Below are positions 1 to 64,000 of a stretch of 64,000 nucleotides of DNA, one piece after another. The notes beneath the pieces were generated by a model that saw nothing but the letters and a program-made list of their open reading frames with translations, had not been told where the DNA came from and made no database searches. The stretch is from a virus (taxonomy: Duplodnaviria > Caudoviricetes). Positions within the stretch are counted from its first letter, which is position 1; each line of letters starts with the position of its first letter. Position numbers and translations under genes: made by a program. The stretch spans positions 1 through 64,000 of the IMG/VR virus record IMGVR_UViG_3300028887_000080. One strand, 5' to 3'.

Positions 1-349
1 TATATCGAAATTCCAAACCAATAAAACAGATACAGACCATTCAGACTATCCAAACCATCCAACCATACAAACATCCAAAAAAAAAATATCAAAGCAAAAA
101 AAAAAAAACAATTCAAAAAAGTGGACCAAAAAAAAGGCAGACAACCAGGCATATTACTGATATAATTAGAATTTGGAGATTTTGCTTGTAACATTCCTTT
201 TTTCAATTTGATATATGTTGCGTTTATGTGTGATATATCATTGATATATCGTTTTTTGTTTTTAATATGCAGTTTGTGTATTTTTCTACGTCTTGTGTAA
301 AAAATGTCCTTCTTTTTGTTATATTAAAACAAATCAAATATTTCAGAAT

Positions 350-595
350 ATGGCAAAAACACAGTTAATCAAAATGGACGGCGTCATAACGGACGACCTG
401 TCGAACTGCAAGTACAAGGTTGTGCTTGACAATGGAAAGGAACTCATCGCCTATGTTTCAGGCAAGATGCGCAAGAACAACATCAGGGTTATGCCCGGCG
501 ACTCGGTTACAATCGAAATCAGTCCCTACGACCTTGACAACGGACGCATTGTTTACCGCAAGAAAGTGACGCAGGATGAGAATACTGAATGTTAA
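350..595 (+). CDS. infA: translation initiation factor IF-1
   Basis: MAKTQLIKMDGVI..LSN..LDNG..AYVSGKMRKNNIRVMPGD.V.IEISPYDL..GRIVYR is the IF-1 signature; ATG at 350. Confidence 0.95.
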   Translation: MAKTQLIKMDGVITDDLSNCKYKVVLDNGKELIAYVSGKMRKNNIRVMPGDSVTIEISPYDLDNGRIVYRKKVTQDENTEC

Positions 596-2222
596 ATGGC
601 GGAATTTCGCAGGGTGGGGGAACTCTTGGCGTGAGATAGACTTTGAGAAGCAGAAGGGTCTGACATTGCTGTGCGGTCGCAACGGCGCAGGAAAGTCGAG
701 CATTCCGAACCTGATTGTATATATGCTGTACGGTCAGGTTGACGGTTTCACGCAGAAAAGCATCCCAAACAGGGTGAACAGGCATTTCGAGGGCGTCATA
801 AGCATTGTCGCCGAAGGTCGTTCCGTCGTGATACGGAGGGGTCTTATGCCGAGTGTGTTTGCGGTGACTGTCGACGGCGAACCAATCGACACGGCAGGCA
901 AGGCGAATGTGCAGGCGTATCTTGAAACGGAAATATACAAGACCCCGTATAACATATTCAAGAACACCATCGCGCTTTCTATGGACACCTTCAAGTCGTT
1001 TGTGAAATTGTCGCCGTCTGAAAAGTGCGAACTCATAGACAGGATATTCGGGTATTCCATCATCAACACCGCCTCCGCGAAGGCAAGGGAGTGTGTGAAG
1101 GAAATCAAGTGCAGAATATCGGAAGGAGAGTCCTCGATAGAGGGGTACAACACAACCGTGTCCGAAATGGAGCGACGCATATCCACTATGGTCAATCGCC
1201 AAAACGAGGCGAAAGACGAACCTGACGAGACCAATGCGTCCGACATTGAAGGTCTGATAACCGAAAGCGTGAGGGACTACAACAGCATTGAGGAAACGAT
1301 AAGAACGCTTGAAGGTATGCGTTCCGACAATGCGATGAGCATTTCGGGTTTCCGTTCCGAACTCAAGCAGGTCGGGGACAAAATAAAACTTTTCGAGAGC
1401 GGCAAGTGCCCGCTTTGCGGTTCAGACCTCAACACACAGGAGCACATTGAATACGCGAACACGCTGAAAGACGCTTCAAAAAACCTGACGGACAACATTA
1501 TGAAATTCGGAAAGCGGGAAAAGAAGATTGGGGACAAACTCGACATTGCTGTTTCAAAGAAAAAGGATATTTGGGACAGGATAAACTCGTTGAGGATAGA
1601 GAAGGCGAAACTCGAATCAAGGCGAAAAGAACGCGATTTGGGGTATGAAGAGCAGATTTCCAACCTCCGTGCTATGTGCGACGAGATACACGCCAAAATC
1701 GCCCCGAAACAGTCCGAAATAGACAAGGACTGCAAGCGACTTGAAGTGATGAACACAGTATGCGGCGTGTTTTCAAACGACGGTCTGAAGCAGTATATTT
1801 CGGACATCTATGTCCCTATGATAAACGGATATGTCGAGGGCGCCTGCACACAACTTGGGATAAACTACAGGATTGTCTTTGACACAGGGTATGCGTGCTC
1901 TATCTGGTCGCTTGGCGAGGAGGTTCCCTACAGCACCCTTTCCACAGGCGAGCGGAAGAAGGTTGACATTGCCGTGACACTCGCTTTCCTGCAAATTGTC
2001 AAGAGCAGGGTGCCTGACATAAACATACTTTTCCTTGACGAGGTTCTGACCAACATAGATGTGGAGTCCTGCAACGATATGCTCCGCATTTTCAAGAAGT
2101 TTGCAGACGACAACGGGTTGAGCATATACATAGTGCACCACGCGAACCTCGATTCCGTCTATGCCGACAATGTGGTGGAGATTGAAAAGAGGAACGGGTT
2201 CTCGAATTTTGTCGGTGAATGA
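576..2222 (+). CDS. SbcC/gp46-like recombination exonuclease ATPase subunit
   Basis: Walker A GRNGAGKS, coiled coils, CPLC Zn-hook, signature LSTGE, Walker B LFLDE. Confidence 0.92.
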   Translation: MRILNVKWRNFAGWGNSWREIDFEKQKGLTLLCGRNGAGKSSIPNLIVYMLYGQVDGFTQKSIPNRVNRHFEGVISIVAEGRSVVIRRGLMPSVFAVTVDGEPIDTAGKANVQAYLETEIYKTPYNIFKNTIALSMDTFKSFVKLSPSEKCELIDRIFGYSIINTASAKARECVKEIKCRISEGESSIEGYNTTVSEMERRISTMVNRQNEAKDEPDETNASDIEGLITESVRDYNSIEETIRTLEGMRSDNAMSISGFRSELKQVGDKIKLFESGKCPLCGSDLNTQEHIEYANTLKDASKNLTDNIMKFGKREKKIGDKLDIAVSKKKDIWDRINSLRIEKAKLESRRKERDLGYEEQISNLRAMCDEIHAKIAPKQSEIDKDCKRLEVMNTVCGVFSNDGLKQYISDIYVPMINGYVEGACTQLGINYRIVFDTGYACSIWSLGEEVPYSTLSTGERKKVDIAVTLAFLQIVKSRVPDINILFLDEVLTNIDVESCNDMLRIFKKFADDNGLSIYIVHHANLDSVYADNVVEIEKRNGFSNFVGE

Positions 2223-2257
2223 GAATATAAATAATACATTCTAATATCCATTCTGAT

Positions 2258-2482
2258 ATGATTAAAAAATTCTGCACGAAACACGGCATCGAATATCTTG
2301 GGGAATGTCCCGAATGCGCTTGCGATGCCGAACCGAAAGTTGAAACCAAAACGGAAAGTGCGCCGAATAAAAAGGCATTGAAACCGAAAAGGAAAAACAA
2401 ACCGAAAGGGCGTGATGTCTATACAGGTTCCTACGATGAGAAACTCAAGGCGCTGATGGACAAATGGAATCATAAAAACTGA
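2258..2482 (+). CDS. small basic Cys/His hypothetical protein
   Basis: ORF behind TATAAATA at 2226; CxxH...CxxC. Confidence 0.55.
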   Translation: MIKKFCTKHGIEYLGECPECACDAEPKVETKTESAPNKKALKPKRKNKPKGRDVYTGSYDEKLKALMDKWNHKN

Positions 2483-2539
2483 AGTATTTGTATTTTTGTA
2501 ATTGCTTGATTTATCGTTCTTCGGAACATAAACCAACTC

Positions 2540-2592
2540 CCTGCCACGCAACGCCCGCAAATTTCCACTCCCTTCGGGGAGTGGAAGGCAGG
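2540..2592 (+). other. strong intergenic hairpin with UUCG tetraloop
   Basis: TTCCACTCCC-TTCG-GGGAGTGGAA (2563-2586) enclosed by CCTGCC/GGCAGG. Confidence 0.6.
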
Positions 2593-2620
2593 TCGCCTGA
2601 AAAACAAAACTGAAACAGAG

Positions 2621-2851
2621 ATGATACTGATAGAGAACAGGGAAAACAGGACTCCGTATGTGGACGTGTACACCTACAATATGATTAAACGGTTCACTTT
2701 CAACGCCTGCACGGTAAAGAAGGATGTGGACGAGGGGGTATATGTCGTGACCACAAGCGACAATGACTATTTTGTGGCGGCGTTCCCTGTGAAGGGGACT
2801 GCCTATATGCAGCAAACAAACGAAACAAGCGACAATATAACCTTCGTCTAA
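2621..2851 (+). CDS. hypothetical protein
   Basis: ORF with host-like codon usage, co-directional spacing. Confidence 0.6.
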   Translation: MILIENRENRTPYVDVYTYNMIKRFTFNACTVKKDVDEGVYVVTTSDNDYFVAAFPVKGTAYMQQTNETSDNITFV

Positions 2852-2860
2852 TCCGTTTTT

Positions 2861-4840
2861 ATGGCAATACCGAGAAACATAATAATACCCAATGCGGAAC
2901 GCAGCGACTACACCTGCCTTGTCCGTACGCAGAACGGTGTGTATGACAGAAAGGACATCCATACAAAGGTGTCCCGTGCGGACGGGAAGAAAACCACAGT
3001 CCTGATTGACGTGAACACAGGCGAAGTTCTGTACACAAGGAGCAGGAACCTTGTGTCCGAACAAAATTCCAAATTCCACATTTACTCCACCTGCACGGAT
3101 TTCGCAAAAAGCAAGAACGTGCCCCGTGTGAAGGTGAAGTCGGAAGGCAGGCACATCATAGACCTGATAAAGGAACACAGGAACTATTTGCAGTGTTCCA
3201 CAGGTTCGACACACAGGACAAGGGGAATCATCGCAGTCGACATAGACCGTATGTGCGGATGCGGTGATATGGATTCCATAAGGCGCGAGATAGAGGAGAG
3301 GTTGTGTGTGTGCGGCGACTTGGGGGTGCCTATGCCGAGTTCATACCAAGTGCACAAGACAAACGGGCACGTCCAACTGTTTTGGGTGCTTGACAATGAA
3401 ATCACGATAAACGAAGTGAAGACGGTCAATGTGGACTGCGGAGGCGAGAAGAAAGCGGCGTATTCATTCATAAAGAATGAAAATTGGGGGCGGTACATCA
3501 ACGCTATGCGTTTCCTTTCCACTGTTCTCGGAGGCGACCCGCAGTTCACAGGATGGCAGATTAAGAATATGTTCTTCACGCCTGACGTGAACGAGATGGT
3601 GTTCTTCGGGGAGTTCTGCACGATTTGGAGGAACGGTGACTGTTGGACTGAAACGGAACCAACCAAAGTGGAAACCTGCACCTTTGAAAGCATAGACTCG
3701 GTTGTGGATGTGTTTATGACAAACCCGTCGGACGAACTTTTGGACAACCTGATGGAGATTGTGTCAAAGCACGGCGGTTCAAGGGACTCGGTTGTTTTCG
3801 GTCTGAAAATGTGCAGCGGTTTCAGGATGAGCGCGGACGCAAAGTCTTTCTACAATGTCAGCGAAAGCGACGTGGATGAGTCCTGTGACGCAAATTTCAG
3901 GGTTGACGCCGAAATGGTCAATATGGGTCGCAACCAATTCGTGAGAATGAAAACGCTTGAGGTGATACGGAGAAAACAAGGGAAGGTCTCAAGGGAGTGG
4001 TGCTACGCTGTCGTCAAAAGGGAATTTGACAAGGCGGTCAGGGACGGTATAATCAAGGGAACCTTCGACCACGAGAGGGAATATACGGAGTCCGATTTCG
4101 ACAGGGATTTCGACAGCACCTATGACTACGGGGTGAACAACTACAAGAGTATGCAGTGGAGCGATGAACAGCGTGACACCGCCGCAAAGACAAACCGCTC
4201 TAAAAAGACAAGGAAACTCGCGCTTTTGATTGGCATACTTGAGGAACATCCGAACCTTATACGCAACACGGCGAAAAACAACAGGGAAATCATAGATATT
4301 TTCAAGGAATTGTATGACATTGAGATAAAGACAGTCAACACCGTTTCCAATTACAAGCGCGAACTTAAACTGAAGGACAAGCAGAAAAAAGTCGGCAAGC
4401 GTAACTACCGTTCAATCGCCAAACGCAGCGAATCTTCCGAAGAGTATTACGAAAGCGTGAAGAATGTATATGACAGACTCCTCGATTTCGGTTTTTTCGG
4501 TGATGTCGCGGGACGCGACACTTGGAAAAGGCGTGTCAGCAGCATAGGCGGAAACGATGTTTACAGGATTTACAGGGAAAGTTACAGTTTTTCATACAAC
4601 AAATGTTTATATGAACCGAAAGGAATACTTGAAACACCAAGATATACTTGGAGTAGCGAAACATATATGTTTTCCTCAATGGGATGTTGGAACAAAGAGC
4701 GTTTCGACGGACGAGACGCTTGCGGGGATTTACAGGGAGAGATGCCAAAACACTCCCCTGCACCACCTCTATCCGAAAGGGACGACCTATGTGGGTGTCC
4801 CAGCCAACGACCACCACTTCACGACGGCGTACCATTATGA
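2861..4840 (+). CDS. ColE2-type replicase/primase-like (AEP superfamily) protein with C-terminal HTH-like region
   Basis: IIAVDID...VPMPSSYQVHKTNGHVQLFWVL, LGGDPQFTG..IKNMF, GRN.FV, WSDEQR..AAK basic patch resemble plasmid Replicase/PriCT motifs; last ~77 codons overlap next ORF. Confidence 0.6.
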   Translation: MAIPRNIIIPNAERSDYTCLVRTQNGVYDRKDIHTKVSRADGKKTTVLIDVNTGEVLYTRSRNLVSEQNSKFHIYSTCTDFAKSKNVPRVKVKSEGRHIIDLIKEHRNYLQCSTGSTHRTRGIIAVDIDRMCGCGDMDSIRREIEERLCVCGDLGVPMPSSYQVHKTNGHVQLFWVLDNEITINEVKTVNVDCGGEKKAAYSFIKNENWGRYINAMRFLSTVLGGDPQFTGWQIKNMFFTPDVNEMVFFGEFCTIWRNGDCWTETEPTKVETCTFESIDSVVDVFMTNPSDELLDNLMEIVSKHGGSRDSVVFGLKMCSGFRMSADAKSFYNVSESDVDESCDANFRVDAEMVNMGRNQFVRMKTLEVIRRKQGKVSREWCYAVVKREFDKAVRDGIIKGTFDHEREYTESDFDRDFDSTYDYGVNNYKSMQWSDEQRDTAAKTNRSKKTRKLALLIGILEEHPNLIRNTAKNNREIIDIFKELYDIEIKTVNTVSNYKRELKLKDKQKKVGKRNYRSIAKRSESSEEYYESVKNVYDRLLDFGFFGDVAGRDTWKRRVSSIGGNDVYRIYRESYSFSYNKCLYEPKGILETPRYTWSSETYMFSSMGCWNKERFDGRDACGDLQGEMPKHSPAPPLSERDDLCGCPSQRPPLHDGVPL

Positions 4841-5399
4841 CTATGTGATACCTGTCATACTCGACCTTTTCGGGATGAAGTTCGATAGGAGTGACTATGA
4901 ACTTACTTCCTATCTGTTGAGGTATCCGACAAGCGAACATCCTGACACGCTTCACGATTTTTCATATCTGAAACCGAAGTTCGAGACCTCATACCACCTG
5001 TTTGACTACTTGGCGCAAAAAGGCAAGGATATGAACACACTGTTCAGGGAGTACGGGGACTATGACTGCGTGTATGACAAGAATTTCGGAGACACGGAAT
5101 ACCACCGCTTCCTGTATTGCGCCCACAGCGTCGCGAAGATAACCAACAACAATCTTCCATACGGCAAAGACCTCATCGTTTCCTGCGACTCGCAGATGGT
5201 GCCCGCCATACCGATTCTGATAAATTATTTCAGGAGCATAACTATGCTCGACAACAGGTATGGAAAAGACATACGCAGCGTTTGGTTGGACGAACATTAT
5301 GACTGCGCCCTGTTCGCCCATTTCTCGATGGAAAACGCAAACGAGTGGAGGTTCAACTGCAAGATGTTTTGGAATTTCGGCATTGATGTGTATTTCTGA
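4611..5399 (+). CDS. DHHW/AlgJ-like SGNH O-acyltransferase-related protein
   Basis: NDHHFT motif and C-terminal DLIVSCDSQMVPAIPILINYFRSITMLDNRY typical of DHHW family. Confidence 0.55.
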   Translation: MNRKEYLKHQDILGVAKHICFPQWDVGTKSVSTDETLAGIYRERCQNTPLHHLYPKGTTYVGVPANDHHFTTAYHYDYVIPVILDLFGMKFDRSDYELTSYLLRYPTSEHPDTLHDFSYLKPKFETSYHLFDYLAQKGKDMNTLFREYGDYDCVYDKNFGDTEYHRFLYCAHSVAKITNNNLPYGKDLIVSCDSQMVPAIPILINYFRSITMLDNRYGKDIRSVWLDEHYDCALFAHFSMENANEWRFNCKMFWNFGIDVYF

Positions 5400-5473
5400 T
5401 TTCCGCATTTTTTTCAACTGCCTGTCAAAAAGTACATCTTTTTTGTTATATTAAATGAAACGGAAGTACATTT

Positions 5474-6052
5474 ATGGCGACAAAATGCAACATAGTTATT
5501 GAAAGAGGCGACGAAACCGCATACCTGTACCATCATTACGACGGTATGCCGGAGCGCGTGGGTGCGGAACTCGAAAAGTTCCTCGCACAGACATCCAACA
5601 GTCAGATGACGCCGAACAGCGTGTACAAGGGATTACGCTATCTTTACGGAGACGGGTATGAGTTGACCGACGGAATACACGGGGACATCGAGTACCTGTA
5701 CACAATAAAGATAGAACCTTCTCTGCAAGAAGTGCTGTTGAGGTGTGACGAGGTTTCGGTTGATTGGACTTCTATGTCTATGTTTCACGCAAACAACACT
5801 TGGGTAAAGAAGTACGAGCGTGTGTTCCCGTTCGTCGACAGGAAGTCAAACAACGGGATGTACACCAAAGGTGATTTGAAGGATATGCGTGTCAGGTTGA
5901 GGTGCGACATTGAAGTTCCTGTCGTCGGCAGTGCGGTTTACAACGAGTGCCCCGACGAGATTGCGATTGATGAGAAGCGTTTGAAACGTATGCTGATTGA
6001 CGCGTTTTCAGGGGAAATCATTGCGAACACAAAAATAGAAATAAAAAAATAG
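5474..6052 (+). CDS. conserved phage hypothetical protein
   Basis: MATKCNI...YHHYDGMP..VG pattern common in phage early proteins; promoter motif at 5439. Confidence 0.7.
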   Translation: MATKCNIVIERGDETAYLYHHYDGMPERVGAELEKFLAQTSNSQMTPNSVYKGLRYLYGDGYELTDGIHGDIEYLYTIKIEPSLQEVLLRCDEVSVDWTSMSMFHANNTWVKKYERVFPFVDRKSNNGMYTKGDLKDMRVRLRCDIEVPVVGSAVYNECPDEIAIDEKRLKRMLIDAFSGEIIANTKIEIKK

Positions 6053-6056
6053 GAGT

Positions 6057-6383
6057 ATGAATAAACCAGTTTGGATTAAATTCGGTGTGGAGAATGAAAC
6101 CCACACAATCAATCTCGACAATGTTATAGACATAAGGTTCGAGAAAAACACAGACAAGGATTCTTCTGTGGAGATACGATATGCGGACAGAACATACACC
6201 ATTTTCAAGGGCGGTGTAAACGCGATGGAAGCGTTTTACAACAAGGTTGTCAACGGAGTCAGTATGGTGTGTTCTTTCTATGACTGCGACAACAATCCGC
6301 AGGTGAACGGAAAACTTCCAAACCTCGACCAATGTGTTTTGATTACTGAAAACGAGGAAAATAAAACAATAACAAAATTATAA
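6057..6383 (+). CDS. hypothetical protein
   Basis: tightly packed ORF. Confidence 0.65.
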   Translation: MNKPVWIKFGVENETHTINLDNVIDIRFEKNTDKDSSVEIRYADRTYTIFKGGVNAMEAFYNKVVNGVSMVCSFYDCDNNPQVNGKLPNLDQCVLITENEENKTITKL

Positions 6384-6388
6384 GCGAT

Positions 6389-6736
6389 ATGAAAACCTAT
6401 AAGTACATTGTGAACGAGAAAAAGCGCACCGTGGTGTGCCTTCTCACTGTTACGAAAAAAGACGACGGCATTGAAAACACCGAACTTTACCGTGGCATTG
6501 CCAAATGCAACCCAGATGACACATTTGACGAAGAGGCGGGCAAGACGCTTGCAAGACGCAGGGCGATTCTTTCGGAATGCGAGTATGAACTCAACAAACT
6601 CGATTGGCGTTGGACTGACGAGGAAATCGAGAACTACCTGACTACGGTCACACGGGCAAAGAACTGCAAGCAATATCTCCGCCGCAAGATTCACGAGTTG
6701 AAAGTGGAGATAAACAAAACAGTCCGTCCTGAATAA
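6389..6736 (+). CDS. phage hypothetical protein
   Basis: GIAKCNPDDTFDEEAGKTLARRRA motif common in phage proteins. Confidence 0.7.
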   Translation: MKTYKYIVNEKKRTVVCLLTVTKKDDGIENTELYRGIAKCNPDDTFDEEAGKTLARRRAILSECEYELNKLDWRWTDEEIENYLTTVTRAKNCKQYLRRKIHELKVEINKTVRPE

Positions 6737-6754
6737 TATATCACCGATATATCA

Positions 6755-6931
6755 ATGAACTCCAATGACGATGAAAACAAACCGAAAGAACAGGACGACA
6801 GACCGACAGAACAGGACGGCAGACCGATAGTCCACAAGTGGAAACCCTGCGACGGGTTTTGTTGGGACTGCGAGCGGCGCACTTGGTGTTGGGCGTCCTG
6901 TACCGGGGAGCAGAATGAGTTCGGAAATTAA
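6755..6931 (+). CDS. 58-aa acidic-leader, Cys/Trp-rich peptide (not in ORF track)
   Basis: hand translation MNSNDDENKPKEQDDRPTEQDGRPIVHKWKPCDGFCWDCERRTWCWASCTGEQNEFGN*; fills gap between two genes. Confidence 0.55.
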   Translation: MNSNDDENKPKEQDDRPTEQDGRPIVHKWKPCDGFCWDCERRTWCWASCTGEQNEFGN

Positions 6932-6942
6932 AACAGAAAACA

Positions 6943-7479
6943 ATGAGTCTTGATTTGTACATAAAGAAAAAAACTCCAATCATAAAGAGTGGAACAGGGG
7001 TGTATGCCCGTGAGAACGGGCGGATGTTTGAACTGAAGACCGTAAACGAGGTTATGTCGAGGTTTCCGAACACCGACCCCTCCTCTATAAAGGTTGAGGA
7101 ATACGAAACCGATGAGTATTTTCACACGAACCTGACGCACAATCTGTGCGAGATGGCAGACCATATACCAGTCGGCGGGAATTTCACGGCGTACCATCTG
7201 CTGTGGCATCCTGAAAAGATATACGGCGACCCCGATGTGAAAAAGCGCAATGAGGAATGGGACTACACTGAAGAGGGATGGCATTTGCGCGAGGATTATG
7301 TTTCACGGGTTGAGGAGGCGATGAAGTATGCGATGAAGCACGAAAAAATGCTGTCGAAGTACAACCCAGACAACGGTTGGGGGAGTTATGAACAGTTGAG
7401 GAACGCATTGTGTGAACTGTTCCAAGAGTTATACCCGATAGAAGATATGGACGAATACTACATCGTGGCAAGCGTGTAA
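6943..7479 (+). CDS. phage hypothetical protein
   Basis: MSLDLY..., NLTHNL..MA, YNPDNGWGSYE pattern. Confidence 0.7.
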   Translation: MSLDLYIKKKTPIIKSGTGVYARENGRMFELKTVNEVMSRFPNTDPSSIKVEEYETDEYFHTNLTHNLCEMADHIPVGGNFTAYHLLWHPEKIYGDPDVKKRNEEWDYTEEGWHLREDYVSRVEEAMKYAMKHEKMLSKYNPDNGWGSYEQLRNALCELFQELYPIEDMDEYYIVASV

Positions 7480-7482
7480 CTG

Positions 7483-8454
7483 ATGAGCAGTATAGAACTT
7501 TTGAAAAAGATAATCGGATTCGACAAGGATTGGTGTTACCAATACCAACGCAGGATTGACACTTTGGCACAGGACAAGGTGCGGTATGGTTGGGACGACG
7601 AGTACATTAGGAACATAAAGTTGTCCGACTTTGAGTTTATGCCTCTTGAGAGTGCCGCAGAAAAGGCGTCCGCCACAGAGTTCATAAAACGCTATGAATG
7701 GTTGGGCACGGTCGGCAGTTATCCGACACATTGGTTCGGTGCCAAATACAAAGGGATTCTCGGAGGCGTTGTCATAATGTCTATGCCGAACTCGTTCAGC
7801 ACGCTGCTCGGTGAAAGGACGAGGAAAATCGAACGCCTCATATCAAGGGGCGCGAGTGCAAGTTGGACTCCGTTCAACCTCGGAAGCAAGTTCCTTATGT
7901 GGTGCATAAGATATATGGTCGACAACACCGACTACAGACTTTTCACCTGTTACAGCGACACGCAGGCGAAGGAGAAGGGTTCCATCTACCAAGCGCTTAA
8001 TTTCTATTATCTCGGAAAGGACAGCGGGGCGTCTGTAAGGTGCGTAAACCCCTACAACCCGTCGAAGATAGTCACCGACAGAGCGTTCAGGGCGAGGAGT
8101 TTCTATAAGAGATATGCGAAGGACTTGGGTATTGTGTGGCAGAAGAATTGGAACAACGACCAAAGGATGCTGTGGGAGAATGTGCCCGACGACATAGAGA
8201 GAAAACTGCGAGAGTATTCAAAGGATATGTATGAGAAATCGGTGAAGTTGAAGTTTCCTCCGAAGCACAAATACGCATTTGTTCTCGGACGGGACAAACG
8301 CGAGACCAATGCCCTGCGGAGAGAGTTTCTTGAGCGCAACAAGGTGTATGAATACCCGAAGGAAAGGGTTGTGGACAATGTGGAGTTCGACAATGAATAC
8401 AACGAGATTATATCAGAGAGCGACAAGTATGACAAGTCGCACAGACTGTTTTGA
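7483..8454 (+). CDS. Mom-like GNAT DNA-modification enzyme
   Basis: FIKRYEWLG, ISRGA...NLGSKFLM, TCYSDTQAKEKGSIYQALNFYYLG matches Mom-family core; directly upstream of polymerase. Confidence 0.7.
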   Translation: MSSIELLKKIIGFDKDWCYQYQRRIDTLAQDKVRYGWDDEYIRNIKLSDFEFMPLESAAEKASATEFIKRYEWLGTVGSYPTHWFGAKYKGILGGVVIMSMPNSFSTLLGERTRKIERLISRGASASWTPFNLGSKFLMWCIRYMVDNTDYRLFTCYSDTQAKEKGSIYQALNFYYLGKDSGASVRCVNPYNPSKIVTDRAFRARSFYKRYAKDLGIVWQKNWNNDQRMLWENVPDDIERKLREYSKDMYEKSVKLKFPPKHKYAFVLGRDKRETNALRREFLERNKVYEYPKERVVDNVEFDNEYNEIISESDKYDKSHRLF

Positions 8455-8468
8455 AAAACAAAAGCGAT

Positions 8469-9788
8469 ATGAACAAAGACCTTGAGAAAAAAATAAGAGA
8501 CAAAATAGAGGAGTTGAATGCAACCTACACCAAGTACCACAACTGGGAGCAGGGAACCAAGATTATGATTAACTCGTTCTACGGCGGACTTGGCAACCAA
8601 TATATGTATTTCTTCAACCCCGACCTTGCGGAGTGCATCACGAAGCAGGGAAAGAACGCAATCCTGTATGCGGAGAGTCATATCAACGATTACTTCCTGA
8701 ATGAATGGCACAAGGACGTCGAGGTTCACAAAAGACTTGGCGTCACCGTACACTGCCCTGTGAAAAAGCAGGTGACTGTATACATTGACACCGATTCGGT
8801 GTATTCCCAACTTGAGGAGGTCATAGCGACGACCGATTGGGGGATAGGCGACAACCCGAATTGGAAAATCACAATCAAGAAAAAGGGGGAGAAAGACCCC
8901 TATATAACCAATTTCTGCGGAAAGAAGTCGAGGGAATATGTGGAGGATTATTTTAACGTGAGAGACGACGATGTTGAGTTTTACAACATAGAACTTGTAA
9001 GGGGTGAGGCGAAGGACTTTGCCATCAGACTCGACGACGTGTTCTTGTCTGATTATTTCAAGAGGATTTTTGACAGTTATGCCGCCGCCATAAACGGAAA
9101 GAACTATCTCAACTTCGAGTTGGAGACTTATTCCGACGCAGGCATTTGGTTGTCAAAAAAGAAATACATACAGAATGTTCGGTGGACTGACAATATGCCG
9201 AGGCACGACATTCTCGACAATTTTTCAAAAATCAAGTCGAAGGGAGTCGAGTTGATACAGGCGTCGAGTCCCGCGTTCGCAAGGGAGAAACTCGCGGAAA
9301 TCGTGAAATGGATTTTCGAGCACAACGGACTTGACGGGAATATGAAGGCGTTGTCGCTTGAGTTGAAGAACATAAAGCGTGTTATGAAAGGCGCCCCGAT
9401 AGATTCAATCTGTTGGAACAAGAAAGCGACGGGTTATATGGAATGGGTGCTTGACGACACGAAGGAGTTTGTTATGAAGAAAGGCGCCCCCGCCACCACC
9501 AAAGGTATCGCATATTACAACTATATGCTCTACCACTATCCGGAGTTCAAGTCACGTTTCAACCGACTGACGGAGGGTAGCAAATGCAAGTATTATTACT
9601 GCAAGGGGAAGACCTGCGACTTCTTTGCCTTTGAACCCGGCAACTATCCTATGCCGTTTGCACCTGAAGTCGACATCGACGTGATGTTCGAGAAAATCAT
9701 CCTCGCTCCGTTGAACAGAATCATAGAGGCGCTCGGTCACAGACCGTTTGACAAAGACCTCGTTGTTATAGACTCAAAACTTTTTTAA
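8469..9788 (+). CDS. family B DNA polymerase, C-terminal subunit (fingers/palm/thumb)
   Basis: motif B KIMINSFYG, motif C YIDTDS, KKKY, KGVE. Confidence 0.93.
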   Translation: MNKDLEKKIRDKIEELNATYTKYHNWEQGTKIMINSFYGGLGNQYMYFFNPDLAECITKQGKNAILYAESHINDYFLNEWHKDVEVHKRLGVTVHCPVKKQVTVYIDTDSVYSQLEEVIATTDWGIGDNPNWKITIKKKGEKDPYITNFCGKKSREYVEDYFNVRDDDVEFYNIELVRGEAKDFAIRLDDVFLSDYFKRIFDSYAAAINGKNYLNFELETYSDAGIWLSKKKYIQNVRWTDNMPRHDILDNFSKIKSKGVELIQASSPAFAREKLAEIVKWIFEHNGLDGNMKALSLELKNIKRVMKGAPIDSICWNKKATGYMEWVLDDTKEFVMKKGAPATTKGIAYYNYMLYHYPEFKSRFNRLTEGSKCKYYYCKGKTCDFFAFEPGNYPMPFAPEVDIDVMFEKIILAPLNRIIEALGHRPFDKDLVVIDSKLF

Positions 9789-9790
9789 TT

Positions 9791-11329
9791 ATGCTGCTTG
9801 ACTACATACAAATCGGACAAACCATAAGCGTGTCCTATTACGGAAAGGACGGAAAGACGCATATCAAGGACATTCAAATTCCTGACGACCAATTCTTCAA
9901 CTGGAAATACTGTTCCTCCCAAAACAGCAAGGAACGAGACCCGAACAGGGTGAGTTGGGATGACAAGGCGGTGAAGAAAGCGTTTATTCCGTATCAGGAA
10001 ACCTATACTGACAAAACGAGCGGAAAGAAAAGGTCGAGGACTGTCAACAGTCTGTCCATTTTCAGGATTGCCGAAATCATAGACGACCTACCGAAGGACG
10101 AATATGACGAGATTTTCGAGTACAACCTTCCGCGGACATTCTTCGTCGATATTGAAACAGGAATCGACAACGAACTGACGGTGAAGGAGTCTGCGGTGCA
10201 GACAAGGAAACCGATAACTGTAATCGGCATAGCGACGCCTGAAAAGGACGTGATTGTGTTGAGTTCGGAAAAAGACCTTACCGCAAGGGAGAAATCGGAG
10301 ATACAGTTCGATATGGACAACCACACGAAGCATTACGGGGCGAAGTTCAACTTCAGGTTCAAGTGCTTCGGTTCCGAAGTCGCGATGCTGAAATACTTTC
10401 TTGGGAGTATGGTGTCCAAGTTCCCTATGATGACAGGTTGGAACTTCATCGACTTTGACTGGAAGTACATCATCAACCGCTCGACAAAACTCGGTATCAA
10501 AGACCCCGTGAAGTTGGCGTCCCCCATCGGGGAGGCGGTCGGGAAAGACCCGAAGTTCCCCGCACACGTCGGCGTGATTGACTATATGCAGGCGTATGCA
10601 AAGTGGGACACAAGCATACAGCAGAAGGAAAACCTGAAACTCGACCAAGCGGGAAGCGATGTTCTCGGTGTGAAGAAGGTTTCGTATGACGGCACGCTCG
10701 ACGACCTGTACGAAAAGGACTTCAAGAAATATGTCTATTACAATGTGATTGACTGCGCGTTGGTCGCTATGCTGCACGACAAACTCGGTGTTTCGGCAAT
10801 CGGAAACACACTGACCTATATCGCCAAATGCCCGACTATGCGTATGTTCTCCCCTGTGTCCCTTACAGAAAGCATTATGGCGAGGGACTACTATGCGCAG
10901 GGGAAGGTTCTGCCTGTCGTGGAAATGAACTCCGTGCAGCAACCCTATGACGGGGCGTATGTGAAGAAACCCGAAGTCGGGTTCCACATCAACTGTATAT
11001 GCAACGACTTCGCCTCCCTGTACCCGAATATCATCAGAGAGTTGAACTTGAGTCCCGAAACGCTTGTGGAGAAACTTCTGGAAACCGACATAGCGGGCAA
11101 GACAAGACGTCTTGAAGAAGGGTATATCGTGTCGGAGAGCGGTTGCGTGTTCAAACAAGACCCCGGTGTCTTCAGCACGCTTGTCGGTCGTGTCTACAAT
11201 CAGAGAAAGTCGTACAAGAAAACCGCGGTGCAGGCGAGCATCAAGGCGAAACTGCTCGAAGACCTTTTGAAGCGGACAGACCTGACCGACGCTGAAATAG
11301 AGTCGGAGTATGAAAAAATCATAAGTTAG
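9791..11329 (+). CDS. family B DNA polymerase, N-terminal subunit (3'-5' exonuclease + motif A)
   Basis: ExoI FVDIET, ExoII GWNFIDFDWKY, ExoIII YNVIDC, YDGAYV, motif A DFASLYPNII, RKSYKK. Confidence 0.93.
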   Translation: MLLDYIQIGQTISVSYYGKDGKTHIKDIQIPDDQFFNWKYCSSQNSKERDPNRVSWDDKAVKKAFIPYQETYTDKTSGKKRSRTVNSLSIFRIAEIIDDLPKDEYDEIFEYNLPRTFFVDIETGIDNELTVKESAVQTRKPITVIGIATPEKDVIVLSSEKDLTAREKSEIQFDMDNHTKHYGAKFNFRFKCFGSEVAMLKYFLGSMVSKFPMMTGWNFIDFDWKYIINRSTKLGIKDPVKLASPIGEAVGKDPKFPAHVGVIDYMQAYAKWDTSIQQKENLKLDQAGSDVLGVKKVSYDGTLDDLYEKDFKKYVYYNVIDCALVAMLHDKLGVSAIGNTLTYIAKCPTMRMFSPVSLTESIMARDYYAQGKVLPVVEMNSVQQPYDGAYVKKPEVGFHINCICNDFASLYPNIIRELNLSPETLVEKLLETDIAGKTRRLEEGYIVSESGCVFKQDPGVFSTLVGRVYNQRKSYKKTAVQASIKAKLLEDLLKRTDLTDAEIESEYEKIIS

Positions 11330-11403
11330 AAGTTAAAAACGAAAACTTTTTTGTTATATTAAATATATCAACGATATATCAACTTAAATCAAACCAAAAC
11401 AAT

Positions 11404-12207
11404 ATGAAATCTTCCTTTAGAATGAAAGATTGCAGCAAAAGCGCGCTGCAAAACATCATCAAGCAGATGATGATTGTCGACAAGTACATCAACATCCGTA
11501 TCACGGAGAACTTCGTGGATTCTTCCTCCTACCTTCCCGCCCACGACGTCGTGAAGTATATGAGGATTCCGAACAACACTTTGTTCAGCAATCCATACGA
11601 CCTCGACAAACCAATCCGTATGTCGTTCCTGACAGGCACGAAACTCCTTATTCTCTTGAGTCAGTTCGAGAGCGACGAGACCATTGACCTTGATGTGCAT
11701 TATGACGCGCAGACCGACGGTGACGAATACTATGCAATGAAAGTCGTCCTTGTCGGAAAGAACCTTGAAATCACGGAAGTGTGCGCCGACCAACGCTATG
11801 ACAGCATCAACATCAAACCGATTCCCGACGACACAATGGCACGCCTTCTCGACACAAGCGGCAGCGTGCTCGATTTCCGTATCACGAAGGACGACCTCCG
11901 TTCCATCAAGTCACTCGGAACAATCGACAAGGACTGCAAGCGTTTTGAATATGTCGTGAACAACGGCGAGGTTTCAATCCGCGAGCGCAGCGACTATGAC
12001 GTGGAAGACAGCGTCATCTACAACAAGGTCATCACGAATGTTGAGGGTGCTGACGATGAAAAATATCTCTGCAACAAAAACGTGTTCGGCGTGATGAACC
12101 ATTCAGGCGACTATGACGTTCAGGTCTGCATTGGCGAACCTATCAGCAAAGTTGTCTATACGCACAATTCGGACGCGCTTACAATCAACGTAATCGCCTG
12201 TATCTAA
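11404..12207 (+). CDS. probable sliding clamp (gp45/PCNA-like)
   Basis: 267 aa, acidic, beta-rich two-domain pattern, adjacent to polymerase; no decisive motif. Confidence 0.45.
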   Translation: MKSSFRMKDCSKSALQNIIKQMMIVDKYINIRITENFVDSSSYLPAHDVVKYMRIPNNTLFSNPYDLDKPIRMSFLTGTKLLILLSQFESDETIDLDVHYDAQTDGDEYYAMKVVLVGKNLEITEVCADQRYDSINIKPIPDDTMARLLDTSGSVLDFRITKDDLRSIKSLGTIDKDCKRFEYVVNNGEVSIRERSDYDVEDSVIYNKVITNVEGADDEKYLCNKNVFGVMNHSGDYDVQVCIGEPISKVVYTHNSDALTINVIACI

Positions 12208-12212
12208 AAGGT

Positions 12213-12494
12213 ATGATTGCAGTAAACAACTATATCATTGTAAGGAAGGATTCAGATGCACTTATGAAGGGCGGCATAATCTTGCCGTCCTTTCGTGAGC
12301 GCAACGGAGAGGTAGGGTTCCCGTTCAGCGGGGTTGTGGAGTCTGTCGGGGATTTGGTTTCCGACATCCACACAGGCGACCACATTGTGTTTGACGACCT
12401 TTGCAGTCCGTGGGTGATAGACGACGAGGACAACAACAGTCTTATCCTTATAATGAAAGACACCGATATAATTTGCATTTTGAATGGACAGTAA
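12213..12494 (+). CDS. groES: GroES-like co-chaperonin
   Basis: NNYIIVRK..KGGIILP..SGVVESVG..GDHIVFD..LIMKDTDII. Confidence 0.85.
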   Translation: MIAVNNYIIVRKDSDALMKGGIILPSFRERNGEVGFPFSGVVESVGDLVSDIHTGDHIVFDDLCSPWVIDDEDNNSLILIMKDTDIICILNGQ

Positions 12495-14088
12495 TTTTGT
12501 CAAGTATGTTTTGCAACACGGAGGACTTTTGAAAAAACTTCAAATCCCTGTGGAGATGTCGGAGGGACTTGGTTTGTGCAATCCCTCCGTTTTTGTTGAC
12601 GGCGACAGGGTTGTCGCCAACATAAGGAGGGTGAACTATATGCTGCACCTTTCGCCGTCGCACAGATGGAACTCGGCGTTCGGTCCCACGAACTACCACC
12701 ATCCCGACAACGACGTGAACCTGCGTACGGAGAACTATGTCTGCGAACTCGACAGCGACCTCAACATCATAGACGGCAGTGTCAGGCACGTCGACTATTC
12801 CAAATTCAATACCGACGCGAAATGGAGTTTTGTCGGCGAGGAGGACGCGAGGGTTGTGAGATGGGACTGGAAGATGTTCCTTACAGGTTGCCGCCGTGAC
12901 ACCGAAAACACAGGGAAGTCAAGGATGGAATTGAGCGAAATTGACGAAAACGGAGTTGAAGTGTCACGCTCAAGGATACCTGCGCCGTTCAACGACGACG
13001 CCTATTGCGAGAAGAATTGGATGCCTGTCGTCGGCGAACCCTACACCTATGTGAAATGGTGCAACCCGTTGCAGGTTGTGAAATACGACCCTGTTTCAAA
13101 AAAGACCGAAGAGGTTGTGCTGAACAAATACACCATCGAGTGCAAGGGGGAACTCTGCGACCTTCGCGGGAGCAGTCAGGTCATAGATGTGTGCGGGTAC
13201 AGGATTGCCCTTGTGCACGAGGTCAAACTTTGGTACAACCGATACGGTGAACGGGAGGCGAGATACTATAACAGGTTCATTGTTTGGGACGAGTGTTGGA
13301 ACATCGTCACGCTTTCGGACAGGTTTCTGTTTATGGGGTTCCCAATCGAGTTCACAACAGGACTTGCGTACAAGGACGGGATGTTCATAATACCGTTCAG
13401 CGTGCTTGACAACGCCGCGTTTGTCTGCAAAGTGAAAAAGGACGCTATATTCAAATATCTCGGACTTCCCTGCGGAGGTGCGGAAGAGCATTCAGGCGAA
13501 CTGCTCGGAACCGACAAAGACCTGTATGCCTTTGTTATGGACAGCACAAATCCCCACCTTTCATACAACATCGGTCTGCATTATTTTTCGGAAAAGCAGT
13601 GGTGCGGCGCCCACGCGTTTTTTATGCACGCCGCCGAACTGTCCGCGGAGAACAGGGGAATGTTCAGGGACGTGGGGTATGACGCATTTTATATGGCGCA
13701 GAAATGCCTTGAGTTCGCAGGTCGGAGAATCGAGAAAATGATACGCCAATACGCCCAACTGATAGATTGGGATTCCTCAAGGTGCGAGGCGTACTATGAA
13801 CTGTCGAGGGTGAACTACGGCGGCACCGAAAACCGAGGGGACTATTATACCGCACTTGGGTATGCCTCTGTCGTGAGGGACAAGGTTTCTGAAAATATGA
13901 AACTTGTACGGGGTTTTTGGGACGTTCTCCCTGTGAAGAATGTGATGGACAGGTTTCTTATGCAATACTATATATGCTGCTACAGATGCGGCAAGGACTA
14001 TGTCGCCGTCGACGGTCTGAAGAACCTCATCGAAAACGGCAGCAAGGACGTAAGCGACTATATAAAATCACTTGGACTTTCATTATGA
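12484..14088 (+). CDS. five-bladed beta-propeller glycosidase/phosphorylase-like domain + TPR-like C-terminus
   Basis: CNPSV, GEEDARV, CEKNWMP, LRGSSQ, IEFTTGL; helical C-terminus with RCEAYYEL. Confidence 0.7.
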   Translation: MDSNFVKYVLQHGGLLKKLQIPVEMSEGLGLCNPSVFVDGDRVVANIRRVNYMLHLSPSHRWNSAFGPTNYHHPDNDVNLRTENYVCELDSDLNIIDGSVRHVDYSKFNTDAKWSFVGEEDARVVRWDWKMFLTGCRRDTENTGKSRMELSEIDENGVEVSRSRIPAPFNDDAYCEKNWMPVVGEPYTYVKWCNPLQVVKYDPVSKKTEEVVLNKYTIECKGELCDLRGSSQVIDVCGYRIALVHEVKLWYNRYGEREARYYNRFIVWDECWNIVTLSDRFLFMGFPIEFTTGLAYKDGMFIIPFSVLDNAAFVCKVKKDAIFKYLGLPCGGAEEHSGELLGTDKDLYAFVMDSTNPHLSYNIGLHYFSEKQWCGAHAFFMHAAELSAENRGMFRDVGYDAFYMAQKCLEFAGRRIEKMIRQYAQLIDWDSSRCEAYYELSRVNYGGTENRGDYYTALGYASVVRDKVSENMKLVRGFWDVLPVKNVMDRFLMQYYICCYRCGKDYVAVDGLKNLIENGSKDVSDYIKSLGLSL

Positions 14089-15305
14089 TTTCACTTGCAA
14101 AACTTGTTTCGCAGCACGGCGTTGTGAAAATGATTGACACCCACAGCGTGCATAGTCTGAACAACGGCATAACAAACCCCTCCATATTGAAACACAAGGG
14201 AAAGGTTGTTATGAGTTTCCGCTCGCCGAGTTACACCTTCCTGTCGTACAGGTTCCACAACCCAAACGACAGGAACATCGTGTACTATCCTGAAAACAGG
14301 AGCGACATACCCGTTCAGTTCACATCATACAACTATCTATGCGATTTCGACACACAGACGCTTTCTGTCACCGACAGCAGGGATGTGCTGTGCGATTTCG
14401 ACAGGAACGGGGGCGAACTCTACAGAGGGTACGAGGATATGCGACTTTTTTCGGACGGGGACGACCTTATGTGTTCGGCGAGCGTGTTCAAGGATTGGTC
14501 GCATATTGATATGACTGTTGGAAAAGTCTTCGGCGATGGAGTCAGACACAGGTTGAGCATAACAGGCGTTGAGAAGAATTGGATGCCTGTTCTCGGACGA
14601 CCGAATGTGTTTGTCCATACCGTCCCCAATGTTGTGATAGACACGGGCGGCGGCAACGTTTCGTTTGTCCGTGACGGGGACAGTACTATGAAATACAGCG
14701 GTTCCACCCAACTGCATCCATACAAAGATGGTTATATCGGTGTGTGTCATAAAAGGTTCCAACATTCCTGCATAAAGGCGGTTGGTTGGGGGTATTTCCA
14801 CAAGTTCGTTTATTGGAACTCGGAACTTGAAATCGAGGCGGAGTCCGATTGGTTTTCGTTCGCCAATCTTCCGATAGAGTTTACTTGCGGTATACTGATA
14901 GAAGGGAACGACGTCATACTCCCGTTCAGCGTGTTCGACAACGCCTCGTTTGTTATGAAGTTCGACGTTTCGCTTATCGAGAATATGCTGTATGGGACGA
15001 ACATTGTGTCAAGGGACTATGGAACCAATCTCCTGAACGGCGCTTTGCGTATGAACACCGAAGAGAAGGTTTCGGAGGTTGTCTGCTCGCACATATTGCA
15101 TTGTTCCGACAACCCAGCCGCGAAGACCGCCTGTTATGCCTATCTCGCCACGTTTATGCCGCCAAGGACATCAATGGAACTTTATACAAGGTGCCTTTGC
15201 GAGGTGAAGAAAATAGACATACGTCACGGCAACCATTTTCCGCAGGCGTTGGTGGCGCAGGATTCTATAAGAAACCAAATTTCAGTTTTTTTTGAAAACG
15301 AGTGA
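14085..15305 (+). CDS. second beta-propeller glycosidase-like paralog
   Basis: TNPSI, GYEDMRL, EKNWMP, YSGSTQ, IEFTCGI; ATG 14085 overlaps upstream stop. Confidence 0.7.
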   Translation: MISLAKLVSQHGVVKMIDTHSVHSLNNGITNPSILKHKGKVVMSFRSPSYTFLSYRFHNPNDRNIVYYPENRSDIPVQFTSYNYLCDFDTQTLSVTDSRDVLCDFDRNGGELYRGYEDMRLFSDGDDLMCSASVFKDWSHIDMTVGKVFGDGVRHRLSITGVEKNWMPVLGRPNVFVHTVPNVVIDTGGGNVSFVRDGDSTMKYSGSTQLHPYKDGYIGVCHKRFQHSCIKAVGWGYFHKFVYWNSELEIEAESDWFSFANLPIEFTCGILIEGNDVILPFSVFDNASFVMKFDVSLIENMLYGTNIVSRDYGTNLLNGALRMNTEEKVSEVVCSHILHCSDNPAAKTACYAYLATFMPPRTSMELYTRCLCEVKKIDIRHGNHFPQALVAQDSIRNQISVFFENE

Positions 15306-15366
15306 AAACAAAATTTCCATTATATTCAAGAAAAAAAAACAAAAAATATATTAACGATATATCACT

Positions 15367-15915
15367 ATGAAGAAAATAATGAAGTCCAACGAGTTCATCA
15401 AAGAACAGAAGAAAAACTTTTCAATCAAAAAGGACGGCAAGACTTATTGGGTGAGTCGTTCAATCGCGGTTCTCGGTCTTGTCATCGCAGAGAGGGGTGG
15501 TGAACACTATATCCTCGTGAACAAGAGGGGCGACGGTTGCCCTGACTTCAACGGTATGTGGAACATCCCCTGCGGGTATCTCGACTACAACGAGACCACG
15601 AAGGAGGCGGTCTCACGCGAGATTTGGGAGGAGTGCGGTGTCAGAATCGAACCGTCGGCGTTCACCTTGTACAGCATCAACGATGACCCGCACGAAGGTG
15701 AGTCGCAGAATGTCACAATCCGCTATGTGGCGAGGGTTCCTGAAAGCGTTATGGACATTCCGTTGAACAACGGCAATTCGGAAAAGGACGAGGTTGACGG
15801 CATTATGTGGATGAATGTGAACGACATCGAGAACTATGATTGGGCGTTCAACCACCGCTTTTTGCTGCGGAACATCCTGACGAATTTCAATCTTTTTCCG
15901 AGAGTTTCAAAATAA
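15367..15915 (+). CDS. Nudix hydrolase
   Basis: Nudix box PCGYLDYNETTKEAVSREIWEECGV. Confidence 0.92.
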   Translation: MKKIMKSNEFIKEQKKNFSIKKDGKTYWVSRSIAVLGLVIAERGGEHYILVNKRGDGCPDFNGMWNIPCGYLDYNETTKEAVSREIWEECGVRIEPSAFTLYSINDDPHEGESQNVTIRYVARVPESVMDIPLNNGNSEKDEVDGIMWMNVNDIENYDWAFNHRFLLRNILTNFNLFPRVSK

Positions 15916-15983
15916 CGGTTGTGACATAATTGAAAAAAACAGCAACAAGTAGTAAAAAACTCTGCATTTTTTATTATATTCAA

Positions 15984-16020
15984 ATGTGGGGGCATAAGCA
16001 ACCACATACGTTCTTTGAAA
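15984..16020 (+). promoter_or_regulatory. boxB-like hairpin + boxA-like antitermination leader
   Basis: ATGTGG..CCACAT hairpin then GTTCTTTGAAA just after promoter motif at 15967. Confidence 0.5.
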
Positions 16021-16031
16021 AAAGGTCTGAC

Positions 16032-16145
16032 AAGAACCATCACAGCAAACTCAAAATCCATAAAAATCAATTAGTAAGTCTTTGTTTTTGTTTTCGCCCG
16101 CCGAACAATCCCTCAAACCAATGACGGGCACCCGCAGGTTCTTGT
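16032..16145 (+). ncRNA. CAGCAA-family structured RNA (long-loop variant)
   Basis: AAGAACC/GGTTCTTGT stem followed by CACAGCAAAC; extended by AGGTCTGAC/GTCAGACCT. Confidence 0.55.
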
Positions 16146-16218
16146 GGCGTCAGACCTATCGGGGACGCCTTCTGGTGTCCCTTACTGAAAACAATGGGGT
16201 AACACCCAATTACAATAT

Positions 16219-16291
16219 AAAGGCGGTTCAGCAAACCTTTCGTTTTAAGCATCAAACTTTTAATTTGAAATCGCTAAACAGACCGCCTTGT
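16219..16291 (+). ncRNA. CAGCAA-family RNA with Lys(UUU) anticodon stem-loop
   Basis: AAAGGCGGTT-CAGCAAAC...TCAAA-CTTTTAA-TTTGA...GACCGCCTTGT then U-tract. Confidence 0.7.
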
Positions 16292-16326
16292 TTTTTTTTT
16301 TGAAAAACCAATAAAAACAAAGATAT

Positions 16327-16602
16327 ATGGACAACATTAACGGCAAAAACTTAATCCAAAACACGACACCTATCGTATGCGAGGAATGCGGACACAATGT
16401 GTTCACCCCCGCATTTTTCCTACGCAAGGTGAGCAGACTGCTCATCGGCGCACAGGAGGACGGCATTATGCCAATCCAATTCGGGTTTGCCTGTGCCAAG
16501 TGCGGACACATCAACAGCGATTTCAAACCAGAAGGACTTGATGAGAACTCGGAGGGGGAAAAGAAGGATGAGGAAAAGAAGTCCGACCTGATTATTTTGT
16601 AA
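16327..16602 (+). CDS. Zn-ribbon hypothetical protein
   Basis: CEECG...CAKCGH. Confidence 0.75.
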   Translation: MDNINGKNLIQNTTPIVCEECGHNVFTPAFFLRKVSRLLIGAQEDGIMPIQFGFACAKCGHINSDFKPEGLDENSEGEKKDEEKKSDLIIL

Positions 16603-16621
16603 TAACAACAAAAGAAAGATT

Positions 16622-17347
16622 ATGATAAGCAACGAACAATTATCAAAACTCGCGATGCGTCCCGTCCCTTCCGCGACGGCGACCTATTCGCCTATTTCCA
16701 ATTTGGAAATCCACGATACCATCATCGAGGAGGCGGGCAGAAACGGGTTTGAGGTCAACGGCCTTTATGTCAAGACCAAAAGCGGTACAAACTGCATCGC
16801 AATGTATGGTCTGACCGACTTGTTGCAGGAACCGAAAGATTCCGAAATCGGAATCCGTGTGGGTTTCAAGAACAGTTATGACAGAACTATGTCGTTCGGT
16901 TTCGCTCTCGGCAGTGTTGTGTTCATCTGCGGAAACGGTATGGTTTCAGGCGAGTACACCATCAAGAAACGCCACAGTATGCGGGACATCGACACCTATG
17001 CCAAAGAACTCATCCGAGAGTATTTCGGACAGGTCAGGGGTGAGCACGAACGCAACCTGAAATTTATGAAAGACCTGAAGCAGCAGACTGTCACGGAGAA
17101 AATGGCAAAGGAGATTGTCGGCGGACTTTTTATAAATAATCGTGTGATTAACCAATCGCAACTGCGTGAAATGACGCGTCAGATGTATGCGTCGGACAAG
17201 TTCAACAACTTCGGCACTTCAGGTGTCATCAGCGGTTGGGATTTGTACAATCACGGGACAGAGGCACTCAAATCGTCAGCAAATGGAAACTCATTCGCCA
17301 AGCACATCGGATACAATGAATATTTCAGAGAGTTCTTTGGACTCTGA
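16622..17347 (+). CDS. DUF932-like protein
   Basis: TYSPISN, NSYDRTMSF, FICGNGMV, WDLYN..TE. Confidence 0.7.
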   Translation: MISNEQLSKLAMRPVPSATATYSPISNLEIHDTIIEEAGRNGFEVNGLYVKTKSGTNCIAMYGLTDLLQEPKDSEIGIRVGFKNSYDRTMSFGFALGSVVFICGNGMVSGEYTIKKRHSMRDIDTYAKELIREYFGQVRGEHERNLKFMKDLKQQTVTEKMAKEIVGGLFINNRVINQSQLREMTRQMYASDKFNNFGTSGVISGWDLYNHGTEALKSSANGNSFAKHIGYNEYFREFFGL

Positions 17348-17519
17348 AGTTGACGAAGTTGTCGACAGACTTCTGTCGGAAAGGGACGCGAAGAAACGCA
17401 AACTGAAATTCTTCACTGACGGACTTTTCAATTCAGACGGACTTGAAGACGACATTGACTCGAAGTTCAACACGGGCGACGCCGTAGAGAGGGTGGAACC
17501 TGAAATAATCTACATTTAG
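17316..17519 (+). CDS. hypothetical protein
   Basis: fills gap before exonuclease; start uncertain. Confidence 0.4.
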   Translation: MNISESSLDSEVDEVVDRLLSERDAKKRKLKFFTDGLFNSDGLEDDIDSKFNTGDAVERVEPEIIYI

Positions 17520-17520
17520 A

Positions 17521-18672
17521 ATGAAATATACTTTAATAATAGACGGTCATAATTTTCTGTTCAGAAGTCTTTACGTCCTTCCGCAAAAGAAGGGCGTGAA
17601 GATTTTGTCAGACAAAGAGTCGAAGGATATGTTCGTGTCGAAACTTGAACAGAACATAAATGCCGTCCTGCGGGATATGGAACCTGTTATCGACAGGTGC
17701 ATCATCGCCCTTGATTCCCAATCTTGGAGAAAGAGCATAGATTCGGACGTGGACTACAAGGGCACGCGACATCAGGAGGACACCATCGACTGGGGCGGTT
17801 TCTCCGAATGTATGCACACCTTTGTCGACGGTCTTGGGAAGTACAACATAACCGTTTCAAAGACAAAGATGGCGGAGGCGGACGACCTCATCTTCTATTG
17901 GTCGCACCTCCTCAACAACAAGGGAATCCCTGTAATCATCTATTCGAGCGACAAGGATATGTTGCAGATTGTCGGAGTGACGGACAAAAAGACCGACACG
18001 ATACTCTATTCGGACGTGACGAAGAAAATCTATGTCCCTGTGGGGTTTGAGAAACTCGCAAAGAACGATTGCGTCAGTGTATATGACACATTTGTCGCTG
18101 GCGGGATTTACGACATCTACGACCGTTTCGCACATCTGAAAGTGCTTGTAAGCAAGCGCAAACTTGAAATGATTGAGGTCGACGCCGACAGGTTCAGGTT
18201 CGTCAAGGTGCTGACAGGCGACAAGAGCGACAATATATCCTCGATATATTCATACGAGAAAAACGGTCGCACGTTCAATGTCACGGAGGCGAAGGCGGAA
18301 AAGATACTTGAGGATTTCACATCGAAGGTAGGTGCGCTGAACAGCGAATACCTGTATGTGGACGACACCATAGGCGTCCTTGCGGAGTCCTGTTCAAATG
18401 TTCTCAAACTCGAAGGCGAGTGCGACAACCTTGCGAAAAACATCAGACGGAACGTGAAGTATATGATGCTTTCGCTGAACGCGATACCGAACGAGGTCGC
18501 AGACAATATGCTTTCCGACATACGGGAACTTGCGAAAAAGATGAAAAAGGTGGATTTTTCGTCGGTGCATACTGCGCCTGAATCAATCATAAAGAAAACA
18601 GCAGGCATATTCAAGGGCGTTGACGCCTCCGATATGTCGTTTATAAAACCTGACAAAAATTCATTGTTCTGA
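17521..18672 (+). CDS. 5'-3' exonuclease / T4 RNase H-like flap endonuclease
   Basis: IIDGHN, SWRK, YKGTR, EADDLI, SSDKDMLQ, LTGDKSDNI. Confidence 0.9.
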   Translation: MKYTLIIDGHNFLFRSLYVLPQKKGVKILSDKESKDMFVSKLEQNINAVLRDMEPVIDRCIIALDSQSWRKSIDSDVDYKGTRHQEDTIDWGGFSECMHTFVDGLGKYNITVSKTKMAEADDLIFYWSHLLNNKGIPVIIYSSDKDMLQIVGVTDKKTDTILYSDVTKKIYVPVGFEKLAKNDCVSVYDTFVAGGIYDIYDRFAHLKVLVSKRKLEMIEVDADRFRFVKVLTGDKSDNISSIYSYEKNGRTFNVTEAKAEKILEDFTSKVGALNSEYLYVDDTIGVLAESCSNVLKLEGECDNLAKNIRRNVKYMMLSLNAIPNEVADNMLSDIRELAKKMKKVDFSSVHTAPESIIKKTAGIFKGVDASDMSFIKPDKNSLF

Positions 18673-19130
18673 TGGCACAGATAAATTCATCTTTTGACTT
18701 GATAGATTTCATCTTTTCAGCAAGGGACATAATGACTTGGAACTCGATAACCACCTATGAAAAGACGAAGTATGTCTATATGCTGAACCGCACTATGGGC
18801 ATCGGTTTTCCGATGCAGGCGATGATTATGAATATGATTAAGACTGACGCGCTCGGAGTCACGGAAACTTGGCGGATTATCACACAGCGTTTCTATGGAA
18901 ACAAGGTTCCGAGGTTCATTTACACAAAGGCGGAGCGGAATGACAAAAAAAGCAATCCGTTGGTCGGCATCCCGAAAGAGTGCGTTGACTTTTGGTGTGA
19001 AAAACACGAGTGCGGCGACAGGGAATTCTACTCGTTGTTGGAATTGCATCCTGAACCGCTTTTGGAGGAACTGCAATACATCAAGGATAATTTCTATGAA
19101 AAACCAAAGAAAACAGAGGATGATGAATAA
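18672..19130 (+). CDS. possible clamp-loader small subunit (gp62-like)
   Basis: YMLNRTMG..P..A..MN resembles gp62 core. Confidence 0.45.
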   Translation: MAQINSSFDLIDFIFSARDIMTWNSITTYEKTKYVYMLNRTMGIGFPMQAMIMNMIKTDALGVTETWRIITQRFYGNKVPRFIYTKAERNDKKSNPLVGIPKECVDFWCEKHECGDREFYSLLELHPEPLLEELQYIKDNFYEKPKKTEDDE

Positions 19131-19347
19131 GTTTTTCAAATATCTAATATCGCTTGTCATACTGTGTATGCTTATGCTTGTGCGCTCGTTCTTTTGGGCG
19201 TTTGTGTTGCAACTTGTATGGAACGGGGTTGTTGTCGGAAACCAAATCATAGTGTCCAATGAAATCACATATTGGCAGTCCTATCTGATTTGCGCGTTGG
19301 TGTTTTTATCAAAAAGTGTGTTTTATGCAAGAGGTACGGACAAATAA
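19120..19347 (+). CDS. small membrane protein
   Basis: two hydrophobic segments, ITYWQS motif. Confidence 0.6.
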   Translation: MMNKFFKYLISLVILCMLMLVRSFFWAFVLQLVWNGVVVGNQIIVSNEITYWQSYLICALVFLSKSVFYARGTDK

Positions 19348-20074
19348 TTTTTTTACATCGGGCGACATCATCGCCCTGCTCCATTCAGTCCTTTCGCTGA
19401 CTGTGACAATATATCCCGATTCCTATGAAACGGACAGGAAGTTGTTTGAGGTAATCAAACCGAAACTGAAGAAGGGCGGAACACGTTTGAAACGCAAGTT
19501 TTCAGGTGAGGTTTTCAATTTGACCATACGCGAGATGCTCATACTGCTCGATATGAAATACGGGTTCAGGAAATGGATGTCCGATTTTGCGTCGAAGTTT
19601 GATGTGAACGAAGGGATTGAAGCGAACTATGACAGACTTGTCAGGGACTATTCAAGCGTGGAGATAATCATTTTTTACCGCATTTTTCCAAATCTCGCAA
19701 ACATTGGAATCCAAATATACAGCGGAAATGACGAGCGCCCTGAAAGGACGAAAAACGCAACGGTTATGCGTCTTCCTGACGCGGAGATTGACGCCATAGA
19801 GGTTGTTCTCCGTGAGCATTACAGTCAGGAGATTGTTGACATAATCAACAGGTTCTGCATTGCAAACGGAACGTTCCGGAATGACGGGATGTCCCGCTCG
19901 TTCACCACCCTGTGCGACACGGTGAAGGATTTTCACAATGTCCTGCGGGCAATAAGCGAGTGGAGCGGAAACGAGGAATTATTGAAAATCCTCGTGGAAC
20001 CGATAGGGTTCACCGAAATATCGGAAATCAACGACTGTGCCGTCATCATAACAACAGACTACCCAGACCTATGA
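19325..20074 (+). CDS. hypothetical protein
   Basis: long ORF in operon. Confidence 0.65.
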   Translation: MQEVRTNNFFTSGDIIALLHSVLSLTVTIYPDSYETDRKLFEVIKPKLKKGGTRLKRKFSGEVFNLTIREMLILLDMKYGFRKWMSDFASKFDVNEGIEANYDRLVRDYSSVEIIIFYRIFPNLANIGIQIYSGNDERPERTKNATVMRLPDAEIDAIEVVLREHYSQEIVDIINRFCIANGTFRNDGMSRSFTTLCDTVKDFHNVLRAISEWSGNEELLKILVEPIGFTEISEINDCAVIITTDYPDL

Positions 20075-20166
20075 GAAAGCGTAAATTGACACGCGATGAA
20101 ATCATATCGCTGATTATTGCCGCTATGCTGTTTCTGCTCGGTCTGTTCACAAGGATATTCAATTAA
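20071..20166 (+). CDS. 31-aa single-TM peptide
   Basis: MRKRKLTRDEIISLIIAAMLFLLGLFTRIFN, ATGA overlap with upstream stop. Confidence 0.5.
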   Translation: MRKRKLTRDEIISLIIAAMLFLLGLFTRIFN

Positions 20167-20176
20167 ATCAGACAAT

Positions 20177-20491
20177 ATGAAACCTATTGAACTTACAAAT
20201 GAAAATTTCAACGAGGTGATTGAAAACAACCATCTTGTATTGATTGACTTCAATGCTGTGTGGTGCGGTCCCTGCCGCGCGCTCGGCAGTGTAATTGACA
20301 CCATTGCGGAAAACCGCAGCGACCTCGCGGTGTGCAAGTGCGATGTCGACAAAGAAAAGGAACTTGCCGAGCAATTCGGCATCAGGAACATCCCGTTCAT
20401 CGCCTTCATCAAGGACGGTGAACTTGCGGACAGTCTTGTCGGTTTGCAGAATGAGGAAGACCTGAACAAAAAGATTGACGAACTTCTTTAG
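20177..20491 (+). CDS. trxA: thioredoxin
   Basis: WCGPC, GIRNIP. Confidence 0.95.
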   Translation: MKPIELTNENFNEVIENNHLVLIDFNAVWCGPCRALGSVIDTIAENRSDLAVCKCDVDKEKELAEQFGIRNIPFIAFIKDGELADSLVGLQNEEDLNKKIDELL

Positions 20492-20516
20492 TCGCAACCA
20501 TTGTTTTTGCATATTT

Positions 20517-20554
20517 CAGGGGTGCTTGCAATCCGCAGGCGCCCTTGATTTTTT
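20517..20554 (+). terminator. intrinsic terminator
   Basis: TCAGGGGTGCTTGC-AATCC-GCAGGCGCCCTTGA + T-tract. Confidence 0.7.
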
Positions 20555-20568
20555 AATTCATATTTTTT

Positions 20569-20591
20569 CGGAATTATCCCTTTTAGTCTTG
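20569..20591. repeat. 23-bp inverted repeat, left copy
   Basis: CGGAATTATCCCTTTTAGTCTTG, perfect reverse complement of 21579-21601. Confidence 0.9.
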
Positions 20592-20610
20592 TAGAACAAT
20601 ATAACTATAT

Positions 20611-21507
20611 TTATTTTTGAGTGTGTGGTGGTTTGTTCGGAAACTTTTTTGACAAAAGAGTTATCACATCAACCACAAGTGGTTCATATTTCTGTATTGC
20701 TCTAACACATTCGGATACCGTGGAACCTGATGCCATTACATCATCAAGAACAAGCACACGCTTATCCTTGAACATCTCTAATGCTTCCGAAATTGTATAT
20801 TTATTTGTAAGCGACACTATACCATTTATATATTTCATATATTTCTTATCCATTTTTCCAGACTCAAAAAATTCTCCCATATTTACAACCGATTGATATA
20901 TCTCCCTATATATTTTATCTCGTAAATAATCGGAGTTTTCTTTTGCAATCTTATCATAGTCAATTCCAAAATCTAAAATATATTCTGTTTTTGTCTTGCA
21001 AAAATAATCATTAACCGTATTTTTTGCATTAACTCGTTTTGATATAATTTTCATAAATCGCTCGTTGATTCCGCTATGTGTTGGACACATAACAATAATG
21101 TCGTACTCAACATTTAATGAATTACACGCAGAAAGGAATTTCTTTACATATTTGATTATATCAGAATCACTAATATCAAACGACCATCCATATTTTTTCT
21201 TTAACGCATAAGTAAATGGGTTTCCATCTACATTTTTTCCTCTCTCGTTCATAAGAAAAGTTCTTTTTAATATGGAATAAACCTTTAGATTCCCATATTT
21301 ATATACAAGATGTTCGTTCTCAAGAAAAACTACGCCATCATTGCTATCATTTAACTTGACCGTGCGTTTCTTTTCATCAAAGACAATGCCTTCTGCAATA
21401 TAATTATCTAATGATGGATGTAAAGTAACGCCATTACATTTTTCGTTTAGTTTCTCCCACACTCCTTGATTTTGTGCAAGTTCTTCCGTTTTTTTAATAT
21501 GTGCCAT
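20611..21507 (-). CDS. phosphoribosyltransferase-fold protein
   Basis: PRPP loop VLVLDDVMASGSTV; AT-rich, opposite strand. Confidence 0.75.
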   Translation of the reverse strand: MAHIKKTEELAQNQGVWEKLNEKCNGVTLHPSLDNYIAEGIVFDEKKRTVKLNDSNDGVVFLENEHLVYKYGNLKVYSILKRTFLMNERGKNVDGNPFTYALKKKYGWSFDISDSDIIKYVKKFLSACNSLNVEYDIIVMCPTHSGINERFMKIISKRVNAKNTVNDYFCKTKTEYILDFGIDYDKIAKENSDYLRDKIYREIYQSVVNMGEFFESGKMDKKYMKYINGIVSLTNKYTISEALEMFKDKRVLVLDDVMASGSTVSECVRAIQKYEPLVVDVITLLSKKFPNKPPHTQK

Positions 21508-21578
21508 AGTTATAATGTGTTTACTCTATTTATAATATCTAATTGAATATAATAAAAATTTCACAAAATACAAAATCG

Positions 21579-21601
21579 CAAGACTAAAAGGGATAATTCC
21601 G
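21579..21601. repeat. 23-bp inverted repeat, right copy
   Basis: CAAGACTAAAAGGGATAATTCCG; partial third copy AAAGGGGATAATTCC at 22062-22076. Confidence 0.9.
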
Positions 21602-21636
21602 TATTTTTTTTTATTATATTCAATAAAAGGACATTT

Positions 21637-22032
21637 ATGCGCATCAGCGACAGCGGGATTTTGAAAAGGAAAGACATCGGTTTTTACACCACGCACATAG
21701 ACAACGGCAATTTTGGGAAAACCTGCATTGTCGACGCAGTTGTATTCGCAAGGCAAGCGGACAATGTTACGGAAGAACGGTGCAGGGTGTGCATATTCTG
21801 CGCGGAAACCCCTGAAATGATGTCCGATGAAATGGGGCGCATATTCAAATTCGACTGTGCCTCCGATGCGAGCAACGGCATTCCCGCGATGTGGGCATAC
21901 GCAAATGAAATGGTTGAAATGGAAATCTACCTCACCAAATTCGTGTTCGGGGATTTTTGCAAGAACTTCACGGGCATTGAGGTTTCCATCGACAAAATCT
22001 CTTTCGTGGACAGAAGCGAAATCAGGTATTAG
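21637..22032 (+). CDS. hypothetical protein
   Basis: ORF behind promoter motif at 21604. Confidence 0.65.
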   Translation: MRISDSGILKRKDIGFYTTHIDNGNFGKTCIVDAVVFARQADNVTEERCRVCIFCAETPEMMSDEMGRIFKFDCASDASNGIPAMWAYANEMVEMEIYLTKFVFGDFCKNFTGIEVSIDKISFVDRSEIRY

Positions 22033-22084
22033 ATTGCCTTCCGCATTTTGGTTGTGAAACCAAAGGGGATAATTCCTTTATGTA

Positions 22085-22657
22085 TTATTTCAGTTTTATA
22101 TTTTTCGTGATTGACACCAATGATTTGAGTTCGTTTTTCTGCACATCGTCGAGCGATTGGATGACGCTCCCGTAAGTCCCCCAGAACGCGAACGCTATCT
22201 CGTCGGCATTGAGTATGTATCCGTACAGGTGTTCGTCCAATGCGAACATCTGTATCTCAAGTTTTCCTTCATTGAGTATTGTTCCCGCCCATTCGGAGGC
22301 GTATTGTGTTTTGTCTATAAGTATGTTGCAGGTGTTCAGAAACAGTATGTCCGTCCTGTTCGACGACACAATCACGAAGAACAATGTGTTGTCGCTCGAT
22401 GTGTCTTTCACTATGACAGGACATACAGACATTTTCGCGAAGGTGTCTATCTGCATAGACTCGCAGGTATAGTTCGGGTACCCGTCCATATCAATGGCGT
22501 CCTTGATTATGTATGGCGGCATTGTGTCGGCAGGCGTTGCCTGTGTATGTGATGTTGTATCTATGTTTGTGTTGCCCCCGTTGCAGTCCTTGCATTTCGG
22601 GCAGGAACAAAGCAGGAATGTTGTTGCGATGATGATTGCGGAAAGGATTGTTTTCAT
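22085..22657 (-). CDS. lipoprotein
   Basis: MKTILSAIIIATTFLLCSC type II signal; TATAAATA upstream (22676-22683). Confidence 0.7.
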   Translation of the reverse strand: MKTILSAIIIATTFLLCSCPKCKDCNGGNTNIDTTSHTQATPADTMPPYIIKDAIDMDGYPNYTCESMQIDTFAKMSVCPVIVKDTSSDNTLFFVIVSSNRTDILFLNTCNILIDKTQYASEWAGTILNEGKLEIQMFALDEHLYGYILNADEIAFAFWGTYGSVIQSLDDVQKNELKSLVSITKNIKLK

Positions 22658-22766
22658 AGTTTGGTTGTTTTGAGATATTTATATGCAGCGATATATCAAT
22701 GATATATCGACTTTGGTGTCGTATAAATATAGTGTGATTCTATTGTTTAACCAAAATCCAAAAACT

Positions 22767-23816
22767 ATGATTTTTACACCATTGAACGAAGTGAAGGACA
22801 TCAAGGATGTTGTCTTTCTTGCTGGACCCTGCCCGCGCGCAGGTCAGGATTGGGAGGATTGGCGTTCCGAAATTTGCGAAAAACTCGGTTCCGCAGGTTT
22901 CAGGGGCGACATCATCAATCCGACAAATCCAAACTATGATACAGAAGACCCCGACTATTACAACAAGCAATGCACTTGGGAGACAGTCGGTCTGCACACA
23001 GCGTCCTGCATTGTCTTTTGGGTTGACCGCAACGACGAGCATCCCGCTCTCACGACCAATATCGAGTTCGGCATTTGGAGCGACCGCGCACCGAAGTCCC
23101 TTGTTGTCGGAATCCCTGAAGGAAGCGAGCATTGCGGTTACATAAAATGGGTGTGCGAGAAAAAGGGAATCGCCTGTTTCGACACGATGGACAAGGTCGT
23201 GGACGAGGTCGTCCGCAGGTTTTCGCCGAAGAACGGTCAGCGACTTTATTTCACGTCCGACACGCATTTCGGTTCCGACAGACATCTCGAATTGAGCAAA
23301 CGACCGTTCAGGGACGTGGGCGATATGGACTTGACATTCATCTCGAATTGGAACAAGACGGTGACGTCGAATGACATTGTGTTCCATCTCGGAGATTTCG
23401 GGGATTTGTCGGTTCTCGGAAAACTGAACTTCAAAAAGATGTTCCTGTTGAAGGGGAACTACGAACACGACATCAAGGACTTTGTTGTGTCCGACCCAAG
23501 AGTTGTCGTTTGCGACAACAACGACAGTGTTATGAAGTTTGTCCTTGACGGGGAGGAGATACCCTGTGTCCACGAACCGTTGTTCGACAGGAACAGCAAG
23601 TTGGGGGACTATTTTATGAAAACCTCGAACAAGTTTTTCCTTTACGGGCACATCCACGAAAAGGGACTTGTGAAGCACAACGGACTCAATGTCGGAATAG
23701 ACGCGCACAATTATACGCCGATAGGTGTGGACACAATCCGCTTTTACAAAAATGCCATACAGGTTCACTATGACGGAAACGTGTTCTGCGACAGCGTCGG
23801 TCTCGTCGTGAAATAA
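22767..23816 (+). CDS. nucleoside 2-deoxyribosyltransferase-like + calcineurin-like metallophosphoesterase fusion
   Basis: VFLAGP..WR..INP..WE..TTNIEFG then FTSDTHF, HLGDF, KGNYE, HEP, LYGHIH, NVGID. Confidence 0.85.
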   Translation: MIFTPLNEVKDIKDVVFLAGPCPRAGQDWEDWRSEICEKLGSAGFRGDIINPTNPNYDTEDPDYYNKQCTWETVGLHTASCIVFWVDRNDEHPALTTNIEFGIWSDRAPKSLVVGIPEGSEHCGYIKWVCEKKGIACFDTMDKVVDEVVRRFSPKNGQRLYFTSDTHFGSDRHLELSKRPFRDVGDMDLTFISNWNKTVTSNDIVFHLGDFGDLSVLGKLNFKKMFLLKGNYEHDIKDFVVSDPRVVVCDNNDSVMKFVLDGEEIPCVHEPLFDRNSKLGDYFMKTSNKFFLYGHIHEKGLVKHNGLNVGIDAHNYTPIGVDTIRFYKNAIQVHYDGNVFCDSVGLVVK

Positions 23817-23897
23817 TTTTTCGGCGGTTTATAAAAAAACGTCTGTTTTTTATTATATTAAATTTGATAGATTTTTGTTGTCCATAACACATATATT

Positions 23898-24404
23898 ATG
23901 CGATACGAAGTTGAAGTTTTGAAATACAATCAAATATGGTGCAGGTTTGACGGCAAGTGTTGGGGTGAATGCAAGTCCGAATACTCGGATTGGAGCGGAT
24001 TTTGTTCAGAAAAGGAAAACTCGCTTTCTCGTTTCGACACGGAATGCTCGTTGGTCATAGGAGTTGGAGAGTATTACCAAAACGCCTGTTATGAAATGAC
24101 GGTTGCACCGATTTCCGTTTCTGTCAAATTTCACAGGTTCCCAGACGACTATGAGATTGAGGTCTTGAACAGTTGCTCTGTTTCGTTTTTACAAGGTGAC
24201 AGGTATTCGTTTGAGACGATGTGCGTTCCCGCCAATGAGAATGAAATGCTCGGTTGGGTTCGGAAAACGCTTGACAGCAGGTATGTCACGCAGTACATAA
24301 ACGATGAGGTTCTCTATCGACTCGGTATTGATGACGACGGGAAACTCGCTTCCGAAATAGCGGACTCGATTGCGCATAAGGTTGTGCTTGAAATTTTTCA
24401 CTAA
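23898..24404 (+). CDS. hypothetical protein
   Basis: ORF behind promoter motif at 23846. Confidence 0.65.
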   Translation: MRYEVEVLKYNQIWCRFDGKCWGECKSEYSDWSGFCSEKENSLSRFDTECSLVIGVGEYYQNACYEMTVAPISVSVKFHRFPDDYEIEVLNSCSVSFLQGDRYSFETMCVPANENEMLGWVRKTLDSRYVTQYINDEVLYRLGIDDDGKLASEIADSIAHKVVLEIFH

Positions 24405-24413
24405 ACTTGGCAA

Positions 24414-24887
24414 ATGATGAGAATTGTTATAACTGGTCCGGCGGCAAGCGGAAAGGACGTGCTTCGCAGAAGATTTGTCGAACGAGGTTTTGTATATGCG
24501 AAACCCTATACAACAAGACCCGTCAGGGATGGTGAAAGTTCCGACGACTACACATTTGTGACAGAAAATGAGTTCGCGGCGATGTGCTCGTTCCCACTGT
24601 TTGCCGTCAGCGCCTGCTACAACGGGTGGATGTATGGTATAACGATGAGCGACTACATAGGTTCGACTGTGGCGGTGCTCACCCCTGAATACATAGAAAT
24701 GCTTGACCGTGTTGGATTGATGAAGGACTGCTTCACAATCCTGCTTATGCCTGACGAAAACATAAGGAGAAAAAGACTTCTGCAAAGGAATGACGCCGAT
24801 GACGTTGAACGCAGGTTGCTTGCCGACAGAAAGCAGTTCGAGAGGTTCGAGTGTTATGATATGGTCATCACAAATCCTTATTTTTAA
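24414..24887 (+). CDS. guanylate kinase-like nucleotide kinase
   Basis: GPAASGKD, YTTRPVRDGE..DYTFV, NGWMYG. Confidence 0.85.
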   Translation: MMRIVITGPAASGKDVLRRRFVERGFVYAKPYTTRPVRDGESSDDYTFVTENEFAAMCSFPLFAVSACYNGWMYGITMSDYIGSTVAVLTPEYIEMLDRVGLMKDCFTILLMPDENIRRKRLLQRNDADDVERRLLADRKQFERFECYDMVITNPYF

Positions 24888-24898
24888 TACTATCAACA

Positions 24899-25585
24899 AT
24901 GGCAAAGAAAAAACAAAAGGAAGAAAAGACAAGGATATTCGTCACATCCGACCTTTGGTTGGGGAGACACAATATAATTGACATATACAAAAGACCGTTC
25001 AGTTCGCTTTCTGATATGAACAATACAATCATTGAGAGGTGGAACACGACTGTCGGGGAGAATGACATAGTGTTCATTCTCGGAAATTTCGTATATGACG
25101 GGACAAGGGCGCAGAACCTGATAAGCGAACTTCGCGGGTTCAAAATACTTATGGCGACGGAAAACGACAAACGCACCTTGCAGATTGACCCGAAGGTCAT
25201 AGAGGAACTTATGACAGGTGCCGATGAAATCTACAATGAAGATTCTATGGTTCTGTACGAGCATTTCGGATTGGTTCCCGACAATGACGCTTTTGAGAAA
25301 ATAAAGGAAGTTTCAACCGAAGATTCTCCTGAATTTATGATGCTTCGGACAGGCATATTCGAGATTTCCCAATACGGTGTTGTTCTTTCCACCTATGCGC
25401 TTCAGGATTGGAACGGGAAGGACAAGGGTTCCATAAACATACACGGAGGTATGCTTGAGACGCCAGCCGACATTTCAGACGAAACCCGTGTGAGCGCACG
25501 CTGCGATTTTTGGGACTTCACGCCTGTGAATCTCCACGACCTTAAAAAAATAATTGATATGAAAAGAAACGGAGGTATGTTATGA
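24899..25585 (+). CDS. degenerate metallophosphoesterase paralog
   Basis: FVTSDLW, WNTTV..NDIVFILGNF, TENDK, NIHGG: fold kept, metal ligands substituted. Confidence 0.65.
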   Translation: MAKKKQKEEKTRIFVTSDLWLGRHNIIDIYKRPFSSLSDMNNTIIERWNTTVGENDIVFILGNFVYDGTRAQNLISELRGFKILMATENDKRTLQIDPKVIEELMTGADEIYNEDSMVLYEHFGLVPDNDAFEKIKEVSTEDSPEFMMLRTGIFEISQYGVVLSTYALQDWNGKDKGSINIHGGMLETPADISDETRVSARCDFWDFTPVNLHDLKKIIDMKRNGGML

Positions 25586-26025
25586 TAGGGAAAATGTTCA
25601 GGGAATGGAAAGTGTGGCGCACAGTAAGACGCGTTGCAAAGTCAAACAGGGAAGCGATACACAAGGCGGGGTTTGACGTCGATTGGATTGGACGTATGTA
25701 TGCCATTGTGAACATCCCCGATGAAATTATGGAACTGCCTGTCCGAAACAGGGAGGACGCGGAAAAGCAGCAGATTGCCGTCGATATGTACATCAAGGAG
25801 ACTATGGGGCAGATAACCTCGATTCTTATGGAACTCCGCATTGCCGACCTCGTCGTGTACCCGTCGCAATACGAGAGGTTTGAAGGCACCAACTCTATGC
25901 TCGTCATCCTCGCGCCTGAACGCTACTACACAAAGACTTGGAAGGTCGTGTTTATGTCGCTGCTTATGGGAGGTCTTTTGACTGGACTTGGTTTTTTGGT
26001 TTCTTACCTTTTAAGGACAATTTAG
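25582..26025 (+). CDS. membrane-anchored hypothetical protein
   Basis: C-terminal TM helix. Confidence 0.65.
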   Translation: MIGKMFREWKVWRTVRRVAKSNREAIHKAGFDVDWIGRMYAIVNIPDEIMELPVRNREDAEKQQIAVDMYIKETMGQITSILMELRIADLVVYPSQYERFEGTNSMLVILAPERYYTKTWKVVFMSLLMGGLLTGLGFLVSYLLRTI

Positions 26026-26027
26026 TT

Positions 26028-26846
26028 ATGGCAACGAAAGAGAGTTTGAGCATCACCGAGTCAATCGGAGGCAGAAGATATTACAACATAGACGAAAACG
26101 GCGTACTTCATAAACTGCCGAGCGTCACAACCATTCTTTCCGCTATGACAGACCAAAGCGGTCTTGAGGCGTGGAGAAACAGGGTAGGTCACGAGGAGGC
26201 GGACAGGATAACCACGTTCAGTGCCAACAGGGGAACGTGTATGCACCAAAAACTTGAGTATTGGTTCACATCGGACATCGTCGACAAACAGGCAAGGTTG
26301 ATTGACGTGAACCGAAAGATGGATGTGTTTGTGAAGGAGAACGGTTACACCGCCGAAGAACTCGCCTGCGGAAACAAACTGTTCAACAGTCTTTATGTGT
26401 GCGGTTTTTTTGAAAGGGTGAAGTCGATAATCGAAATGGAGGATACCCTGTATTCAATGGCATACGGAGGGTATGCGGGACGCGTTGACTGCGTGTATGA
26501 GAATCAGGACGGACTTCCAGTGCTGCTCGACTTCAAGACCGCGCGGCACAAGAAACGCCCTGAATACATCACCAACTACTATATGCAGTTGAGCGCGTAC
26601 TATCTTGCCTATTACCAAATGTTCGGCGTGAAACTCGACCACGCGGAACTTTGGATTGCGGTGGAGAACGATGTCCCGCAACTCGTGTATGTCACATACG
26701 AGGAACTGAAAAGTTGGTTGAACCATTTTCTCAAACTCGTCGACGGATACCACAAAAAATACGACTGTGTGCTTGAGGAGCATTTGAAGTCGCTTCAAGT
26801 TCCTGTTATTCAGAACCTCAAGGACGTCGTTGCAAGAAAATTATAA
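26028..26846 (+). CDS. PD-(D/E)xK exonuclease (lambda-exo/Cas4-like superfamily)
   Basis: PSVTTIL, RGTCMH, YAGRVDCV, LDFKT, QLSAY. Confidence 0.88.
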   Translation: MATKESLSITESIGGRRYYNIDENGVLHKLPSVTTILSAMTDQSGLEAWRNRVGHEEADRITTFSANRGTCMHQKLEYWFTSDIVDKQARLIDVNRKMDVFVKENGYTAEELACGNKLFNSLYVCGFFERVKSIIEMEDTLYSMAYGGYAGRVDCVYENQDGLPVLLDFKTARHKKRPEYITNYYMQLSAYYLAYYQMFGVKLDHAELWIAVENDVPQLVYVTYEELKSWLNHFLKLVDGYHKKYDCVLEEHLKSLQVPVIQNLKDVVARKL

Positions 26847-26880
26847 ATATATCAATGATATATCTACAATAAAAATCACT

Positions 26881-27546
26881 ATGATAGCATTACCGATTAT
26901 TTCAATAGCATTGTGCTTCGCCTACATCATATACATTCTTTTCAAATATGGTGTGCCCACGTCGATTTCCGAAACCTATTACCTTCTGCCGAACAAATGG
27001 GATTGGATGTTCTCCGCTTGGTGTGTTCTCACTTCGGTTCCATTCGGTTTTTGGTGGTACACAATCTCTCCGAAATCCCTCTGTTGGATTCCGATTGTGA
27101 TTGTTCTCGGTATGACGATGATAGGCGTCAGTTGCCGCTACAAGTCTGGACCGAAAAAGGACGACAACTATGTGCCGAACCTTGCGATGGACGACCTCCT
27201 GAAGGAAAAGAAAGCGGTCAAGAAATCATTCAAGGACTTCATCAAGGAACTTATTGAAAAATTCAAACCCGCCAACTTCCTGAAGTATGGATGGGCGCGT
27301 CCGATTCACTATATCAGTTCGCTTGTCGTGATAACGCTTGCAACCGTGTATGTCTGCATTATGACACCCATCGCCATAGCATACGTCGTGCTTGCCTATC
27401 TTATGTTCATACTTATCGGAATGAACGTCCCTGCGGTTTACAACAAGGACTATTCCGTGGACGTCGATAACAAGGCGTGGATATTCTTTATGGAGGTGGT
27501 TTGCTTCCTGCAACTTTTCATCTTCGTGTGGATTAGCATCATCTAA
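26881..27546 (+). CDS. multi-pass membrane protein
   Basis: ~6 hydrophobic segments; GVPTSISETYY. Confidence 0.75.
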   Translation: MIALPIISIALCFAYIIYILFKYGVPTSISETYYLLPNKWDWMFSAWCVLTSVPFGFWWYTISPKSLCWIPIVIVLGMTMIGVSCRYKSGPKKDDNYVPNLAMDDLLKEKKAVKKSFKDFIKELIEKFKPANFLKYGWARPIHYISSLVVITLATVYVCIMTPIAIAYVVLAYLMFILIGMNVPAVYNKDYSVDVDNKAWIFFMEVVCFLQLFIFVWISII

Positions 27547-27572
27547 ATTCCACAGGTTCAAATTTCCGTGCT

Positions 27573-28109
27573 ATGAGAATAACGGACACAAAAATTTTGA
27601 ACAGGAAGTTCAGGGACGAAGGAAGAAGTTGGTTCGACACAGGTGTTACGGCGATTAGCGGAAACTTTCCGTATTTGCACATCAGGTTCCTATATGGATA
27701 CGGAGAAAATATCCAACCACGTCCTGTAATCGGGTTTGACTTCAATTTCAATGAAGATGATATGTCGCCTGAATGTGTCGATGTCATCGAAAAGATGAAC
27801 GCTTGCAAAAACCTTCGAGGTTATTCGTCATCCGCAGGTTATCATTCATACGACATTACCTTTCTCGAAAACGGTTTGAAACCCGTGTCAAAGGATGAAC
27901 GCAGCAAAATGGGGTATCTTTTGGAGTCCATATATGCACTCGCGGAGAAATTCGATTCTTTCAACAAACTTGAAAACCCGAAAGTTATTGACATCACAAT
28001 GTATTCATCTCGCGACACCATTGGAAACATTCTGAAATCGCACCATTATTCCAATATGTTCAAGAACTGCGTCGGATTGACGTCCGCCCCCGATTTCCGC
28101 ATACAATAA
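27573..28109 (+). CDS. hypothetical protein
   Basis: ORF in operon. Confidence 0.65.
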   Translation: MRITDTKILNRKFRDEGRSWFDTGVTAISGNFPYLHIRFLYGYGENIQPRPVIGFDFNFNEDDMSPECVDVIEKMNACKNLRGYSSSAGYHSYDITFLENGLKPVSKDERSKMGYLLESIYALAEKFDSFNKLENPKVIDITMYSSRDTIGNILKSHHYSNMFKNCVGLTSAPDFRIQ

Positions 28110-28117
28110 CAAGTGCA

Positions 28118-28516
28118 ATGAAACGAAAACCGATTCCGAAAAAGACGAGGGAACTTGTGTGGCACAAATATGGGTGCAAGTGCGCATACTGCGGTTGTGA
28201 CCTTGAATACAAGGAGATGCAGGTTGACCACAAGTACAGCGTGGCGTACAACCGTTGGGGCGTCAAGTCGAACGAACGCGTCGATGAAAGCAATGGCATC
28301 GACGACATTTCCAACCTTATGCCGTCCTGCCGTATGTGCAATTATTACAAGTCTGTCTCGGACATCGAGCGGTTCAGGAAGAAACTCCTGAAAACGCTGT
28401 CGGAAACTTCGGTCGCGTCGTTTCAGACAAGACTTGCAATCAAGTACGGAATGGTTGTCGTGCAGGAATGGAACGGTAAGTTTTGGTTTGAAAAATACGA
28501 GGAGGAAGAGCAATGA
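28118..28516 (+). CDS. HNH endonuclease
   Basis: CAYCG..MQVDH..NLMPSCRMCNYYK. Confidence 0.9.
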   Translation: MKRKPIPKKTRELVWHKYGCKCAYCGCDLEYKEMQVDHKYSVAYNRWGVKSNERVDESNGIDDISNLMPSCRMCNYYKSVSDIERFRKKLLKTLSETSVASFQTRLAIKYGMVVVQEWNGKFWFEKYEEEEQ

Positions 28517-29355
28517 TTTCGGTGATAATGCCAACGCACAGGAAACCGCCTATGCTGCGACTTACTTTGTTGAGCGTGCTTTCACAGGACTATGACGATT
28601 TTGAACTTATAGTTGTGGACGCGAGTAATGACGGATATTTCAAGGATGAGTTCGAGCGTCTTATGAAAGACGACCACCTTCTTGTTTGGTACAGTCACAA
28701 AAAGAAAAACGTGAAGATACTCCGACCTGAAGAAAATTGTCAGTTGCCGGGCGCTATGAAAATGTACGGATTCAGAAATTCGGTTCAGGACAACGGGTTC
28801 TGCATATTTCTCGACCACGACGATTTCCTTTGGGGCAATACGCTTAAAAACATACATAATGCTGTCTCCGCTTACCCCGACTGCGATATGGCAGGGATGG
28901 ACTATACGAGTATGGTGTATATCGACGGAAATGTGTTCACAAACAAAAAAACCTATGTCGGCGGCGAGGTGTGCGGTTCGACCGATACCATTTACATTGA
29001 CAGGTTTTATTTCAAGTTCAGCGGTCAGCAGGACATTTACAGGAACAAACATCCGTATAAAAGTCCTATGCACCCGAAGATAATATCGAAACGCGCGTTG
29101 CGTGACAACAGGTTCTCTTTTGTAGAGGATACCGAGACAATGGACGATTGCGCATTCGCGATTATGTCGCACGCATTGAAAGAGGTTTACATCTATGCGG
29201 TAGGGTATGTGTATGTCGGGTATTACAATTCAAACAGCACGAGCGGGAGAAAGGTGAGCGAACGCGCAAAGAAAATAATGGACGACTCGAACATATACGA
29301 TTCTATGCTCTCCGAAATGGGTTATGTAAAGCACAGGGACGTTTATGTCCCCTAA
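28513..29355 (+). CDS. glycosyltransferase family 2
   Basis: ISVIMPT, SVLSQDYDDFELIVVDAS, FLDHDD. Confidence 0.88.
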   Translation: MISVIMPTHRKPPMLRLTLLSVLSQDYDDFELIVVDASNDGYFKDEFERLMKDDHLLVWYSHKKKNVKILRPEENCQLPGAMKMYGFRNSVQDNGFCIFLDHDDFLWGNTLKNIHNAVSAYPDCDMAGMDYTSMVYIDGNVFTNKKTYVGGEVCGSTDTIYIDRFYFKFSGQQDIYRNKHPYKSPMHPKIISKRALRDNRFSFVEDTETMDDCAFAIMSHALKEVYIYAVGYVYVGYYNSNSTSGRKVSERAKKIMDDSNIYDSMLSEMGYVKHRDVYVP

Positions 29356-29434
29356 AACCTGAAACACACATTTTGTTTGCCATATAAATATATCAACAGC
29401 AGAATATGCTGCCTATAGAATATATTTAAGCATT

Positions 29435-32400
29435 ATGGCAATTCAATCTGAACTTTACGGTCTCAAATCGGCAGGAACCTACAGATTTGAGAAAGACCAG
29501 AGCGTGACATTGACAACAGTGGCACCGCTCGAAAACATTAGAATGCTTGTCGGTTTCTCGAAGAAGGGCCCTTTCAACACCCCTGTCCTGATTAACACGA
29601 CAAAGGAATTTATCGACACATTCGGTGACATTGACCGCTCGCTTGAAAAGAAAGGCGCGTTCTTCCACAGAAGTTGCCTTGCCGCTTTGAGCGCTGGACC
29701 AATCTACTGCCTCAACCTCCTCAAACTCACAGACGAGGATGTGGTTGACGTTATGAAATTCTCGACGTCCGCAACTTGCAGGGTGCAGACCTGCAACCCG
29801 ACGCTTGAAGACAGAAGTATGCCGAAATTCTCGTATCGCGGAATGTACAACATCGACACGTTCTACACTCCGTCCGAGGAAAGTTTCCTTTATACCGTCG
29901 GTCGCAGCAATGTCTATGACCACAGCGGAAACTCTACAAACGACATTCTCGATTTCACAAACATCGGAAAATCCCCCGTTTCAGTCATCGTGACAAAGGC
30001 AAGCGCATACAACGCAAGCGGTTTTCAAGTCACGGCGCAGGAATGGTACGGCAAGGGCAATGTCCCCGCTTTCCTTCACGACACCTCCTACATCAGCGAC
30101 TTTATGGTCGATGTGTATGTGTTGAGCGGAAATTGGGGCGGCGACTTCGCAAACGAGGACGGAAAGGAACCTTATGAGAGATTCGCTTCCGACATCAAAT
30201 TCAGCAAGTATTTCGACAGCAAGGGCGGTCTTATCCGCAGAAAGAATGCAACCGATACGACAGACACCCTGTTCGCGCAGTTCCTCAACGAACCCGATGT
30301 GAACCTCATCGGCAAGTATACAGGATGCCTTATCCCAGGTTTTGTGGACAAGAACGGTCGCAATATGTACATCGAGTACCTCATCAACAGCGACACCTCC
30401 ACGAACGGTCTTATGTGCGCTGTCAATGAACAGATTTTCGACGGCGACGTCCTTATTGACGGCGACACCAACGGTATCGACCTTATCGGAAACTCCCTCT
30501 ACGACGCCATTGAAAAAGGTCTCGCGGACAATGTGAACTACCTTTCATACAACGGCATTGTTACAGGCAACGTTTCAACCAACGGCGAACATTGGAACCT
30601 CTGTGAAGAGGGCGACGGCAATACACTGACACTCATTGAAAACGAGGAAAGCAGCGCATTGCGTGAATTTGAACCGATTGACGGAACAAGCGACGCCACA
30701 ATCGGACTCCTCAAGTGCGTGTTCGGAAGCAACGACCACAAGACATTCAGCGAATATGTCTATTACTATGACGAAAAGGACGGAATGTATGTCGAACCTT
30801 CTGACGAGGGGACAACCCCTGACGCAAGAAACGCATTTGCTTGGGGTGAAATCTTCAACGAAGTTTCAAACGGAAAGAAAGTGTATATGGTGCTGAACGG
30901 GGAAGGAACTTCAAACAAGAAACTTGTCCCTGTGACTTCAATCAAGAAATCATATCTCTATGACTATGTTGACAGAACCCTCCCAAGAAGCGTGAAAAGC
31001 GATGTGCAGGATGCACTTGACGCAAAATACACAGAGGGTGGAAGCATCAAGTACACAAAGAGCATTATGAACTCCAACCCGATTGTGAAGTACGAAGTGG
31101 TGCTCACGAGCGAGAACGCAATCGAGTACACGGGCAGTGACATTGAAAACGTTGTCACAAACGGGTATGTGATTGCTTCGGAGTTCGACAAGTTCAACGC
31201 TGCATACAACAATAATGGCAACACCGCCGCTGTCCTTTTCCTTGAAGGCACGAGTGTCTATGAAAACCTCTCTTCAATCGGAACAAACGACAGTCTTGTG
31301 ATTTCTTTCGACGGAGACGACTATACGAATGCAAGAGTCTACGACATCAACTGGACTAACGACTCGATTCCTGTCAAGACGATTCAGTTCAACAACTCAA
31401 GCGACATCTATGAAATCGCAAACAGCAACTACGCACCTGATTATGTACTTGCATTGTTCAACACAAAGAACGGCGATAATACAGTACTTGAAGGAGATGT
31501 CGCCACCGACGATTTCTACACATTCGTTGACAAGAAACTTGCCGAAGGATTTTCCATCGTACTCGGAACGCAGAACCTCGAAACGACTGTCGTGGTTTAC
31601 AAGGAGAAAAACGGCGTTCAGGCAAAACCGAACGAGTTCATCATTCCTGTCAACACAAACGACAGCGCCTATGACTGCGTGAAGGTCGGCAACTACGCAC
31701 TTTCCAAATACGGTGACGGACACCGCCTCACCCGTATCGTGAACATCACAGGCGTCGCCAATGAACAAGGCATTGTAGATTACAGACTCGTTGCCTGCCA
31801 AGACAACGTGGACATCGTGACCGAACAATTCAACATTGTTGAAAACGAAAGCGTCAATACCCTCGAAATCTTCGGCAACCTCTGCGATTGGTTCAACTGC
31901 TACAATGTGTTCACACTCGGCGGTTTCAAGATGCAGGCATCACACCAACCTGACGGAACGAATGCAAGACAGCACGAAATCCTCGACCTCCTTGCAGAGA
32001 ACTCGGAGGATTCCAACCTGTTCAACGCACTCATCGACAGGGAACTCATCCAATTCCGTTATTTGGTTGACACCTTCGGACTCGGTATCGAGGAGATGTG
32101 CAAGAAACAGTACACCAACCTCTGCAAGAACAGAAAATCTGCGTTCGCAATCGTCAACGCACCTTCCTGCAACGATTTCAAGAACAGCGAAGACCCGTCG
32201 TTCGTAGACAAGAACAAGGCGGTTTCCGCAGAGTTCATTGCAAAGGGAGGCGACCCGAACACCAATCCTTCATTCCTGTTCTCACTTCCTGACAAGGTGA
32301 ACGGTTCTACTTGGGGCGGTTATTACTACCCGTACCTCAAGGTGTATTCAAACTACACGACAATCAACGTTCCGCCCGCCGCATACGTTTCCAACAACTA

Positions 32401-32947
32401 TGTCGCCAAATACGGTTCAGGTATGCCTTGGACTGTCGTGGCAGGTCAGAACAGAGGTGTGGTCAGCGGCAACAACGTTGTCGGTGTTGAAGCAAGTCTT
32501 ATCCGCGACAACCGCGATTGGTTGGAACCTTTCGGAATCAACTCAATCATCTATGAAAACGGAGTGGGTTGCGTAATCTATGCGAACAAGACCGCACAGC
32601 AGAACCCGCAGAGCGCATTGAGTTCAATCAATGTTCGCGAAGTGTGCATCTACATCCAAGACGGAATTGAGAAGATTTTGAGAAACTATCTGTTCGAGTC
32701 CAACACCGCACAGACAAGACTTGAAATCAAGACCCTCGTTGACAACTTCCTCGACATTGTCAAATCAAACTTCGGCGTCTATGACTTCCATACCGTTATG
32801 GATACGTCAAACAACACTAACGAGGTGATTGACAAGAATATGGGGGTCATCTCGGTCTATGTGGAGCCGGTCCGAGCAATGGAGATTTTGGTACAACAAC
32901 TCACTATTCTCAAGACGGGTGCAATCGAAAGTGGAACATTTGAGTAG
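29435..32947 (+). CDS. contractile tail sheath protein with large insertion domains
   Basis: SAGTYRFE, VGFSKKGPFNTPV, YYYPYL, VPPAAYV, AGQNRG, INVRE, FESN..QTR, V.DTSNN, VEPVR; TATAAATA upstream. Confidence 0.92.
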   Translation: MAIQSELYGLKSAGTYRFEKDQSVTLTTVAPLENIRMLVGFSKKGPFNTPVLINTTKEFIDTFGDIDRSLEKKGAFFHRSCLAALSAGPIYCLNLLKLTDEDVVDVMKFSTSATCRVQTCNPTLEDRSMPKFSYRGMYNIDTFYTPSEESFLYTVGRSNVYDHSGNSTNDILDFTNIGKSPVSVIVTKASAYNASGFQVTAQEWYGKGNVPAFLHDTSYISDFMVDVYVLSGNWGGDFANEDGKEPYERFASDIKFSKYFDSKGGLIRRKNATDTTDTLFAQFLNEPDVNLIGKYTGCLIPGFVDKNGRNMYIEYLINSDTSTNGLMCAVNEQIFDGDVLIDGDTNGIDLIGNSLYDAIEKGLADNVNYLSYNGIVTGNVSTNGEHWNLCEEGDGNTLTLIENEESSALREFEPIDGTSDATIGLLKCVFGSNDHKTFSEYVYYYDEKDGMYVEPSDEGTTPDARNAFAWGEIFNEVSNGKKVYMVLNGEGTSNKKLVPVTSIKKSYLYDYVDRTLPRSVKSDVQDALDAKYTEGGSIKYTKSIMNSNPIVKYEVVLTSENAIEYTGSDIENVVTNGYVIASEFDKFNAAYNNNGNTAAVLFLEGTSVYENLSSIGTNDSLVISFDGDDYTNARVYDINWTNDSIPVKTIQFNNSSDIYEIANSNYAPDYVLALFNTKNGDNTVLEGDVATDDFYTFVDKKLAEGFSIVLGTQNLETTVVVYKEKNGVQAKPNEFIIPVNTNDSAYDCVKVGNYALSKYGDGHRLTRIVNITGVANEQGIVDYRLVACQDNVDIVTEQFNIVENESVNTLEIFGNLCDWFNCYNVFTLGGFKMQASHQPDGTNARQHEILDLLAENSEDSNLFNALIDRELIQFRYLVDTFGLGIEEMCKKQYTNLCKNRKSAFAIVNAPSCNDFKNSEDPSFVDKNKAVSAEFIAKGGDPNTNPSFLFSLPDKVNGSTWGGYYYPYLKVYSNYTTINVPPAAYVSNNYVAKYGSGMPWTVVAGQNRGVVSGNNVVGVEASLIRDNRDWLEPFGINSIIYENGVGCVIYANKTAQQNPQSALSSINVREVCIYIQDGIEKILRNYLFESNTAQTRLEIKTLVDNFLDIVKSNFGVYDFHTVMDTSNNTNEVIDKNMGVISVYVEPVRAMEILVQQLTILKTGAIESGTFE

Positions 32948-32965
32948 ACCTTTTTCAACTTGTAT

Positions 32966-33003
32966 AAATAAAGGGAGAGCATTTTGTTCTCCCTTTATTT
33001 TTA
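32966..33003 (+). terminator. intrinsic terminator
   Basis: AAATAAAGGGAGAGC-ATTTT-GTTCTCCCTTTATTT + T-tract. Confidence 0.75.
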
Positions 33004-33015
33004 TGTTGTTTAATT

Positions 33016-34998
33016 ATGAAAAAAGACATTATTATTAAATTGTTGAACACTCCGTCAAAGGACGGCGGTATGCGAAACCTGACAGAAAAAGGCATTATGA
33101 ATAAATTTCCTGATTTATATGAATTTCTTATCGGATTTGATTTTCCAAAAGATTTTACAATAAAGCAAATGATTTATCATTACATCAATGATGATGTTGA
33201 ATGTAATATTGGTGTTTGTGACTGCGGAAAAAGGTGTAAGTTTTTAAGCATAAATGAAGGATATTGCAAACATTGTTCTGTAAAATGTTCAAGAAATTCA
33301 AAGGATGTCAATGAAAAGAGAAAGAACACCTGTTTGAAAAAGTATGGTGTGGACAGTCCTTCAAAATCAGATGTTGTAAAAGAAAAGAGGAAACAAACAT
33401 TTATAGACAAGTTTGGTGTTGAACACCCTATGCTGTTGGATGAAATTAAAGAAAAGATAAAGAATACCAATATGGAACGATATGGGGTTGAATGTGTTTT
33501 TCAATCAAATGAAATAAAAGAAAAGATAAAAGAAACAAACATAGAAAAATATGGTTGGGAGAATCCTATGTGTTCCGATGAAGTAAAAGAAAAGATAAAA
33601 GAAACCAATATGGAAAAATATGGTGTTTCACACCCTTTGCAATCGGATGAAATAAAAGAAAAGATAAAAGAAACCAATATGGAACGATATGGGGTTGAAA
33701 ATGTCGGTCAAACAGATGTAGTGCGTGAGAAGGCAAAGAAAACAAACATAGAGAAATATGGTGTGGAATGCCATTTTCAATCGGACGAAATCAAAGAAAA
33801 GATAAAGAATACCAATATGGAACGATATGGGGTGAAAAATGTTTTTCAATCGGATGAAATAAAAGAAAAGATAAAAGAAACCAATATGGAACGATATGGG
33901 GTGGAAAAACCAGCACAATGTGATTCTGTAAAGGCGAAGGCAATACAGACAACAGTTGAACGATATGGCGTGAAATATCCTATGCAGTCCGATAGAATAA
34001 AAGAAAAGGCAATGGAGACAAACGCCAAACGATATGGCGTGAAATATATAACACAATCAAATGAAATAAAAGAAAAGATAAAAAATACAAATCTTGAAAA
34101 ATATGGAGTGGAATGGTTTTGTCAAACAAGCGCGGCAAGGAATTATTCAAATGATTCAAAACCGAATTTAAGTTTTGCCGCCAGTCTTGATAAGTGCAAT
34201 ATAGTATATGACCGTGAGTATCCAATATCCCATTATTCCTATGATTTTATCGTTGGAAATTATTTGGTTGAAATAAACCCCACAATAACACACAACAGTC
34301 ATATAAGTATATTCAATGGAAAGGTAAAAAACAGTTCGTACCATTCGGATAAATCACAAACTGCTTTGAATAAAGGTTATTTCTGCATACACGTTTGGGA
34401 TTGGGATGACCAAGACAAAATTGTTAATATGCTTAAACCAAAAAATGTAGTATATGCAAGAAATCTTGAAATTCGTGACGTTTCCGTAGAATCGGCAAGT
34501 TTGTTTTTGAACACATATCATTTACAAAACACTTGTAAGGGTCAACGTGTAATATATGGTTTATATATGGACGATATGTTGGTTGAACTTATGTCATTCG
34601 GAAATCCGAGGTATAACAGGAACTATGAATGGGAACTTTTAAGACTTTGCACGCATAAAGACTACACTGTGGTTGGTGGTGCGGAAAGACTTTTCAAGCA
34701 TTTTATATTGACAAATAAACCGAAATCAATCATCAGTTATTGTGACAATTCAAAGTTCAGCGGACACGTCTATGAAAAACTTGGTTTCAAAATCCTTCGT
34801 TCATCCAAACCGACTTGTCATTGGTATAACTTGAAAACAAAACAGCACATTACAGATAATTTATTGAGACAACGTGGGTTTGACCAACTGTTCGGCACAA
34901 ACTATGGAAAGGGTACTTCAAATAAAGAACTTATGCTTGAATATGGGTTTCTTCCTGTATATGACTGCGGGCAGACAAGTTTTGTTTGGAATTTATGA
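33016..34998 (+). CDS. Hef-like homing endonuclease: Zn finger + 23-aa repeats + DUF559/PD-(D/E)xK + GNAT-like domain
   Basis: ~12 KIKETNMERYGVE repeats; YSYDF..LVEINP..H, IHVWDWD; WELLRLC, ISYCDNS..GHVYEKLGF, YDCG; AT-rich. Confidence 0.75.
   Translation: MKKDIIIKLLNTPSKDGGMRNLTEKGIMNKFPDLYEFLIGFDFPKDFTIKQMIYHYINDDVECNIGVCDCGKRCKFLSINEGYCKHCSVKCSRNSKDVNEKRKNTCLKKYGVDSPSKSDVVKEKRKQTFIDKFGVEHPMLLDEIKEKIKNTNMERYGVECVFQSNEIKEKIKETNIEKYGWENPMCSDEVKEKIKETNMEKYGVSHPLQSDEIKEKIKETNMERYGVENVGQTDVVREKAKKTNIEKYGVECHFQSDEIKEKIKNTNMERYGVKNVFQSDEIKEKIKETNMERYGVEKPAQCDSVKAKAIQTTVERYGVKYPMQSDRIKEKAMETNAKRYGVKYITQSNEIKEKIKNTNLEKYGVEWFCQTSAARNYSNDSKPNLSFAASLDKCNIVYDREYPISHYSYDFIVGNYLVEINPTITHNSHISIFNGKVKNSSYHSDKSQTALNKGYFCIHVWDWDDQDKIVNMLKPKNVVYARNLEIRDVSVESASLFLNTYHLQNTCKGQRVIYGLYMDDMLVELMSFGNPRYNRNYEWELLRLCTHKDYTVVGGAERLFKHFILTNKPKSIISYCDNSKFSGHVYEKLGFKILRSSKPTCHWYNLKTKQHITDNLLRQRGFDQLFGTNYGKGTSNKELMLEYGFLPVYDCGQTSFVWNL
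33300..34130 (+). repeat. 69-bp imperfect coding tandem repeat
   Basis: recurrent GAAATAAAAGAAAAGATAAAAGAAACCAATATGGAACGATATGG. Confidence 0.85.
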
Positions 34999-35047
34999 AT
35001 TTGATGTTGCGAGTATGGTATAAATATACCGAATATAATTTCCAACT

Positions 35048-35716
35048 ATGAAGAATGTTTTCAAATACGATGAGTTCGTAGGAACTGTGAACGAGAGCAG
35101 GTATGAGACAGGCAGGGTGGACAAGTACCACAACCGCGAATATAATTGGAAGGTCGTGTTTGACGACCTGAAAAAGGTTGTTCTCGGAAGAAAGAAGATG
35201 ACCAAACCCCTTTATCAGGCATTGTGCCATTTCACAATCGCACATTACAATATGTGGGGTTGGATTGATTACTATAACGGAAATTGGGGCGAACTCGCAA
35301 GCGAACTCAATCCCCATCCCTATGGTGACTTTGACGCATCCGACCGCGCCCCGTTTGATGACATTCAGAACTTTCTGAACCAACATAGCAGGAACACCAT
35401 ACAAAGCCCCTATGAGAGCGTGTCTAATGAAAACGGCGCAATCTTGAACGAGGGTCTCGTTTCAACCATCAAGGCGAAAAGCAGAATCACGAAGGTTCAG
35501 GCGGCGGTTTTTGACAAGGCGTCCGAACTCATTGAAAAGAACCCGAAGAAATACAAGGACGGAAACGATGTGTTGAGAGACCTTGAAAACGACGCGAAGA
35601 AACTTTATGAAAAGGAACTTGGTGAGTTCATCAAGAACAAGGACATCATCACCGCTGACGAATGGTGGAAGAACTTTTCAAAAAGCGCGGCAATGGTGAT
35701 TGTTCCCGAAGTGTAG
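35048..35716 (+). CDS. late hypothetical protein, possible internal head protein
   Basis: TATAAATA at 35019; MKNVFKYDEFV..VNE N-terminus. Confidence 0.65.
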   Translation: MKNVFKYDEFVGTVNESRYETGRVDKYHNREYNWKVVFDDLKKVVLGRKKMTKPLYQALCHFTIAHYNMWGWIDYYNGNWGELASELNPHPYGDFDASDRAPFDDIQNFLNQHSRNTIQSPYESVSNENGAILNEGLVSTIKAKSRITKVQAAVFDKASELIEKNPKKYKDGNDVLRDLENDAKKLYEKELGEFIKNKDIITADEWWKNFSKSAAMVIVPEV

Positions 35717-35742
35717 CGGTACATAATCACCCCAACAACCAC

Positions 35743-35771
35743 AAAACCTTCCGAAATCGGAAGGTTTTTTT
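35743..35771 (+). terminator. intrinsic terminator
   Basis: AAAACCTTCCG-AAAT-CGGAAGGTTTT. Confidence 0.75.
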
Positions 35772-35973
35772 CTGTCAAGATATATCACTGATATATCATC
35801 ATTTTATACAAATGCCTGTTTTTCAGTCGTTACGGTAGAAATGTTATTTTTAGGTGTGTTGTAAAACAGCACATATAAATATATAACAGGAATGCGGAAA
35901 TCTTTTGGATTATAGAAGAAAAGAATCCGCCGAAAAAGATTAGCATTCACACAAAGAATATACTTTAAGTATT

Positions 35974-37794
35974 ATGTACAATATGGCTATCAATGAAAGT
36001 CAGGTTGTTGCTACTTGGGGACAGCACATTAAGGAATCCCTCGGTATCACTGACGAATCAAAACTCCAATGGATGTCGAAATATGCTTATCTTCACGATT
36101 TGCACGACAAGAAGATGATTGCGGAGTCTGTTGACGGACACGCACACCTCAACCCGAATATGAACATCGGCGGTATGGGCGCCATCAATTTCCCTGGTGC
36201 TGCCACCAACAACACCTATGACCGTTCACTCGCAGGTTCAGGTGACAATGTGTACAGCGTTCTTCCTTTGGCACTCCAAGTCGCTGCACAGACCATCGCT
36301 CTTGACTTGGTTCCTGTGGTTCCGATGCAAGGTCCTCACGGTCTGCTCCAATACCTTGACTATGTGTATGAAGGCGGTCGTCTGAACAATATGGGTGGAA
36401 GCGAATACACCTCTCCGTTGTATAACGGCAAACCTGAAAACTTCGCTTCTCCTTATATGATTAAGGCAAACATCACCGCTATGGACGGTGCTGGTACCGA
36501 CGCTGAAAAATTCATTTTCCGTCCGAACTCAACCTATCACTTCAAAGGCAACGATGATTATGAACTGACCTACATCTATCCTAACCGTATTGACGGTAAA
36601 CCGTTGTTCCGCGTGATTGAAAAATCACACTATGCAGGTCAGAAGATGGTCGGTGGAGAAAACGCTTCAACTCCGATTTACGTTCTCTTCGACAATCTTA
36701 TGTCAGACGGTTCCAACAAGACCACTCTCGTCTGCGATGAGTACATTGACAAAGACAATGTTAAGCACACTGACTTTGAAATGACCATCACAGCCGCCAA
36801 CGGTATTGAAAACGTCCGTGCATTTGAAGACCACGTCACTTCATTCAGCGGTGAAGGTTTCCTGAAGAAAACCGTCACAAGCAACAATCCTTACACCCGT
36901 GAAATGGGCGAGGCAACCCCAGGTCGTAAAATCGGTCTCAAGTCCTACACTTTGGACATCAAGGCAATGACCCTGAAAGTTGACTCCGCTATCACCCGTG
37001 AGCAGGTTCAAGACCTCAAGCAGTTCGGTATCGACGCTATTTCCCAAGCAGAAGCTGCACTCGTGAACGAACTCACACAGGGCATCAACAAAATCATCCT
37101 TGAAAAGATGTTCAACCTTGGTGCTCTCAATGCAGTTCAACTTCAAGAAGTTGAAGGTCGCAACCTTATCTCCGCTTGGTTCGTGAATGGTGAACCCGCT
37201 TCCACTACTGACAAAACCACTAACATTTGGTTGGGTGACAAATACAACAAAGAAACAGGCGAACTTGAAGGTAAATATGTTGCCGAAAACATTCCTTACA
37301 CCAACGTCACAGGCGGCGGTGAAGTGATGGGCACCATCCAACGTCGTATTATGACCAAAATCATCGCTGCTTCCAACGTGATTGCAGTCCGTGGTCGTAG
37401 AGGCGCAGGTACCTTCGCAGTCTGCTCCGGCACCATCGGTACCGCTCTCCAAGATTGCGCAGGTTTTATGCCTTATCCGCTTTCTAACACCATCTCCGCT
37501 AACGGCAACAGTCTGTATCCGATTGGCGCACTTGCTGGCATCAGCATCTACGTCGACCCGAATATGGCATTCAACGATATGCGCGTTGTGGTCGGTCGCA
37601 AGGGTAAAGAGAACGAACCAGGCATCGTGTTCTGCCCTTACCTTATGGCAGACAAAGTCGAAACTACAAGCGAGTTCACGATGGCACCTGTCATCTCCCT
37701 CCAATCTCGTTTCGCTTGTGTTGAGGCAGGTATCTACCCGCAGACGCAGTACTACACTTTCAGTATCAAACTCGACGGTGTAAGTCTTGTCTAA
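35974..37794 (+). CDS. major capsid protein (gp23-like)
   Basis: DLVPVVPMQGP.G, EQVQDLK.FGID, NELTQ.IN, RGRRGAGTF, VYVDP, GIVFCPY, SRFA; strongly biased codons. Confidence 0.93.
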   Translation: MYNMAINESQVVATWGQHIKESLGITDESKLQWMSKYAYLHDLHDKKMIAESVDGHAHLNPNMNIGGMGAINFPGAATNNTYDRSLAGSGDNVYSVLPLALQVAAQTIALDLVPVVPMQGPHGLLQYLDYVYEGGRLNNMGGSEYTSPLYNGKPENFASPYMIKANITAMDGAGTDAEKFIFRPNSTYHFKGNDDYELTYIYPNRIDGKPLFRVIEKSHYAGQKMVGGENASTPIYVLFDNLMSDGSNKTTLVCDEYIDKDNVKHTDFEMTITAANGIENVRAFEDHVTSFSGEGFLKKTVTSNNPYTREMGEATPGRKIGLKSYTLDIKAMTLKVDSAITREQVQDLKQFGIDAISQAEAALVNELTQGINKIILEKMFNLGALNAVQLQEVEGRNLISAWFVNGEPASTTDKTTNIWLGDKYNKETGELEGKYVAENIPYTNVTGGGEVMGTIQRRIMTKIIAASNVIAVRGRRGAGTFAVCSGTIGTALQDCAGFMPYPLSNTISANGNSLYPIGALAGISIYVDPNMAFNDMRVVVGRKGKENEPGIVFCPYLMADKVETTSEFTMAPVISLQSRFACVEAGIYPQTQYYTFSIKLDGVSLV

Positions 37795-37815
37795 CCTTTA
37801 ATTAGGACTGATATT

Positions 37816-37846
37816 TAAGGGGTTGTGATTTCACAACCCCTTTTTT
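37816..37846 (+). terminator. intrinsic terminator
   Basis: AAGGGGTTGTG-ATTT-CACAACCCCTT + T-tract. Confidence 0.8.
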
Positions 37847-37966
37847 ATTTTTAGGAACTCATTGAAACCAATTCATAACAACAACGGCAAATCTCGATTG
37901 AAAAAAAATCTATAAATAAAGTGATGTGACATTTTTTTTGTATTTTTGCAAAGTGAAAATCAGACT

Positions 37967-39910
37967 ATGAACAGAGATGAATTGAAACGATTGTTGCTGC
38001 TTCCGAAATCGGAAGGCGGTATAAACCAAATCCAAGAAAGCGGGTTTGCGAAAATGTTTCCTGAAGAATATGCCGAATTGTGCGGCATTGACTTTCCGAA
38101 CGGGTTTACATTCAGGCAGAAACTTTATCATTGGTTGAACGGTGATTTTGGTCTTGCGCTCGGATTCTGCAAGAAATGCGGAAAGCGTTGTTCATTCAAG
38201 AACCTGTCAAAAGGTTATTTTGATTATTGCAGCAATTCCTGTGCGCAGAGTTCCGATGAGAACATAAAAAAAGTGAAAGCGACCAAACTTGAAAGGTACG
38301 GTGAAGAGAACTACAACAACAGGGAAAAATCAAAACGTACTTGTATGGAGGCGTATGGTGTTGACAATCCGTTGAAATCCGGCGATGTTGTGGAAAAGGG
38401 AAAACGCACCAAACTTGAAAGATACGGCGATGAGAATTACAACAACAGAAAAAAGGCGTCGGACACAAAACTTGAAAAGTATGGTGATTCGGCATATAAC
38501 AACCAACAGAAATACAAACAAACCTGCATTGAGAAATACGGAGTGGAAAACGTGTTCCAACTTCAGTCGGTGAGTGAGAAAATACACGACACTATGATGG
38601 ACAAATATGGTGTCGGGCATTCGATGCAGTCTCCTGTTTTTCAAGAAAAGGCGAAAGACACGAACCGCAAGCGATACGGGAGCGACTATGTTATGCAGAA
38701 TGATGAGGTGAAGCATAAGTCCCGTGACACCAATATTGAGAAGTACGGTCACCCTTGCAGTTTGCAGAATGACGAAGTTAAGGAAAAGGCGAGGAACACT
38801 ATGATTGAAAAGTATGGTGTCGAGCACAATTCGCAGACGAAGGAGTTTTGGGAGAAATACAAAGACACTTGTGTGGAGAAATACGGCGTGGAGCACCCTT
38901 CTATGAGCGAAGACGTCAAGGACAAGATGAAGCATACTTGTATTGAACGCTACGGCGTGGAGTATGCGTCGCAGAGCGATGAGTTCAAGAAAAGGGTGAT
39001 GGAGACGAACCGCAGGCTGTACGGGGTTGATTGGTATTGTATGACTTCGGAGTGCAGGTTGCACGGAAACGACAGCAAGGTGAACCTGAATTTCGCCAAG
39101 ACGCTTGAGGATTCAACAATACCGTTCGAGCGTGAATTTCCGTTGGAAGGGTATTCTTACGATTTCAAGGTCGGAAATGTGCTTATAGAACTCAACCCGA
39201 CCATAACCCACAATTCAGCGGTCAACATATATGGTGGGAACCCGAAAGACGAGAACTATCACTTTGCGAAATCGAACACTGCGGAATTGCACGGACTCTC
39301 CTGCATTCATATTTGGGATTGGGACGACAAGGCGAAGATAGTCCGTATGCTGAAACCCAAAACAATTCTGTATGCAAGGAAGTTGGTTCTGCGTGAAGTC
39401 GACGCCGTTTCCTGCGACCGTTTTTTGAACGAGCACCATTTGCAGAATACTTGCAAGGGGCAGTCTGTCTGCTTGGGTCTGTATATGGACGATGTGTTGG
39501 TTGAGGTTATGACATTCGGCAAACCGAGATACAACAAGAATTACGAATGGGAACTTTTGAGGCTTTGCACACATTGCGATTACAAGATTGTAGGCGGAGC
39601 GGAACGATTGTACAGTCATTTTGTGAAGTCATACATCCCGAAATCAATCATAAGTTATTGCGACAACAGCAAGTTCAACGGCGGAGTGTACAAAAGACTC
39701 GGAATGTCGTTGCTGCGCCTGTCCAAACCGAGCAAACATTGGTGGAACGGAAAACGGCATATCACGGACAACTTTTTGAGGCAGCGCGGGTTTGACCAAC
39801 TGTTCGGCGCCAACTACGGAAAGGGGACGGACAACAACGAACTTATGCTTGAACACGGTTTTTTGCCAATCTATGATTGTGGACAGATGACTTTTGTTGT
39901 TGAATTTTAA
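37967..39910 (+). CDS. Hef-like homing endonuclease paralog 2
   Basis: same architecture and near-identical C-terminus to 33016 ORF. Confidence 0.75.
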   Translation: MNRDELKRLLLLPKSEGGINQIQESGFAKMFPEEYAELCGIDFPNGFTFRQKLYHWLNGDFGLALGFCKKCGKRCSFKNLSKGYFDYCSNSCAQSSDENIKKVKATKLERYGEENYNNREKSKRTCMEAYGVDNPLKSGDVVEKGKRTKLERYGDENYNNRKKASDTKLEKYGDSAYNNQQKYKQTCIEKYGVENVFQLQSVSEKIHDTMMDKYGVGHSMQSPVFQEKAKDTNRKRYGSDYVMQNDEVKHKSRDTNIEKYGHPCSLQNDEVKEKARNTMIEKYGVEHNSQTKEFWEKYKDTCVEKYGVEHPSMSEDVKDKMKHTCIERYGVEYASQSDEFKKRVMETNRRLYGVDWYCMTSECRLHGNDSKVNLNFAKTLEDSTIPFEREFPLEGYSYDFKVGNVLIELNPTITHNSAVNIYGGNPKDENYHFAKSNTAELHGLSCIHIWDWDDKAKIVRMLKPKTILYARKLVLREVDAVSCDRFLNEHHLQNTCKGQSVCLGLYMDDVLVEVMTFGKPRYNKNYEWELLRLCTHCDYKIVGGAERLYSHFVKSYIPKSIISYCDNSKFNGGVYKRLGMSLLRLSKPSKHWWNGKRHITDNFLRQRGFDQLFGANYGKGTDNNELMLEHGFLPIYDCGQMTFVVEF

Positions 39911-39921
39911 TTCTGTTGTTT

Positions 39922-41655
39922 ATGATGAATGCGGAATGTGACACTACTATGGAAGAACTCAAAAATTTTCTCAATGCCAAACCCGTGTACTTGCAGGAAA
40001 GCAAATTTGCAGTGAAGTTTCCCGATGAGTATGTCACATTGTGCAGTTGGAAGTTTCCCGACGGGTTCACATTCCAGCAGAAACTTTATCATTATGTCAA
40101 TGGCGACAATATATTCAGACTTGGATTGTGTCCCACTTGTGGAAAGCGTTGCAGGTTCAAGTCATTTGGCAGAGGTTACTTTGAGTATTGCAGCAAATCC
40201 TGTATCTATACAAAGGAGCGTTCCGAAAAGTGCAAGGAGACAAAACTTGAACGATATGGTGACTCCAACTACAATAACATAGAAAAGGCGAAGCGTACTT
40301 GTATTGACAGATATGGTGTGGAGAACGTCTCGCTTGTTGAGAGCATATCGGAGCAGAAATCGGAAACAAGACGTAACAGGACATCGGATGAGAAAGCGGC
40401 GACAAGGGAGAAAATAGCACGGACGTGGGCGGCAAAGACAGATGATGACGTAAACAGGCATATAGAGAGTATCCGACAGGGAAAACTTGAAAAGTATGGG
40501 GACGTCAATTTTTCAAATCCGCAAAAGACAAAGGATACTAAACTTGAAAGATATGGGACACCAACCTATGTGAACCCTGAAAAAATGGTCGCGACAAAGC
40601 GTGCGAAGGCATTGGATGCAGACCCGAACATAATCAGTTTCAATACTGACGGCAGCGTGGTCAGGAGATGTGATAATCCATCCTGTGACAGGTGTGATGA
40701 AAAGTGCTATACCACATTCACGAGACTTCATTATGACAGAATCAGACTTGGGTGTATCACCTGCACCAAACTAAATCCCATTGACAGGCACACGAGCGGA
40801 GGTGAGAATGAGTTGTATGAATATGTCAGGGGGGTGTACGGAGGAACCATAGTGAAGAATGACAGGGGTGTCCTCGGAGGTCAGGAACTTGACATCTATC
40901 TTCCTGACAAGAAACTCGCATTTGAGTTCAACGGGTTGTATTGGCACAGTGATTTATACAAGGACAAGAACTATCACTTTGAGAAATCAAAATCCTGTAT
41001 GGAGAAAGGTGTGAGACTTGTCCATATATGGGAGGATGATTGGCGTTACAGGAGGGATATTGTGGAGAACCTCATATCAGGAATATTGGGAAAGCACAAT
41101 ACTTACATAAACGCAAGGAAATGTTCGGTGGGAAAGGTGGATGCAAAAACAGCGCGAGTGTTTTGTGATAAATACCATATACAGGGTTATGTGAACTGTG
41201 CTGTCAGATATGGTATTTTCTATAATGGAGAACTTGTGATGGTCTCGTTATTTGGAAAGCGCAGGCGGATTTGCGGAGGTGTCCCGAAAGAGAATGTTTG
41301 GGAACTTTACAGGATGTGTTCGGTGTTCGGAACGAGAGTTCGCGGAGGTGCGAGCAGATTGCTTGTGCATTTCATCAATGATGTCAGACCGAACTCCATA
41401 GTAACTTTTGCCGACTCCTGTATTTCTGACGGTGGAGTCTATGAGAAAATGGGTTTTGTGAAGGACGGTGTTGTGCCGCCATCCTACTATTGGGTTGTTG
41501 GCATTGAACGTGTGCCGAGATATAGGTTCCAAAAGTCAATGCTTGAGGAGTGCAAGGACAACTCTGACCTTACGGAGGATGAGGTGATGCGGTCAAGAGG
41601 ATGCCTCAAAATATGGGATGCGGGAAAAGTGAGATACATCATTGATATATCGTAA
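39922..41655 (+). CDS. Hef-like homing endonuclease paralog 3
   Basis: T..ERYG repeats, SGGE, ELDIYLPDKKLAFEFNGLYWHS, HIWEDDW, WELYRMC, VTFAD, IWDAG. Confidence 0.8.
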   Translation: MMNAECDTTMEELKNFLNAKPVYLQESKFAVKFPDEYVTLCSWKFPDGFTFQQKLYHYVNGDNIFRLGLCPTCGKRCRFKSFGRGYFEYCSKSCIYTKERSEKCKETKLERYGDSNYNNIEKAKRTCIDRYGVENVSLVESISEQKSETRRNRTSDEKAATREKIARTWAAKTDDDVNRHIESIRQGKLEKYGDVNFSNPQKTKDTKLERYGTPTYVNPEKMVATKRAKALDADPNIISFNTDGSVVRRCDNPSCDRCDEKCYTTFTRLHYDRIRLGCITCTKLNPIDRHTSGGENELYEYVRGVYGGTIVKNDRGVLGGQELDIYLPDKKLAFEFNGLYWHSDLYKDKNYHFEKSKSCMEKGVRLVHIWEDDWRYRRDIVENLISGILGKHNTYINARKCSVGKVDAKTARVFCDKYHIQGYVNCAVRYGIFYNGELVMVSLFGKRRRICGGVPKENVWELYRMCSVFGTRVRGGASRLLVHFINDVRPNSIVTFADSCISDGGVYEKMGFVKDGVVPPSYYWVVGIERVPRYRFQKSMLEECKDNSDLTEDEVMRSRGCLKIWDAGKVRYIIDIS

Positions 41656-41704
41656 AAAATACATTGTTTTTTGTTATATTTAATAATAACAAAATTTATT
41701 GAAT

Positions 41705-42208
41705 ATGCCTGATTTTTCTTTTACATACAAAAATGGCGCGGTGCTTGAGTACGACGTTGGAAATTTTGACGCTTGGTGTGTATATCTGACAAGACCTGAC
41801 GGCAAGCGGATTGCTCCGAGAGACAGGGAGTATTTTTCAAGGATAAAGGATTATGACAAGGTGATTGGAGGCGGTGCTGTCTACAAAGACCTTGTCAGGA
41901 TATACAACAAGACAAACAATGTCCCGAACCCACTTGTGCTTGAGAAAATAGAGGAGTATTGCCACAGGCGCTATGACGCTTGCTGTGGAAGCGATTATGC
42001 AACTTCAATGGCAATAGACTATGGAATAATCTATATGGGTATGGTCGCGGAGGAAAACAAGAAAAACTCCGTGCTCGGAAAACGTGTCAAAAGACTTGGT
42101 TTTCATCAGGTTCTTGTTGAGAATATGGATTGCAGTTGTGCCGCGTCATACAGCAAAGGAGTCAAATCGGACGAACTTGACAAACTTTGTAAAAAATATG
42201 GTTTTTGA
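41705..42208 (+). CDS. hypothetical protein
   Basis: FDAWCVY, MVAEENK..LGKRVKRLG; promoter motif at 41667. Confidence 0.7.
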   Translation: MPDFSFTYKNGAVLEYDVGNFDAWCVYLTRPDGKRIAPRDREYFSRIKDYDKVIGGGAVYKDLVRIYNKTNNVPNPLVLEKIEEYCHRRYDACCGSDYATSMAIDYGIIYMGMVAEENKKNSVLGKRVKRLGFHQVLVENMDCSCAASYSKGVKSDELDKLCKKYGF

Positions 42209-42210
42209 TT

Positions 42211-42498
42211 ATGGAACAAAGTGAATTGGAAACGAATGTGTGTGTTTTTGCACACGAGAACAATGTATCGCCTGAAAACGTGCGTGTTATAAAAAAGTCA
42301 GAACTTGTTGTCGGGCAGACCTACAACGGCGTATGCAGAAACGCAGACCACGCAGTATGGAAAGGCGAGTGCTTTGAGTATTACAGATACAAGTTCGGAA
42401 GTTGGTTCAAGGAGGAAATCAACCATTTCGAGGATGACGACGGGTATGATGTGTTTGTGCCTATGGAGGTTGTTTCTGCGAAAGACGCCTGCATATAA
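42211..42498 (+). CDS. hypothetical protein
   Basis: CRNA..A.W, INHFEDDDGYDVFVP. Confidence 0.7.
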   Translation: MEQSELETNVCVFAHENNVSPENVRVIKKSELVVGQTYNGVCRNADHAVWKGECFEYYRYKFGSWFKEEINHFEDDDGYDVFVPMEVVSAKDACI

Positions 42499-42521
42499 AT
42501 ATAGGAAACATAACACATTGG

Positions 42522-44492
42522 ATGGTTGACGGAAACAGAACTACGGCGAATGGAGACCAACTGCTTGTCAGCGTGAAGGAACCATATCTCAACCTGATGG
42601 AGATTTCGGGTTACGAGTATGTGGCTAAAGGCGAGACTGAAACATTGTACTATACAAAGGAGTTCAGGTGGTCTACGGACGGAATCCTCTACAACGATTG
42701 GAAACCCCTGACCAATGAAAACCTGAAGAATATACTCCTAACACCTGACAAACCTTTCTATCCCCAATACCGCCTCACGCAGAACGGCGACGGAGAACTG
42801 ACGTTCGAGAGCATCGCGCTCGAAACCGTCACGGAGGAAGGTCTTGTCACCTCAATACCGTTGTGCGGCATTGACGACAACAGCAACTGCTGTGGACGGC
42901 AGAACCTCGTGTTCGAGTGCTGCGGCGGCGGGTTCAATCCCTATTCGGTCGGAAACTCCTCCTATGTCTATACCCAACTCTCGCAGGTGGTTTCCAATAT
43001 GTTCGGTTTCTGCGTGCAATACTTCAAGACAAGCGCAGACCAACGCTCGAAGGACGTCATCCTGCACGAATACTCATTGCTCAACGTGATTGCGGAGGGG
43101 AATGTGAAGATTGTCGTGCCCGACAACCAACTGCCGACGAGGGAGATAAACTTCAACCCCCTTATGATGGACTATCCAGTGGTGTTCGAGGTGCATATCG
43201 TCAAGCAGGGGTTCAGGAGCGCTTTCGGTCAGGACGCCAAACCCGAAGTGGGGGACTATCTCTATTTCGAGCAGTATGTGAACAAGATGTACGAAGTGAA
43301 CGCTGTGTCCGAAACCGACGACTATCTTTACACAGGAGCGTATTGGAGGGTCAGTCTCGCGCAGTATCAGAAACGGAGCGCGGTCAAGTTCGAGACTCCA
43401 GAAATTGAACTTGCCACCGACACCCTCATATTCAACACCGACAAGTTCAACATCGAGGTCGAGAAACAGGAGGAGGATGTACGCAAACCTGAACAGTACA
43501 ACACGATAGGCAAGGTCGAGAACGACTATGTGCGCAGGATACTCGACAAGCGCCTGAAAATCGAAACGGAGAGTATATACAACAACTGGACGGTCATCTC
43601 CAAGCACCATTACGCGCTGAAGTCCATACCTCGCGGGCAGACCGCCATACAGTACAGGTATGACAGTGGGTGGGGTGAAAGTGACGACAGGATGTTCACT
43701 ATGTGGTTCAGACCGAAATACGCGAACCCGAATTTCATAGACTCTTCCAACAAGACCTATGCGGACTCGCAGTTTCCAAAGACCGATGTGATGGAAATAC
43801 TGAACGACGGCGGTTATGCCGTGTTCAGGGTTGAAAGTGTGAAAAACATATCGGAGGGTATGCTTGTCCGAGTGAACGGAACCAACTATCCGAAGGTTAT
43901 GAAAGTTGTGTCGGTGGACTATGAAAACAATCTGTTCAAGGTTAACAACAGGTATATTGACAACTGCATTGTGGTTAACGCCTGTGTCCTGCCTTCGCAA
44001 ACCAATGAGTTCCTTGTTTCGGAAGGAGGGTTTGCATTGTCATACGCATTCAAGTCCGTGTGTGTGTCGTTGGGCGGGAAAGACATTCTGTTCGACCTCA
44101 AGAAAAACGGGGCGGACGGTTTCGGAGGTCTTTTGGCGGACAGGTGGTGGGCGTTCGTCGTTATGGTGAAACCGTCGGAAAAGAAATGCGCATTGTGGAT
44201 ATACTCGTTGAGTTCGGGGAATCCGAACCTCCGCACGATGGATTCCGCAATCAGTCAAGTCTATTATTCTATGCAGGAAGTCCACGGAGACCTCACCGTC
44301 GGCGACGGGCATTTCGGTTTGCGTTCCTGTGCTATGGACATAACGAACATAAGGATATGGAACGAACTGTGCGAGGAAGACAAGCACAATCTCATTCTGT
44401 CGCAGTATGTCGTGAAGGATAGTCACAAGTGCGAACTCGTGGACAATGCACAACCTGAACTTATGCTCGACAAGGTAACCAATCCGAGATAG
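42522..44492 (+). CDS. virion neck/head-closure protein (gp14-like) with extra beta-sandwich domains
   Basis: KPEVGDYLYF...KMYEVNAV resembles gp14; ITNIRIWN LamG-like end; TATAAATA upstream. Confidence 0.55.
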   Translation: MVDGNRTTANGDQLLVSVKEPYLNLMEISGYEYVAKGETETLYYTKEFRWSTDGILYNDWKPLTNENLKNILLTPDKPFYPQYRLTQNGDGELTFESIALETVTEEGLVTSIPLCGIDDNSNCCGRQNLVFECCGGGFNPYSVGNSSYVYTQLSQVVSNMFGFCVQYFKTSADQRSKDVILHEYSLLNVIAEGNVKIVVPDNQLPTREINFNPLMMDYPVVFEVHIVKQGFRSAFGQDAKPEVGDYLYFEQYVNKMYEVNAVSETDDYLYTGAYWRVSLAQYQKRSAVKFETPEIELATDTLIFNTDKFNIEVEKQEEDVRKPEQYNTIGKVENDYVRRILDKRLKIETESIYNNWTVISKHHYALKSIPRGQTAIQYRYDSGWGESDDRMFTMWFRPKYANPNFIDSSNKTYADSQFPKTDVMEILNDGGYAVFRVESVKNISEGMLVRVNGTNYPKVMKVVSVDYENNLFKVNNRYIDNCIVVNACVLPSQTNEFLVSEGGFALSYAFKSVCVSLGGKDILFDLKKNGADGFGGLLADRWWAFVVMVKPSEKKCALWIYSLSSGNPNLRTMDSAISQVYYSMQEVHGDLTVGDGHFGLRSCAMDITNIRIWNELCEEDKHNLILSQYVVKDSHKCELVDNAQPELMLDKVTNPR

Positions 44493-44560
44493 CGGAAAGC
44501 GCTGATATATCAATGATATATCCGCATATAAATATATGCGGAGCAATCATAGACATAATT

Positions 44561-45139
44561 ATGGCAGAGATAAAGAAAGCGAACCTTACATTTCCAAAAT
44601 CTTTCACGAAAAGGAAGAAAACCACTGAAATCATACTCCATTGCGCGGCAACGAAGGAGGGCGTGAACTACAGCGTGAACGCAATACACAATATGCACAT
44701 CAAGAAAGGGTGGAACGGAATTGCTTACAACTACTACATAGACCTCTACGGCACGATTTGGGAAGGTCGTCCCGAAGACTGCGTCGGGGCGCACACTACC
44801 GACCACAATTCAATCTCAATCGGCATCTGCTATTGCGGCGGCGTCGACAAGAACAACAAGGCGAAGGATACAAGGACGCCCGCGCAGACCGCCGCTATGA
44901 TTTGGCTGTGCAGATATTTGCACAAGAAATACCCGAACGCGACGTTCCACGGGCACAGGGAGTTCGCGAACAAGGCGTGCCCGTCTTTCGATGTCAAGAC
45001 TTGGATTAAGACGTTCGACCTGAATATGCCAGACAACGGATTGACGCCTGTCGTGAAGTCGACGGACAACGCAAAAAAAGTGGCGGACGCAACCACGAAG
45101 ATTATCGACAAGATTTCAAAACTGTTCAAGAAAAAATAA
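44561..45139 (+). CDS. N-acetylmuramoyl-L-alanine amidase (endolysin)
   Basis: IILHCAAT, GW..IAYNYYI, GRP..GAH, SIGICY.GG, GHRE..KACPSF. Confidence 0.93.
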   Translation: MAEIKKANLTFPKSFTKRKKTTEIILHCAATKEGVNYSVNAIHNMHIKKGWNGIAYNYYIDLYGTIWEGRPEDCVGAHTTDHNSISIGICYCGGVDKNNKAKDTRTPAQTAAMIWLCRYLHKKYPNATFHGHREFANKACPSFDVKTWIKTFDLNMPDNGLTPVVKSTDNAKKVADATTKIIDKISKLFKKK

Positions 45140-45145
45140 ACGACT

Positions 45146-45520
45146 ATGAATACATTTTACCTATACACACCAATCTATATCAAAGACCTTTCAGAACACG
45201 GTTTCACGCTGAAGCGCGGACGCAAGTTCAACAGCACATTCCTTTTCCACAAGGAGTGCGCAATCGGTATGAACGCATATATCGACGAGGACGAAAACGG
45301 GGGATACATAGACACCCTGAACGTGACCGACGAGTGCGAGGGAGTGTTCGTCCGCCTGTACGAGGCGTTCAAACCTCAACTTATGGACGAGTTCTGGTTC
45401 ACTATGTGGAACTCCCTGAACGATGCGAACAAGACCGAAAGCGAATACAAAAGGGCATTGGACAATTCCGCATACACAGCAAGGCGTTTGGTTGAGAATG
45501 CAATGCGGAAAAACGTATAA
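45146..45520 (+). CDS. hypothetical protein
   Basis: ORF in operon. Confidence 0.6.
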   Translation: MNTFYLYTPIYIKDLSEHGFTLKRGRKFNSTFLFHKECAIGMNAYIDEDENGGYIDTLNVTDECEGVFVRLYEAFKPQLMDEFWFTMWNSLNDANKTESEYKRALDNSAYTARRLVENAMRKNV

Positions 45521-45544
45521 ATACAAAAAATAAATTTTGGAACT

Positions 45545-45943
45545 ATGACACACATAATGAGAATTGACGAGATGTCTGATGGTATAAAAAAATCTGAAAT
45601 TACATTTGAAGAATTGATTTCAATGACGGATAATTTTACAGTCAGGTGTTCTTTACGGAGTCGGTATGATTTTGTAATCAAAAGGGATTTTCTGTTTGAT
45701 ATTGTAAGAAAAAATGGAAATACAATCGACGCTACAATAGAGGAAATGGATTCCATTGAAGGTGAAACTAAAAAAATGGGTGTTCGTTACAAAAAGGATG
45801 TAAAAATGACATTTGATGAAACTGAAATGTCAATTTCGGCAAATGTTGTACTCGCTGATATTTTGAAAGACTTTGACAATGAATTTTTTAGGAAGAATGA
45901 ACTCATATCAATCGACATAATAGTAGGTGACGATGTTTTTTAG
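45545..45943 (+). CDS. late hypothetical protein
   Basis: TATAAATA at 45516; MTHIMRIDEM N-terminus. Confidence 0.65.
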   Translation: MTHIMRIDEMSDGIKKSEITFEELISMTDNFTVRCSLRSRYDFVIKRDFLFDIVRKNGNTIDATIEEMDSIEGETKKMGVRYKKDVKMTFDETEMSISANVVLADILKDFDNEFFRKNELISIDIIVGDDVF

Positions 45944-45957
45944 ACATTCGATACAAT

Positions 45958-46005
45958 TTTGAAACAAAAAAGGGGAGCACATTGTGCCCCCTTTTTTGTT
46001 TCAAA
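45958..46005. terminator. bidirectional terminator at strand convergence
   Basis: TTTGAAACAAAAAAGGGGAGCAC-ATT-GTGCCCCCTTTTTTGTTTCAAA. Confidence 0.8.
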
Positions 46006-46130
46006 AAATCCAAATTGGCAGATAAGCAGAAATCGCCGCTTTTACGGCATTTTATCTTTTTTATGTACACAGATACCATTTTTTGAACATAGTGTCCAAA
46101 ACAGGCGAAAACACGCCTAAAATTAAAAAT

Positions 46131-46643
46131 CTATACCCAAGTTATCTTTTTGTATTCTCCGTCTTCGTAGTAACCGAACGAAAAGCACATCGGGGTTAGG
46201 AAAACTGGTTCTGTGATGATGTTCTTTTTGTATTTGTCCGCATACCCCTTGTTCATATATGCGATTGTGATATGGGGTTTGTAGGTCGTGAACTCCGTGT
46301 GGAGGGTGTAGTTCGCCTTTATCGCGGAGTTTGTCGTATGAAGCGCTTGGCATACCACGCCGCATTTCAGGACGTCGTAGTTGTCGTTGCTGAACACGCT
46401 CACGTCTGAAAGCATTGTCTTGTAGTCGTTGAGAGGAAGCAGGTGCTTTTTCAACTGTTCAAGGTTGACGTCGTTGTCGAGACAGGGAGCGAGCGTGACG
46501 TGCGTCTCGGTTTCAAGTCCATAGACGAACGGTGAATCTGGGTCGCTCGGTTTGTACAGTTCATAGTCCTTGATGCTGTTTTGGATTCCCTTTATGTAGT
46601 CAGGTGTTTGGAAGTCCACCATCAAAAATGCGTATTTGTCCAT
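46131..46643 (-). CDS. 2H phosphoesterase (Acb1/T4 57B- or LigT-like)
   Basis: two HxT motifs: THVTL and YKPHITIAY. Confidence 0.8.
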   Translation of the reverse strand: MDKYAFLMVDFQTPDYIKGIQNSIKDYELYKPSDPDSPFVYGLETETHVTLAPCLDNDVNLEQLKKHLLPLNDYKTMLSDVSVFSNDNYDVLKCGVVCQALHTTNSAIKANYTLHTEFTTYKPHITIAYMNKGYADKYKKNIITEPVFLTPMCFSFGYYEDGEYKKITWV

Positions 46644-46695
46644 ATCTGTTTTTTTTATTATTGTCGGTTTGTATTTATAAACCGCTGCTTGTTAG

Positions 46696-46768
<73 letters not shown>

Positions 46769-46769
46769 T

Positions 46770-47069
46770 TTACACGTCCTTTGACATAAGGACGCCTATT
46801 TTTCCTTCCGTGAAAAGTCTTGCCTGTTCGAGCGTGCAAAAGATTGCGGGTCGTTCGTTGAACTCATTGTCTATGCAGATTGCGACTCTCGGTTCGGACG
46901 GTTCCTCCACATCCTCAAACCAACCGCTTCCGTTCATACAGACCTCGCTTTCATCATCGACCTCATATACGACATAGCGTTTTGCCGTTGAAATTTCAAT
47001 GCTTCCGTCAATGGCGGTTCCGAAAATATAGTTCACGCTTTCTTCTTTGATAATGTATTTGCTTTCCAT
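46770..47069 (-). CDS. acidic hypothetical protein within tRNA cluster
   Basis: ATG ORF between tRNAs. Confidence 0.6.
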   Translation of the reverse strand: MESKYIIKEESVNYIFGTAIDGSIEISTAKRYVVYEVDDESEVCMNGSGWFEDVEEPSEPRVAICIDNEFNERPAIFCTLEQARLFTEGKIGVLMSKDV

Positions 47070-47095
47070 ATTCTTGATTTTTGTTTTTTAATTTG

Positions 47096-47166
47096 TTGTC
47101 GGTCAGAGGGTCGAACTCCGATTAGCGGAACCAGAATCCGCTGTGCTGCCATTACACCAACCGACA
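47096..47166 (-). tRNA. tRNA-Gln(CUG)
   Basis: GCGGA-TTCTGGT-TCCGC. Confidence 0.9.
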
Positions 47167-47370
47167 TTACAAGACCATTTGAGACAATGCCGCCAACTCT
47201 TCCACGTCGTTTCCGATACGCTTAAACAAGGGGTTACATCAATGCTCACCCCCCAACGGACAGTACGTCCGCTGTATCCGACCCGTATCTCAAATCTTGG
47301 GGTGACGTCACTTCCCCGTGAGGACACGTTGTTCTCGGCATAGTCGTCATTGCCCACTTTGGTCATTGTG

Positions 47371-47442
47371 AGCGGTGGACGGGATTTGAACCCGCAACCC
47401 CGACCTTGGCAAGGTCGTATTCTGCCGTTGAACTACCACCGC
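47371..47442 (-). tRNA. tRNA-Gly(GCC)
   Basis: CGACC-TTGCCAA-GGTCG. Confidence 0.93.
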
Positions 47443-47589
47443 ATCGTCTCTTTTCATCAGACTTCCTTGCAATATCCGAATCTTGTACTACCGGGCATCA
47501 ATAAGCACATCCGTCCTATTGACATTTTGAGACACACCCGTTTAATTGTTGTCTATCGTGAAACAATCTAAAGACCGCCTATGTGTTTG

Positions 47590-47662
47590 CAAGACCATAG
47601 GATTTGAACCTCCATTTCATCATTGGACGGATGATATTCTACCAAATTGAACTATCGCCGCC
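47590..47662 (-). pseudogene. degenerate tRNA (Asp GUC-like loop, unpaired acceptor stem)
   Basis: D arm GTTC..GAAT, ATCAT-CCGTCCA-ATGAT, AGG-TTCAAAT-CCT; ends do not pair. Confidence 0.5.
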
Positions 47663-47688
47663 GGACGAAATTTTGGACATTTCGTTTG

Positions 47689-47759
47689 CAGGAGTGGAAG
47701 GACTCGAACCTCCGTCTACGGTTTTGGAGACCGTCGTTCTACCACTGAACCACACTCCT
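47689..47759 (-). tRNA. tRNA-Trp(CCA)
   Basis: ACGGT-CTCCAAA-ACCGT. Confidence 0.93.
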
Positions 47760-47785
47760 ATTCACCGTTGAACTACAGACTCAAG

Positions 47786-47868
47786 TGCGGACGGTGAGAG
47801 TCGAACTCACACGGGGATACCCCCACCACCCCCTCAAGGTGGCGCGCCTGCCATTTCGCCACGTCCGC
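47786..47868 (-). tRNA. tRNA-Leu(GAG)
   Basis: CCACC-TTGAGGG-GGTGG, long variable arm. Confidence 0.92.
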
Positions 47869-48187
47869 ATAATCTCATAGATGCAACCAATCACTTTCCG
47901 CTTTGGCGGTGTATTCGGACTACGGGTCGATTACCTCCGACGTCCTAATTACGTCCATTCTCTCTAACGGGCACTCGATGTCCATCAGTGAAGTTCTATT
48001 CGGGGCGTCGTCACGTTTCCCGCTACGGGTCTATATTGGTTGCATCCGTTTAAGAAATTCGGCAAACGAGTTTTGTATCGTCATCTTAAACTAAATGTTG
48101 ACACAACCGCATCGCATTCTGCGGTCGCTTTGAAACGCCAACAATGTGCCCACAACGAAGGGTCACAAATCTTGCCGTATCCCATTG

Positions 48188-48261
48188 TACCGGCAGGTGG
48201 ATTTGAACCACCGTCTCCGCCTTATGAGGGCGGCGCAAGAAACCGACTCCGCTATGCCGAT
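48188..48261 (-). tRNA. tRNA with CAU anticodon (elongator Met probable)
   Basis: CCGCC-CTCATAA-GGCGG. Confidence 0.85.
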
Positions 48262-48435
48262 GTTTTGAAAACAAAAACCAACAGGTGTTTTGATTAAACT
48301 ATGTATTCCTTTTTCTTGCTTATCGGGTCTCGATGACCCGTGGAACCCACCTCTGATTTGCCTTGCAGCGTCAGTGATTCTCTGTTGTCAATGCACGGAA
48401 CAGTTATGCCCTATCGCAATGTTTTTGTTTCCAAG

Positions 48436-48524
48436 CGGAGGGGGTAGGATTTGAACCCACGGAACCCTTGCGGGTTCGGCGGTTTTCAAGACCGCTGCAA
48501 TAAACCAGACTCTGCCACCCCTCC
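48436..48524 (-). tRNA. tRNA-Ser(UGA)
   Basis: GCGGT-CTTGAAA-ACCGC, long variable arm. Confidence 0.93.
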
Positions 48525-48587
48525 AAAAATACTCCTGCTTTAAGGCAAGTCAGGTGAACCTTTGATATATCATTGATATATCGCTTG

Positions 48588-48661
48588 TGGAGCGTGGGGG
48601 AGTCGAACCCCCGACCCCCTGCGTGCAAAGCAGGTGTTCTGGCCAACTGAACTAACGCCCC
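48588..48661 (-). tRNA. tRNA-Ala(UGC)
   Basis: CCTGC-TTTGCAC-GCAGG; G3:U70. Confidence 0.93.
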
Positions 48662-48774
48662 GTTTACAACCTTTACAGACCGTATGGTTACACACGGGAA
48701 GTATAACCGAACCATACGTCGGTGTGCGCTGAACCCGTATCCGCAAACGGCAGCAACCGTTCCTAATCGGACAT

Positions 48775-49160
48775 CACGGACTTTACTTTTTTATGCACCT
48801 CGCCTTTACAGCGGCACGCACACCATTTCACGCAAACCATAAAGATTGTGGACAGACTCTTTGGTGTTTATCGCTTTGTCTCCGACTTGCATCGTCGCAC
48901 TTGCGGTGTGCGAGACCGTGCCTTCTTTTTTATATATGTCATCCCTTCGGGCATTGGGCAGAAAGGAAAACATAATATATTTGAGAATTTCTCTCTCACG
49001 CGCTTGCGTGGTTCCTGTCGGAATGCTCCTTTCCAATACATTGCAGGGAACACGTCCCCGCGACCGACAGTGGTCGCCCATATATCATTTCAGGGCATTG
49101 CTCCGACAACGGGATGAAAAAGCAAGCGAATCTTATGTTCGCCAAAAAATAAAGTCCGTG
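48775..49160 (-). ncRNA. candidate ~385-nt structured RNA
   Basis: ends pair (CACGGACTTTA/TAAAGTCCGTG); nested stems TCATCCC/GGGATGA, TGTCGGA..AATGC/GCATTCCGACA. Confidence 0.55.
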
Positions 49161-49166
49161 TCGGAA

Positions 49167-49244
49167 TGGTAGCGCGGACGGGACTCGAACCCGCAATCTC
49201 CACCTTGAAAGGGTGGCGACTTAAACCAGTTTGTCCACCGCGCC
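49167..49244 (-). tRNA. tRNA-Glu(UUC)
   Basis: CCACC-CTTTCAA-GGTGG; encoded CCA. Confidence 0.93.
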
Positions 49245-49397
49245 GTTCAGTGCGGTATAACCCGCACGTCCAACTGTTTGTTCATCTTGGAAAGTTGTCA
49301 ACCTGCACGACTTCCTTTTTTGAGTTTTCCGCGCACTGCCGAGTTGTACGGACGAAACTTGAGAATGAAAAAAAAATAGTCAAATAAAAAAACATTG

Positions 49398-49471
49398 GGT
49401 GGAGAGTGGGACTCGAACCCACGACCTACGGAACCACAATCCGCCGTTCTGCCAACTGAACTATCCCCACC
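49398..49471 (-). tRNA. tRNA-His(GUG)
   Basis: GCGGA-TTGTGGT-TCCGT; G-1:C73. Confidence 0.93.
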
Positions 49472-49475
49472 AAAT

Positions 49476-49898
49476 AAGTGATTGATGTGTTGTTACACCA
49501 AATTCTCCGACGGCGGTTTCACGGACATCTCAACGGGCGACTAACTTGGCAACTACGCCCTGCGCCGAACTTTTCTTCATAGTTCGGACACCCCCGCTTT
49601 CGCGGTGAAGATTAAGAGCAATCTCCTCTCGTACTGTCGCTCCTTATCCGTCGTACCTGTCTCCGACACCGAATTGCACTTGCGCCACATCAAGGAGACA
49701 CCCGTGTTTCAACGGGATTTTAATTGAGGACAACCGTGTATTCGTGCTTGTGACTCCGTGAGGTTGCCCATACCGCACCAAGTTCGCTGGTATGGTGTTC
49801 TTGTGACGTAAATCAACTATGCGCATAGTAGTATGTAGTCACTACCTCTTGAAACTCTTTAGAGGATGGACACTATCAGTCCCACCTTTCAATCACTT
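49476..49898 (-). ncRNA. candidate ~420-nt structured RNA
   Basis: ends pair (AAGTGATTGA/TCAATCACTT) exactly between tRNA-Ser and tRNA-His; many internal hairpins. Confidence 0.55.
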
Positions 49899-49899
49899 G

Positions 49900-49987
49900 C
49901 GGAGAGTGAGGGACTTGAACCCCCGCGCCGTTTTCACGACCTATCTGTTTAGCAAACAGACCCCTTCACCGACTTGGGTAACTCTCC
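49900..49987 (-). tRNA. tRNA-Ser(GCU)
   Basis: TCTGT-TTGCTAA-ACAGA, long variable arm. Confidence 0.92.
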
Positions 49988-50154
49988 AAAAAAGCAAAAT
50001 CTTACACAAGACGAGTTGCGCTTTAACTCTCTTGTCCTTCGCTGTGGCGAGACCACGGATTGCTCCGCACTTTTGTTGTTAAACTTCCACAGACCCCATT
50101 CTCATCGGAATCCCAAGCGGAAAAGATTTTATCCGCACCCTTTGATTTTGCTAT

Positions 50155-50299
50155 GCTGTTATGGCGGGACTCGAACCCGCAGTACCGCAGTAATCCTGAA
50201 CCGCGGGCAACCTTTACGTCTCACTCCCAAGACTTCTAATCTGACCGACAATGGTGACGGTTTCAAGCGAGGGTTTGCCAATTCCCCTTCACATAACAG
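50155..50299 (-). ncRNA. tRNA-like RNA with 8-bp acceptor stem and expanded anticodon arm
   Basis: CTGTTATG/CATAACAG, D-like AGGG..TGG..CCCT, GCGGG-TTCGAGT-CCCGC; ~60-nt central domain. Confidence 0.65.
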
Positions 50300-50318
50300 T
50301 TGTGTGTTGATGAATTTG

Positions 50319-50397
50319 TAGGGGAGGTGGGACTCGAACCCACATACACCAATTACAGAATTAACGACTGTATATAAGACAGGACTGATACACCCCT
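50319..50397 (-). ncRNA. D-armless tRNA-Ile(UAU)-like RNA with long variable arm
   Basis: AGGGGTG/CTCCCCT, CTGT-CTTATAT-ACAG, GTGGG-TTCGAGT-CCCAC; only 8 nt where D arm should be. Confidence 0.65.
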
Positions 50398-50485
50398 ATG
50401 CGATGCCGAGAATCCCTGTCATAAATTTGCCCGCCAACGGCGGACACCCATCAACAGATGGGGCAAGGCATTGCTTGTGAAAGAG

Positions 50486-50559
50486 TGCTCCCAGCAGGAC
50501 TTGAACCTACGACCCCCTGATTATGAGTCAGGCGCACTAACCAACTGTGCTATGGGAGC
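50486..50559 (-). tRNA. tRNA with CAU anticodon (Ile2/lysidine type probable)
   Basis: CCTGA-CTCATAA-TCAGG. Confidence 0.88.
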
Positions 50560-50565
50560 ATAGAA

Positions 50566-50639
50566 ACAAGGCGGTTTTTTTAGCGAGTACAAATTAACGG
50601 TTTGTTGCTTGAAAATAGTGGTTTGCGGAATCCGCCTTT
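50566..50639 (-). ncRNA. CAGCAA-family RNA, Asn(GUU)-like loop
   Basis: AAAGGCGG-ATTCCGCAAAC..ACAAA-CCGTTAA-TTTGT..CCGCCTTGT. Confidence 0.7.
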
Positions 50640-50678
50640 ATATGTTCAGTATTATGGAAAAAGAGAAAATTCAAAAAA

Positions 50679-50749
50679 ACAAGGCAGGGGTTGTTAGCGA
50701 GTACAAATTAAAAGTTTGTTGCTTGGATAGGTTTGCTGCACCTGCCTTT
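50679..50749 (-). ncRNA. CAGCAA-family RNA, Lys(UUU) loop
   Basis: AAAGGCAGG-TGCAGCAAAC..ACAAA-CTTTTAA-TTTGT..CCTGCCTTGT. Confidence 0.72.
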
Positions 50750-50788
50750 ATTATTCAGTATTATGGAAAGAGAAGATTCAAAAAAAAA

Positions 50789-50855
50789 ACAAGGGAGATT
50801 TGTTGCGTTTCAAAGTTACAGTTTGATGCCTACAATGTTTGCTGAACCTCCCTTT
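50789..50855 (-). ncRNA. CAGCAA-family RNA, Tyr(GUA) loop
   Basis: AAAGGGAGGTT-CAGCAAAC..TCAAA-CTGTAAC-TTTGA..AATCTCCCTTGT. Confidence 0.72.
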
Positions 50856-50859
50856 AGAT

Positions 50860-50927
50860 ACAAGGTGATTTTTTTGCTTGGTTGAATTTGGATTTCACTT
50901 TGCAATGCGTTTGCTGCAATCACCTTT
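50860..50927 (-). ncRNA. CAGCAA-family RNA, Trp(CCA) loop
   Basis: AAAGGTGATT-GCAGCAAAC..TGAA-ATCCAAA-TTCA..AATCACCTTGT. Confidence 0.7.
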
Positions 50928-50939
50928 TTGTTTTAATTG

Positions 50940-51012
50940 TATCCCCGCAGGGACTCGAACCCCAATCTTGAGTTCCGTGGACTCACATTCTAATCCATTG
51001 AACTACGGGGAC
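50940..51012 (-). tRNA. tRNA-Arg(ACG), C33 variant
   Basis: TGAGT-CCACGGA-ACTCA. Confidence 0.88.
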
Positions 51013-51117
51013 TTATATGGGCGGGGTTATCGTCATACCTTACTATAGTTATACGCCGAATATGATGTTATCCCCTGCGTAAACTTGTTCCAATGTACGG
51101 TTGGAGTTTACGTTTAG

Positions 51118-51190
51118 TGGGAAGGGGTGGAGTCGAACCACCATCATCGGATTTTCAGTCCGCTGCATAGACCTGCTTTGCTACCTTCCC
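51118..51190 (-). tRNA. tRNA-Phe(GAA)
   Basis: GCGGA-CTGAAAA-TCCGA. Confidence 0.9.
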
Positions 51191-51269
51191 GTTTTGCGGA
51201 TGTGTGTCTCGCGACAGGCGTCCGCAACTGATAAATATAAAAAAACACAAATAAAATGATTATCACAAG

Positions 51270-51340
51270 AGCGGCATATCAGAATCGAACTGACATATCC
51301 AGATTGGAAGTCTGGCGCACTGCCTTTGTGCTAATGCCGC
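51270..51340 (-). tRNA. tRNA-Gly(UCC)
   Basis: CCAGA-CTTCCAA-TCTGG. Confidence 0.92.
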
Positions 51341-51363
51341 GTGAGGCGCGCGTCCGCGCCCGT

Positions 51364-51427
51364 ACAAGAGGCGTGATGAAATGACTTATCCCAAAAGTTT
51401 TTCTTGTTTTTTGCCGAATGCCTCTTT
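51364..51427 (-). ncRNA. CAGCAA-family RNA, Pro(GGG)-like loop
   Basis: AAAGAGGC-ATTCGGCAA..ACTT-TTGGGAT-AAGT..GCCTCTTGT. Confidence 0.65.
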
Positions 51428-51432
51428 TTTTG

Positions 51433-51546
51433 CCGCGGAGATTGGAGTCGAACCAATGTCAGGAGTTCCCAATAGCGAAAATTGCTGATAGGTTCTTTGA
51501 ACAAGAATCATTTGCTACTCCCGTTCTGCCGTTAAACTACTCCGCG
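51433..51546 (-). ncRNA. tRNA-Pro(UGG)-like RNA with ~43-nt CAGCAA module inserted in anticodon arm
   Basis: CGCGGAG/CTCCGCG, D and T arms intact; GGAGT-[insert]-ATTGGGA-ACTCC. Confidence 0.7.
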
Positions 51547-51890
51547 ATGTTCCGACATAATGTGGTGTGAACCGCTGAAACCACAATCGCACTTTCGCTG
51601 TCGGGGCGAACTCCGCTTTGTTTCTCCGGAGCGGAAAACCATCACTGCATTCGTTTTGATTAACAATATACAGCATCACGGTATCGCACCGTGCTCTCTC
51701 CGCAGGGTCGCGGGCGTGTCACTTGACACCTATGTTGCAGTGATTGTATGTCCTCCCGCCCGTGCCTTTGCACATTATCTGCGGATTTGTATGGACACGT
51801 TTCAAGGTTGTGCTGAAACCCGACGCCATTCTAAATGTTATTTTAAGGAAGCGTTTAACTCTCCTAAAACTATGTGCGGCATAGTCTTTG

Positions 51891-51961
51891 TTGAACTTGG
51901 AGGACTCGAACCTCCACCAACAGAACCAAAATCTGTTGTGCTGCCATTACACCAAAGTTCA
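51891..51961 (-). tRNA. tRNA-Gln(UUG)
   Basis: ACAGA-TTTTGGT-TCTGT. Confidence 0.92.
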
Positions 51962-51966
51962 ATATG

Positions 51967-52038
51967 TGGGTCGGGCGGGACTCGAACCCGCAGTCCCCTG
52001 ATTAAGAGTCAGGTGCAGTGCCATTTTGCTACCGACCC
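51967..52038 (-). tRNA. tRNA-Lys(CUU)
   Basis: CCTGA-CTCTTAA-TCAGG. Confidence 0.92.
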
Positions 52039-52042
52039 GATG

Positions 52043-52198
52043 TGGGCAGGGAAGGATTTGAACCTCCGAACCCGAATGGGAGCGGATTGGCAATGTGGGA
52101 AATTACGAATTTCCGAAACTTCATTATTCACATTGCGGTTTAACGTGTAACCTTCACGTAGTACAGTCCGCCGCGTTTAACCACTTCGCTACCTGCCC
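52043..52198 (-). tRNA. tRNA-Tyr(GUA) with 73-nt insertion/intron (52089-52161)
   Basis: GCGGA-CTGTA-[73 nt]-AA-TCCGC; all other arms canonical. Confidence 0.85.
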
Positions 52199-52210
52199 TT
52201 ATAGAATTTG

Positions 52211-52281
52211 TGGACATTACGGGAATCGAACCCGCTTTCACGCCTCCCGTTGCAGTGGGACACGCTACTGCCGTTATGCCC
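52211..52281 (-). pseudogene. atypical tRNA-like RNA (8-nt loop ACUGCAAC, Cys/Ala-like)
   Basis: GGGCAT/ATGTCC, T arm GCGGG-TTCGATT-CCCGT, shortened D arm. Confidence 0.5.
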
Positions 52282-52292
52282 TTGTTGTTATG

Positions 52293-52364
52293 TGTCACGG
52301 ATGAGACTCGAACTCACAATCCCCTGATTAAAAGTCAGGTGCATCGCCATTATGCTACCGTGGC
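52293..52364 (-). tRNA. tRNA-Lys(UUU)
   Basis: CCTGA-CTTTTAA-TCAGG; C2:A71 mismatch; 5' end overlapped by endonuclease ORF. Confidence 0.88.
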
Positions 52365-53189
52365 ATTTTTTATTTTTTGTATTATATTTTTAATGAATCG
52401 TTCTTTACATTCTTTTGGCATTTTTTTATACCGAGACCATCTTATTCTAAATAAACACGTCCATCCATTTTTTTGTAATACTTCAGTTCGTTTTTTGTCG
52501 TGTTTAACAATACGCTTGTCCAAATAATGTTGTTCCCCATCAACTTCAAAATATGTTTTTGTTATTGGAAATGCAAAATCCAAAAAATACCCAAATTGAT
52601 AATAATTTTGTTCATATTCAATATGTTCATCATTCAAAATTTGCTTAAAATACTTTTCACAATAACTATCACCGTGTGAATGATGATTTAATACATAAGG
52701 AACTTTATTCGGGTGCTTTTTCAAATACTTTTTTCTAATATCAGAAAGGTGCTGTTTTTCTTGTTCAGTATGCTTTATTCCTTTTTGTGGACTTTTTAAT
52801 TCACCGTTTTCATAACGGAGTTTAAGTGAAATTGCTGCTTGTTTAACACGCTCATCTGTCTCTTTTGTTAAACCTTTGTTCCACGGACGCTTACCCATCA
52901 TACCATTACGATATACTCTATTTTTGTTTTGTGGACACTTACATTCGTGTGCTTTAAGTGATTTTACACTATAACATTGTTTTCCACAGTATTTACAAAC
53001 AAGACTTTCATCTTTGTCGTAATGATAATTTTCATTACTATGTTTTTTTGAATATACCGCATAACCACAAACGTGATTTTCCAAAGGTTTTCTATTTGGA
53101 TTCAACTTACAAGTTCTTTCGTGAATACCCAATGCACAAGAACGTTTTAACATTTTGTTACAATACCTACAAATATACATCATTTCCAA
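52350..53189 (-). CDS. free-standing homing endonuclease (Zn fingers, NUMOD3-like motifs, DUF559/Vsr-like nuclease)
   Basis: CRYC..HERTC, PWNKGLTKE, KGIKHTEQEK, YFLDFAF..EVDGEQH..HDKKR..GW..RIRW; AT-rich. Confidence 0.8.
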   Translation of the reverse strand: MEMMYICRYCNKMLKRSCALGIHERTCKLNPNRKPLENHVCGYAVYSKKHSNENYHYDKDESLVCKYCGKQCYSVKSLKAHECKCPQNKNRVYRNGMMGKRPWNKGLTKETDERVKQAAISLKLRYENGELKSPQKGIKHTEQEKQHLSDIRKKYLKKHPNKVPYVLNHHSHGDSYCEKYFKQILNDEHIEYEQNYYQFGYFLDFAFPITKTYFEVDGEQHYLDKRIVKHDKKRTEVLQKNGWTCLFRIRWSRYKKMPKECKERFIKNIIQKIKNATVA

Positions 53190-53236
53190 TATATTATTAT
53201 ATTTATAAGTACGCTAACATTGAGTTATCATCATTG

Positions 53237-53309
53237 TAGCGGGAGCAGGACTCGAACCTGCGATTACGAGATTATGAGACTCGTGAGATGACCACTTCTC
53301 CATCCCGCT
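53237..53309 (-). tRNA. tRNA-Met(CAU), initiator-like
   Basis: AGCGGGATGGAG.. body; CGAGT-CTCATAA-TCTCG. Confidence 0.85.
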
Positions 53310-53315
53310 ATGTTT

Positions 53316-53386
53316 ACAAGGTGGCATAACCATTAACCTTAAATTAAATAAATACTATGGAAACTGTTTTGCTGAAAACCACCTTT
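53316..53386 (-). ncRNA. CAGCAA-family RNA (weak UAA-type loop)
   Basis: AAAGGTGGT-TTTCAGCAAAAC..CCAT/ATGG..GCCACCTTGT. Confidence 0.62.
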
Positions 53387-53390
53387 CTTG

Positions 53391-53464
53391 CTGGGATGGA
53401 GGGACTTGAACCCCCGACTTACGGATTAACAGTCCGCCGTTCTGACCAACTGAACTACATCCCA
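53391..53464 (-). tRNA. tRNA-Asn(GUU)
   Basis: GCGGA-CTGTTAA-TCCGT. Confidence 0.93.
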
Positions 53465-53470
53465 TTGTTG

Positions 53471-53545
53471 TGGGCAAGGCAGGACTTGAACCTGCGACCC
53501 CCGCCTTATCAGAGCGGTGTTCTGACCAAACTGAACTACTTGCCC
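53471..53545 (-). tRNA. tRNA-Ile(GAU)
   Basis: CCGCT-CTGATAA-GGCGG. Confidence 0.93.
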
Positions 53546-53623
53546 GTGAAAATTGAGTTGGTTTATGGTCTAACTCAAGACTAACGACCGCTCTTATTAT
53601 GAAAAACAATAATATGGTTTTTG

Positions 53624-53707
53624 TGGTCGGGGCGGGAATTGAACCCGCACGTCCTTTCGGACAAAGGTTTTTGAGACCTTCGCGTCTACCAATTCCGCCA
53701 CCCGACC
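53624..53707 (-). tRNA. tRNA-Leu(CAA)
   Basis: AAGGT-CTCAAAA-ACCTT, long variable arm. Confidence 0.93.
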
Positions 53708-53750
53708 GCAGGCGTCAATGCGGCAAAGAGAGCGTAAAAAGGATTTATAG

Positions 53751-53831
53751 TGCGTCAGAAAGGACTCGAACCTTCACGCCTCTCGGCATCGGTTCCTAAA
53801 ACCGACGTGTCTGCCATTCCACCACAGACGC
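53751..53831 (-). tRNA. tRNA-Leu(UAG)
   Basis: TCGGT-TTTAGGA-ACCGA, long variable arm. Confidence 0.92.
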
Positions 53832-53836
53832 ATTTT

Positions 53837-53891
53837 ACAAGATACTTAAAATTTCCTATAATTTTTTTAATAGATTGCTGAATGTATCTTT
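53837..53891 (-). ncRNA. CAGCAA-family RNA (short, no anticodon loop)
   Basis: AAAGATAC-ATTCAGCAA-TCTAT..ATAGG..GTATCTTGT. Confidence 0.62.
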
Positions 53892-53899
53892 ATTTCTCG

Positions 53900-53977
53900 C
53901 GTACCGTACGGGACTCGAACCCGCATTTACCTCCGTCACGATGACAGCGTGCTTACCGCTATTACACCAAACGATAC
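53900..53977 (-). ncRNA. tRNA-like RNA (Asp-derived) with rearranged anticodon arm
   Basis: GTATCGT/ACGGTAC, intact D and T arms; CTGTCA-TCG-TGACGG. Confidence 0.55.
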
Positions 53978-54053
53978 TGACGGGAGATTGAACGCTAAAG
54001 AATGCGGTATCGCGATTACCGCGAAGCGTCTTGTACAACCTTTGTCCCGTTTG

Positions 54054-54125
54054 CGGTCACACTGGGAATCGAACCCAAATCTCGTGATAGACAGTCACGC
54101 ATCTTAACCTTTAGACGATGCGACC
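54054..54125 (-). tRNA. tRNA-Asp(GUC), U37 variant
   Basis: CGTGA-CTGTCTA-TCACG. Confidence 0.9.
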
Positions 54126-54451
54126 GTTTGTCGGTTTATGTCCGCGCCTCTCCACGACGCTTCCAATCTTTTGCATAATTTCAGCGATTTATACACGCAG
54201 TTCCGACTACTTTGCGTGTGCCCCGTAAAAATGTGGAACATACATCTACGGACATAACTCCCCGCAGCGGAGCAGGCGTTTTTTCACGCAACGCCCCTTG
54301 CGTACCATTACGGCGGTATTGGAGACGCCGCAAGGAATTTGACCGTTTTTATGGAGACCGCCACCTGACAGGCGGTTTGTCCAATTTCTTTTTAGAATGC
54401 GGATTTCCGATAACCTTGCATTCCATTTTAAGCGTTTTTAACTTGTCAGGA

Positions 54452-54492
54452 TTTTTGGCGCGTGTTACGCCGTTTTTGGCGCGTGTTACGCC
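54452..54492. repeat. 20-bp direct tandem repeat
   Basis: TTTTTGGCGCGTGTTACGCC x2 separated by 1 nt. Confidence 0.85.
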
Positions 54493-54542
54493 CACGCCTT
54501 ACGACCGCGACGCGAACTTATAAGAACGCACCGGGGGATTTG

Positions 54543-54615
54543 AGCCGCAGGGGAGACTTGAACTCCCAACTTTCGGTTTACAAAACCGATACTCTACCAG
54601 TTGAGTTACAGCGGC
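54543..54615 (-). tRNA. tRNA-Thr(UGU)
   Basis: TCGGT-TTTGTAA-ACCGA. Confidence 0.88.
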
Positions 54616-54727
54616 ATTTGAAGGGGTGGATGCTCACTGATGGTGGGACGCCGCTGAATTTTGTGCGTATATGCCCGACCTGTTCGTTTTACATACACCC
54701 CTTTTAGGTGTTTGCTTTCTGCCAATA

Positions 54728-54806
54728 TGTCAAAGAACTTTCGTTCGTCGGCGGCGTTAAGACCGCCTGCATTTGAATATAATAAAAAAAATCAACTTTT
54801 TTACAG
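54728..54806 (-). promoter_or_regulatory. tRNA-operon promoter with boxB-like hairpin and boxA-like GTTCTTTGACA
   Basis: GTAAAAAA..TTTTTATTATATTCAA, hairpin GGCGG..CCGCC, then GTTCTTTGACA. Confidence 0.65.
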
Positions 54807-55158
54807 ATATTGAAAAAAATCTCAAAAAAAAATCGGAGGTTGCTTTCACATACCTCCGATTCTATTTGGTTTCAGTGGGGTATGGTCATTCTTCCTTTGA
54901 GTATTCATTATCTTGTTTCTGTCCGAAACTTGCACCATTGCCGTCAAAAATGCCGCAATACGCCTGTTTCGGGGATATGTGCTTCCCTGTTTTTGGCGTG
55001 CGGTTGTCGGTTGCGATGTTTGTTTTGGAAAGAATCATTGAGTTCTTTTTATTATTTTTTCGGAATATATTTATACAAGTGTTTTTGCACTGTTTCCAAT
55101 GGGTGTGAAAATGGTGCAAAACCTCTGAAAATGAATATATCGCAGATATATCTGACAT

Positions 55159-55190
55159 AAAAAAAGCGTGTGGGTGCACACACGCTTTTT
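55159..55190 (-). terminator. intrinsic terminator
   Basis: AAAAAGCGTGTG-GGTG-CACACGCTTTTT-type hairpin with A/T tracts. Confidence 0.7.
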
Positions 55191-55211
55191 GTCTTGTTTT
55201 GGAAGTTTTTG

Positions 55212-57542
55212 TTACTTTTCAGTGTCGTTGAGTTCTATGTAGCATTTTTTCAGTTGGTCGTAATCCGGTTCAATGCACCAAGACAGGTATCCAAGTAGTT
55301 GTTCTTTGATGTCGTGCTCGTATATGACAAACATAATTTTGTTTTTCATAGGCAGTAGTTTCTTCAAAGGAGTGACGTCCCAAAAGCCGCCGTCAGTCAA
55401 AAACAACCATACTGAATTTCTGTCGCTCTGTCTTGTTTTCAAGATATAGTCAACACAGTCTTTCACTTCGGTTCCACCACCTGCGTCGTTGTTCGTTGCC
55501 ATTTCGATGACAAGTTTCATTGCTGCCTCCTTGTTTTTCTTCACCTCATCGGCAACCATATATATACCTGATTTGAGGTCTATTGTGTCTGCGAACGGGA
55601 TGAGTGTGATTCCGCTGTATTGGAGTTTTGTACAGCAATTCACCAAAGTGTCGGCAAAGAGTTCAACAACGTCAAGGTTGACAGACCCTGATGTATCCAC
55701 AAACACGTTGATGTTTTGTGGGGCGGCGTCTCCCTTCGGGTGATATGGGCGCATAAGGTCGTGTGCAAGCACTCGCTTGTCACCCCATCTTGTACGGGTG
55801 TTGTCTTTGAGTTTGTGTTTTCTGTTGGCATAGATTGTGTTTGCTTCAAGGAATATCTTTACGATTTCATCCCACATTTTATGGATAGTGGTATCGTTCA
55901 TCTTTATCCTTCTGCAAATTTTCCCGATTGCTGATTTGGGTTTTTGTCTGATGATGTTGTTTCGCAATTCTTTCACCTCTTCCCTTGAAATGACGTTCTT
56001 TGAAGCGACTTCGGTGAGTGTTTCTTCAATTTCCCTGTCGCTGAAACCGCTGTTTTTCAAAGCGCCTTTCAGTTTCTCCTTAACTTCGGACTGCTTTACG
56101 ATTTTTCCGACTGCTGTCGGTTTGAATTTATAATCACCCCTTATTTGCGGACGAAGTTCCTTGCGCTTTTGGTTTTTGTTTTTTCTTGCGGCAGACCTGT
56201 TTATTTTTCCGCCGCCGCCTGCACCAAGTCCTTTTTCACCGTAATTCTTTGAATTTCCACCGCTTCCGCCGTTTGTGCGTTTGCCGTCACGATTGCCTTC
56301 TTTGTTTTGTTGACTGCCTTGACTTCCCTGTTGGTCGCTTTGCTGACTGCCTTGCTGACCGCCTTGTTGGTTGTCTTGCTGACCGCCTTGCTGACTGCCT
56401 TGCTGACTGCCTTGTTGGTTGTTTGAAAAATCACCCATAGCGTTGTCGGCGGAATTTACGGCGTCGTCTGCCGATTGTTGTGCATTTTCATTTTCATCGC
56501 GTGCTTTCTGTGCTTCCCGTCTTGCCTTGTTTACATCGCCGTTTTCAGACGCTTCAAATGCCTTGTCCGCGGCTTCTTGTGCGGCGTTTGCTGCATCCTG
56601 CGCCTTGTCAGCGAGTTCCTGTGTTTTATCGGCGAGTTCCTGTGCCTTGTCCGCTTTGTTTTTTGCATCTTTGTATTTGGGGGAATCTTCGCCGAAACGG
56701 GATTTCGCCTTTCTTGCATTGTCTCTTGCGTCATCGGCAAGTTCCTGTGCGTCGTTTGCCGCGTCCTGTGCGTCGTTTGCCGCGTCCTGTGCTGCGTTGG
56801 CTGCGTTCTGTGCTGCACTTGCGGCATCCTGTGCATTCATTTTTGAAACATCCCTGTTGTCGGAGTCGCTTCCGTATTTTTCAAGGGATTCCTTTGCCGC
56901 GTCCTGTGACATCCAAGATTCCATAGCGGCGTCCTGTGCTGCGTTTTTCGCATCCTGTGCTGCATTCTGCGCGTTCTTCGCTTCTTTTCTTGCAGTTTCG
57001 TCGTCACCGTTTTGTGCGGCGGATTTTGATTTGTTTGCTGCATTCTGCGCAGCGTTTGCTGCGTCCTGTGCTTCTTGTGCTGCTTTTTTTGCATCTTTTG
57101 CCGATTCGTTTGCTTCATCGGCAAGTGCCTTTGCGTCTTTATACTCATCGGAGCTTTCGCCAAATTCAGACTTGATTTCCTCTGCTGTGTTCTGTGCGTT
57201 CTCGGCTGCGTTCTTTGCGGACTGTGCTGCGTTGGATGCCTTGTCAGCATCTTTCTGCGCCCTGTCCGCTGCATTCTGTGCCTCGTTTGCTGCGTCGTCC
57301 GCGTTCATTTCCGAAACATCGGCGTCGTTGACGTCGTTGCTTTCACCCTGACCATTTTGTGGAACGATTGGTTTTTCCTTGTCTGTTTCTGGTTTTGGTT
57401 CGTTGTTTTGGTCTTCGTTGGAACCTCCGCCAAGCAATGCGTTTTGAAGTTCACTCACGGCATCGTCAAACCCCTGTTCGAGACCACTTTCGTATGTCGA
57501 GTATTCTTTTGGTGCAACTGAATTTTCATTTATTATTTTCAT
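55212..57542 (-). CDS. vWA (MIDAS) protein with long Ala-rich coiled coil and Gln/Gly linker
   Basis: VFVDTSGS, GGGTE, FLTDG; heptad AQDAAN repeats; QQGS repeats. Confidence 0.85.
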   Translation of the reverse strand: MKIINENSVAPKEYSTYESGLEQGFDDAVSELQNALLGGGSNEDQNNEPKPETDKEKPIVPQNGQGESNDVNDADVSEMNADDAANEAQNAADRAQKDADKASNAAQSAKNAAENAQNTAEEIKSEFGESSDEYKDAKALADEANESAKDAKKAAQEAQDAANAAQNAANKSKSAAQNGDDETARKEAKNAQNAAQDAKNAAQDAAMESWMSQDAAKESLEKYGSDSDNRDVSKMNAQDAASAAQNAANAAQDAANDAQDAANDAQELADDARDNARKAKSRFGEDSPKYKDAKNKADKAQELADKTQELADKAQDAANAAQEAADKAFEASENGDVNKARREAQKARDENENAQQSADDAVNSADNAMGDFSNNQQGSQQGSQQGGQQDNQQGGQQGSQQSDQQGSQGSQQNKEGNRDGKRTNGGSGGNSKNYGEKGLGAGGGGKINRSAARKNKNQKRKELRPQIRGDYKFKPTAVGKIVKQSEVKEKLKGALKNSGFSDREIEETLTEVASKNVISREEVKELRNNIIRQKPKSAIGKICRRIKMNDTTIHKMWDEIVKIFLEANTIYANRKHKLKDNTRTRWGDKRVLAHDLMRPYHPKGDAAPQNINVFVDTSGSVNLDVVELFADTLVNCCTKLQYSGITLIPFADTIDLKSGIYMVADEVKKNKEAAMKLVIEMATNNDAGGGTEVKDCVDYILKTRQSDRNSVWLFLTDGGFWDVTPLKKLLPMKNKIMFVIYEHDIKEQLLGYLSWCIEPDYDQLKKCYIELNDTEK

Positions 57543-57619
57543 AATTGTCTCCTTTTATTGAATCTAATGGAAACGTGGATGTTTCCGTTGTTTTCTCTGT
57601 GTGTTTGCTAATGGCAGGG

Positions 57620-58507
57620 TTATTCTTCGCTGACAATCCCCTTGATTTCGTCGATTGACTTCATTATGTCGCCGTTGTTGTTTGCGGTTATGTTGTCGAT
57701 TTCTGTCAAGGTTCCTGAAACGTTGCGGTTGTTTTTTCTGTACAGTTTGCGTATGAGTTCCCTTGCTTCTTTGTGACCTTTTTTCCAATCACTCGTTGTA
57801 GGTATTTTCCCCTGTTGCTTCCGTTGCTGATTTTGTTTCTGATTTTGTTGTTGCTGCGACCTTGGTGAAATTGATTTTTCCTTTTTGAATTGGTCTACAA
57901 TGTTTCTGTAGTATTCAATTATGGTTTCAAACGGGCGACCGATGACATTTTCATCATAGCAACCTTTTTGCTTTATCCAAAAATCCTTTGTACACACTTT
58001 GTCCGTGACCATCATAGTGTTTATTTCCAAATCACCTGCAATGTTCATATCTTCCCACGTCGCTTTCTGCATACTGTGCTCATTCCACATTTTCATTCTA
58101 TGAATGTGTTCGAGCATAGCGTGCATTGCCTCGTGGTACAATATGTTGAAAACATTCATCATATTCATACCCAATCCATAAGGTGACGGAAGGTACAGGA
58201 AACTTATGTTGATGTAATACACCATATTTGCGTCCACCATCATAGTCGGGCAAAATTCAAGGTCGCTGACGTATATGATTGTGGCGTTTCTGAAGAACGT
58301 GTATTCGTCAGGATATTTGTTTTTGAAATATGCGAGGGCGCCGTTCACCAAGTCCACGAAATCGTGTCCTTCCACGAGTTTGCCGTCAAGCATCTGTATT
58401 TTTCCGAGTCTTATCAACGCCTTTGCATTCCCGCCTTCGATGTTGTTGTAACTTTCCAATATCGCGGAATACTGCGTTGTGTTGAATATGTAATTTTTCA
58501 TAATCAT
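57620..58507 (-). CDS. DUF2201-N-like zincin metallopeptidase domain protein
   Basis: PTMMVD, ILYHEAMHAMLEH, NIAGDLEIN. Confidence 0.8.
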   Translation of the reverse strand: MIMKNYIFNTTQYSAILESYNNIEGGNAKALIRLGKIQMLDGKLVEGHDFVDLVNGALAYFKNKYPDEYTFFRNATIIYVSDLEFCPTMMVDANMVYYINISFLYLPSPYGLGMNMMNVFNILYHEAMHAMLEHIHRMKMWNEHSMQKATWEDMNIAGDLEINTMMVTDKVCTKDFWIKQKGCYDENVIGRPFETIIEYYRNIVDQFKKEKSISPRSQQQQNQKQNQQRKQQGKIPTTSDWKKGHKEARELIRKLYRKNNRNVSGTLTEIDNITANNNGDIMKSIDEIKGIVSEE

Positions 58508-58563
58508 TCCTTTTATTTGACAGGAAACGGGGTTCTTGAAGGAACCCCGTTCATTCCGTTCCG

Positions 58564-61425
58564 TTATTTTTTGTTTTGACGTGATTTTGGTTGTGATGAA
58601 ATCAAGACTTGCATATTGTCTTTCGGATGGTTTTTGCCGAAGTCAATCAAAATCTTCGTGTATTCTGGTTTCGAGTTTGTGTTCATCAGGTCGCAGTATG
58701 CGTATATGCCTGCGATGAGGTTCACAACTCTTCCGCCGTCCGCTTGGTCTGAATAGTTGTTCTCAAGGAACTGTATGATTTTTTCGAGTTCATACGGCGG
58801 GATTGGCTTGCGTATGCTGTATCTGTTTTCAATTTCTTTTCTCAATGTGTTGGTGCATACGACTGCTGTTGCATCGACCTGCATAGTCGGGTTCTTTATG
58901 ACATCGTCGTAGTCGAGGTCGAAGAATGCGCCGTTCACATTGTCGAGGTATGCACTTACATAGTCGTCTGCGATGTTTGCAGGAAGGTACATACCGACGA
59001 TACGGCGGAAGATGTTCGTTCCCTTGAGTTGGTCGTACGTTTTCACACCCTGTCGTTTGCATTCCCTGTTGAGTGCCGCGATGCAGTTAGTCCAGTTTCT
59101 CGGAGTGCATTTTCTCACACCCTTTCTGTCTCGCAATGCCTCTGGGTCGATGTTGTGCCAACGTGACTTCGGACCGTCTGCGTCGAATTGGAGGTATTGG
59201 AGGGTGAAGTCGTCGAATCCGCCTTTGTCCTTTGCCCATTTGCGCCATTCTTGGAATTTCGGCACAAAGTTGCAGGCACAGGTTCTGTCTGAAAGTGCGG
59301 CAGGCATTCTCTCGAAGTTTTCCTCAACTTTAAGGTCGTCCGTAGGACGGTTGGAACATCCCATACAGAACCATTTTGAACCGAGTTTGTAACCTGACGC
59401 CGTTTCACGTTCCATCATAATCTGGGCGATGCCGAACAGTGTGTCGGGGTCGCAACGCAGGAACTCGTCGAAGATGATGATTCCGCCACCGCCGCGCACT
59501 TCAGTTTTAATGAGATTTTTGTTTTCATCGTAAATGGCGTTGACGTGTCCGTTTGCGACGTCGTTTCTAACCTTGTCGGTTTCATCGTCGCCTGTCGGGA
59601 TGAACATCGGCAACCAAGTTTTCGGCGCGTCCGATGATTTGGCACTGACGATTTTCACCAATTCGCTTGTCTTTGTAATGCCTGTTGCTTTCATCCATCT
59701 TTGAATGACAGGGTTGTTCGCTGCTTCGGCGATGTTGTTTTCGTCTATTTTGACGGGCATAGGCATAGAAAGGTCGCCCGCCTGCAAGGATGAGCAGTCT
59801 ATTACGATGATTGACATCTTATCACCTTCGTCACCGCCGTTCTTTTCAATTTCCGCATTCACTTCTTTGATGATTGTCTTCGGGATTGTGGTCTTTCCGA
59901 TACCAGGCGCTCCCCATACGATGAACGGGTTTTCCTGCGACGCTCCGTATTTAACCACATCGTCGAGGCAGGTTCTGATATGTTCGGTGAGTTCTTCAGT
60001 GTTCCAATCGTCGAGGTCGATGTTGTAGTATTCTTGGTCGTCAATGTCATCCGTTGCGTGGAGACCGACACGTCTTTCGTTGACTTCGACGGATTCCTTG
60101 AGACTTCTGCGGGTTCCTTTCGGTTTGAACACTTCAAGGAATTTGATGAAGTTGCTGTATTCTTGACTTCCGTCTTTCATTTCTTCGTAATACCCCTGTT
60201 TGTCAGGATAGTTTACGCCCTTTCCATATTCGGCATATACACCGTTGATTGGATTTTCTTTGAGAGATGTCACGATGTTTTGAGGAAGGTTGGCGCCGAA
60301 CAAGTCCATAGTCTTGTCGAATAACATTATGAAACCGTCTTTCAGTTTGATACCGACGCTTTTCAAAGATTCTTTGATTTTATTGAATGCTTTTTTGGCG
60401 AAATCACCGATTTTGCCTTCGTTCACACCGTAGCGTTCGTTAATGAACTGTGATGTTGACATCACATATTTGTTGTTGCTTTCTTCCTGTTTCATTGCTG
60501 CTTGAAGTCTATATTGTTTGTTTTGTTGAAGTTTTTGTTTCATTTCATCCGGGTTTCCGAATATGACTTGGAAATGTTTCTTTCCTACTTCTGCGTCATC
60601 CGACGCGGACTGCCCGATTATGGGAAGGTATCCAAGTTGCGGGTTTATTGTATCTTCCCATCCGTCGATTATGTATTGCTTGTCGAAATCGCAGGCACAG
60701 AACATATTTACAATGTTTGTCGCCCTTTTAAGTTCCCAATCCTTGATGCTGTCATTGTTGAATGTCGATTTATAGAACATACCTTCAAAGATTGTTCCTT
60801 TCGACACGTTCCAATCGCTCAAGTCGACATTCGGGAGGTCTTTGAAAGCAAAGACCGCGGTAAAGTCCCTGACGTCTGTCACATCGAACAATGAATACGG
60901 AAGTATTGCGTCTTGGGTTGTGAGTCCAGGATATTCTCCGTTGATGAGCATATTGTATGTCAAATCCGATGCGTAGTTGATGTCGTCATAGTCGCCTTTT
61001 ATGTATGCGCTTCCGTTTTTGTCGGTGTTGATGACGCGTTTTGATTGCTGCGGTGCCACTGTTGTGTTTCGCTTGCTTGTTGAATTTTGTTTTTTCACCT
61101 GCGACTTTTCAATGTCGTCCGTTGTGTTGTATTCCTTTTCGTCATCATCATCGTCATTTTCAGTTTCATCGTCAGGGATGTCGTCTTCAAATTCGGACAT
61201 TGCCTTCTGATAGTCGCTCCAAGCGTCCTCGTTGATTGGCTCCCCGAATGGTTTTGAGTTCAACATTTCATTGACAGAAACTGTCACTTCGTTTTCATTT
61301 TCTGAAATAAACTGCTCATACAGTTTTTTTATTTCTGAAAGCGGAAGGGTTTTGTCGATTTTCCCCCAAAAGTTCTCCGCCACGAACTTTGTGGCGTGTG
61401 ACATATTGTAGATGTTTGCGTTCAT
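58564..61425 (-). CDS. MoxR-like AAA+ ATPase with N-terminal acidic region and DUF285/BspA-like repeats
   Basis: WGAPGIGKT, IIIFDEFLR, CSNR, PAALSDR, TPRNW; LSDWNVSK..GMFYKSTFN..IKDW repeats. Confidence 0.85.
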   Translation of the reverse strand: MNANIYNMSHATKFVAENFWGKIDKTLPLSEIKKLYEQFISENENEVTVSVNEMLNSKPFGEPINEDAWSDYQKAMSEFEDDIPDDETENDDDDDEKEYNTTDDIEKSQVKKQNSTSKRNTTVAPQQSKRVINTDKNGSAYIKGDYDDINYASDLTYNMLINGEYPGLTTQDAILPYSLFDVTDVRDFTAVFAFKDLPNVDLSDWNVSKGTIFEGMFYKSTFNNDSIKDWELKRATNIVNMFCACDFDKQYIIDGWEDTINPQLGYLPIIGQSASDDAEVGKKHFQVIFGNPDEMKQKLQQNKQYRLQAAMKQEESNNKYVMSTSQFINERYGVNEGKIGDFAKKAFNKIKESLKSVGIKLKDGFIMLFDKTMDLFGANLPQNIVTSLKENPINGVYAEYGKGVNYPDKQGYYEEMKDGSQEYSNFIKFLEVFKPKGTRRSLKESVEVNERRVGLHATDDIDDQEYYNIDLDDWNTEELTEHIRTCLDDVVKYGASQENPFIVWGAPGIGKTTIPKTIIKEVNAEIEKNGGDEGDKMSIIVIDCSSLQAGDLSMPMPVKIDENNIAEAANNPVIQRWMKATGITKTSELVKIVSAKSSDAPKTWLPMFIPTGDDETDKVRNDVANGHVNAIYDENKNLIKTEVRGGGGIIIFDEFLRCDPDTLFGIAQIMMERETASGYKLGSKWFCMGCSNRPTDDLKVEENFERMPAALSDRTCACNFVPKFQEWRKWAKDKGGFDDFTLQYLQFDADGPKSRWHNIDPEALRDRKGVRKCTPRNWTNCIAALNRECKRQGVKTYDQLKGTNIFRRIVGMYLPANIADDYVSAYLDNVNGAFFDLDYDDVIKNPTMQVDATAVVCTNTLRKEIENRYSIRKPIPPYELEKIIQFLENNYSDQADGGRVVNLIAGIYAYCDLMNTNSKPEYTKILIDFGKNHPKDNMQVLISSQPKSRQNKK

Positions 61426-61456
61426 ATCTTTGTCTTTATTATATTGTATGTTAAGG

Positions 61457-63463
61457 TTATTCAAAATCTTCTGTGTCCTTTCTTACGATTATCGAATCGC
61501 GGAGCGGTTCTCTCCAATCCCTTCCGCATTTGAAGTATTGTTCAAGCGTACCGCTTGTGAAAGTACCCCAGTTGACACTGACTTGCTCGTCATTCACCTT
61601 TGCCTCTTCAAATGTCTTTTCGATGATTTCGATGACTTCATCAACGCATTCAGGCGGAACAACCCAACCTTCATCGTTAGTGTCCCTTATCTGTATGAGT
61701 TTGTCCTTTATTTTAGACCAAATTGCAAGGACAGGAGGTGCGATTCTGACAAAATACGTCCTTCTTTTGATTGCTTCCCATTGACCGCCCATCATCTTTG
61801 CAAGTTCTTTCTGTGTCATATTCGTCATTATAATGAACCTGCTCATAACTTCGGTTTCATTTGGAACCTTGCGTTCAACCGTAGTTTGGTTCTCTTCGGT
61901 GTCATCGTCGGATGTGTGTCTTTTTGAAGAGCTTTTCGCTTTGTTTATTTTGCCAGGGCATTCTTTGAAGTATCTTTTTTTGCAGTTCATAATGTCGCCG
62001 TTTGTCACTTCACGCATACTGTAGAAACCTCCGCCGCCGCCTTCGTTTGCGTTCGGTGCCTCGATGGTCACAAAATCATCACCCTTTGCCTCAAGGACGT
62101 GCAGCCACAAAGACCGTTGGTATGCCGTTTTGAACAAGTCGGCTGTGTCGTCGAACACAAGAACCCTTCCGTTGTTATGGTATATGAAACTGTAGAGTTC
62201 CTTTGCGTTGCAGGCGCCGCTCCCCCTTTCTGCATAGTCTTTCACCTTTTTCAGACCCATACTGTCCTTGATGCTTTCCCAAGTGTAGGATTTTCCGATA
62301 CCGCCAGTTCCAGAAACAAAGACGGCTGAAGCACCGACGTGAAGGTCTTTGAGTTTTTCGGGTCTTGTCTTTTTGCAGAATTTCACAAGTTCCTCGATTT
62401 GGAAATGAAGTTCGTCCAAATCTTTGAAATATCTGTCCGTAAGTTTTTTGAACTGCTTGAAGTCCATATTGAAATATTGGAGCATAGACGTGTCTATTCC
62501 CCTGTATGTCGCAGGTGTCTGCAACTCTGTGATGTAGTTGCATTCTTGGACTTCAACTTCGCTGTGTTCTTCCGTTTCAACATCCATACCGAATTTGTCC
62601 ATATCAAATATGCAGCGTACTATTGCCGTGCAGGTTTCAAGACCAGCGCCTTTCCAACCTTTCGGTACGGATTCCAAATTTGCGATTATTCTTTTGTAAT
62701 CTTTCGCCTGATTGTCTTTTCTTTGGAAAATCTGCACCAAAATCGCAGGGTTCGTCACCTTTTCCTGTCTTATGATTTCTGCAAATTTCTTAATACCTTC
62801 AATGGTTACTGCGTCTGCGCTGACACGTCCCTCCCTTTCTTTTCCGTCAGTTCTTATGAACCTTTCAATCGGAGCGAATATATCGGATTTTTTTATTTCG
62901 CGATAATATTGCGAAGCGTTTGTGTATTCAAGTTTTTCATTGATTGAACCCTCGAAACCTGTATTGTTGTTTTCGTAAACACCTTTGAGATAAATGTCCG
63001 GATTGTTTATGATTTCAAACATAAACGAGAACATCCTGACAAGTCCCATTTTGTTTGAACTTACCGTATAGTCTGCGGTCTGCTCCTTTTTCGTGGTGTC
63101 GAATTTCGTATAATATCTTATGATTGCCGATGTTCCATTCTGTGTGGGCGATATTGAAACCGCGCTTTCGTCCTTTCCGCTGAAAACCAAAATGGTGTCA
63201 AGACCGTCAATGCTTTTGAAAAATGTGTGTGTGTATGCGTTCCAACCGCATTTTCTGTTTACAAGCGAAACAAATTCATCCGCGATTTTTTTCATTTTCG
63301 GATTGTCCGCAACAACGAGTTTGGGGTTCGTTTCACTCCCTGAATTGATGAAATCATTGAGTATGGTGTCAACGTCAACTCCGTCATCACCGTTCGCTTC
63401 CATAACAGGTTGTGTATAGTCGGCGAATTTTTTCGAGTCGATTATCTCTGAAAATTTTTTCAT
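61457..63463 (-). CDS. second AAA+-type P-loop ATPase
   Basis: SGTGGIGKS, VLVFDD, FIIMTN, AIKRR; TATAAATA upstream (63520). Confidence 0.75.
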   Translation of the reverse strand: MKKFSEIIDSKKFADYTQPVMEANGDDGVDVDTILNDFINSGSETNPKLVVADNPKMKKIADEFVSLVNRKCGWNAYTHTFFKSIDGLDTILVFSGKDESAVSISPTQNGTSAIIRYYTKFDTTKKEQTADYTVSSNKMGLVRMFSFMFEIINNPDIYLKGVYENNNTGFEGSINEKLEYTNASQYYREIKKSDIFAPIERFIRTDGKEREGRVSADAVTIEGIKKFAEIIRQEKVTNPAILVQIFQRKDNQAKDYKRIIANLESVPKGWKGAGLETCTAIVRCIFDMDKFGMDVETEEHSEVEVQECNYITELQTPATYRGIDTSMLQYFNMDFKQFKKLTDRYFKDLDELHFQIEELVKFCKKTRPEKLKDLHVGASAVFVSGTGGIGKSYTWESIKDSMGLKKVKDYAERGSGACNAKELYSFIYHNNGRVLVFDDTADLFKTAYQRSLWLHVLEAKGDDFVTIEAPNANEGGGGGFYSMREVTNGDIMNCKKRYFKECPGKINKAKSSSKRHTSDDDTEENQTTVERKVPNETEVMSRFIIMTNMTQKELAKMMGGQWEAIKRRTYFVRIAPPVLAIWSKIKDKLIQIRDTNDEGWVVPPECVDEVIEIIEKTFEEAKVNDEQVSVNWGTFTSGTLEQYFKCGRDWREPLRDSIIVRKDTEDFE

Positions 63464-63561
63464 ATCTTTGTGTTTATTTTTTTATTCAAAAACAAAAATG
63501 CGGCACATTGTGCCGCATATATTTATATGATTTGAAAATTCAGAGATATATCAGTGATATA

Positions 63562-63999
63562 TCAATCCTTTTTGGACTGCCTTCGCTCTGACAACCAATC
63601 CATATAGTCGTCAAGTGCTGTGGGACAGTATTTTTCGATGAGGTCTTTGCTCCACCATTGGAAGTGACCGCTCTGCGGCATAGGTTCGTTGAATGAAACC
63701 TCTATGCCCATTTCGTTGTAGAGTTCATCGAACCCCTCAAGACCGAAGTCGTATCCGAGTCTCGCCGCCACCATAAACTTTTGGATGAGGTCGAACAGTT
63801 TCGGTTTTGAGTTCTCGGAAGGAACGCCTCCGCAGTAGTAACGCCAATCGAGCATAAGTTTGTAGTCCTTCTGTGTATACTTCATCTGCGTGATATACTC
63901 GAACGCAAGTCCAAGTCTGTTGAGCATTTCCTTGTGCACTTTCGTCGCCTTGATGCTCCGCTCGACCGACGTGTTCAGGATTTTGTCGAACTCTTCGTC
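63562..63999 (-). CDS. hypothetical protein (5' end outside window)
   Basis: frame is open to the window edge. Confidence 0.6.
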   Translation of the reverse strand, partial: DEEFDKILNTSVERSIKATKVHKEMLNRLGLAFEYITQMKYTQKDYKLMLDWRYYCGGVPSENSKPKLFDLIQKFMVAARLGYDFGLEGFDELYNEMGIEVSFNEPMPQSGHFQWWSKDLIEKYCPTALDDYMDWLSERRQSKKD

Positions 64000-64000
64000 G

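Follow-up and report, generated by a model that had tools for sequence, protein, structure and literature searches.

Cluster O mycobacteriophages carry a 17-bp palindromic repeat, TGTTCGG-NNN-CCGAACA, for which a dimeric binding protein was inferred and a promoter-level role judged unlikely, and whose function was left unexplained (PMC4351075). This 7-N3-7 palindrome is the closest analogue of a motif that we describe here from a jumbo myophage of the bovine rumen. Both motifs have invariant inverted arms with exactly three variable, A/T-biased bases between them, and both occur as dozens of copies dispersed throughout the genome, whether in narrow spaces between genes, close to gene starts or in some coding sequences (CDSs). 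Most positions are kept in related genomes, and host genomes are without the repeat (PMC4351075). The traits typical of a Cluster O repeat (a fixed 3-bp spacer, tens of copies, and positional conservation together with absence from hosts) are all found in the rumen motif. However, the Cluster O arms are GC-rich, 7 bp long and not self-palindromic, their density is ~1 per 2 kb versus 1 per 6 kb in the rumen phage, and neither even spacing nor embedding in terminators has been reported for them (PMC4351075). Cluster O phages are siphoviruses of Mycobacterium, unrelated to a rumen jumbo myovirus in both host and phage type.

Two other systems share part of this pattern. The stoperators of Cluster A phages (L5 gp71 type) likewise comprise more than 20 identical short sites, many of them intergenic and far from promoters, at which a single phage protein binds and halts elongation (PMC9283540). 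These sites differ in being 13 bp long, asymmetric, bound by a monomer, oriented with respect to transcription as their function requires, and devoted to lysogenic immunity (PMC9283540). The rumen motif is a palindrome rather than an asymmetric site, and neither a repressor nor an integrase was seen in the sequenced fragment. The OB sites of KorB from plasmid RK2, and ParB-parS systems more generally, are also dispersed short palindromes at variable distances from promoters; KorB sites lie up to 1.5 kb away and load a sliding clamp that serves both silencing and partition (PMC11790492). Given that a clamp of this type silences at a distance, a fixed promoter register is not needed. However, a ParB_N CTPase domain is present in both KorB and ParB, and none was found in the 124-kb fragment (~60% of the genome is missing from it); their sites are also single palindromes of 13-16 bp, in contrast to the double 8-mer at 11-bp spacing of the rumen phage.

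The operators of the ribbon-helix-helix (RHH) proteins Arc, Mnt and CopG contain two subsites approximately one helical turn apart, each bound by a dimer, such that a tetramer occupies one face of ~20 bp of DNA. The rumen motif shares this 11-bp geometry, although RHH operators sit at one or two promoters and not genome-wide. DUS/USS and REP/BIME elements are short DNA tags for genome-wide machinery that are evenly spread, tolerant of orientation and often arranged as inverted repeats in or by terminators. They are features of host chromosomes, with hundreds to thousands of copies, and are read by ComP, gyrase/IHF or RAYT. We know of nothing comparable to a DUS- or REP-like system in any phage. 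The Y1 transposase and conserved flanking tetranucleotide that distinguish REP/RAYT elements were not detected with the rumen motif.

A non-random motif with strict geometry and even spacing

The stretch of DNA analysed here (the window, 64,000 nucleotides) is part of a contig, G000, whose whole length of 124 kb represents ~39% of a jumbo phage chromosome of ~320 kb. The phage appears to be lytic and of a T4-like kind. Closing the contig into a circle through an extending contig, L091, was considered and rejected; L091 shares no more than a 44-nt, 93% repeat with the start of the contig.

The motif is a 19-bp palindrome with the consensus RATATATY-N3-GATATATC. The original prediction listed 13 copies of GATATATC-N3-GATATATC in the window, and all 13 coordinates do hold the motif (Table 1), but only six copies are exact, whereas five carry one mismatch and two carry two mismatches, chiefly G1>A. 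The contig as a whole contains 21 sites, or ~1 per 6 kb, eight of which are G1>A variants with the remaining bases unchanged. In dinucleotide shuffles the exact motif occurred with a mean of 0.00, and none of 100 shuffles reached six copies; matches with up to three mismatches numbered 13-14 in the window versus 0.11 expected. Background composition therefore fails to explain these counts, and the view that the motif is non-random and genome-wide stands. The pairing of half-sites is equally conspicuous, with 18 of the 19 GATATATC octamers in the window paired and isolated octamers at chance level.

Table 1. The 13 motif sites in the window (match relative to the exact double octamer).
Site	Position	Match	Genomic context
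1	232..250	exact; spacer ATT	99 nt upstream of IF-1 gene; position kept in L149 and L139
2	6735..6753	one mismatch (A1); spacer ACC	overlaps stop of gene 6389-6736 and ends 1 nt before next ATG; junction also motif-bearing in L149, L203, L204 and L207
3	11362..11380	one mismatch (A1)	abuts TTTTTTGTTATATTA promoter-like element
4	15345..15363	two mismatches (A1, T8)	15 nt after ATTATATTCAA element and 3 nt before ATG of NUDIX gene
5	18232..18250	two mismatches (A1, T19); weakest match	in 5'-3' exonuclease CDS; encodes conserved peptide NISSIYS
6	22690..22708	exact	flanked by two divergent TATAAATA late-promoter boxes
7	26846..26864	one mismatch (A1)	left half overlaps TATAAATA box and upstream gene stop; next ATG 16 nt on
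8	35779..35797	exact	10 nt past 11-pair terminator hairpin (35743-35768); 76 nt before late promoter of major capsid gene
9	41633..41651	one mismatch (C5)	in last 23 nt of CDS 39922-41655; 14 nt before TTTTTTGTTATATT element
10	44504..44522	exact	11 nt past gene stop; 4 nt before TATAAATA box upstream of amidase gene
11	48564..48582	exact	minus-strand tRNA array, in gap between tRNA-Ser and tRNA-Ala
12	55134..55152	one mismatch (A1)	8 nt from 12-pair bidirectional terminator hairpin (55161-55190) at 3' end of minus-strand gene 55212-57542
13	63545..63563	exact	overlaps stop of minus-strand gene 63562-64461; 17 nt upstream of minus-strand TATAAATA box

The two half-sites are separated, start to start, by 11 bp exclusively, both in G000 and in its relatives, which agrees with the constant 3-nt spacer and one-helical-turn geometry noted at the outset. 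The arms are invariant save at positions 1, 5, 8 and 19. The N3 spacer is variable, with A and T preferred at positions 9 and 11, symmetrically about the centre, and the flanks exhibit a weak Y/R preference and nothing more. Changes in the G000 sites number 11 in the left half and one in the right, but this bias is not robust because L091 carries a right-half variant; nor does the degenerate half track gene direction (seven sites versus three).

Gaps between neighbouring sites in the window span 2.9-8.9 kb, as claimed. When regularity was tested, the coefficient of variation of the gaps was 0.42 for the 21 contig sites versus 0.9-1.4 for random placement (P<1e-4). This even spacing is not strict, given that gaps of 0.8-1.9 kb exist in relatives and just past the contig end. 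Intergenic or gene-end positions account for 18 of the 21 sites and CDSs for the other three; the non-coding share of the contig is 14%. The sites occur before start codons, next to or within terminator hairpins, in the tRNA array and in CDSs, and the placements of sites 5 and 9 within coding sequence were correctly described. Site 5 may be in part a by-product of coding. The distance between site and promoter element varies from zero (overlap) to >90 bp and shows no helical phasing, so that, as first proposed, there is no fixed promoter register.

On its own, the motif offers two GC pairs and no T run, and hence lacks the makings of an intrinsic terminator, and no G000 site has six or more uninterrupted flanking pairs beyond the motif. 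Among the relatives, 11 of 46 distinct sites (approximately a quarter) form the tip of GC-clamped, T-tailed hairpins. Sites within terminator hairpins provide a link to the ends of transcription units that was absent from the earlier reading. Contigs from an RNA library, which may contain DNA too, were placed on the 30-50 kb region, and one of these spans site 41633. Those covering the capsid gene start just past the TATAAATA box, although contigs cannot reveal transcript ends.

Positional conservation and lineage specificity

The expectation that related phages would conserve the motif is borne out in some relatives with 40-60% protein identity (L139, L145, L149, L203, L204 and L207), where it is found at orthologous junctions. 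At these junctions the flanks are near random, the motif is constant and the N3 spacer alone changes. The in-CDS site at 68729 occupies the same codons in L145, amid an otherwise variable protein segment, and differs from its counterpart in the spacer and the last base. In collinear stretches, such as those of L145 and L149, sites stay put without rearrangement, and in three cases among the relatives the motif switches sides of the same gene. A possible 14th copy had been suggested for the start of the window, which is where the contig itself begins; no second site was found upstream of the IF-1-proximal one in the syntenic relatives L149 and L139.

The motif is lineage-specific. A scan of 185,579 prokaryote genomes (596 Gb) returned 31 single hits and no multi-copy occurrence, and 2.9 million viral contigs returned 41 single hits. 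Given that no prokaryote carries the motif in multiple copies, the reader of the site is probably phage-borne. A host-genome origin of the motif was rejected on the basis of the same 31 hits, all of them single. Matches in Ga0126342 and other metagenomes were set aside as tandem 11-mer arrays or unrelated single copies outside this phage family. A literature search for the octamer gave nothing relevant.

Even among relatives the distribution is restricted. The lineages that bear the motif include the G000 type, the JAEEGL01 type, L204 and L207. In G001, whose capsid protein is 80% identical, exact and loose scans detected no motif, and a search for an equivalent by dyad and k-mer counting recovered only coding tandem repeats with 18-nt and 42-nt units. 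Likewise, none was found in LR756500.1 (capsid protein 43% identical, GC 25%) in the 41.6 kb around the capsid gene. Since neither G001 nor LR756500.1 has the motif, phages of this type can dispense with it.

A candidate protein-binding site and its alternatives

We assign a probability of about 0.5 to the reading in which a symmetric protein, encoded by the phage and acting genome-wide, binds the motif on duplex DNA, with the site serving as a loading point, a roadblock or a boundary mark. The 19-bp palindrome may be recognized by one two-fold symmetric DNA-binding protein, which could be a homodimer with contacts in two successive major grooves, at a distance of 11 bp, or else a dimer of dimers of the Arc/Mnt type. 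The results give the dimer of dimers originally proposed no preference over a single dimer that spans the whole palindrome. The common G1>A change lowers the stability of the corresponding RNA hairpin from -5.3 to ~-1.6 kcal/mol. Because this change nearly abolishes the hairpin, it is sequence rather than structure that is conserved, and a symmetric protein site on duplex DNA is accordingly the best reading.

Other explanations deserve to be weighed against it. Possible, if rather unlikely, is that the motif serves as the operator of a global regulator that times early, middle and late transcription, namely a repressor or activator like P1 C1, the L5 stoperators or the SPbeta-type repeated operators, which would either control promoters close by or halt elongation. 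A promoter-like element (TATAAATA, TTTTTGTTATATT or ATTATATTCAA) does lie within ~100 bp at 16 of the 21 sites, although such boxes are so dense that any intergenic element would be near one. At least 11 family sites precede a TTTTTGTTATATT element by 14-30 nt (site 11362 directly adjoins an element of this kind), sites 114099 and 119244 fall between a ATTATATTCAA box and an ATG, each of three paralogous sigma-factor genes has an adjoining site, and a palindrome would stop transcription both ways. These associations must be set against the lack of a promoter register, the several sites that follow terminators or lie between tRNAs, between convergent genes or in CDSs, the switching of sites between the two sides of a gene in relatives, and the fact that G001 retains the promoter boxes at orthologous junctions without the palindrome.

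Formation of a hairpin in RNA or single-stranded DNA, which might act as an mRNA 3'-end stabilizer, a terminator helper, a T7 RNase III-style processing site, a translational operator or a priming or cruciform signal, strikes us as improbable. The motif can fold into an 8-bp stem with a 3-nt loop; the hairpin-tip sites of the relatives are extended by 6-8 GC-rich pairs and a T run into terminators of -17 to -20 kcal/mol; and sites 35779 and 55134 abut strong terminators. Site 6735 is kept 0-1 nt before an ATG in five lineages. Approximately one third of the sites in G000 have a start codon no more than 25 nt away; this, like the hairpin-tip sites of the relatives, would be consistent with a role at the RNA level or in local regulation. 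However, the stem sequence is invariant with no compensatory change, and the commonest variant, G1>A, places A opposite C in the transcripts of plus-strand genes (six cases), whereas the wobble-preserving C19>T was found once and then in combination with G1>A. The lone hairpin is weak (-5.3 kcal/mol as RNA, -3.1 as DNA), self-palindromic half-sites have no reason to exist under a single direction of transcription, the A9/T11 preference can neither pair within nor stem from a 3-nt loop, and the RNA-library contig mentioned above reads through site 41633. We consider it quite improbable that the motif is a selfish or recombination element, meaning either the target or footprint of a phage nuclease or recombinase (a homing or nicking endonuclease, or a REP/RAYT-like enzyme) or a recombination hotspot of cassette shuffling, a role put forward for the PeSL elements of T4-type phages and remarked on for the Cluster O repeats. 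The genome does encode HNH-type and phrog_3339 'homing endonuclease' paralogues, a GIY-YIG-like protein and two TnpB elements; indels between G000 and a relative adjoin site 84043 (L122) and lie near site 6735 (L149); and the three side switches would fit mobility. Nonetheless, the 19-mer is not surrounded by conserved flanks, target duplications or terminal structures, only TnpB (OrfB_IS605 / Cas12f TNB) and no Y1 (TnpA/RAYT) transposase was detected, the collinear stretches of L145 and L149 retain their site positions, and neither even spacing nor deep positional conservation is expected of a spreading element. Finally, the (AT)3 core, in AT-rich intergenic DNA full of TATA-like promoter boxes, might evoke a compositional artefact or chance, an explanation to which we give virtually no credence because it is refuted by the shuffle counts, the single-hit database scans and the orthologous conservation.

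Returning to a protein site on duplex DNA, we infer protein binding, the phage origin of the protein and the effect of binding as follows. The phage lineage would maintain approximately one site per 6 kb and place sites wherever 19 fixed base pairs are tolerated, such as at gene junctions, at the apex of terminator hairpins, beside promoters and in the tRNA array, and only rarely within CDSs and then in variable parts. Given the even spread and the absence of a fixed promoter register, the bound protein most likely acts genome-wide. It might provide a loading or nucleation point for a protein that spreads or slides, or alternatively, where transcription units end, a boundary mark or a roadblock to traffic from both directions, whereas a classical promoter-occluding repressor is less likely. 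A more ambitious version of this reading, which we offer as a tentative and on balance unlikely proposal, holds that a chromosome-level machine of the jumbo phage loads or anchors at these evenly spaced palindromes. The machine might be a clamp that slides or spreads and silences or insulates transcription units; alternatively, the sites might tag self DNA, as DUS or Chi do, so that a phage nuclease, recombination system or packaging system could tell the ~320-kb phage chromosome from host DNA. The roles in condensation, segregation, packaging or ejection that were also put forward are pure inference.

The sequenced part of the genome was searched for proteins that might bind the motif. A six-frame search of G000, which covers ~39% of the genome, gave no match to ParB_N (PF02195), and the ~130 predicted proteins of the 124-kb fragment gave none to the helix-turn-helix (HTH) or RHH families of Pfam; small DNA-binding proteins often escape detection by Pfam. 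The sole RHH hint is a sub-threshold match to a VapB antitoxin (E 0.006) in 26881-27546. No HTH repressor or integrase family was represented among the scanned proteins of this ~39% complete contig. A PHROGs search of the small proteins adjacent to sites revealed no convincing binder, and an Rv2632c/DUF1876-like protein, the stop of which overlaps site 6735, is no evident DNA binder. The product of 2861-4840 had been described as a ColE2-like Rep for which the motif might provide priming sites. This protein has no match in Pfam, PHROGs or PDB sequences and, given that no ColE2 Rep or primase match was found, the priming idea lacks a basis.

Implications for very large phage genomes

Genome-wide short palindromes have been noticed in few phage groups and, stoperators apart, their purpose is unexplained. 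The uncultured rumen jumbo phage lineage adds an unrelated example with unusually clean constraints, in that self-palindromic halves lie one turn apart, positions are kept over 40-60% protein identity, spacing is even, and sites are placed in terminator loops. Because sister lineages contrast in the presence or absence of the motif, phylogenetic profiling should be able to find the binder when complete genomes have been assembled. If the reader proves to be a chromosome organizer, a silencer that acts at long range or a means of marking self DNA, it would reveal how phages manage genomes of very large size and would also provide a compact orthogonal protein-DNA pair for Bacteroidota. A true chromosome-level machine would represent a kind of genome-wide cis-element system that is new to viruses.

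Copy number and spacing of the motif

The palindrome is a real, lineage-specific motif that is evenly spread and is maintained by purifying selection acting on the DNA. Its exact form, GATATATC-NNN-GATATATC, occurs six times in the window versus 0.00 in dinucleotide shuffles. When up to three mismatches are allowed, the window yields all 13 sites named in the original prediction plus an overlapping artefact at 63534, versus 0.11 in the shuffles, and thus the proposed repeat stands clear of background. Five of these sites carry one mismatch and two carry two. Given that the majority of the changes are G1>A (motif position 1), the consensus becomes RATATATY-N3-GATATATC. Among the GATATATC octamers of the window, 18 of 19 are paired, and no relaxed half-sites paired at distances other than 11 bp were found in the contig or in 215 kb of related contigs.

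A virus contig of 124,221 bp (CheckV completeness ~39%), whose first 64 kb form the window, holds 21 sites in total, including one at 68729. A and T are preferred at positions 9 and 11 (0.71 in the contig), symmetrically around the central base. Nearly all degenerate positions lie in the left half-site on the plus strand, independent of gene direction (11 changes versus 1, counted at 6735, 11362, 15345, 18232, 26846, 41633, 55134, 68729, 84043 and 104597). This polarity may be due to chance, and it is reversed at L091:1216, the next site past the 3' end. The contig is a fragment whose 3' end is continued by the 2.9-kb metagenome contig L091 (L091:1-127 equals contig positions 124095-124221).

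Gaps between the 21 sites average 5.95 kb (minimum 2.47 kb, maximum 12.2 kb) with a coefficient of variation (CV) of 0.42. Across 20,000 random placements, drawn uniformly, from intergenic positions or from intergenic blocks, the mean CV was 0.89-1.44, and the observed value or lower arose in <=0.005% of trials. Thus, the sites are over-dispersed without periodicity. Gaps of 0.8-1.9 kb also occur in relatives and in L091.

Conservation and distribution among relatives

Conservation was judged on contigs collinear with ours at ~40-60% protein identity, and the expectation that related phages would share the sites is borne out at several junctions. The site at 232, 5' of the IF-1 gene, recurs in L149 and L139. 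The site at 6735, which separates the stop codon of an Rv2632c-like gene from the following ATG, recurs in L149, L203, L204 and L207 (spacers at this junction are ACC, AAG, AGG, AGT and ATT), and the site at 71198, where WYL_2 and sigma genes converge, recurs in L145. Flanks show 46-70% aligned identity (with gapped optimisation), and the 16 specified bases of orthologous sites match the consensus at 14-16 positions, with 14 reached only in L207. The in-CDS site at 68729 covers codons 444-450 and occupies equivalent codons in L145, where the protein segment is otherwise variable and differences within the site are confined to the spacer and the last base. Other sites have changed sides: the site upstream of gene 84063-84329 is downstream of its orthologue in L122, the site ending gene 39922-41655 precedes the orthologue's start in L102, and the site preceding the capsid gene follows it in L167. 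The least certain member is 18232, which encodes a conserved exonuclease peptide that is specified by other codons in G001 (IMG/VR 3300028888_000071).

Among 2.9 million IMG/VR contigs, 41 carry the exact motif, one copy each, and 185,579 prokaryote genomes yielded 31 single copies in the A-W-T-spacer form. A metagenome scan returned at least 113 stretches. Among the 113 matches listed, ~36 either encode proteins similar to those of our contig or of G001 or stem from the same rumen samples; of this group, many hold two to four sites. The other listed matches are either lone copies in unrelated DNA or tandem arrays of an 11-mer. Tandem arrays of GATATATCATT, found in L058, L072, L074, L117, L128, L161 and further Ga0126342 and marine contigs, necessarily fit the pattern and have no connection with the phage; their contigs are unrelated to it and probably eukaryotic. 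Sequencing runs with phage DNA are gut metagenomes of bovine and other ruminants. A 144-kb contig of the same sample series, Ga0265299_10000072 (L150, L114, L106, L142), also carries the motif and may represent a further section of this phage's ~320-kb genome.

G001 shares only 28 of 146 proteins with our contig (median identity 57%), and neither a motif copy nor an analogous dyad was found in G001 or in 41.6 kb of the Lak-type relative LR756500.1. At G001 junctions orthologous to our sites, promoter boxes are kept and the palindrome is missing. Thus, the motif characterises one sub-lineage, and the promoters do not need it. Several G001 genes (L048-L054; 32.4-32.7, 46.3-47.5, 48.9-49.5, 55.7-57.6, 65.1-65.9 and 94.2-94.7 kb) are made of coding tandem repeats with units of 18 nt (hexapeptide) and 42 nt, which dominate its k-mer spectrum.

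Genomic contexts and transcription signals

By our own ORF model, 14% of the contig is non-coding, and 18 of the 21 sites lie there or reach a few bases into the end of a gene. Distances from sites to the promoter-like words TATAAATA, TTTTTGTTATATT and ATTATATTCAA range from overlap to >90 bp with no phasing, and therefore the original observation of no fixed relation to promoters stands.

Contexts of the palindrome sites and coordinates of other features (contig numbering)
Feature	Coordinates	Remarks
Site 0-3 nt 5' of start codon	6735, 15345, 84043	
Site 9-16 nt 5' of start codon	26846, 114099, 119244	
Site adjoining or just after strong terminator hairpin	35779, 55134	
Same	71198, 96279, 104597	judged by eye
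Site flanked by divergent late-promoter boxes	22690	
Site with stop codon on one side, late promoter on other	44504, 63545	
Site with two tRNAs either side	48564	
Site within CDS	18232, 41633, 68729	
Repeated promoter-like words TTTTTGTTATATTA, ATTATATTCAA	11340-11361, 41665-41680, 15319-15329, others	TTTTTGTTATATTA similar to extended -10 element (TGnTATATT); ATTATATTCAA in 14 copies; fused form TTTTGTTATATTCAA in G001
gp55-like late sigma factor gene	80050-80415	phrog_234
Sigma-70 family protein	71259-71864, minus strand	RpoS-like region 2, region 4 match; at least two paralogues on sister contigs (L062:1918-2532, L130:325-936)
IF-1 homologue	350-595	Pfam eIF-1a, E 2e-21; 85-94% identical in relatives
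Mom-family protein	7483-8454	also L204:6958-7929, L207:1664-2635
PHROG 'homing endonuclease' matches (phrog_3339/559)	33016-34998, 37967-39910, 39922-41655, 91619-93514	four 580-660-aa paralogues, three flanking the major capsid gene
ARAGORN tmRNA call	52210-52592	tag GQAYC*; overlaps tRNA-Lys within tRNA array; probably false

The contig has 38 TATAAATA boxes, including one at 35874-35881, 18 others on the plus strand and 18 on the minus strand. RNA-library contigs of relatives start at 35896, just 3' of the box at 35874 before the capsid gene, and stop at a strong terminator (37817-37842). Together with the gp55-like factor, these boxes and RNA contigs suggest that this Bacteroidota-type jumbo phage of the rumen transcribes its late genes in the T4 manner. 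A palindrome site lies within 30-330 nt of the sigma-70 family gene and of each of two paralogues.

The phage is a myovirus with a tail sheath and an SbcC-like protein, and its capsid protein is ~32% identical to those of Prevotella Lak megaphages and 80% identical to that of G001. It also encodes a NUDIX protein, 5'-3' exonuclease, amidase, family B DNA polymerase (with an intein in L204 and L207), T4-type prohead protease, RimK, Thg1, two TnpB and 26 minus-strand tRNA genes. The Mom-like protein hints at a possible base modification of the phage DNA.

Predicted mode of recognition

A perfect site would fold at -5.3 kcal/mol as RNA and -3.1 as DNA, and G1>A forms reach -1.5 to -1.7 kcal/mol. 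Six of eight G1>A sites lie in plus-strand transcription units, where the change creates an A-C mismatch, and the wobble-preserving alternative, C19>T, occurs once. No compensatory variation was found anywhere among the sites, such that sequence rather than pairing is conserved, and the A9/T11 preference cannot reflect pairing in a 3-nt loop. These patterns speak for a symmetric protein that recognises duplex DNA. Evidence pointing the other way is that 11 of 46 distinct sites in relatives form the tip of longer hairpins, which have 6-8 additional GC-rich pairs and a T run behind them (-17 to -20 kcal/mol). We read this arrangement as probable accommodation, since a terminator loop is among the few locations that tolerate an inserted palindrome, as is known from DNA uptake sequences; a functional tie to termination is nevertheless conceivable.

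Arc/Mnt-type ribbon-helix-helix tetramers bind two subsites one turn apart, and the half-site geometry fits such a tetramer, or equally one helix-turn-helix dimer on the 19-bp palindrome. A Pfam search of ~130 predicted proteins revealed no HTH, RHH, AbrB or HU family, and its matches of DNA-binder type were limited to the two sigma-type proteins, small zinc ribbons, an HNH protein and, below threshold, a VapB-like match (26881-27546); PHROGs added nothing. ParB_N is absent from the fragment. The original prediction also offered, as one option, priming sites for a ColE2-like Rep, and this link is unfounded, since the 659-aa product of 2861-4840 matches nothing in PHROGs, Pfam or PDB sequences. 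The interpretation as a whole is partly supported. The sequence patterns are best read, at roughly even odds (about 0.5), as a predicted site for a symmetric protein that would act across the genome rather than at particular promoters, and the specific functions offered with it are candidates.

Among described systems, the 17-bp repeat of Cluster O mycobacteriophages, TGTTCGG-NNN-CCGAACA, comes closest; Corndog carries 34 copies, the 7-bp arms are invariant and the 3-bp spacer is A/T-biased (PMC4351075). It lies between and within genes, at positions mostly shared by relatives, and does not occur in host genomes; the authors of that study proposed that dimeric proteins bind it and considered a role in transcription unlikely (PMC4351075). 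The rumen phage motif belongs with such described, unexplained genome-wide phage palindromes. Cluster A stoperators are likewise genome-wide; however, each is an asymmetric site whose function depends on orientation and which an immunity repressor binds as a monomer (PMC9283540), and thus the motif is not a stoperator. KorB of plasmid RK2 is loaded as a CTP-dependent sliding clamp at dispersed palindromes and silences promoters over distances of up to 1.5 kb (PMC11790492). Sites of this kind, with no fixed promoter distance, illustrate how the rumen phage sites could work, but KorB serves as a mechanistic model rather than a claim of membership because no ParB-type protein was found in the fragment. 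We consider the motif to be of moderate to good interest, because the contrast between its presence and absence among relatives makes the protein that reads it discoverable.

What the first reader, a model, noticed from the sequence alone, without database searches (positions are those of the whole stretch)
50566..50927. Multi-copy small RNA family displaying isolated anticodon stem-loops (candidate decoys for tRNA-cleaving defences)
Seen: nine elements (16032, 16219 on +; 50566, 50679, 50789, 50860, 51364, 53316, 53837 on -) share AAAG-[stem]-(C/G)AGCAA-type unpaired motif...[stem']-CUUGU. The stems differ in sequence but keep pairing (GGCGG/CCGCC, GGCAGG/CCTGCC, GGGAG/CTCCC, GGTGATT/AATCACC, GAGGC/GCCTC, GATAC/GTATC). 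Six carry an apical 4-5-bp stem with a 7-nt anticodon-type loop: CUUUUAA (Lys, twice), CCGUUAA (Asn), CUGUAAC (Tyr), AUCCAAA (Trp), UUGGGAU (Pro). None has an acceptor or T arm, so they cannot be tRNAs. Known: Lys(UUU) is cut by PrrC and PARIS AriB, Tyr by retron PtuAB, and Tyr/Asn by colicin E5-type nucleases. Inference: these are modular RNAs with a constant protein-binding base and a variable anticodon 'bait', acting as nuclease decoys or as Y-RNA-like partners of a Ro60/TROVE-type or RNA-repair protein encoded outside the window.
Basis: partly seen in the sequence, partly recalled or inferred. Interest (0 to 1): 0.95.

Follow-up and report, generated by a model that had tools for sequence, protein, structure and literature searches.

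The report
Phage Y-like RNAs showing anticodon loops
A large cattle-gut phage carries ten copies of a small RNA "handle", most of them displaying an imitation tRNA anticodon loop; in related phages this handle travels with a ring-shaped Ro60-like RNA-binding protein, so these are probably that protein's partner RNAs, a family I found neither in Rfam nor in the papers I could search.

Summary
All nine elements exist at the stated places. A tenth copy lies circularly permuted inside a tRNA body at 51433-51546.

They share an AAAG start, a 7-9 bp covarying closing stem, an unpaired (U)UCAGCAA motif and a CUUGU end. No Rfam family matches.

The anticodon-loop likeness is real. Among 75 distinct family members from this and related phages, 37 have a 7-nt apical loop, against 7.1 in shuffles. 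Thirty-three of those carry U33 and R37, against 1.2 in shuffles.

A covariance model trained only on tRNA-array copies gives 60 strong hits in 46 of 80 unrelated phage loci chosen for a DUF2828 gene. A control set of 76 loci gives one. Of all 138 hits, 135 lie on the gene's strand, mostly within about 2 kb. Mini-handles sit about 20 nt before the DUF2828 start codon in three relatives. That protein folds like Ro60.

Best reading: partner RNAs of a Ro60-like protein, analogous to Y RNAs. The protein gene is absent from this contig, which is only 39% complete.

The nuclease-decoy idea is untested. The handle strikingly resembles the Class I RNAs of social amoebae.

This scan has flagged the same family on other genomes before.

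The parts
16032..16146 (+). Long free-standing handle RNA (element B). Closing stem is AAGAACC/GGUUCUU, followed by AUCA-CAGCAAAC, and the RNA ends CUUGU. The roughly 90-nt interior holds a GC-rich hairpin.
   Evidence: Found by the script scan. Orthologues in L014, L015 and L016 keep the handle while the interior hairpin changes sequence yet stays paired.
16219..16291 (+). Handle RNA A. Stem is AAGGCGG/CCGCCUU, followed by UUCAGCAAAC. The apical hairpin is UCAAA-CUUUUAA-UUUGA, a Lys(UUU)-type loop, and a T-run follows the element.
   Evidence: (80.8 bits). The orthologue in L016 has the loop CUUGUAA.
50566..50639 (-). Handle RNA C. The motif is the variant CCGCAA. The hairpin is ACAAA-CCGUUAA-UUUGU, an Asn-like loop with C33. 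It ends 6 nt before tRNA-Met.
50679..50749 (-). Handle RNA D. Stem is AAGGCAGG/CCUGCCUU. The hairpin is ACAAA-CUUUUAA-UUUGU (Lys).
50789..50855 (-). Handle RNA E. Stem is AAGGGAGG/(U)CUCCCUU. The hairpin is UCAAA-CUGUAAC-UUUGA (Tyr-like).
   Evidence: The same hairpin occurs in relative G027.
50860..50927 (-). Handle RNA F. Stem is AAGGUGAUU/AAUCACCUU. The hairpin is UGAA-AUCCAAA-UUCA (Trp-like). It starts 11 nt after tRNA-Arg.
51364..51427 (-). Handle RNA G. Stem is AAGAGGC/GCCUCUU and the motif is the variant CGGCAA. The hairpin is ACUU-UUGGGAU-AAGU (Pro-like).
   Evidence: 38.5 bits. An RNA-library contig from a relative ends 2 nt past its 3' end.
51433..51546 (-). tRNA body with acceptor, D and T arms, whose anticodon loop is replaced by a 50-nt insert. 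The insert holds a circularly permuted handle, reading ...UUCUUGU-UC-AAAGAAC-CUAU-CAGCAA....
   Evidence: Rfam tRNA model scores 44.3 bits, E 1e-8, with a 50-nt insert. Sequence, fold. The same architecture is common beside DUF2828 genes.
53316..53386 (-). Handle RNA H. Stem is AAGGUGG/CCACCUU, followed by UUUUCAGCAAAA. The interior is a two-step hairpin with the 7-nt loop UUUAAUU. It is packed 3 nt after tRNA-Asn and 6 nt before tRNA-Met.
   Evidence: 64.9 bits; tRNA coordinates.
53837..53891 (-). Handle RNA I, the shortest at 55 nt. Stem is AAGAUAC/GUAUCUU, followed by AUUCAGCAAU. The hairpin has a 10-nt loop.
   Evidence: It is the best match in the whole genome to the Rfam Dicty_Class_I_RNA model (13.5 bits).
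46695..54615 (-). tRNA array of 27-29 tRNA genes in which eight of the ten handle copies are embedded. Spacers to neighbouring tRNAs are 3-11 nt.
   Evidence: ARAGORN and Rfam.
46131..46643 (-). 2H-phosphoesterase (2',5' RNA ligase / Acb1-like) gene next to the array. It is listed for context and was used as the anchor to find relatives.
   Evidence: Pfam and PHROGs matches are weak. Its homologues mark huge gut and rumen phages.

Best explanation
The ten elements are genes for small structured RNAs, 55-115 nt long. They are probably transcribed with the tRNA array and released by the tRNA-processing enzymes.

Each RNA has two modules. The first is a constant handle: a closing helix that begins AAG and ends CUUG(U), followed immediately by an unpaired (U)(U/A)CAGCAA. 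The second is a variable cargo. In this phage the cargo is usually a 4-5 bp hairpin capped by a 7-nt loop built like a tRNA anticodon loop (Y32-U33-NNN-R37). In one copy the cargo is a whole tRNA body.

The handle is most likely the docking site for a phage-encoded Ro60-like ring protein of the DUF2828/DUF7788 family. The RNAs would then be the counterparts of Y RNAs, and the copy at 51433-51546 would correspond to the tRNA-mimicking YrlA type.

Shown here:
- the family, its covariation and the anticodon-loop signature;
- the genomic linkage of handle and DUF2828 in relatives, and the Ro60-like fold of that protein.

Inferred:
- physical binding of RNA to protein;
- that this phage encodes the protein in the roughly 60% of its genome missing from the contig;
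- that the displayed anticodon loops engage a factor that reads anticodon loops, such as a host anticodon nuclease or a tRNA-modifying or tRNA-repair enzyme.
For: 1. The family is real. It has ten copies with covarying closing stems and invariant ends and motif. No Rfam family matches.

2. The cargo imitates anticodon loops. Among 75 distinct members, the best interior hairpin has a 7-nt loop in 37, against 7.1 +/- 2.5 in shuffles. U33 plus R37 occurs in 33, against 1.2. Y32-U33-R37 occurs in 30, against 0.6. The hairpin stems differ between members (UCAAA, AUAGA, UUGAA, AGAAA, UACAA and others). Within one conserved scaffold only the central triplet varies.

3. Co-occurrence with DUF2828. Among 41 related IMG/VR records, all six with DUF2828 have a model hit. 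Among records at least 90% complete, 4 of 4 with DUF2828 have a hit, against 1 weak hit in 7 without it. Hand calculation gives Fisher p about 0.015, or 0.003 if only hits at E < 0.01 are counted.

4. Co-location. Model R2 was trained only on tRNA-array copies. In 80 loci chosen for a DUF2828 gene it finds 138 hits at E <= 5 and 60 at E <= 0.01, in 46 loci. Of the 138, 135 lie on the gene's strand, nearly all within about 2 kb. In 76 control phage loci covering 1.29 Mb it finds 11 and 1.

5. Handles in gene leaders. Mini-handles lie about 20 nt upstream of the DUF2828 start codon in G002, G027 and G021. The G002 leader uses the same stem as that phage's free-standing copies.

6. Fold of the protein. 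The G002 DUF2828 protein was modelled at pLDDT 86.8. Its top 13 PDB matches are all Ro60/TROVE: Thermus phage phiLo, Xenopus, human and Deinococcus, at E 3e-9 to 1e-5 and TM 0.35-0.58 (at least 0.47 for all but Deinococcus Rsr) over the full length. The DxSxS...T...D MIDAS residues are invariant.

7. Precedent. Phage Ro60 with Y-like RNAs, and Y RNAs that mimic tRNAs, are established (PMC12135203, PMC4201824, PMC7824862).
Against: No DUF2828 or TROVE gene is found in the 124-kb contig, nor in the closest relative G001, which is 42% complete. The pairing for this particular phage therefore rests on relatives whose 2H marker protein is at most 64% identical to this phage's.

No binding experiment exists. 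The RNA-library contigs I could lay gave no clear cover of the elements, and such libraries lose 60-70-nt RNAs in any case.

Many of the DUF2828 loci are close relatives of one another, so the counts are not independent. DUF2828 genes themselves often sit among tRNA genes, so part of the co-location could reflect a shared preference for tRNA arrays. Against that, tRNA arrays without handles do exist (L075, L079, L083 and L087).

The motif in this phage (UUCAGCAA) differs slightly from the commonest form (UACAGCAA).
Confidence: 0.7

Rival explanations
1. The RNAs are free-standing decoys for host anticodon nucleases. They soak up tRNA-cleaving defence enzymes through their anticodon-like loops, without needing a Ro60-like partner.
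For: The loops copy real anticodon loops. CUUUUAA equals the phage's own tRNA-Lys(UUU) loop. Lys(UUU) is the commonest triplet in the family, with 12 members on 5 different stems. The RNAs sit in a tRNA array next to a 2H phosphoesterase, a setting linked to tRNA damage and repair.
Against: Nothing here tests cleavage or protection. The displayed triplets span at least 15 anticodons, many with no known nuclease. The AU-rich 4-5 bp stems do not resemble the phage tRNAs' anticodon stems. The conserved handle and its tight linkage to DUF2828 are left unexplained by a bare decoy. This reading is compatible with the best explanation as its downstream step.
Confidence: 0.15
2. The elements are punctuation marks of the tRNA operon: processing or termination signals that shape the precursor transcript. 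They have no life of their own as RNAs.
For: They are packed 3-11 nt from neighbouring tRNAs. T-runs follow three copies (A, D and E).
Against: No terminator-like site is called at any copy, and most copies lack a clear T-run. Two copies lie outside the array between protein genes. The unpaired CAGCAA, the fixed ends and the anticodon-type loops are conserved across phages that share only 34-64% identity in a marker protein. Handles also occur in DUF2828 leaders and inside tRNA bodies. Other phage tRNA arrays lack them.
Confidence: 0.07
3. The elements are small regulatory RNAs that use the anticodon-like loop to pair with another RNA, for example loop-loop kissing with tRNAs or with codons in mRNAs. 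The handle would recruit a chaperone other than DUF2828.
For: The loops are exposed and 7 nt long, with variable central triplets on a conserved scaffold.
Against: Three bases give little pairing specificity, and no complementary targets were sought or seen. The linkage to DUF2828 is again left unexplained.
Confidence: 0.05
4. The elements are DNA-level features: miniature inverted-repeat mobile elements, or hairpin sites for a recombinase or endonuclease.
For: They have terminal inverted repeats and many copies. The genome carries TnpB/IS605-type elements according to earlier unchecked notes, and a DUF559 endonuclease gene sits inside the array.
Against: The arms differ between copies while staying complementary, which points to selection on pairing rather than on a protein's DNA site. 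I noticed no target duplications. Every copy is oriented with local transcription. The module also occurs permuted inside tRNA bodies, which makes sense only at the RNA level.
Confidence: 0.03

Closest known systems
Ro60 (Rsr/TROVE2) with Y RNAs, especially the tRNA-mimicking YrlA of bacteria and the Yrl RNAs of Thermus phage phiLo (Rfam RF02553; PMC4201824; PMC12135203)
   Same: Both are small RNAs whose 5' and 3' ends form a helix that docks a ring-shaped HEAT-repeat plus vWA protein, with a second module that imitates part of a tRNA. Phage-encoded examples exist. The partner protein in relatives folds like Ro60. The copy at 51433-51546 is a tRNA body with the docking module where the anticodon loop should be, as in YrlA.
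   Different: There is no match to RF02553 at the elements. The docking motif is a helix plus unpaired CAGCAA, not the bulged helix with the CGAA-type motif described for Y RNAs. The protein matches the Pfam families DUF2828 and DUF7788, not TROVE. Most copies here show only an anticodon stem-loop, the one part that YrlA lacks. Each genome carries many copies.
Class I RNAs of dictyostelid social amoebae (Rfam RF01414; Kjellin et al. 2021, PMC7919456)
   Same: Both start AAG, have a short closing stem that covaries, and carry an unpaired motif ending CAGCAA directly after the 5' arm. Both end CUGU (CUUGU in this phage; CUGU in relatives G014, G021 and G028), run about 60 nt, and have a variable interior. 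The best RF01414 match in the whole genome falls end-to-end on element I, on the right strand.
   Different: That match scores 13.5 bits, against a gathering score of 41.5. Class I RNAs are reported as confined to Dictyostelia, have their own upstream promoter element and a reported RRM-protein partner. No anticodon-like cargo or Ro60-like partner has been described for them.
Stable small RNAs encoded in phage tRNA clusters, such as the species 1 and 2 RNAs (rnaC, rnaD) of phage T4. This comparison is from my own knowledge and was not checked here.
   Same: Both are small non-tRNA RNAs embedded in a phage tRNA gene cluster and released with the tRNAs, with no known function.
   Different: No sequence or structural relation was tested, and the T4 RNAs are about twice as long.

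Membership tests
Y RNA / YrlA (Rfam RF02553, RF00019) | Match to the family covariance model at or above its gathering score | tested here: not met
   There is no match at any element. The only weak YrlA hits in the window (23-26 bits, against a gathering score of 69) lie over ordinary tRNAs.
Y RNA / YrlA (Rfam RF02553, RF00019) | A helix formed by the 5' and 3' ends that docks Ro60, plus a second functional module | tested here: inconclusive
   A terminal helix with covariation, and a separate tRNA-like module, are both present. Docking to a protein is inferred from genomic linkage only.
Y RNA / YrlA (Rfam RF02553, RF00019) | A Ro60 gene in the same genome, usually nearby | tested here: not met
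   PF05731 and PF11443 are both absent from the 124-kb contig. The contig is only 39% complete. The most complete close relative, G002 (96% complete), has the gene.
Dictyostelid Class I RNA (Rfam RF01414) | Match to the family covariance model at or above its gathering score of 41.5 bits | tested here: not met
   The best hit is 13.5 bits, E about 1, on element I. The four elements at 50566-50927 give no hit at E <= 10.
Dictyostelid Class I RNA (Rfam RF01414) | AAG start, a roughly 6-bp covarying terminal stem, an unpaired motif ending CAGCAA next to the 5' arm, a CUGU end, and a length of about 60 nt | tested here: met
   All of these are seen in the ten copies, with CUUGU in place of CUGU. 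Relatives do end in CUGU. The definition is taken from PMC7919456.
Dictyostelid Class I RNA (Rfam RF01414) | Occurrence in Dictyostelia with the upstream DUSE promoter element | tested here: not met
   The elements are in a phage of cattle-gut bacteria.
Ro60/TROVE protein family (tested on the relatives' partner protein) | A ring of HEAT-like repeats closed by a vWA domain with a MIDAS motif | tested here: met
   The AlphaFold model has pLDDT 86.8. The top 13 Foldseek PDB hits are all Ro60/TROVE over the full length. The DxSxS, T and D residues are invariant across 22 sequences. The protein comes from relative G002, not from this window.
Ro60/TROVE protein family (tested on the relatives' partner protein) | Sequence match to Pfam TROVE (PF05731) or to solved Ro60 chains | tested here: not met
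   Pfam gives DUF2828 and DUF7788 only. A phmmer search against PDB sequences finds nothing.
tRNA (RF00005) | Cloverleaf with acceptor, D, anticodon and T arms | tested here: not met
   The nine free-standing elements are not called by ARAGORN or Rfam. Only the tenth copy, 51433-51546, has a tRNA body (44.3 bits), and a 50-nt insert replaces its anticodon loop.

The most novel reading that the evidence does not exclude
The handle RNAs and the Ro60-like DUF2828 protein form a phage particle that displays a panel of imitation anticodon loops, and in some phages whole tRNA look-alikes. The particle would trap, mislead or recruit enzymes that read anticodon loops, above all host tRNA-cleaving defence nucleases. 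The same handle would be what defines the unexplained Class I RNAs of social amoebae. In that case one ancient RNA-protein docking rule would be shared between phages and a eukaryote.
Probability: 0.2. Interest if true: 0.9.

Novelty: new variant of a known kind. Interest (0 to 1): 0.8.

Why it matters
Ro60 and its Y RNAs are a long-studied but still poorly understood RNA-surveillance system.

If these RNAs are its partners, three things follow:
- A whole branch of Ro60-type particles in phages becomes testable, with a defined docking motif.
- A large set of so far unannotated small RNA genes hidden in phage tRNA arrays gets an explanation.
- The display of anticodon loops and tRNA bodies points to a role in the conflict over tRNAs between phages and bacterial defences.

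The likeness to the amoebal Class I RNAs, whose function has been open for two decades, suggests a concrete partner to look for there.

Tried and rejected
- **Exact-pattern scan of IMG/VR.** A scan for the handle gave 8 hits, all without a pairing stem, so they are chance matches.
- **Neighbouring genes as anchors.** The 776-aa neighbouring gene has no relatives in IMG/VR. DNA polymerase found only relatives at 35% identity or less, and none carried elements.
- **Loose stem+CNGCAA scanner.** A first, loose version was swamped by chance hits, about 33 per 124 kb in shuffles, and was tightened.
- **RNA evidence.** Contigs from four cattle-gut metatranscriptome libraries were laid on 46000-55500. 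There is no clear cover of 50566-50927, and only one contig from a relative reaches element G. These are assembled contigs from libraries that lose small RNAs, so this says nothing either way.
- **Records behind Logan and ENA contigs.** These could not be searched.
- **Prospective test.** I tested five further records for DUF2828: L069 (one strong model hit), L078 (one weak hit), and L075, L076 and L092, which carry tRNA arrays. All five are 9-31% complete fragments and none has the gene, so the test is uninformative.
- **Synteny.** The DUF2828 neighbourhood of G002 has no counterpart in this contig. I cannot say on which side the gene might lie.
- **RNA-repair genes.** RtcB and RNA ligase families are not found in the contig.
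- **Promoters and terminators.** Reading the elements as Bacteroidota promoters on either strand gave no consistent match by eye. The sigma-70 and terminator scans were at chance level.
- **Protein Atlas.** It only returned DUF2828 clusters, mostly viral, and gave no information on eukaryotes.
- **Enrichment of known nuclease targets.** Among the triplets first seen only in relatives, my hand estimate gives p about 0.15, which is not significant.

Full report
**What is there**

The window is the first 64 kb of a 124,221-bp phage contig that CheckV rates 39% complete. Near-identical DNA occurs in cattle-gut metagenomes.

A tRNA array on the minus strand spans 46.7-54.6 kb.

Each element has the same plan. 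It starts AAAG, has a 7-9 bp closing stem, then 1-4 unpaired bases and CNGCAA (usually UUCAGCAAAC), then a variable interior. The complementary arm follows, and the element ends CUUGU.

Seven of the nine free-standing elements are packed 3-11 nt from neighbouring tRNAs. The other two lie between a NUDIX gene and a DUF932 gene. No Rfam family matches them, even at permissive thresholds.

Positions 51433-51546 on the minus strand form a tRNA body (Rfam tRNA, 44.3 bits). Its anticodon loop is replaced by a 50-nt insert that carries the handle in circularly permuted order: 3' arm, CUUGU, a two-base loop, AAAG, 5' arm, then CAGCAA.

**Is it more than chance?**

On a 14-sequence alignment the closing stem is 98.9% paired. 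Three base pairs are invariant (A-U, A-U, G-C). Four pairs carry changes on both sides, giving 16 compensatory cells against 3.7 +/- 1.5 in shuffles (0 of 500 shuffles reach this). Sliding the partner columns destroys the pairing. That alignment was fitted to the model, which favours the structure. The raw sequences show the same thing directly.

**The anticodon-loop claim**

CUUUUAA equals the loop of the phage's own tRNA-Lys(UUU). The Asn-like and Trp-like loops each differ by one base from the phage's tRNAs.

Four of the window's copies are paralogues, so I widened the sample with relatives. Among 75 distinct family members:
- the best interior hairpin has a 7-nt loop in 37, against 7.1 +/- 2.5 in shuffled interiors (maximum 15);
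- 33 of these have U at loop position 2 and a purine at position 6, against 1.2 (maximum 6);
- 30 also have a pyrimidine at position 1, against 0.6.

The hairpin stems differ widely in sequence while staying paired. Within the conserved scaffold [U/A]CAAA-7 nt-UUUG[A/U], only the central triplet varies. Lys(UUU) is the commonest triplet, but at least 15 anticodons are displayed. The cargo is therefore a true imitation of anticodon stem-loops. In other phages the cargo is a T arm or a whole tRNA.

**What it goes with**

Notes from earlier runs of this scan suggested a link to a Ro60-shaped DUF2828 protein and a likeness to amoebal Class I RNAs. I treated both as leads and tested them here.

The contig has neither TROVE nor DUF2828. 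I used the 2H phosphoesterase gene beside the array as an anchor and collected 41 related IMG/VR records. I built a covariance model only from tRNA-array copies of this phage and three relatives (R1, then R2).

DUF2828 occurs in six of the 41 records, and all six have a model hit. Among records at least 90% complete, 4 of 4 with the gene have a hit. Only 1 of 7 without the gene has one, and that hit is weak and unconvincing.

In complete relatives such as G027 and G002, the RNAs sit in the tRNA array about 85-200 kb from the protein gene. Its absence from a 39% fragment is therefore unsurprising.

**Independent test on loci chosen for the protein**

I took 80 IMG/VR loci chosen only for a DUF2828 gene, covering 1.0 Mb. 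The model gives 138 hits at E <= 5 there. Of these, 135 are on the gene's strand and nearly all lie within about 2 kb of the gene. Sixty hits, in 46 loci, reach E <= 0.01.

Seventy-six control phage loci covering 1.29 Mb give 11 hits and 1 hit respectively. Several of those controls hold 20-tRNA arrays without handles.

In three relatives a miniature handle lies about 20 nt before the DUF2828 start codon. In G002 it uses the same stem as that phage's free-standing RNAs. That is the layout expected if the protein binds its own leader.

Many loci are close relatives of one another, so the counts overstate independence. Even so, the strand and position bias is far beyond chance.

**The protein**

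The G002 DUF2828/DUF7788 protein was modelled with a 22-sequence alignment at pLDDT 86.8 and pTM 0.87. Its 13 best PDB matches are all Ro60/TROVE structures over the full length. They are Thermus phage phiLo, Xenopus Ro with RNAs, human Ro60 and Deinococcus Rsr, at E 3e-9 to 1e-5 and TM 0.35-0.58 (at least 0.47 for all but Deinococcus Rsr). Isolated vWA domains follow lower in the list. The MIDAS residues are invariant. Sequence searches alone see no relation to Ro60.

**How it most likely works**

The RNAs are made with the tRNAs and trimmed by the tRNA-processing enzymes. This is inferred from the 3-11-nt spacers.

The helix plus CAGCAA docks the Ro60-like ring. This is inferred from linkage, and the connectivity of the helix does not matter, since permuted copies keep the same module. 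The cargo is then held out as a tRNA look-alike.

By analogy with Y RNAs, the cargo would tether or gate the ring, or present a mimic to enzymes that read tRNAs (PMC4201824, PMC12135203). Jumbo-phage genomics places TROVE proteins among tRNA-repair and counter-defence functions (PMC7824862).

The breadth of displayed anticodons argues against a bait tuned only to the known Lys, Tyr and Asn nucleases.

**Comparison with the known**

The system works like Ro60 with Y RNA. However, the RNAs fail the Rfam Y RNA models, and the protein fails Pfam TROVE. I therefore file it as a variant, not a member.

The handle matches the published definition of dictyostelid Class I RNAs feature by feature: AAG start, short covarying stem, adjacent unpaired motif ending CAGCAA, C(U)UGU end and a length of about 60 nt (PMC7919456). 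The best RF01414 hit in the genome lands exactly on element I. It scores only 13.5 bits, against a threshold of 41.5, so membership is not shown.

I found no paper on DUF2828, DUF7788 or the motif in the library I could search.

**Verdict**

The Y-RNA-like reading is supported through relatives. The decoy reading is untested. The same family has been flagged by this scan on many other genomes.

Noticed in passing
window 52043-52198 (-): A tRNA-Tyr(GUA)-like gene (Rfam tRNA, 47.1 bits) carries an insertion of about 73 nt just after the anticodon, too short for a group I intron. One RNA-library contig joins 52088 to 52162, skipping 73 nt. That contig may instead be a host tRNA-Tyr cross-mapping.
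   Followed up: partly
window 49483-49891; also 48727-49175, 51529-51870 and 54121-54460: The long (350-450 nt) gaps between tRNAs appear as RNA-library contigs in several cattle-gut metatranscriptomes, with few or no mismatches. The gap between tRNA-Ser and tRNA-His reaches depth of about 3,500 in one run. There the contig is permuted: the joint goes back 409 nt across an 18-nt palindrome, as a circular or tandem form would appear. These may be large stable non-coding RNAs. No Rfam family matches.
   Followed up: no
window 50939-51012 (-): The phage tRNA-Arg(ACG) has the anticodon loop CCACGGA, with C instead of the near-universal U at position 33. Two handle RNAs (CCGUUAA here, CCGAAAA in G027) show the same C33.
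   Followed up: no
window 52350-53189 (-): A 279-aa ORF with a DUF559/Vsr-like endonuclease domain sits inside the tRNA array, and a relative (L023) has one too. It overlaps ARAGORN's 'tmRNA' call at 52210-52592, which has a 5-residue tag and only a 16-bit Rfam tmRNA hit and is probably false.
   Followed up: partly
L110 about 2394-2450 (-), L109 880-925 (+), L112 about 1410-1450 (+): Miniature handles of 36-50 nt, with degenerate motifs (CAGCGG, CAGCAU, AAGCAA), lie about 20 nt before the start codon of the DUF2828 gene in three related phages. This suggests the protein may regulate its own translation.
   Followed up: partly
L226 5462-5525 (+): A RAGATH-18 RNA (Rfam RF03064, 67.2 bits) lies in the same RNA cluster upstream of a DUF2828 gene, beside handle RNAs and a handle-bearing tRNA.
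   Followed up: no
L183, L171, L213, L191 and L226 (coordinates): Beside DUF2828 genes, many 103-123-nt 'long tRNAs' carry a hairpin plus ACAGCAA. It is inserted either in place of the anticodon loop or between the D arm and a retained short anticodon stem-loop.
   Followed up: partly
window 56340-56405 (-): CAGCAA recurs at 12- or 24-nt spacing inside the 776-aa ORF (55212-57542), which has alanine-zipper-like repeats. This is a coding repeat unrelated to the RNA family, and it accounts for part of the window-wide excess of CAGCAA.
   Followed up: no
window 50640-50678 and 50750-50788 (-): The spacers between elements E, D and C are themselves conserved, reading roughly UUUUUGAAUYUUCUCUUU..CCAUAAUACUGAA.A.AU before AAAGG. 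They may hold a phage promoter for single-RNA transcription units. They match neither the sigma-70 nor the Bacteroidota consensus.
   Followed up: partly

What the first reader, a model, noticed from the sequence alone, without database searches (positions are those of the whole stretch)
51433..51546. tRNA-Pro-like RNA with a circularly permuted CAGCAA module in its anticodon arm
Seen: intact acceptor, D and T arms, but ~43 nt sit between GGAGT and ATTGGGA-ACTCC. The insert reads AGCAAA-TGA-TTCTTGT-TC-AAAGAACC-TATCAGCAA-TTTTC-GCT, i.e. the family's 3' half (..CTTGT) precedes its 5' half (AAAG..CAGCAA), so the module is closed by a loop and the tRNA body takes the place of the apical arm. Known: bacterial YrlA Y RNAs combine a Ro-binding stem at the anticodon-arm position with a tRNA-like domain. 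Inference: the CAGCAA internal loop is a portable protein-binding module, supporting a Y-RNA-like or tRNA-mimic RNP.
Basis: partly seen in the sequence, partly recalled or inferred. Interest (0 to 1): 0.85.

Follow-up and report, generated by a model that had tools for sequence, protein, structure and literature searches.

The report
tRNA-Pro look-alike carrying a Ro60-type handle
A large gut phage encodes a complete proline-tRNA look-alike whose anticodon arm carries a conserved hairpin-plus-CAGCAA "handle". In other phages that handle lies beside the gene for a Ro60-shaped RNA-binding protein, so this is most likely a tRNA-shaped partner RNA of that protein and not a working or decaying tRNA.

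Summary
Window 51433-51546 (minus strand) is a full tRNA cloverleaf (Rfam tRNA, 44.3 bits) with anticodon UGG. A 43-nt insert sits between the 5' strand of the anticodon stem and the anticodon loop.

The insert is the window's CAGCAA "handle" in circularly permuted order. A model built from 18 such modules of other phages, with ours left out, hits the 64-kb window only here (28.9 bits, E 2e-5).

About 19 further tRNA-shaped RNAs in jumbo-phage contigs carry the same module in the same strand of the anticodon arm. In all 12 assessable cases, ours included, an uninterrupted tRNA with the same anticodon lies in the same record.

Canonical TROVE is absent, and the Rfam YrlA model does not match. 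A DUF2828/vWA protein is encoded in 10 of 11 complete module-bearing records, against 2 of 41 random viral contigs. Its predicted fold matches Ro60 structures. Handle RNAs flank its gene in cultured Mycobacterium, Listeria and Bacillus phages.

This 39%-complete record shows no such gene. Splicing of the insert is not excluded, and binding is inferred, not shown.

My reading is a new topological variant of the Y-RNA/Ro60 kind. This scan has noted the handle system before on other DNA. I found it in neither Rfam nor the searchable papers.

The parts
51433..51546 (-). Whole tRNA-Pro(UGG)-shaped RNA gene, 114 nt. No CCA is encoded.
   Evidence: Rfam RF00005, 44.3 bits, model 1-71. Sequence read.
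51517..51546 (-). 5' body: acceptor 5' strand (51546-51540), D arm (51537-51523) and anticodon-stem 5' strand GGAGU (51521-51517).
   Evidence: D stem 4 bp, anticodon stem 5/5 bp.
51508..51516 (-). Linker L1, AGCAAAUGA. Its AGC/AAA can pair with the UUU/GCU of L2 to close the insert.
   Evidence: Read from the sequence. A parallel 3-bp closing helix followed by 7 free nt is seen in G003:224951. Not supported by covariation.
51493..51507 (-). Handle hairpin UUCUU-GUUCA-AAGAA. This is the family's terminal stem closed by a loop.
   Evidence: Pair probabilities 0.59-0.89. The hairpin is 91.6% paired in 24 distinct modules, and all 7 pairs show double changes.
51482..51492 (-). CCUAU spacer plus the invariant CAGCAA (51487-51482).
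   Evidence: CAGCAA is invariant in alignments A5 and A6. The AAG-to-CAGCAA spacing is 7 nt, as in the stand-alone copies.
51474..51481 (-). Linker L2, UUUUCGCU. A U-rich stretch follows CAGCAA in most family members.
51433..51473 (-). 3' body: anticodon-loop letters AUUGGGA (51473-51467), stem ACUCC (51466-51462), variable UGAC, T arm (51457-51441), acceptor 3' strand (51440-51434) and discriminator G (51433).
51364..51429 (-). Stand-alone handle RNA (CGGCAA variant) that starts 3 nt after the tRNA-shaped gene.
50566..50927 (-). Four tandem stand-alone CAGCAA/CCGCAA handle RNAs: 50927-50860, 50855-50789, 50749-50679 and 50639-50566.
53316..53386 (-). Stand-alone handle RNA.
53837..53891 (-). 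Stand-alone handle RNA, short form.
46695..46768 (-). Uninterrupted tRNA-Pro(UGG) of the same array. It makes the handle-bearing copy redundant for decoding.
   Evidence: It is not a recent duplicate of the handle-bearing copy.

Best explanation
The gene makes a tRNA-Pro-shaped, non-decoding small RNA of the Y-RNA type.

Shown:
- It has a full cloverleaf with the marks of tRNA-Pro (C1:G72, anticodon-loop letters A-U-UGG-G-A).
- A branch leaves the 5' side of the anticodon arm. It consists of a 5-7 bp hairpin whose base is AAG/CUU, then 5 nt (the first two continue the stem in most relatives), then CAGCAA, then a U-rich linker.
- This branch is the window's stand-alone 'handle' with its two ends joined by a loop.

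Inferred:
- The transcript is cut out of the tRNA operon by RNase P and RNase Z and receives CCA like its neighbours.
- The handle docks on a phage Ro60-shaped ring protein (DUF2828 + vWA). That protein is encoded in nearly all complete relatives, and presumably in the missing 60% of this genome.
- The exposed tRNA body then acts as bait or tether for a tRNA-binding enzyme, either a host anticodon nuclease or a tRNA repair or processing enzyme. This parallels how YrlA/Y RNAs tether partners to Ro60.
- With 43 nt branching from the anticodon arm, the RNA is unlikely to fit the ribosome. The ordinary tRNA-Pro(UGG) at 46695-46768 does the decoding.
For: 1. Module identity. The leave-one-out model gives 28.9 bits, E 2e-5, and is the only significant hit in the window. 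The 7-nt AAG-to-CAGCAA spacing is the same in both topologies.

2. Conservation. The pattern scan found 28 stretches, nearly all on contigs above 100 kb. About 19 further full tRNA bodies (Pro, Gly, Asp, Gln, Ile and irregular ones) carry the module in the 5' strand of the anticodon arm. The hairpin covaries, with 0 of 500 shuffles reaching the observed value.

3. Redundancy. All 12 assessable handle-bearing tRNAs, ours included, have an uninterrupted tRNA with the same anticodon in the same record.

4. Some members (L132, G003:224856) have no canonical anticodon loop, so they cannot yield a normal tRNA.

5. Protein link. DUF2828 is present in 17 of 23 module-bearing records and in 10 of 11 complete ones, against 2 of 41 random viral contigs (p about 1e-8).

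6. Fold. The AlphaFold model of the G003 protein (pLDDT 72.6) has Ro60/TROVE structures as its 13 best PDB matches, at full length, E 9e-8 to 3e-4. The DxSxS MIDAS motif is invariant.

7. Physical adjacency. Handle RNAs lie within 40-500 nt of the DUF2828 gene in Mycobacterium phage Rumpelstiltskin, Listeria phage WIL-1, Bacillus phage Tsamsa, G012 and a randomly sampled contig, G063. In G009 one lies about 900 nt away.

8. One Rumpelstiltskin RNA encloses a YrlA-like T/acceptor/D core inside the handle. M. smegmatis YrlA is itself cut by RNase P and receives CCA (PMC4201824).
Against: - No DUF2828 or TROVE gene lies in the 124 kb held of this phage. The record is only 39% complete.
- No binding, expression or end-mapping data exist.
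- Deleting the insert restores a flawless tRNA here and in at least eight relatives. Introns leave exactly this signature.
- In this copy the insert sits at 30/31 to 32/33, next to the loop, and not at 28/29 as in most relatives. The anticodon letters would therefore form a 7-nt bulge.
- A thermodynamic fold instead pairs CCUA with UGGG and AGC (of CAGCAA) with GCU. No orthologue was found to decide between these folds.
- The permuted form was not found in six cultured DUF2828 phages.
Confidence: 0.6

Rival explanations
1. The 43 nt are an intron of a new, protein-dependent kind. The hairpin plus CAGCAA recruits an enzyme (possibly the Ro60-like particle together with a ligase) that removes the insert, giving a working tRNA-Pro only in infected cells.
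For: - Removing the insert gives a canonical 5-bp stem and 7-nt loop tRNA here and in at least eight relatives, with sensible anticodons and identity marks.
- Short unexplained tRNA inserts are on record for Lak megaphages (PMC6784885).
- The tRNA-Tyr of this same array also has an insert.
- RtcB lies 1.3 kb from the DUF2828 gene in Listeria phage WIL-1.
Against: - At 43-56 nt the inserts are far too short to self-splice.
- By inspection there is no bulge-helix-bulge motif. Both junctions lie on one strand of the stem.
- No tRNA-intron endonuclease and no RtcB were found in G000, G003, G011, G016 or G020.
- The insertion point wanders (about 27/28, 28/29, 29/30, 31/32, and inside the loop). 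Linker lengths vary (9-19 nt and 7-13 nt), so no fixed ruler exists.
- All 12 assessable cases are redundant with an intact tRNA of the same anticodon.
- Some members lack an anticodon loop.
- The same module occurs in RNAs with no exons at all.
Confidence: 0.15
2. The handle works without a Ro60-like protein. It might be a processing or stability signal of the tRNA operon. Alternatively the RNA could act alone as a decoy that soaks up host anticodon nucleases or other tRNA-directed defences.
For: - No partner gene lies in this record.
- The handle RNAs sit inside tRNA operons.
- Several stand-alone copies show anticodon-like 7-nt loops such as CUUUUAA.
Against: - Both the statistical and the physical link to DUF2828 genes are strong in other phages.
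- The invariant single-stranded CAGCAA at a fixed distance from the stem looks like a protein-recognition site.
- A decoy role remains compatible with the main explanation.
Confidence: 0.15
3. It is a dead tRNA gene, a spare tRNA-Pro copy disrupted by insertion of a mobile copy of the handle element.
For: - It is redundant with tRNA-Pro 46695-46768.
- This particular arrangement is a singleton in the collections searched.
Against: - All four stems are perfect and the T loop is canonical.
- The same design is kept in many phages whose tail sheaths are only about 59% identical to this phage's.
- Orthologous pairs (L136b/L147, L134/L136a) keep both the insert and the body, with compensatory T-stem changes.
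Confidence: 0.05

Closest known systems
YrlA Y RNAs with Ro60/Rsr (Rfam RF02553; Chen et al. 2014, PMC4201824)
   Same: A tRNA-like body (T arm, D arm, acceptor stem) is joined at the anticodon-arm position to a stem-plus-motif module thought to dock a ring-shaped Ro60-type protein. M. smegmatis YrlA is even cut by RNase P and receives CCA, giving open acceptor ends as here.
   Different: - The motif is CAGCAA, not GNCGAAN0-1G.
- The RNA ends lie in the acceptor stem and the handle is closed by a loop, which is the reverse of YrlA.
- A real anticodon loop sequence is kept.
- The likely partner is a DUF2828/DUF7788 protein, not a Pfam TROVE protein.
- The Rfam model does not match the locus.
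CAGCAA-handle RNAs beside DUF2828 'Ro-like RNA-binding protein' genes of cultured phages (Mycobacterium phage Rumpelstiltskin gp54, Listeria phage WIL-1, Bacillus phage Tsamsa). I found these in no paper or Rfam family.
   Same: The handle geometry is the same: a 7-bp stem, CNGCAA starting 10 nt from the start of the stem, and GU after the 3' strand. One Rumpelstiltskin RNA also carries a tRNA-like core.
   Different: In those RNAs the ends lie in the handle, and the tRNA-like part, where present, is closed. Here the order is circularly permuted and the body is a complete, normally ordered tRNA.
Dictyostelid Class I RNAs (Rfam RF01414; Kjellin et al. 2021, PMC7919456)
   Same: They have a short covarying stem joining the two ends, start with AAG, end with CUGU, and carry the motif CCUUACAGCAA. 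CAGCAA begins 10 nt after the start of the stem (Rfam consensus).
   Different: - They are eukaryotic.
- They have no tRNA body.
- No Ro60-like partner has been reported for them; Rnp1A is the one direct binder named in the paper.
- The Rfam model gives no hit in this window.
'Enigmatic' tRNA introns of Lak megaphages (Devoto et al. 2019, PMC6784885)
   Same: These are short, conserved inserts in the tRNA genes of huge gut phages, with no known way of removal.
   Different: They were reported at or beside the anticodon by tRNAscan. The held text of their Table S6 contains no CAGCAA, and no handle or protein link was described.

Membership tests
tRNA (RF00005) | Cloverleaf reaching the Rfam gathering score | tested here: met
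   44.3 bits against a gathering score of 29.
tRNA (RF00005) | 7-nt anticodon loop closed directly by the anticodon stem | tested here: not met
   50 nt lie between GGAGU and ACUCC. ARAGORN does not call the gene.
YrlA (RF02553) | Match to the covariance model at its gathering score of 69 bits | tested here: not met
   No YrlA hit at the locus even at E up to 10.
YrlA (RF02553) | GNCGAAN0-1G motif in the Ro60-binding stem (PMC4201824) | tested here: not met
   The motif is absent from the 114 nt. CAGCAA stands in its place.
YrlA (RF02553) | Encoded within about 4 kb of a TROVE-domain Ro60 gene, on the same strand | tested here: not met
   No TROVE match in the record or in 24 related or module-bearing records.
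YrlA (RF02553) | tRNA-like domain with T arm, D arm and acceptor stem | tested here: met
CAGCAA-handle RNAs (undescribed family, permuted form) | Hairpin with an AAG/CUU base, CAGCAA 7 nt after AAG, and a U-rich 3' linker | tested here: met
   The leave-one-out model gives 28.9 bits, E 2e-5. See also alignments A5 and A6.
CAGCAA-handle RNAs (undescribed family, permuted form) | DUF2828/vWA Ro60-like gene in the same genome | tested here: inconclusive
   None in the 124 kb held, which is 39% complete. Present in 10 of 11 complete module-bearing records.
Dictyostelid Class I RNA (RF01414) | Match to the Rfam model at its gathering score of 41.5 bits | tested here: not met
   No hit in the window. 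18.9 bits on a mycobacteriophage handle RNA.
Archaeal/eukaryal tRNA intron | Bulge-helix-bulge at the two splice sites, and a splicing endonuclease | tested here: not met
   No such motif can be drawn, because both junctions lie on the 5' strand. PF01974 gives only a 12.6-bit stray hit, and no RtcB was found.
Group I intron in a bacterial or phage tRNA | Catalytic core of about 200 nt or more | tested here: not met
   The insert is 43 nt, and no intron family appeared in the Rfam search.
Ro60/TROVE proteins (for the presumed partner) | Pfam TROVE domain | tested here: not met
   0 of 25 records. The proteins score as DUF2828 + DUF7788 only. A profile search against PDB sequences gave no Ro60 hit.
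Ro60/TROVE proteins (for the presumed partner) | Ring of helical repeats plus a vWA domain with a MIDAS motif (fold) | tested here: met
   The 13 best Foldseek PDB matches are all Ro60/TROVE at full length. DxSxS is invariant. The model is of moderate quality (pLDDT 72.6).

The most novel reading that the evidence does not exclude
The handle-bearing tRNAs are conditional tRNAs. On this reading the Ro60-like particle, docked on the handle, directs removal of the branch, or repair of the adjacent anticodon loop. That would be a protein-guided tRNA splicing or repair pathway with no counterpart in bacteria, and it could also explain the 'enigmatic' inserts in megaphage tRNAs. More broadly, the same handle geometry in Dictyostelid Class I RNAs would mean one ancient RNA-protein particle shared by phages and eukaryotes.
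Probability: 0.12. Interest if true: 0.9.

Novelty: new variant of a known kind. Interest (0 to 1): 0.66.

Why it matters
Ro60 with Y RNAs is a classic RNA-surveillance particle, and what its tRNA-like modules are for is still open. This RNA is a complete, normally ordered tRNA with a docking handle grafted into its anticodon arm. It is the mirror image of YrlA, which argues that the tRNA shape itself is the cargo.

The presumed partner family, DUF2828, is unstudied yet present in hundreds of cultured phages, including Felix O1-like phages and phages of Listeria, Staphylococcus, Mycobacterium and Vibrio. The idea can therefore be tested at the bench now.

There is also a practical point. Such genes are missed by ARAGORN, or could be taken for intron-containing tRNAs, which distorts counts of phage tRNA repertoires.

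Tried and rejected
- A loose pattern (TATCAGCAA...ATTGGGA) in IMG/VR gave 119 chance matches, none in a tRNA.
- The 776-aa neighbouring protein found no relatives.
- A megablast of the array against GenBank phages found only a tRNA-Ser fragment.
- Pfam TROVE was absent from all 25 records.
- A profile of the DUF2828 proteins against PDB sequences gave no Ro60 hit.
- The single-sequence AlphaFold model was useless, with pLDDT 40.
- Two searches for orthologues with the insert next to a Pro anticodon loop found none. IMG/VR gave 0 hits, and the 5 metagenome hits were all chance.
- The permuted module was not found in six cultured DUF2828 phages. The one hit, in ValKK3, lies in a coding sequence.
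- The held text of the Lak phage intron table contains no CAGCAA.
- No supplement of Chen et al. 2014 is held, so I could not see which 22 phages they counted.
- The literal Dictyostelid motif is in no held paper. I took it from the Rfam consensus instead.
- The D-stem constraint in my script was offset by one base. I use only its fold of the anticodon arm alone.
- I considered and rejected a ribozyme (no Rfam match, and the conserved part is a simple hairpin plus six bases), a terminator, and a CRISPR-like repeat.

Full report
**What is there**

The window belongs to a 124-kb virus record that is 39% complete. It comes from a myovirus-like large phage with a tail sheath, a DNA polymerase and an SbcC-like nuclease. 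From about 46.7 to 54.6 kb the minus strand carries an array of some 30 tRNA genes.

The stretch 51433-51546, read on the minus strand, is a full cloverleaf:
- acceptor stem CGCGGAG/CUCCGCG
- D arm
- anticodon stem GGAGU/ACUCC
- 4-nt variable region
- T arm with UUCGACU
- discriminator G

The Rfam tRNA model covers it end to end at 44.3 bits, with 50 nt standing where 7 are expected. ARAGORN does not call it.

Those 50 nt are a 43-nt insert followed by AUUGGGA, a textbook tRNA-Pro anticodon loop (U33, UGG, G37). Repeated letters at the junctions mean the insert can be placed at 30/31, 31/32 or 32/33.

**The 'family' and the permutation**

Seven minus-strand elements in the array share the frame A-AAG-[4-7 further bp]-NN-C(A/G/C)GCAA ... 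[stem']-CUU-GU. One of them lies 3 nt after this gene. Their stems differ in sequence yet always pair.

In the insert the order is reversed: UUCUU-GU, then UC, then A-AAGAA, then CCUAU, then CAGCAA. The family's 3' end and 5' end are thus joined by a 5-nt loop. The distance from AAG to CAGCAA is 7 nt, as in six of the seven stand-alone copies.

I tested this without circularity. A covariance model built from 18 permuted modules of other phages, with ours excluded, was run over the whole window with filters off. It gave one significant hit, at 51474-51524, with 28.9 bits and E 2e-5. The runner-up scored 14 bits.

**It is a conserved kind of gene**

The closest complete relative, G003, is 413 kb and its tail sheath is 59% identical. 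It has several tRNA-length hits of 116-120 nt, and these carry the same module.

A scan of IMG/VR for AAGAA-N5-CAGCAA-N25-55-GGTTCRANTCC returned 28 stretches, where I estimate (not computed) about one by chance. Nearly all lie on contigs of 100-413 kb. Together with model searches this gives about 19 further complete tRNA bodies with the module in the 5' strand of the anticodon arm.

In eight of them, deleting 45-56 nt between positions 28 and 29 restores a canonical tRNA (Gly UCC, Asp GUC, Pro UGG, Ile GAU, Gln UUG). In two others (L176, L180) the branch point reads as 29/30. In L142 it is about 27/28. In G003:224951 it lies inside the loop. In ours it is next to the loop.

The hairpin covaries across 24 distinct modules. 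Cells are 91.6% paired, every one of the 7 pairs shows a double change (for example CUU/AAG to CUC/GAG), and 0 of 500 shuffles reach the observed value. The alignment was fitted to the model, so this leans somewhat in its favour.

**Decoding tRNA, intron, or something else?**

Four results argue against a simple interrupted tRNA.

1. All 12 handle-bearing tRNAs that could be assessed, ours included, have an uninterrupted gene with the same anticodon in the same record. Ours is not a recent copy of tRNA-Pro 46695-46768.

2. Some members (L132, G003:224856) have no usable anticodon loop.

3. The insert cannot splice itself, being only 43 nt with no intron family match in Rfam. Both junctions lie on one strand, so no bulge-helix-bulge can be drawn. 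No tRNA-intron endonuclease or RtcB is encoded in G000, G003, G011, G016 or G020. The one 12.6-bit stray hit falls in an ORF with no Pfam match.

4. The branch point and both linkers vary in length, which speaks against cutting at fixed distances from the handle.

Splicing by an unknown route remains possible, because the exons are flawless. I give it 0.15.

**The likely partner**

Pfam TROVE is absent from this record and from 24 related or module-bearing records.

A note from this scan named DUF2828, and I tested that lead myself.
- PF11443 is found in 17 of 23 module-bearing records and in 10 of 11 that are at least 90% complete. The one exception, G015, also lacks a model hit and is probably a chance pattern match.
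- Among 41 random viral contigs fetched by an unrelated chance pattern, it is found in 2. Fisher's test gives p about 1e-8.
- One of those two control contigs, G063, turned out to have two handle RNAs directly upstream of its DUF2828 gene.
- An AlphaFold model of the G003 protein, made with an 8-sequence alignment, reached pLDDT 72.6 and pTM 0.67. Its 13 best PDB matches are all Ro60/TROVE structures aligned at full length: Thermus phage phiLo Ro60, frog and human Ro60, and Deinococcus Rsr, at E 9e-8 to 3e-4. The vWA MIDAS motif DxSxS is invariant.
- By sequence the proteins score only as DUF2828 + DUF7788.

Homologues occur in 711 GenBank phage records, where some are annotated 'Ro-like RNA binding protein'.
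- In Mycobacterium phage Rumpelstiltskin, three handle RNAs follow gp54, starting 40 nt after its stop codon. The middle one encloses a T arm, closed acceptor stem and D arm that match the core of the YrlA model at 21 bits, below threshold.
- In Listeria phage WIL-1, three handle RNAs precede the gene, and RtcB lies 1.3 kb downstream.
- In Bacillus phage Tsamsa, two handle RNAs sit between a tRNA array and the gene.
- In a Felix O1-like phage, the gene abuts the tRNA array.

**How it most likely works**

Shown: the RNA has a tRNA body plus a permuted handle. The handle family is linked to a Ro60-shaped protein.

Inferred:
- The RNA is released from the operon by RNase P and RNase Z and receives CCA.
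- The handle docks on the ring protein.
- The tRNA body serves as bait or tether for a tRNA-binding enzyme.

This mirrors YrlA, whose ends lie in the Ro60-binding stem and whose acceptor stem is closed. In M. smegmatis, YrlA is even opened by RNase P and given CCA (PMC4201824). Jumbo phages are known to carry RNA-repair sets that include TROVE proteins with tRNA-like partners (PMC7824862).

**Open points specific to this copy**
- No DUF2828 gene lies in the 124 kb held.
- The local fold is undecided. One option closes the insert with AGC-AAA/UUU-GCU and leaves AUUGGGA as a 7-nt bulge. G003:224951 shows a parallel design, with UGG/CCA followed by 7 free nt. The other option is the thermodynamic optimum, which pairs CCUA with UGGG and AGC with GCU, hiding both the anticodon and part of CAGCAA.
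- No orthologue with this arrangement was found to settle the fold.

**Comparison with what is known**
- It is not a member of Rfam YrlA. There is no model hit, no GNCGAA motif and no TROVE neighbour.
- It is not a member of Rfam Dicty_Class_I_RNA either, as there is no hit. The geometry is nonetheless the same as in the Rfam consensus GaUcuCCUUACAGCAA...GagAuCUG, with CAGCAA starting 10 nt after the start of the stem. The paper reports an AAG start, a CUGU end and a covarying end stem (PMC7919456).
- DUF2828 appears in no paper on RNA that I could search.
- Lak megaphage tRNA 'introns' are a related puzzle, but the held table of them contains no CAGCAA.
- Notes of this scan show that the handle system has been reported before on other DNA, including a handle-bearing tRNA in a 424-kb phage. 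This locus is therefore a further instance, with an unusual branch point.

**Verdict**

This is a new topological variant of the Y-RNA/Ro60 kind. I put 0.6 on the partner-RNA reading.

Noticed in passing
window 52043-52198 (-): tRNA-Tyr(GUA) gene with an insert of about 73 nt right after the anticodon (Rfam tRNA 47.1 bits). It has a CCGCAA but not the handle spacing, so it looks like a different kind of insert.
   Followed up: no
window 52208-52281 (-) and 52210-52592: A tRNA-like sequence with a good acceptor stem and T arm but an odd D/anticodon region. ARAGORN's 'tmRNA' call across it and tRNA-Lys is almost certainly false (Rfam tmRNA only 16.4 bits).
   Followed up: no
window 46131-46643 (-): A 170-aa ORF at the 3' end of the tRNA array, on the same strand. 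It gives sub-threshold matches to the 2H phosphoesterase / 2'-5' RNA ligase superfamily (23 bits) and to anti-CBASS Acb1 (20 bits). It could be an RNA-end-healing or an anti-defence enzyme.
   Followed up: partly
window 52350-53189 (-): An AT-rich 279-aa ORF inside the tRNA array with a DUF559 / restriction-endonuclease-like C-terminus. It is probably a homing-type endonuclease.
   Followed up: partly
window 33016-34998 (+) and 37946-39910 (+): Two paralogous ORFs of about 655 aa that match phage homing/HNH endonuclease families, set among structural genes.
   Followed up: no
L203 3935-4194 (Mycobacterium phage Rumpelstiltskin, NC_023732 about 41419-41678): Three tandem CAGCAA-handle RNAs start 40 nt after the stop codon of gp54 (DUF2828, 'RNA-binding protein'). 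The middle one, 125 nt long, holds a YrlA-like tRNA core. None is annotated in the record.
   Followed up: partly
L207 1165-1428 (Listeria phage WIL-1) and L208 935-1386 (Bacillus phage Tsamsa): Unannotated handle RNAs (three and two) lie directly upstream of the DUF2828 genes. In WIL-1 an RtcB ligase gene lies 1.3 kb downstream, and in Tsamsa a tRNA array lies just upstream.
   Followed up: partly
L129 1689-1811: A handle-bearing tRNA-Pro-like RNA whose anticodon hairpin has an 8-nt loop (UUUUGGGU).
   Followed up: no
L142 4135-4262: A handle-bearing class II tRNA body whose local hairpin shows GUUCAAA (anticodon-like UCA). Two alternative 5' strands (GCGG upstream of the insert and CGG just before the loop) compete for one 3' strand.
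   Followed up: no
L132 620-1504 (G003, about 225.1-226 kb): A radical-SAM gene sits between handle-bearing tRNA-like genes that lie outside the main tRNA array, about 13 kb from the DUF2828 gene of G003.
   Followed up: no
L140 7898-8041 and L148 11663-11794: RNAs in which the non-permuted handle (AAAGAAGCAU...AUGCUUCUUGU) encloses a D arm, a GCA anticodon arm and a T arm. Here the handle takes the place of the acceptor stem.
   Followed up: no
window 50319-50397 (-): A borderline tRNA hit (29.1 bits, gathering score 29) with an irregular body.
   Followed up: no
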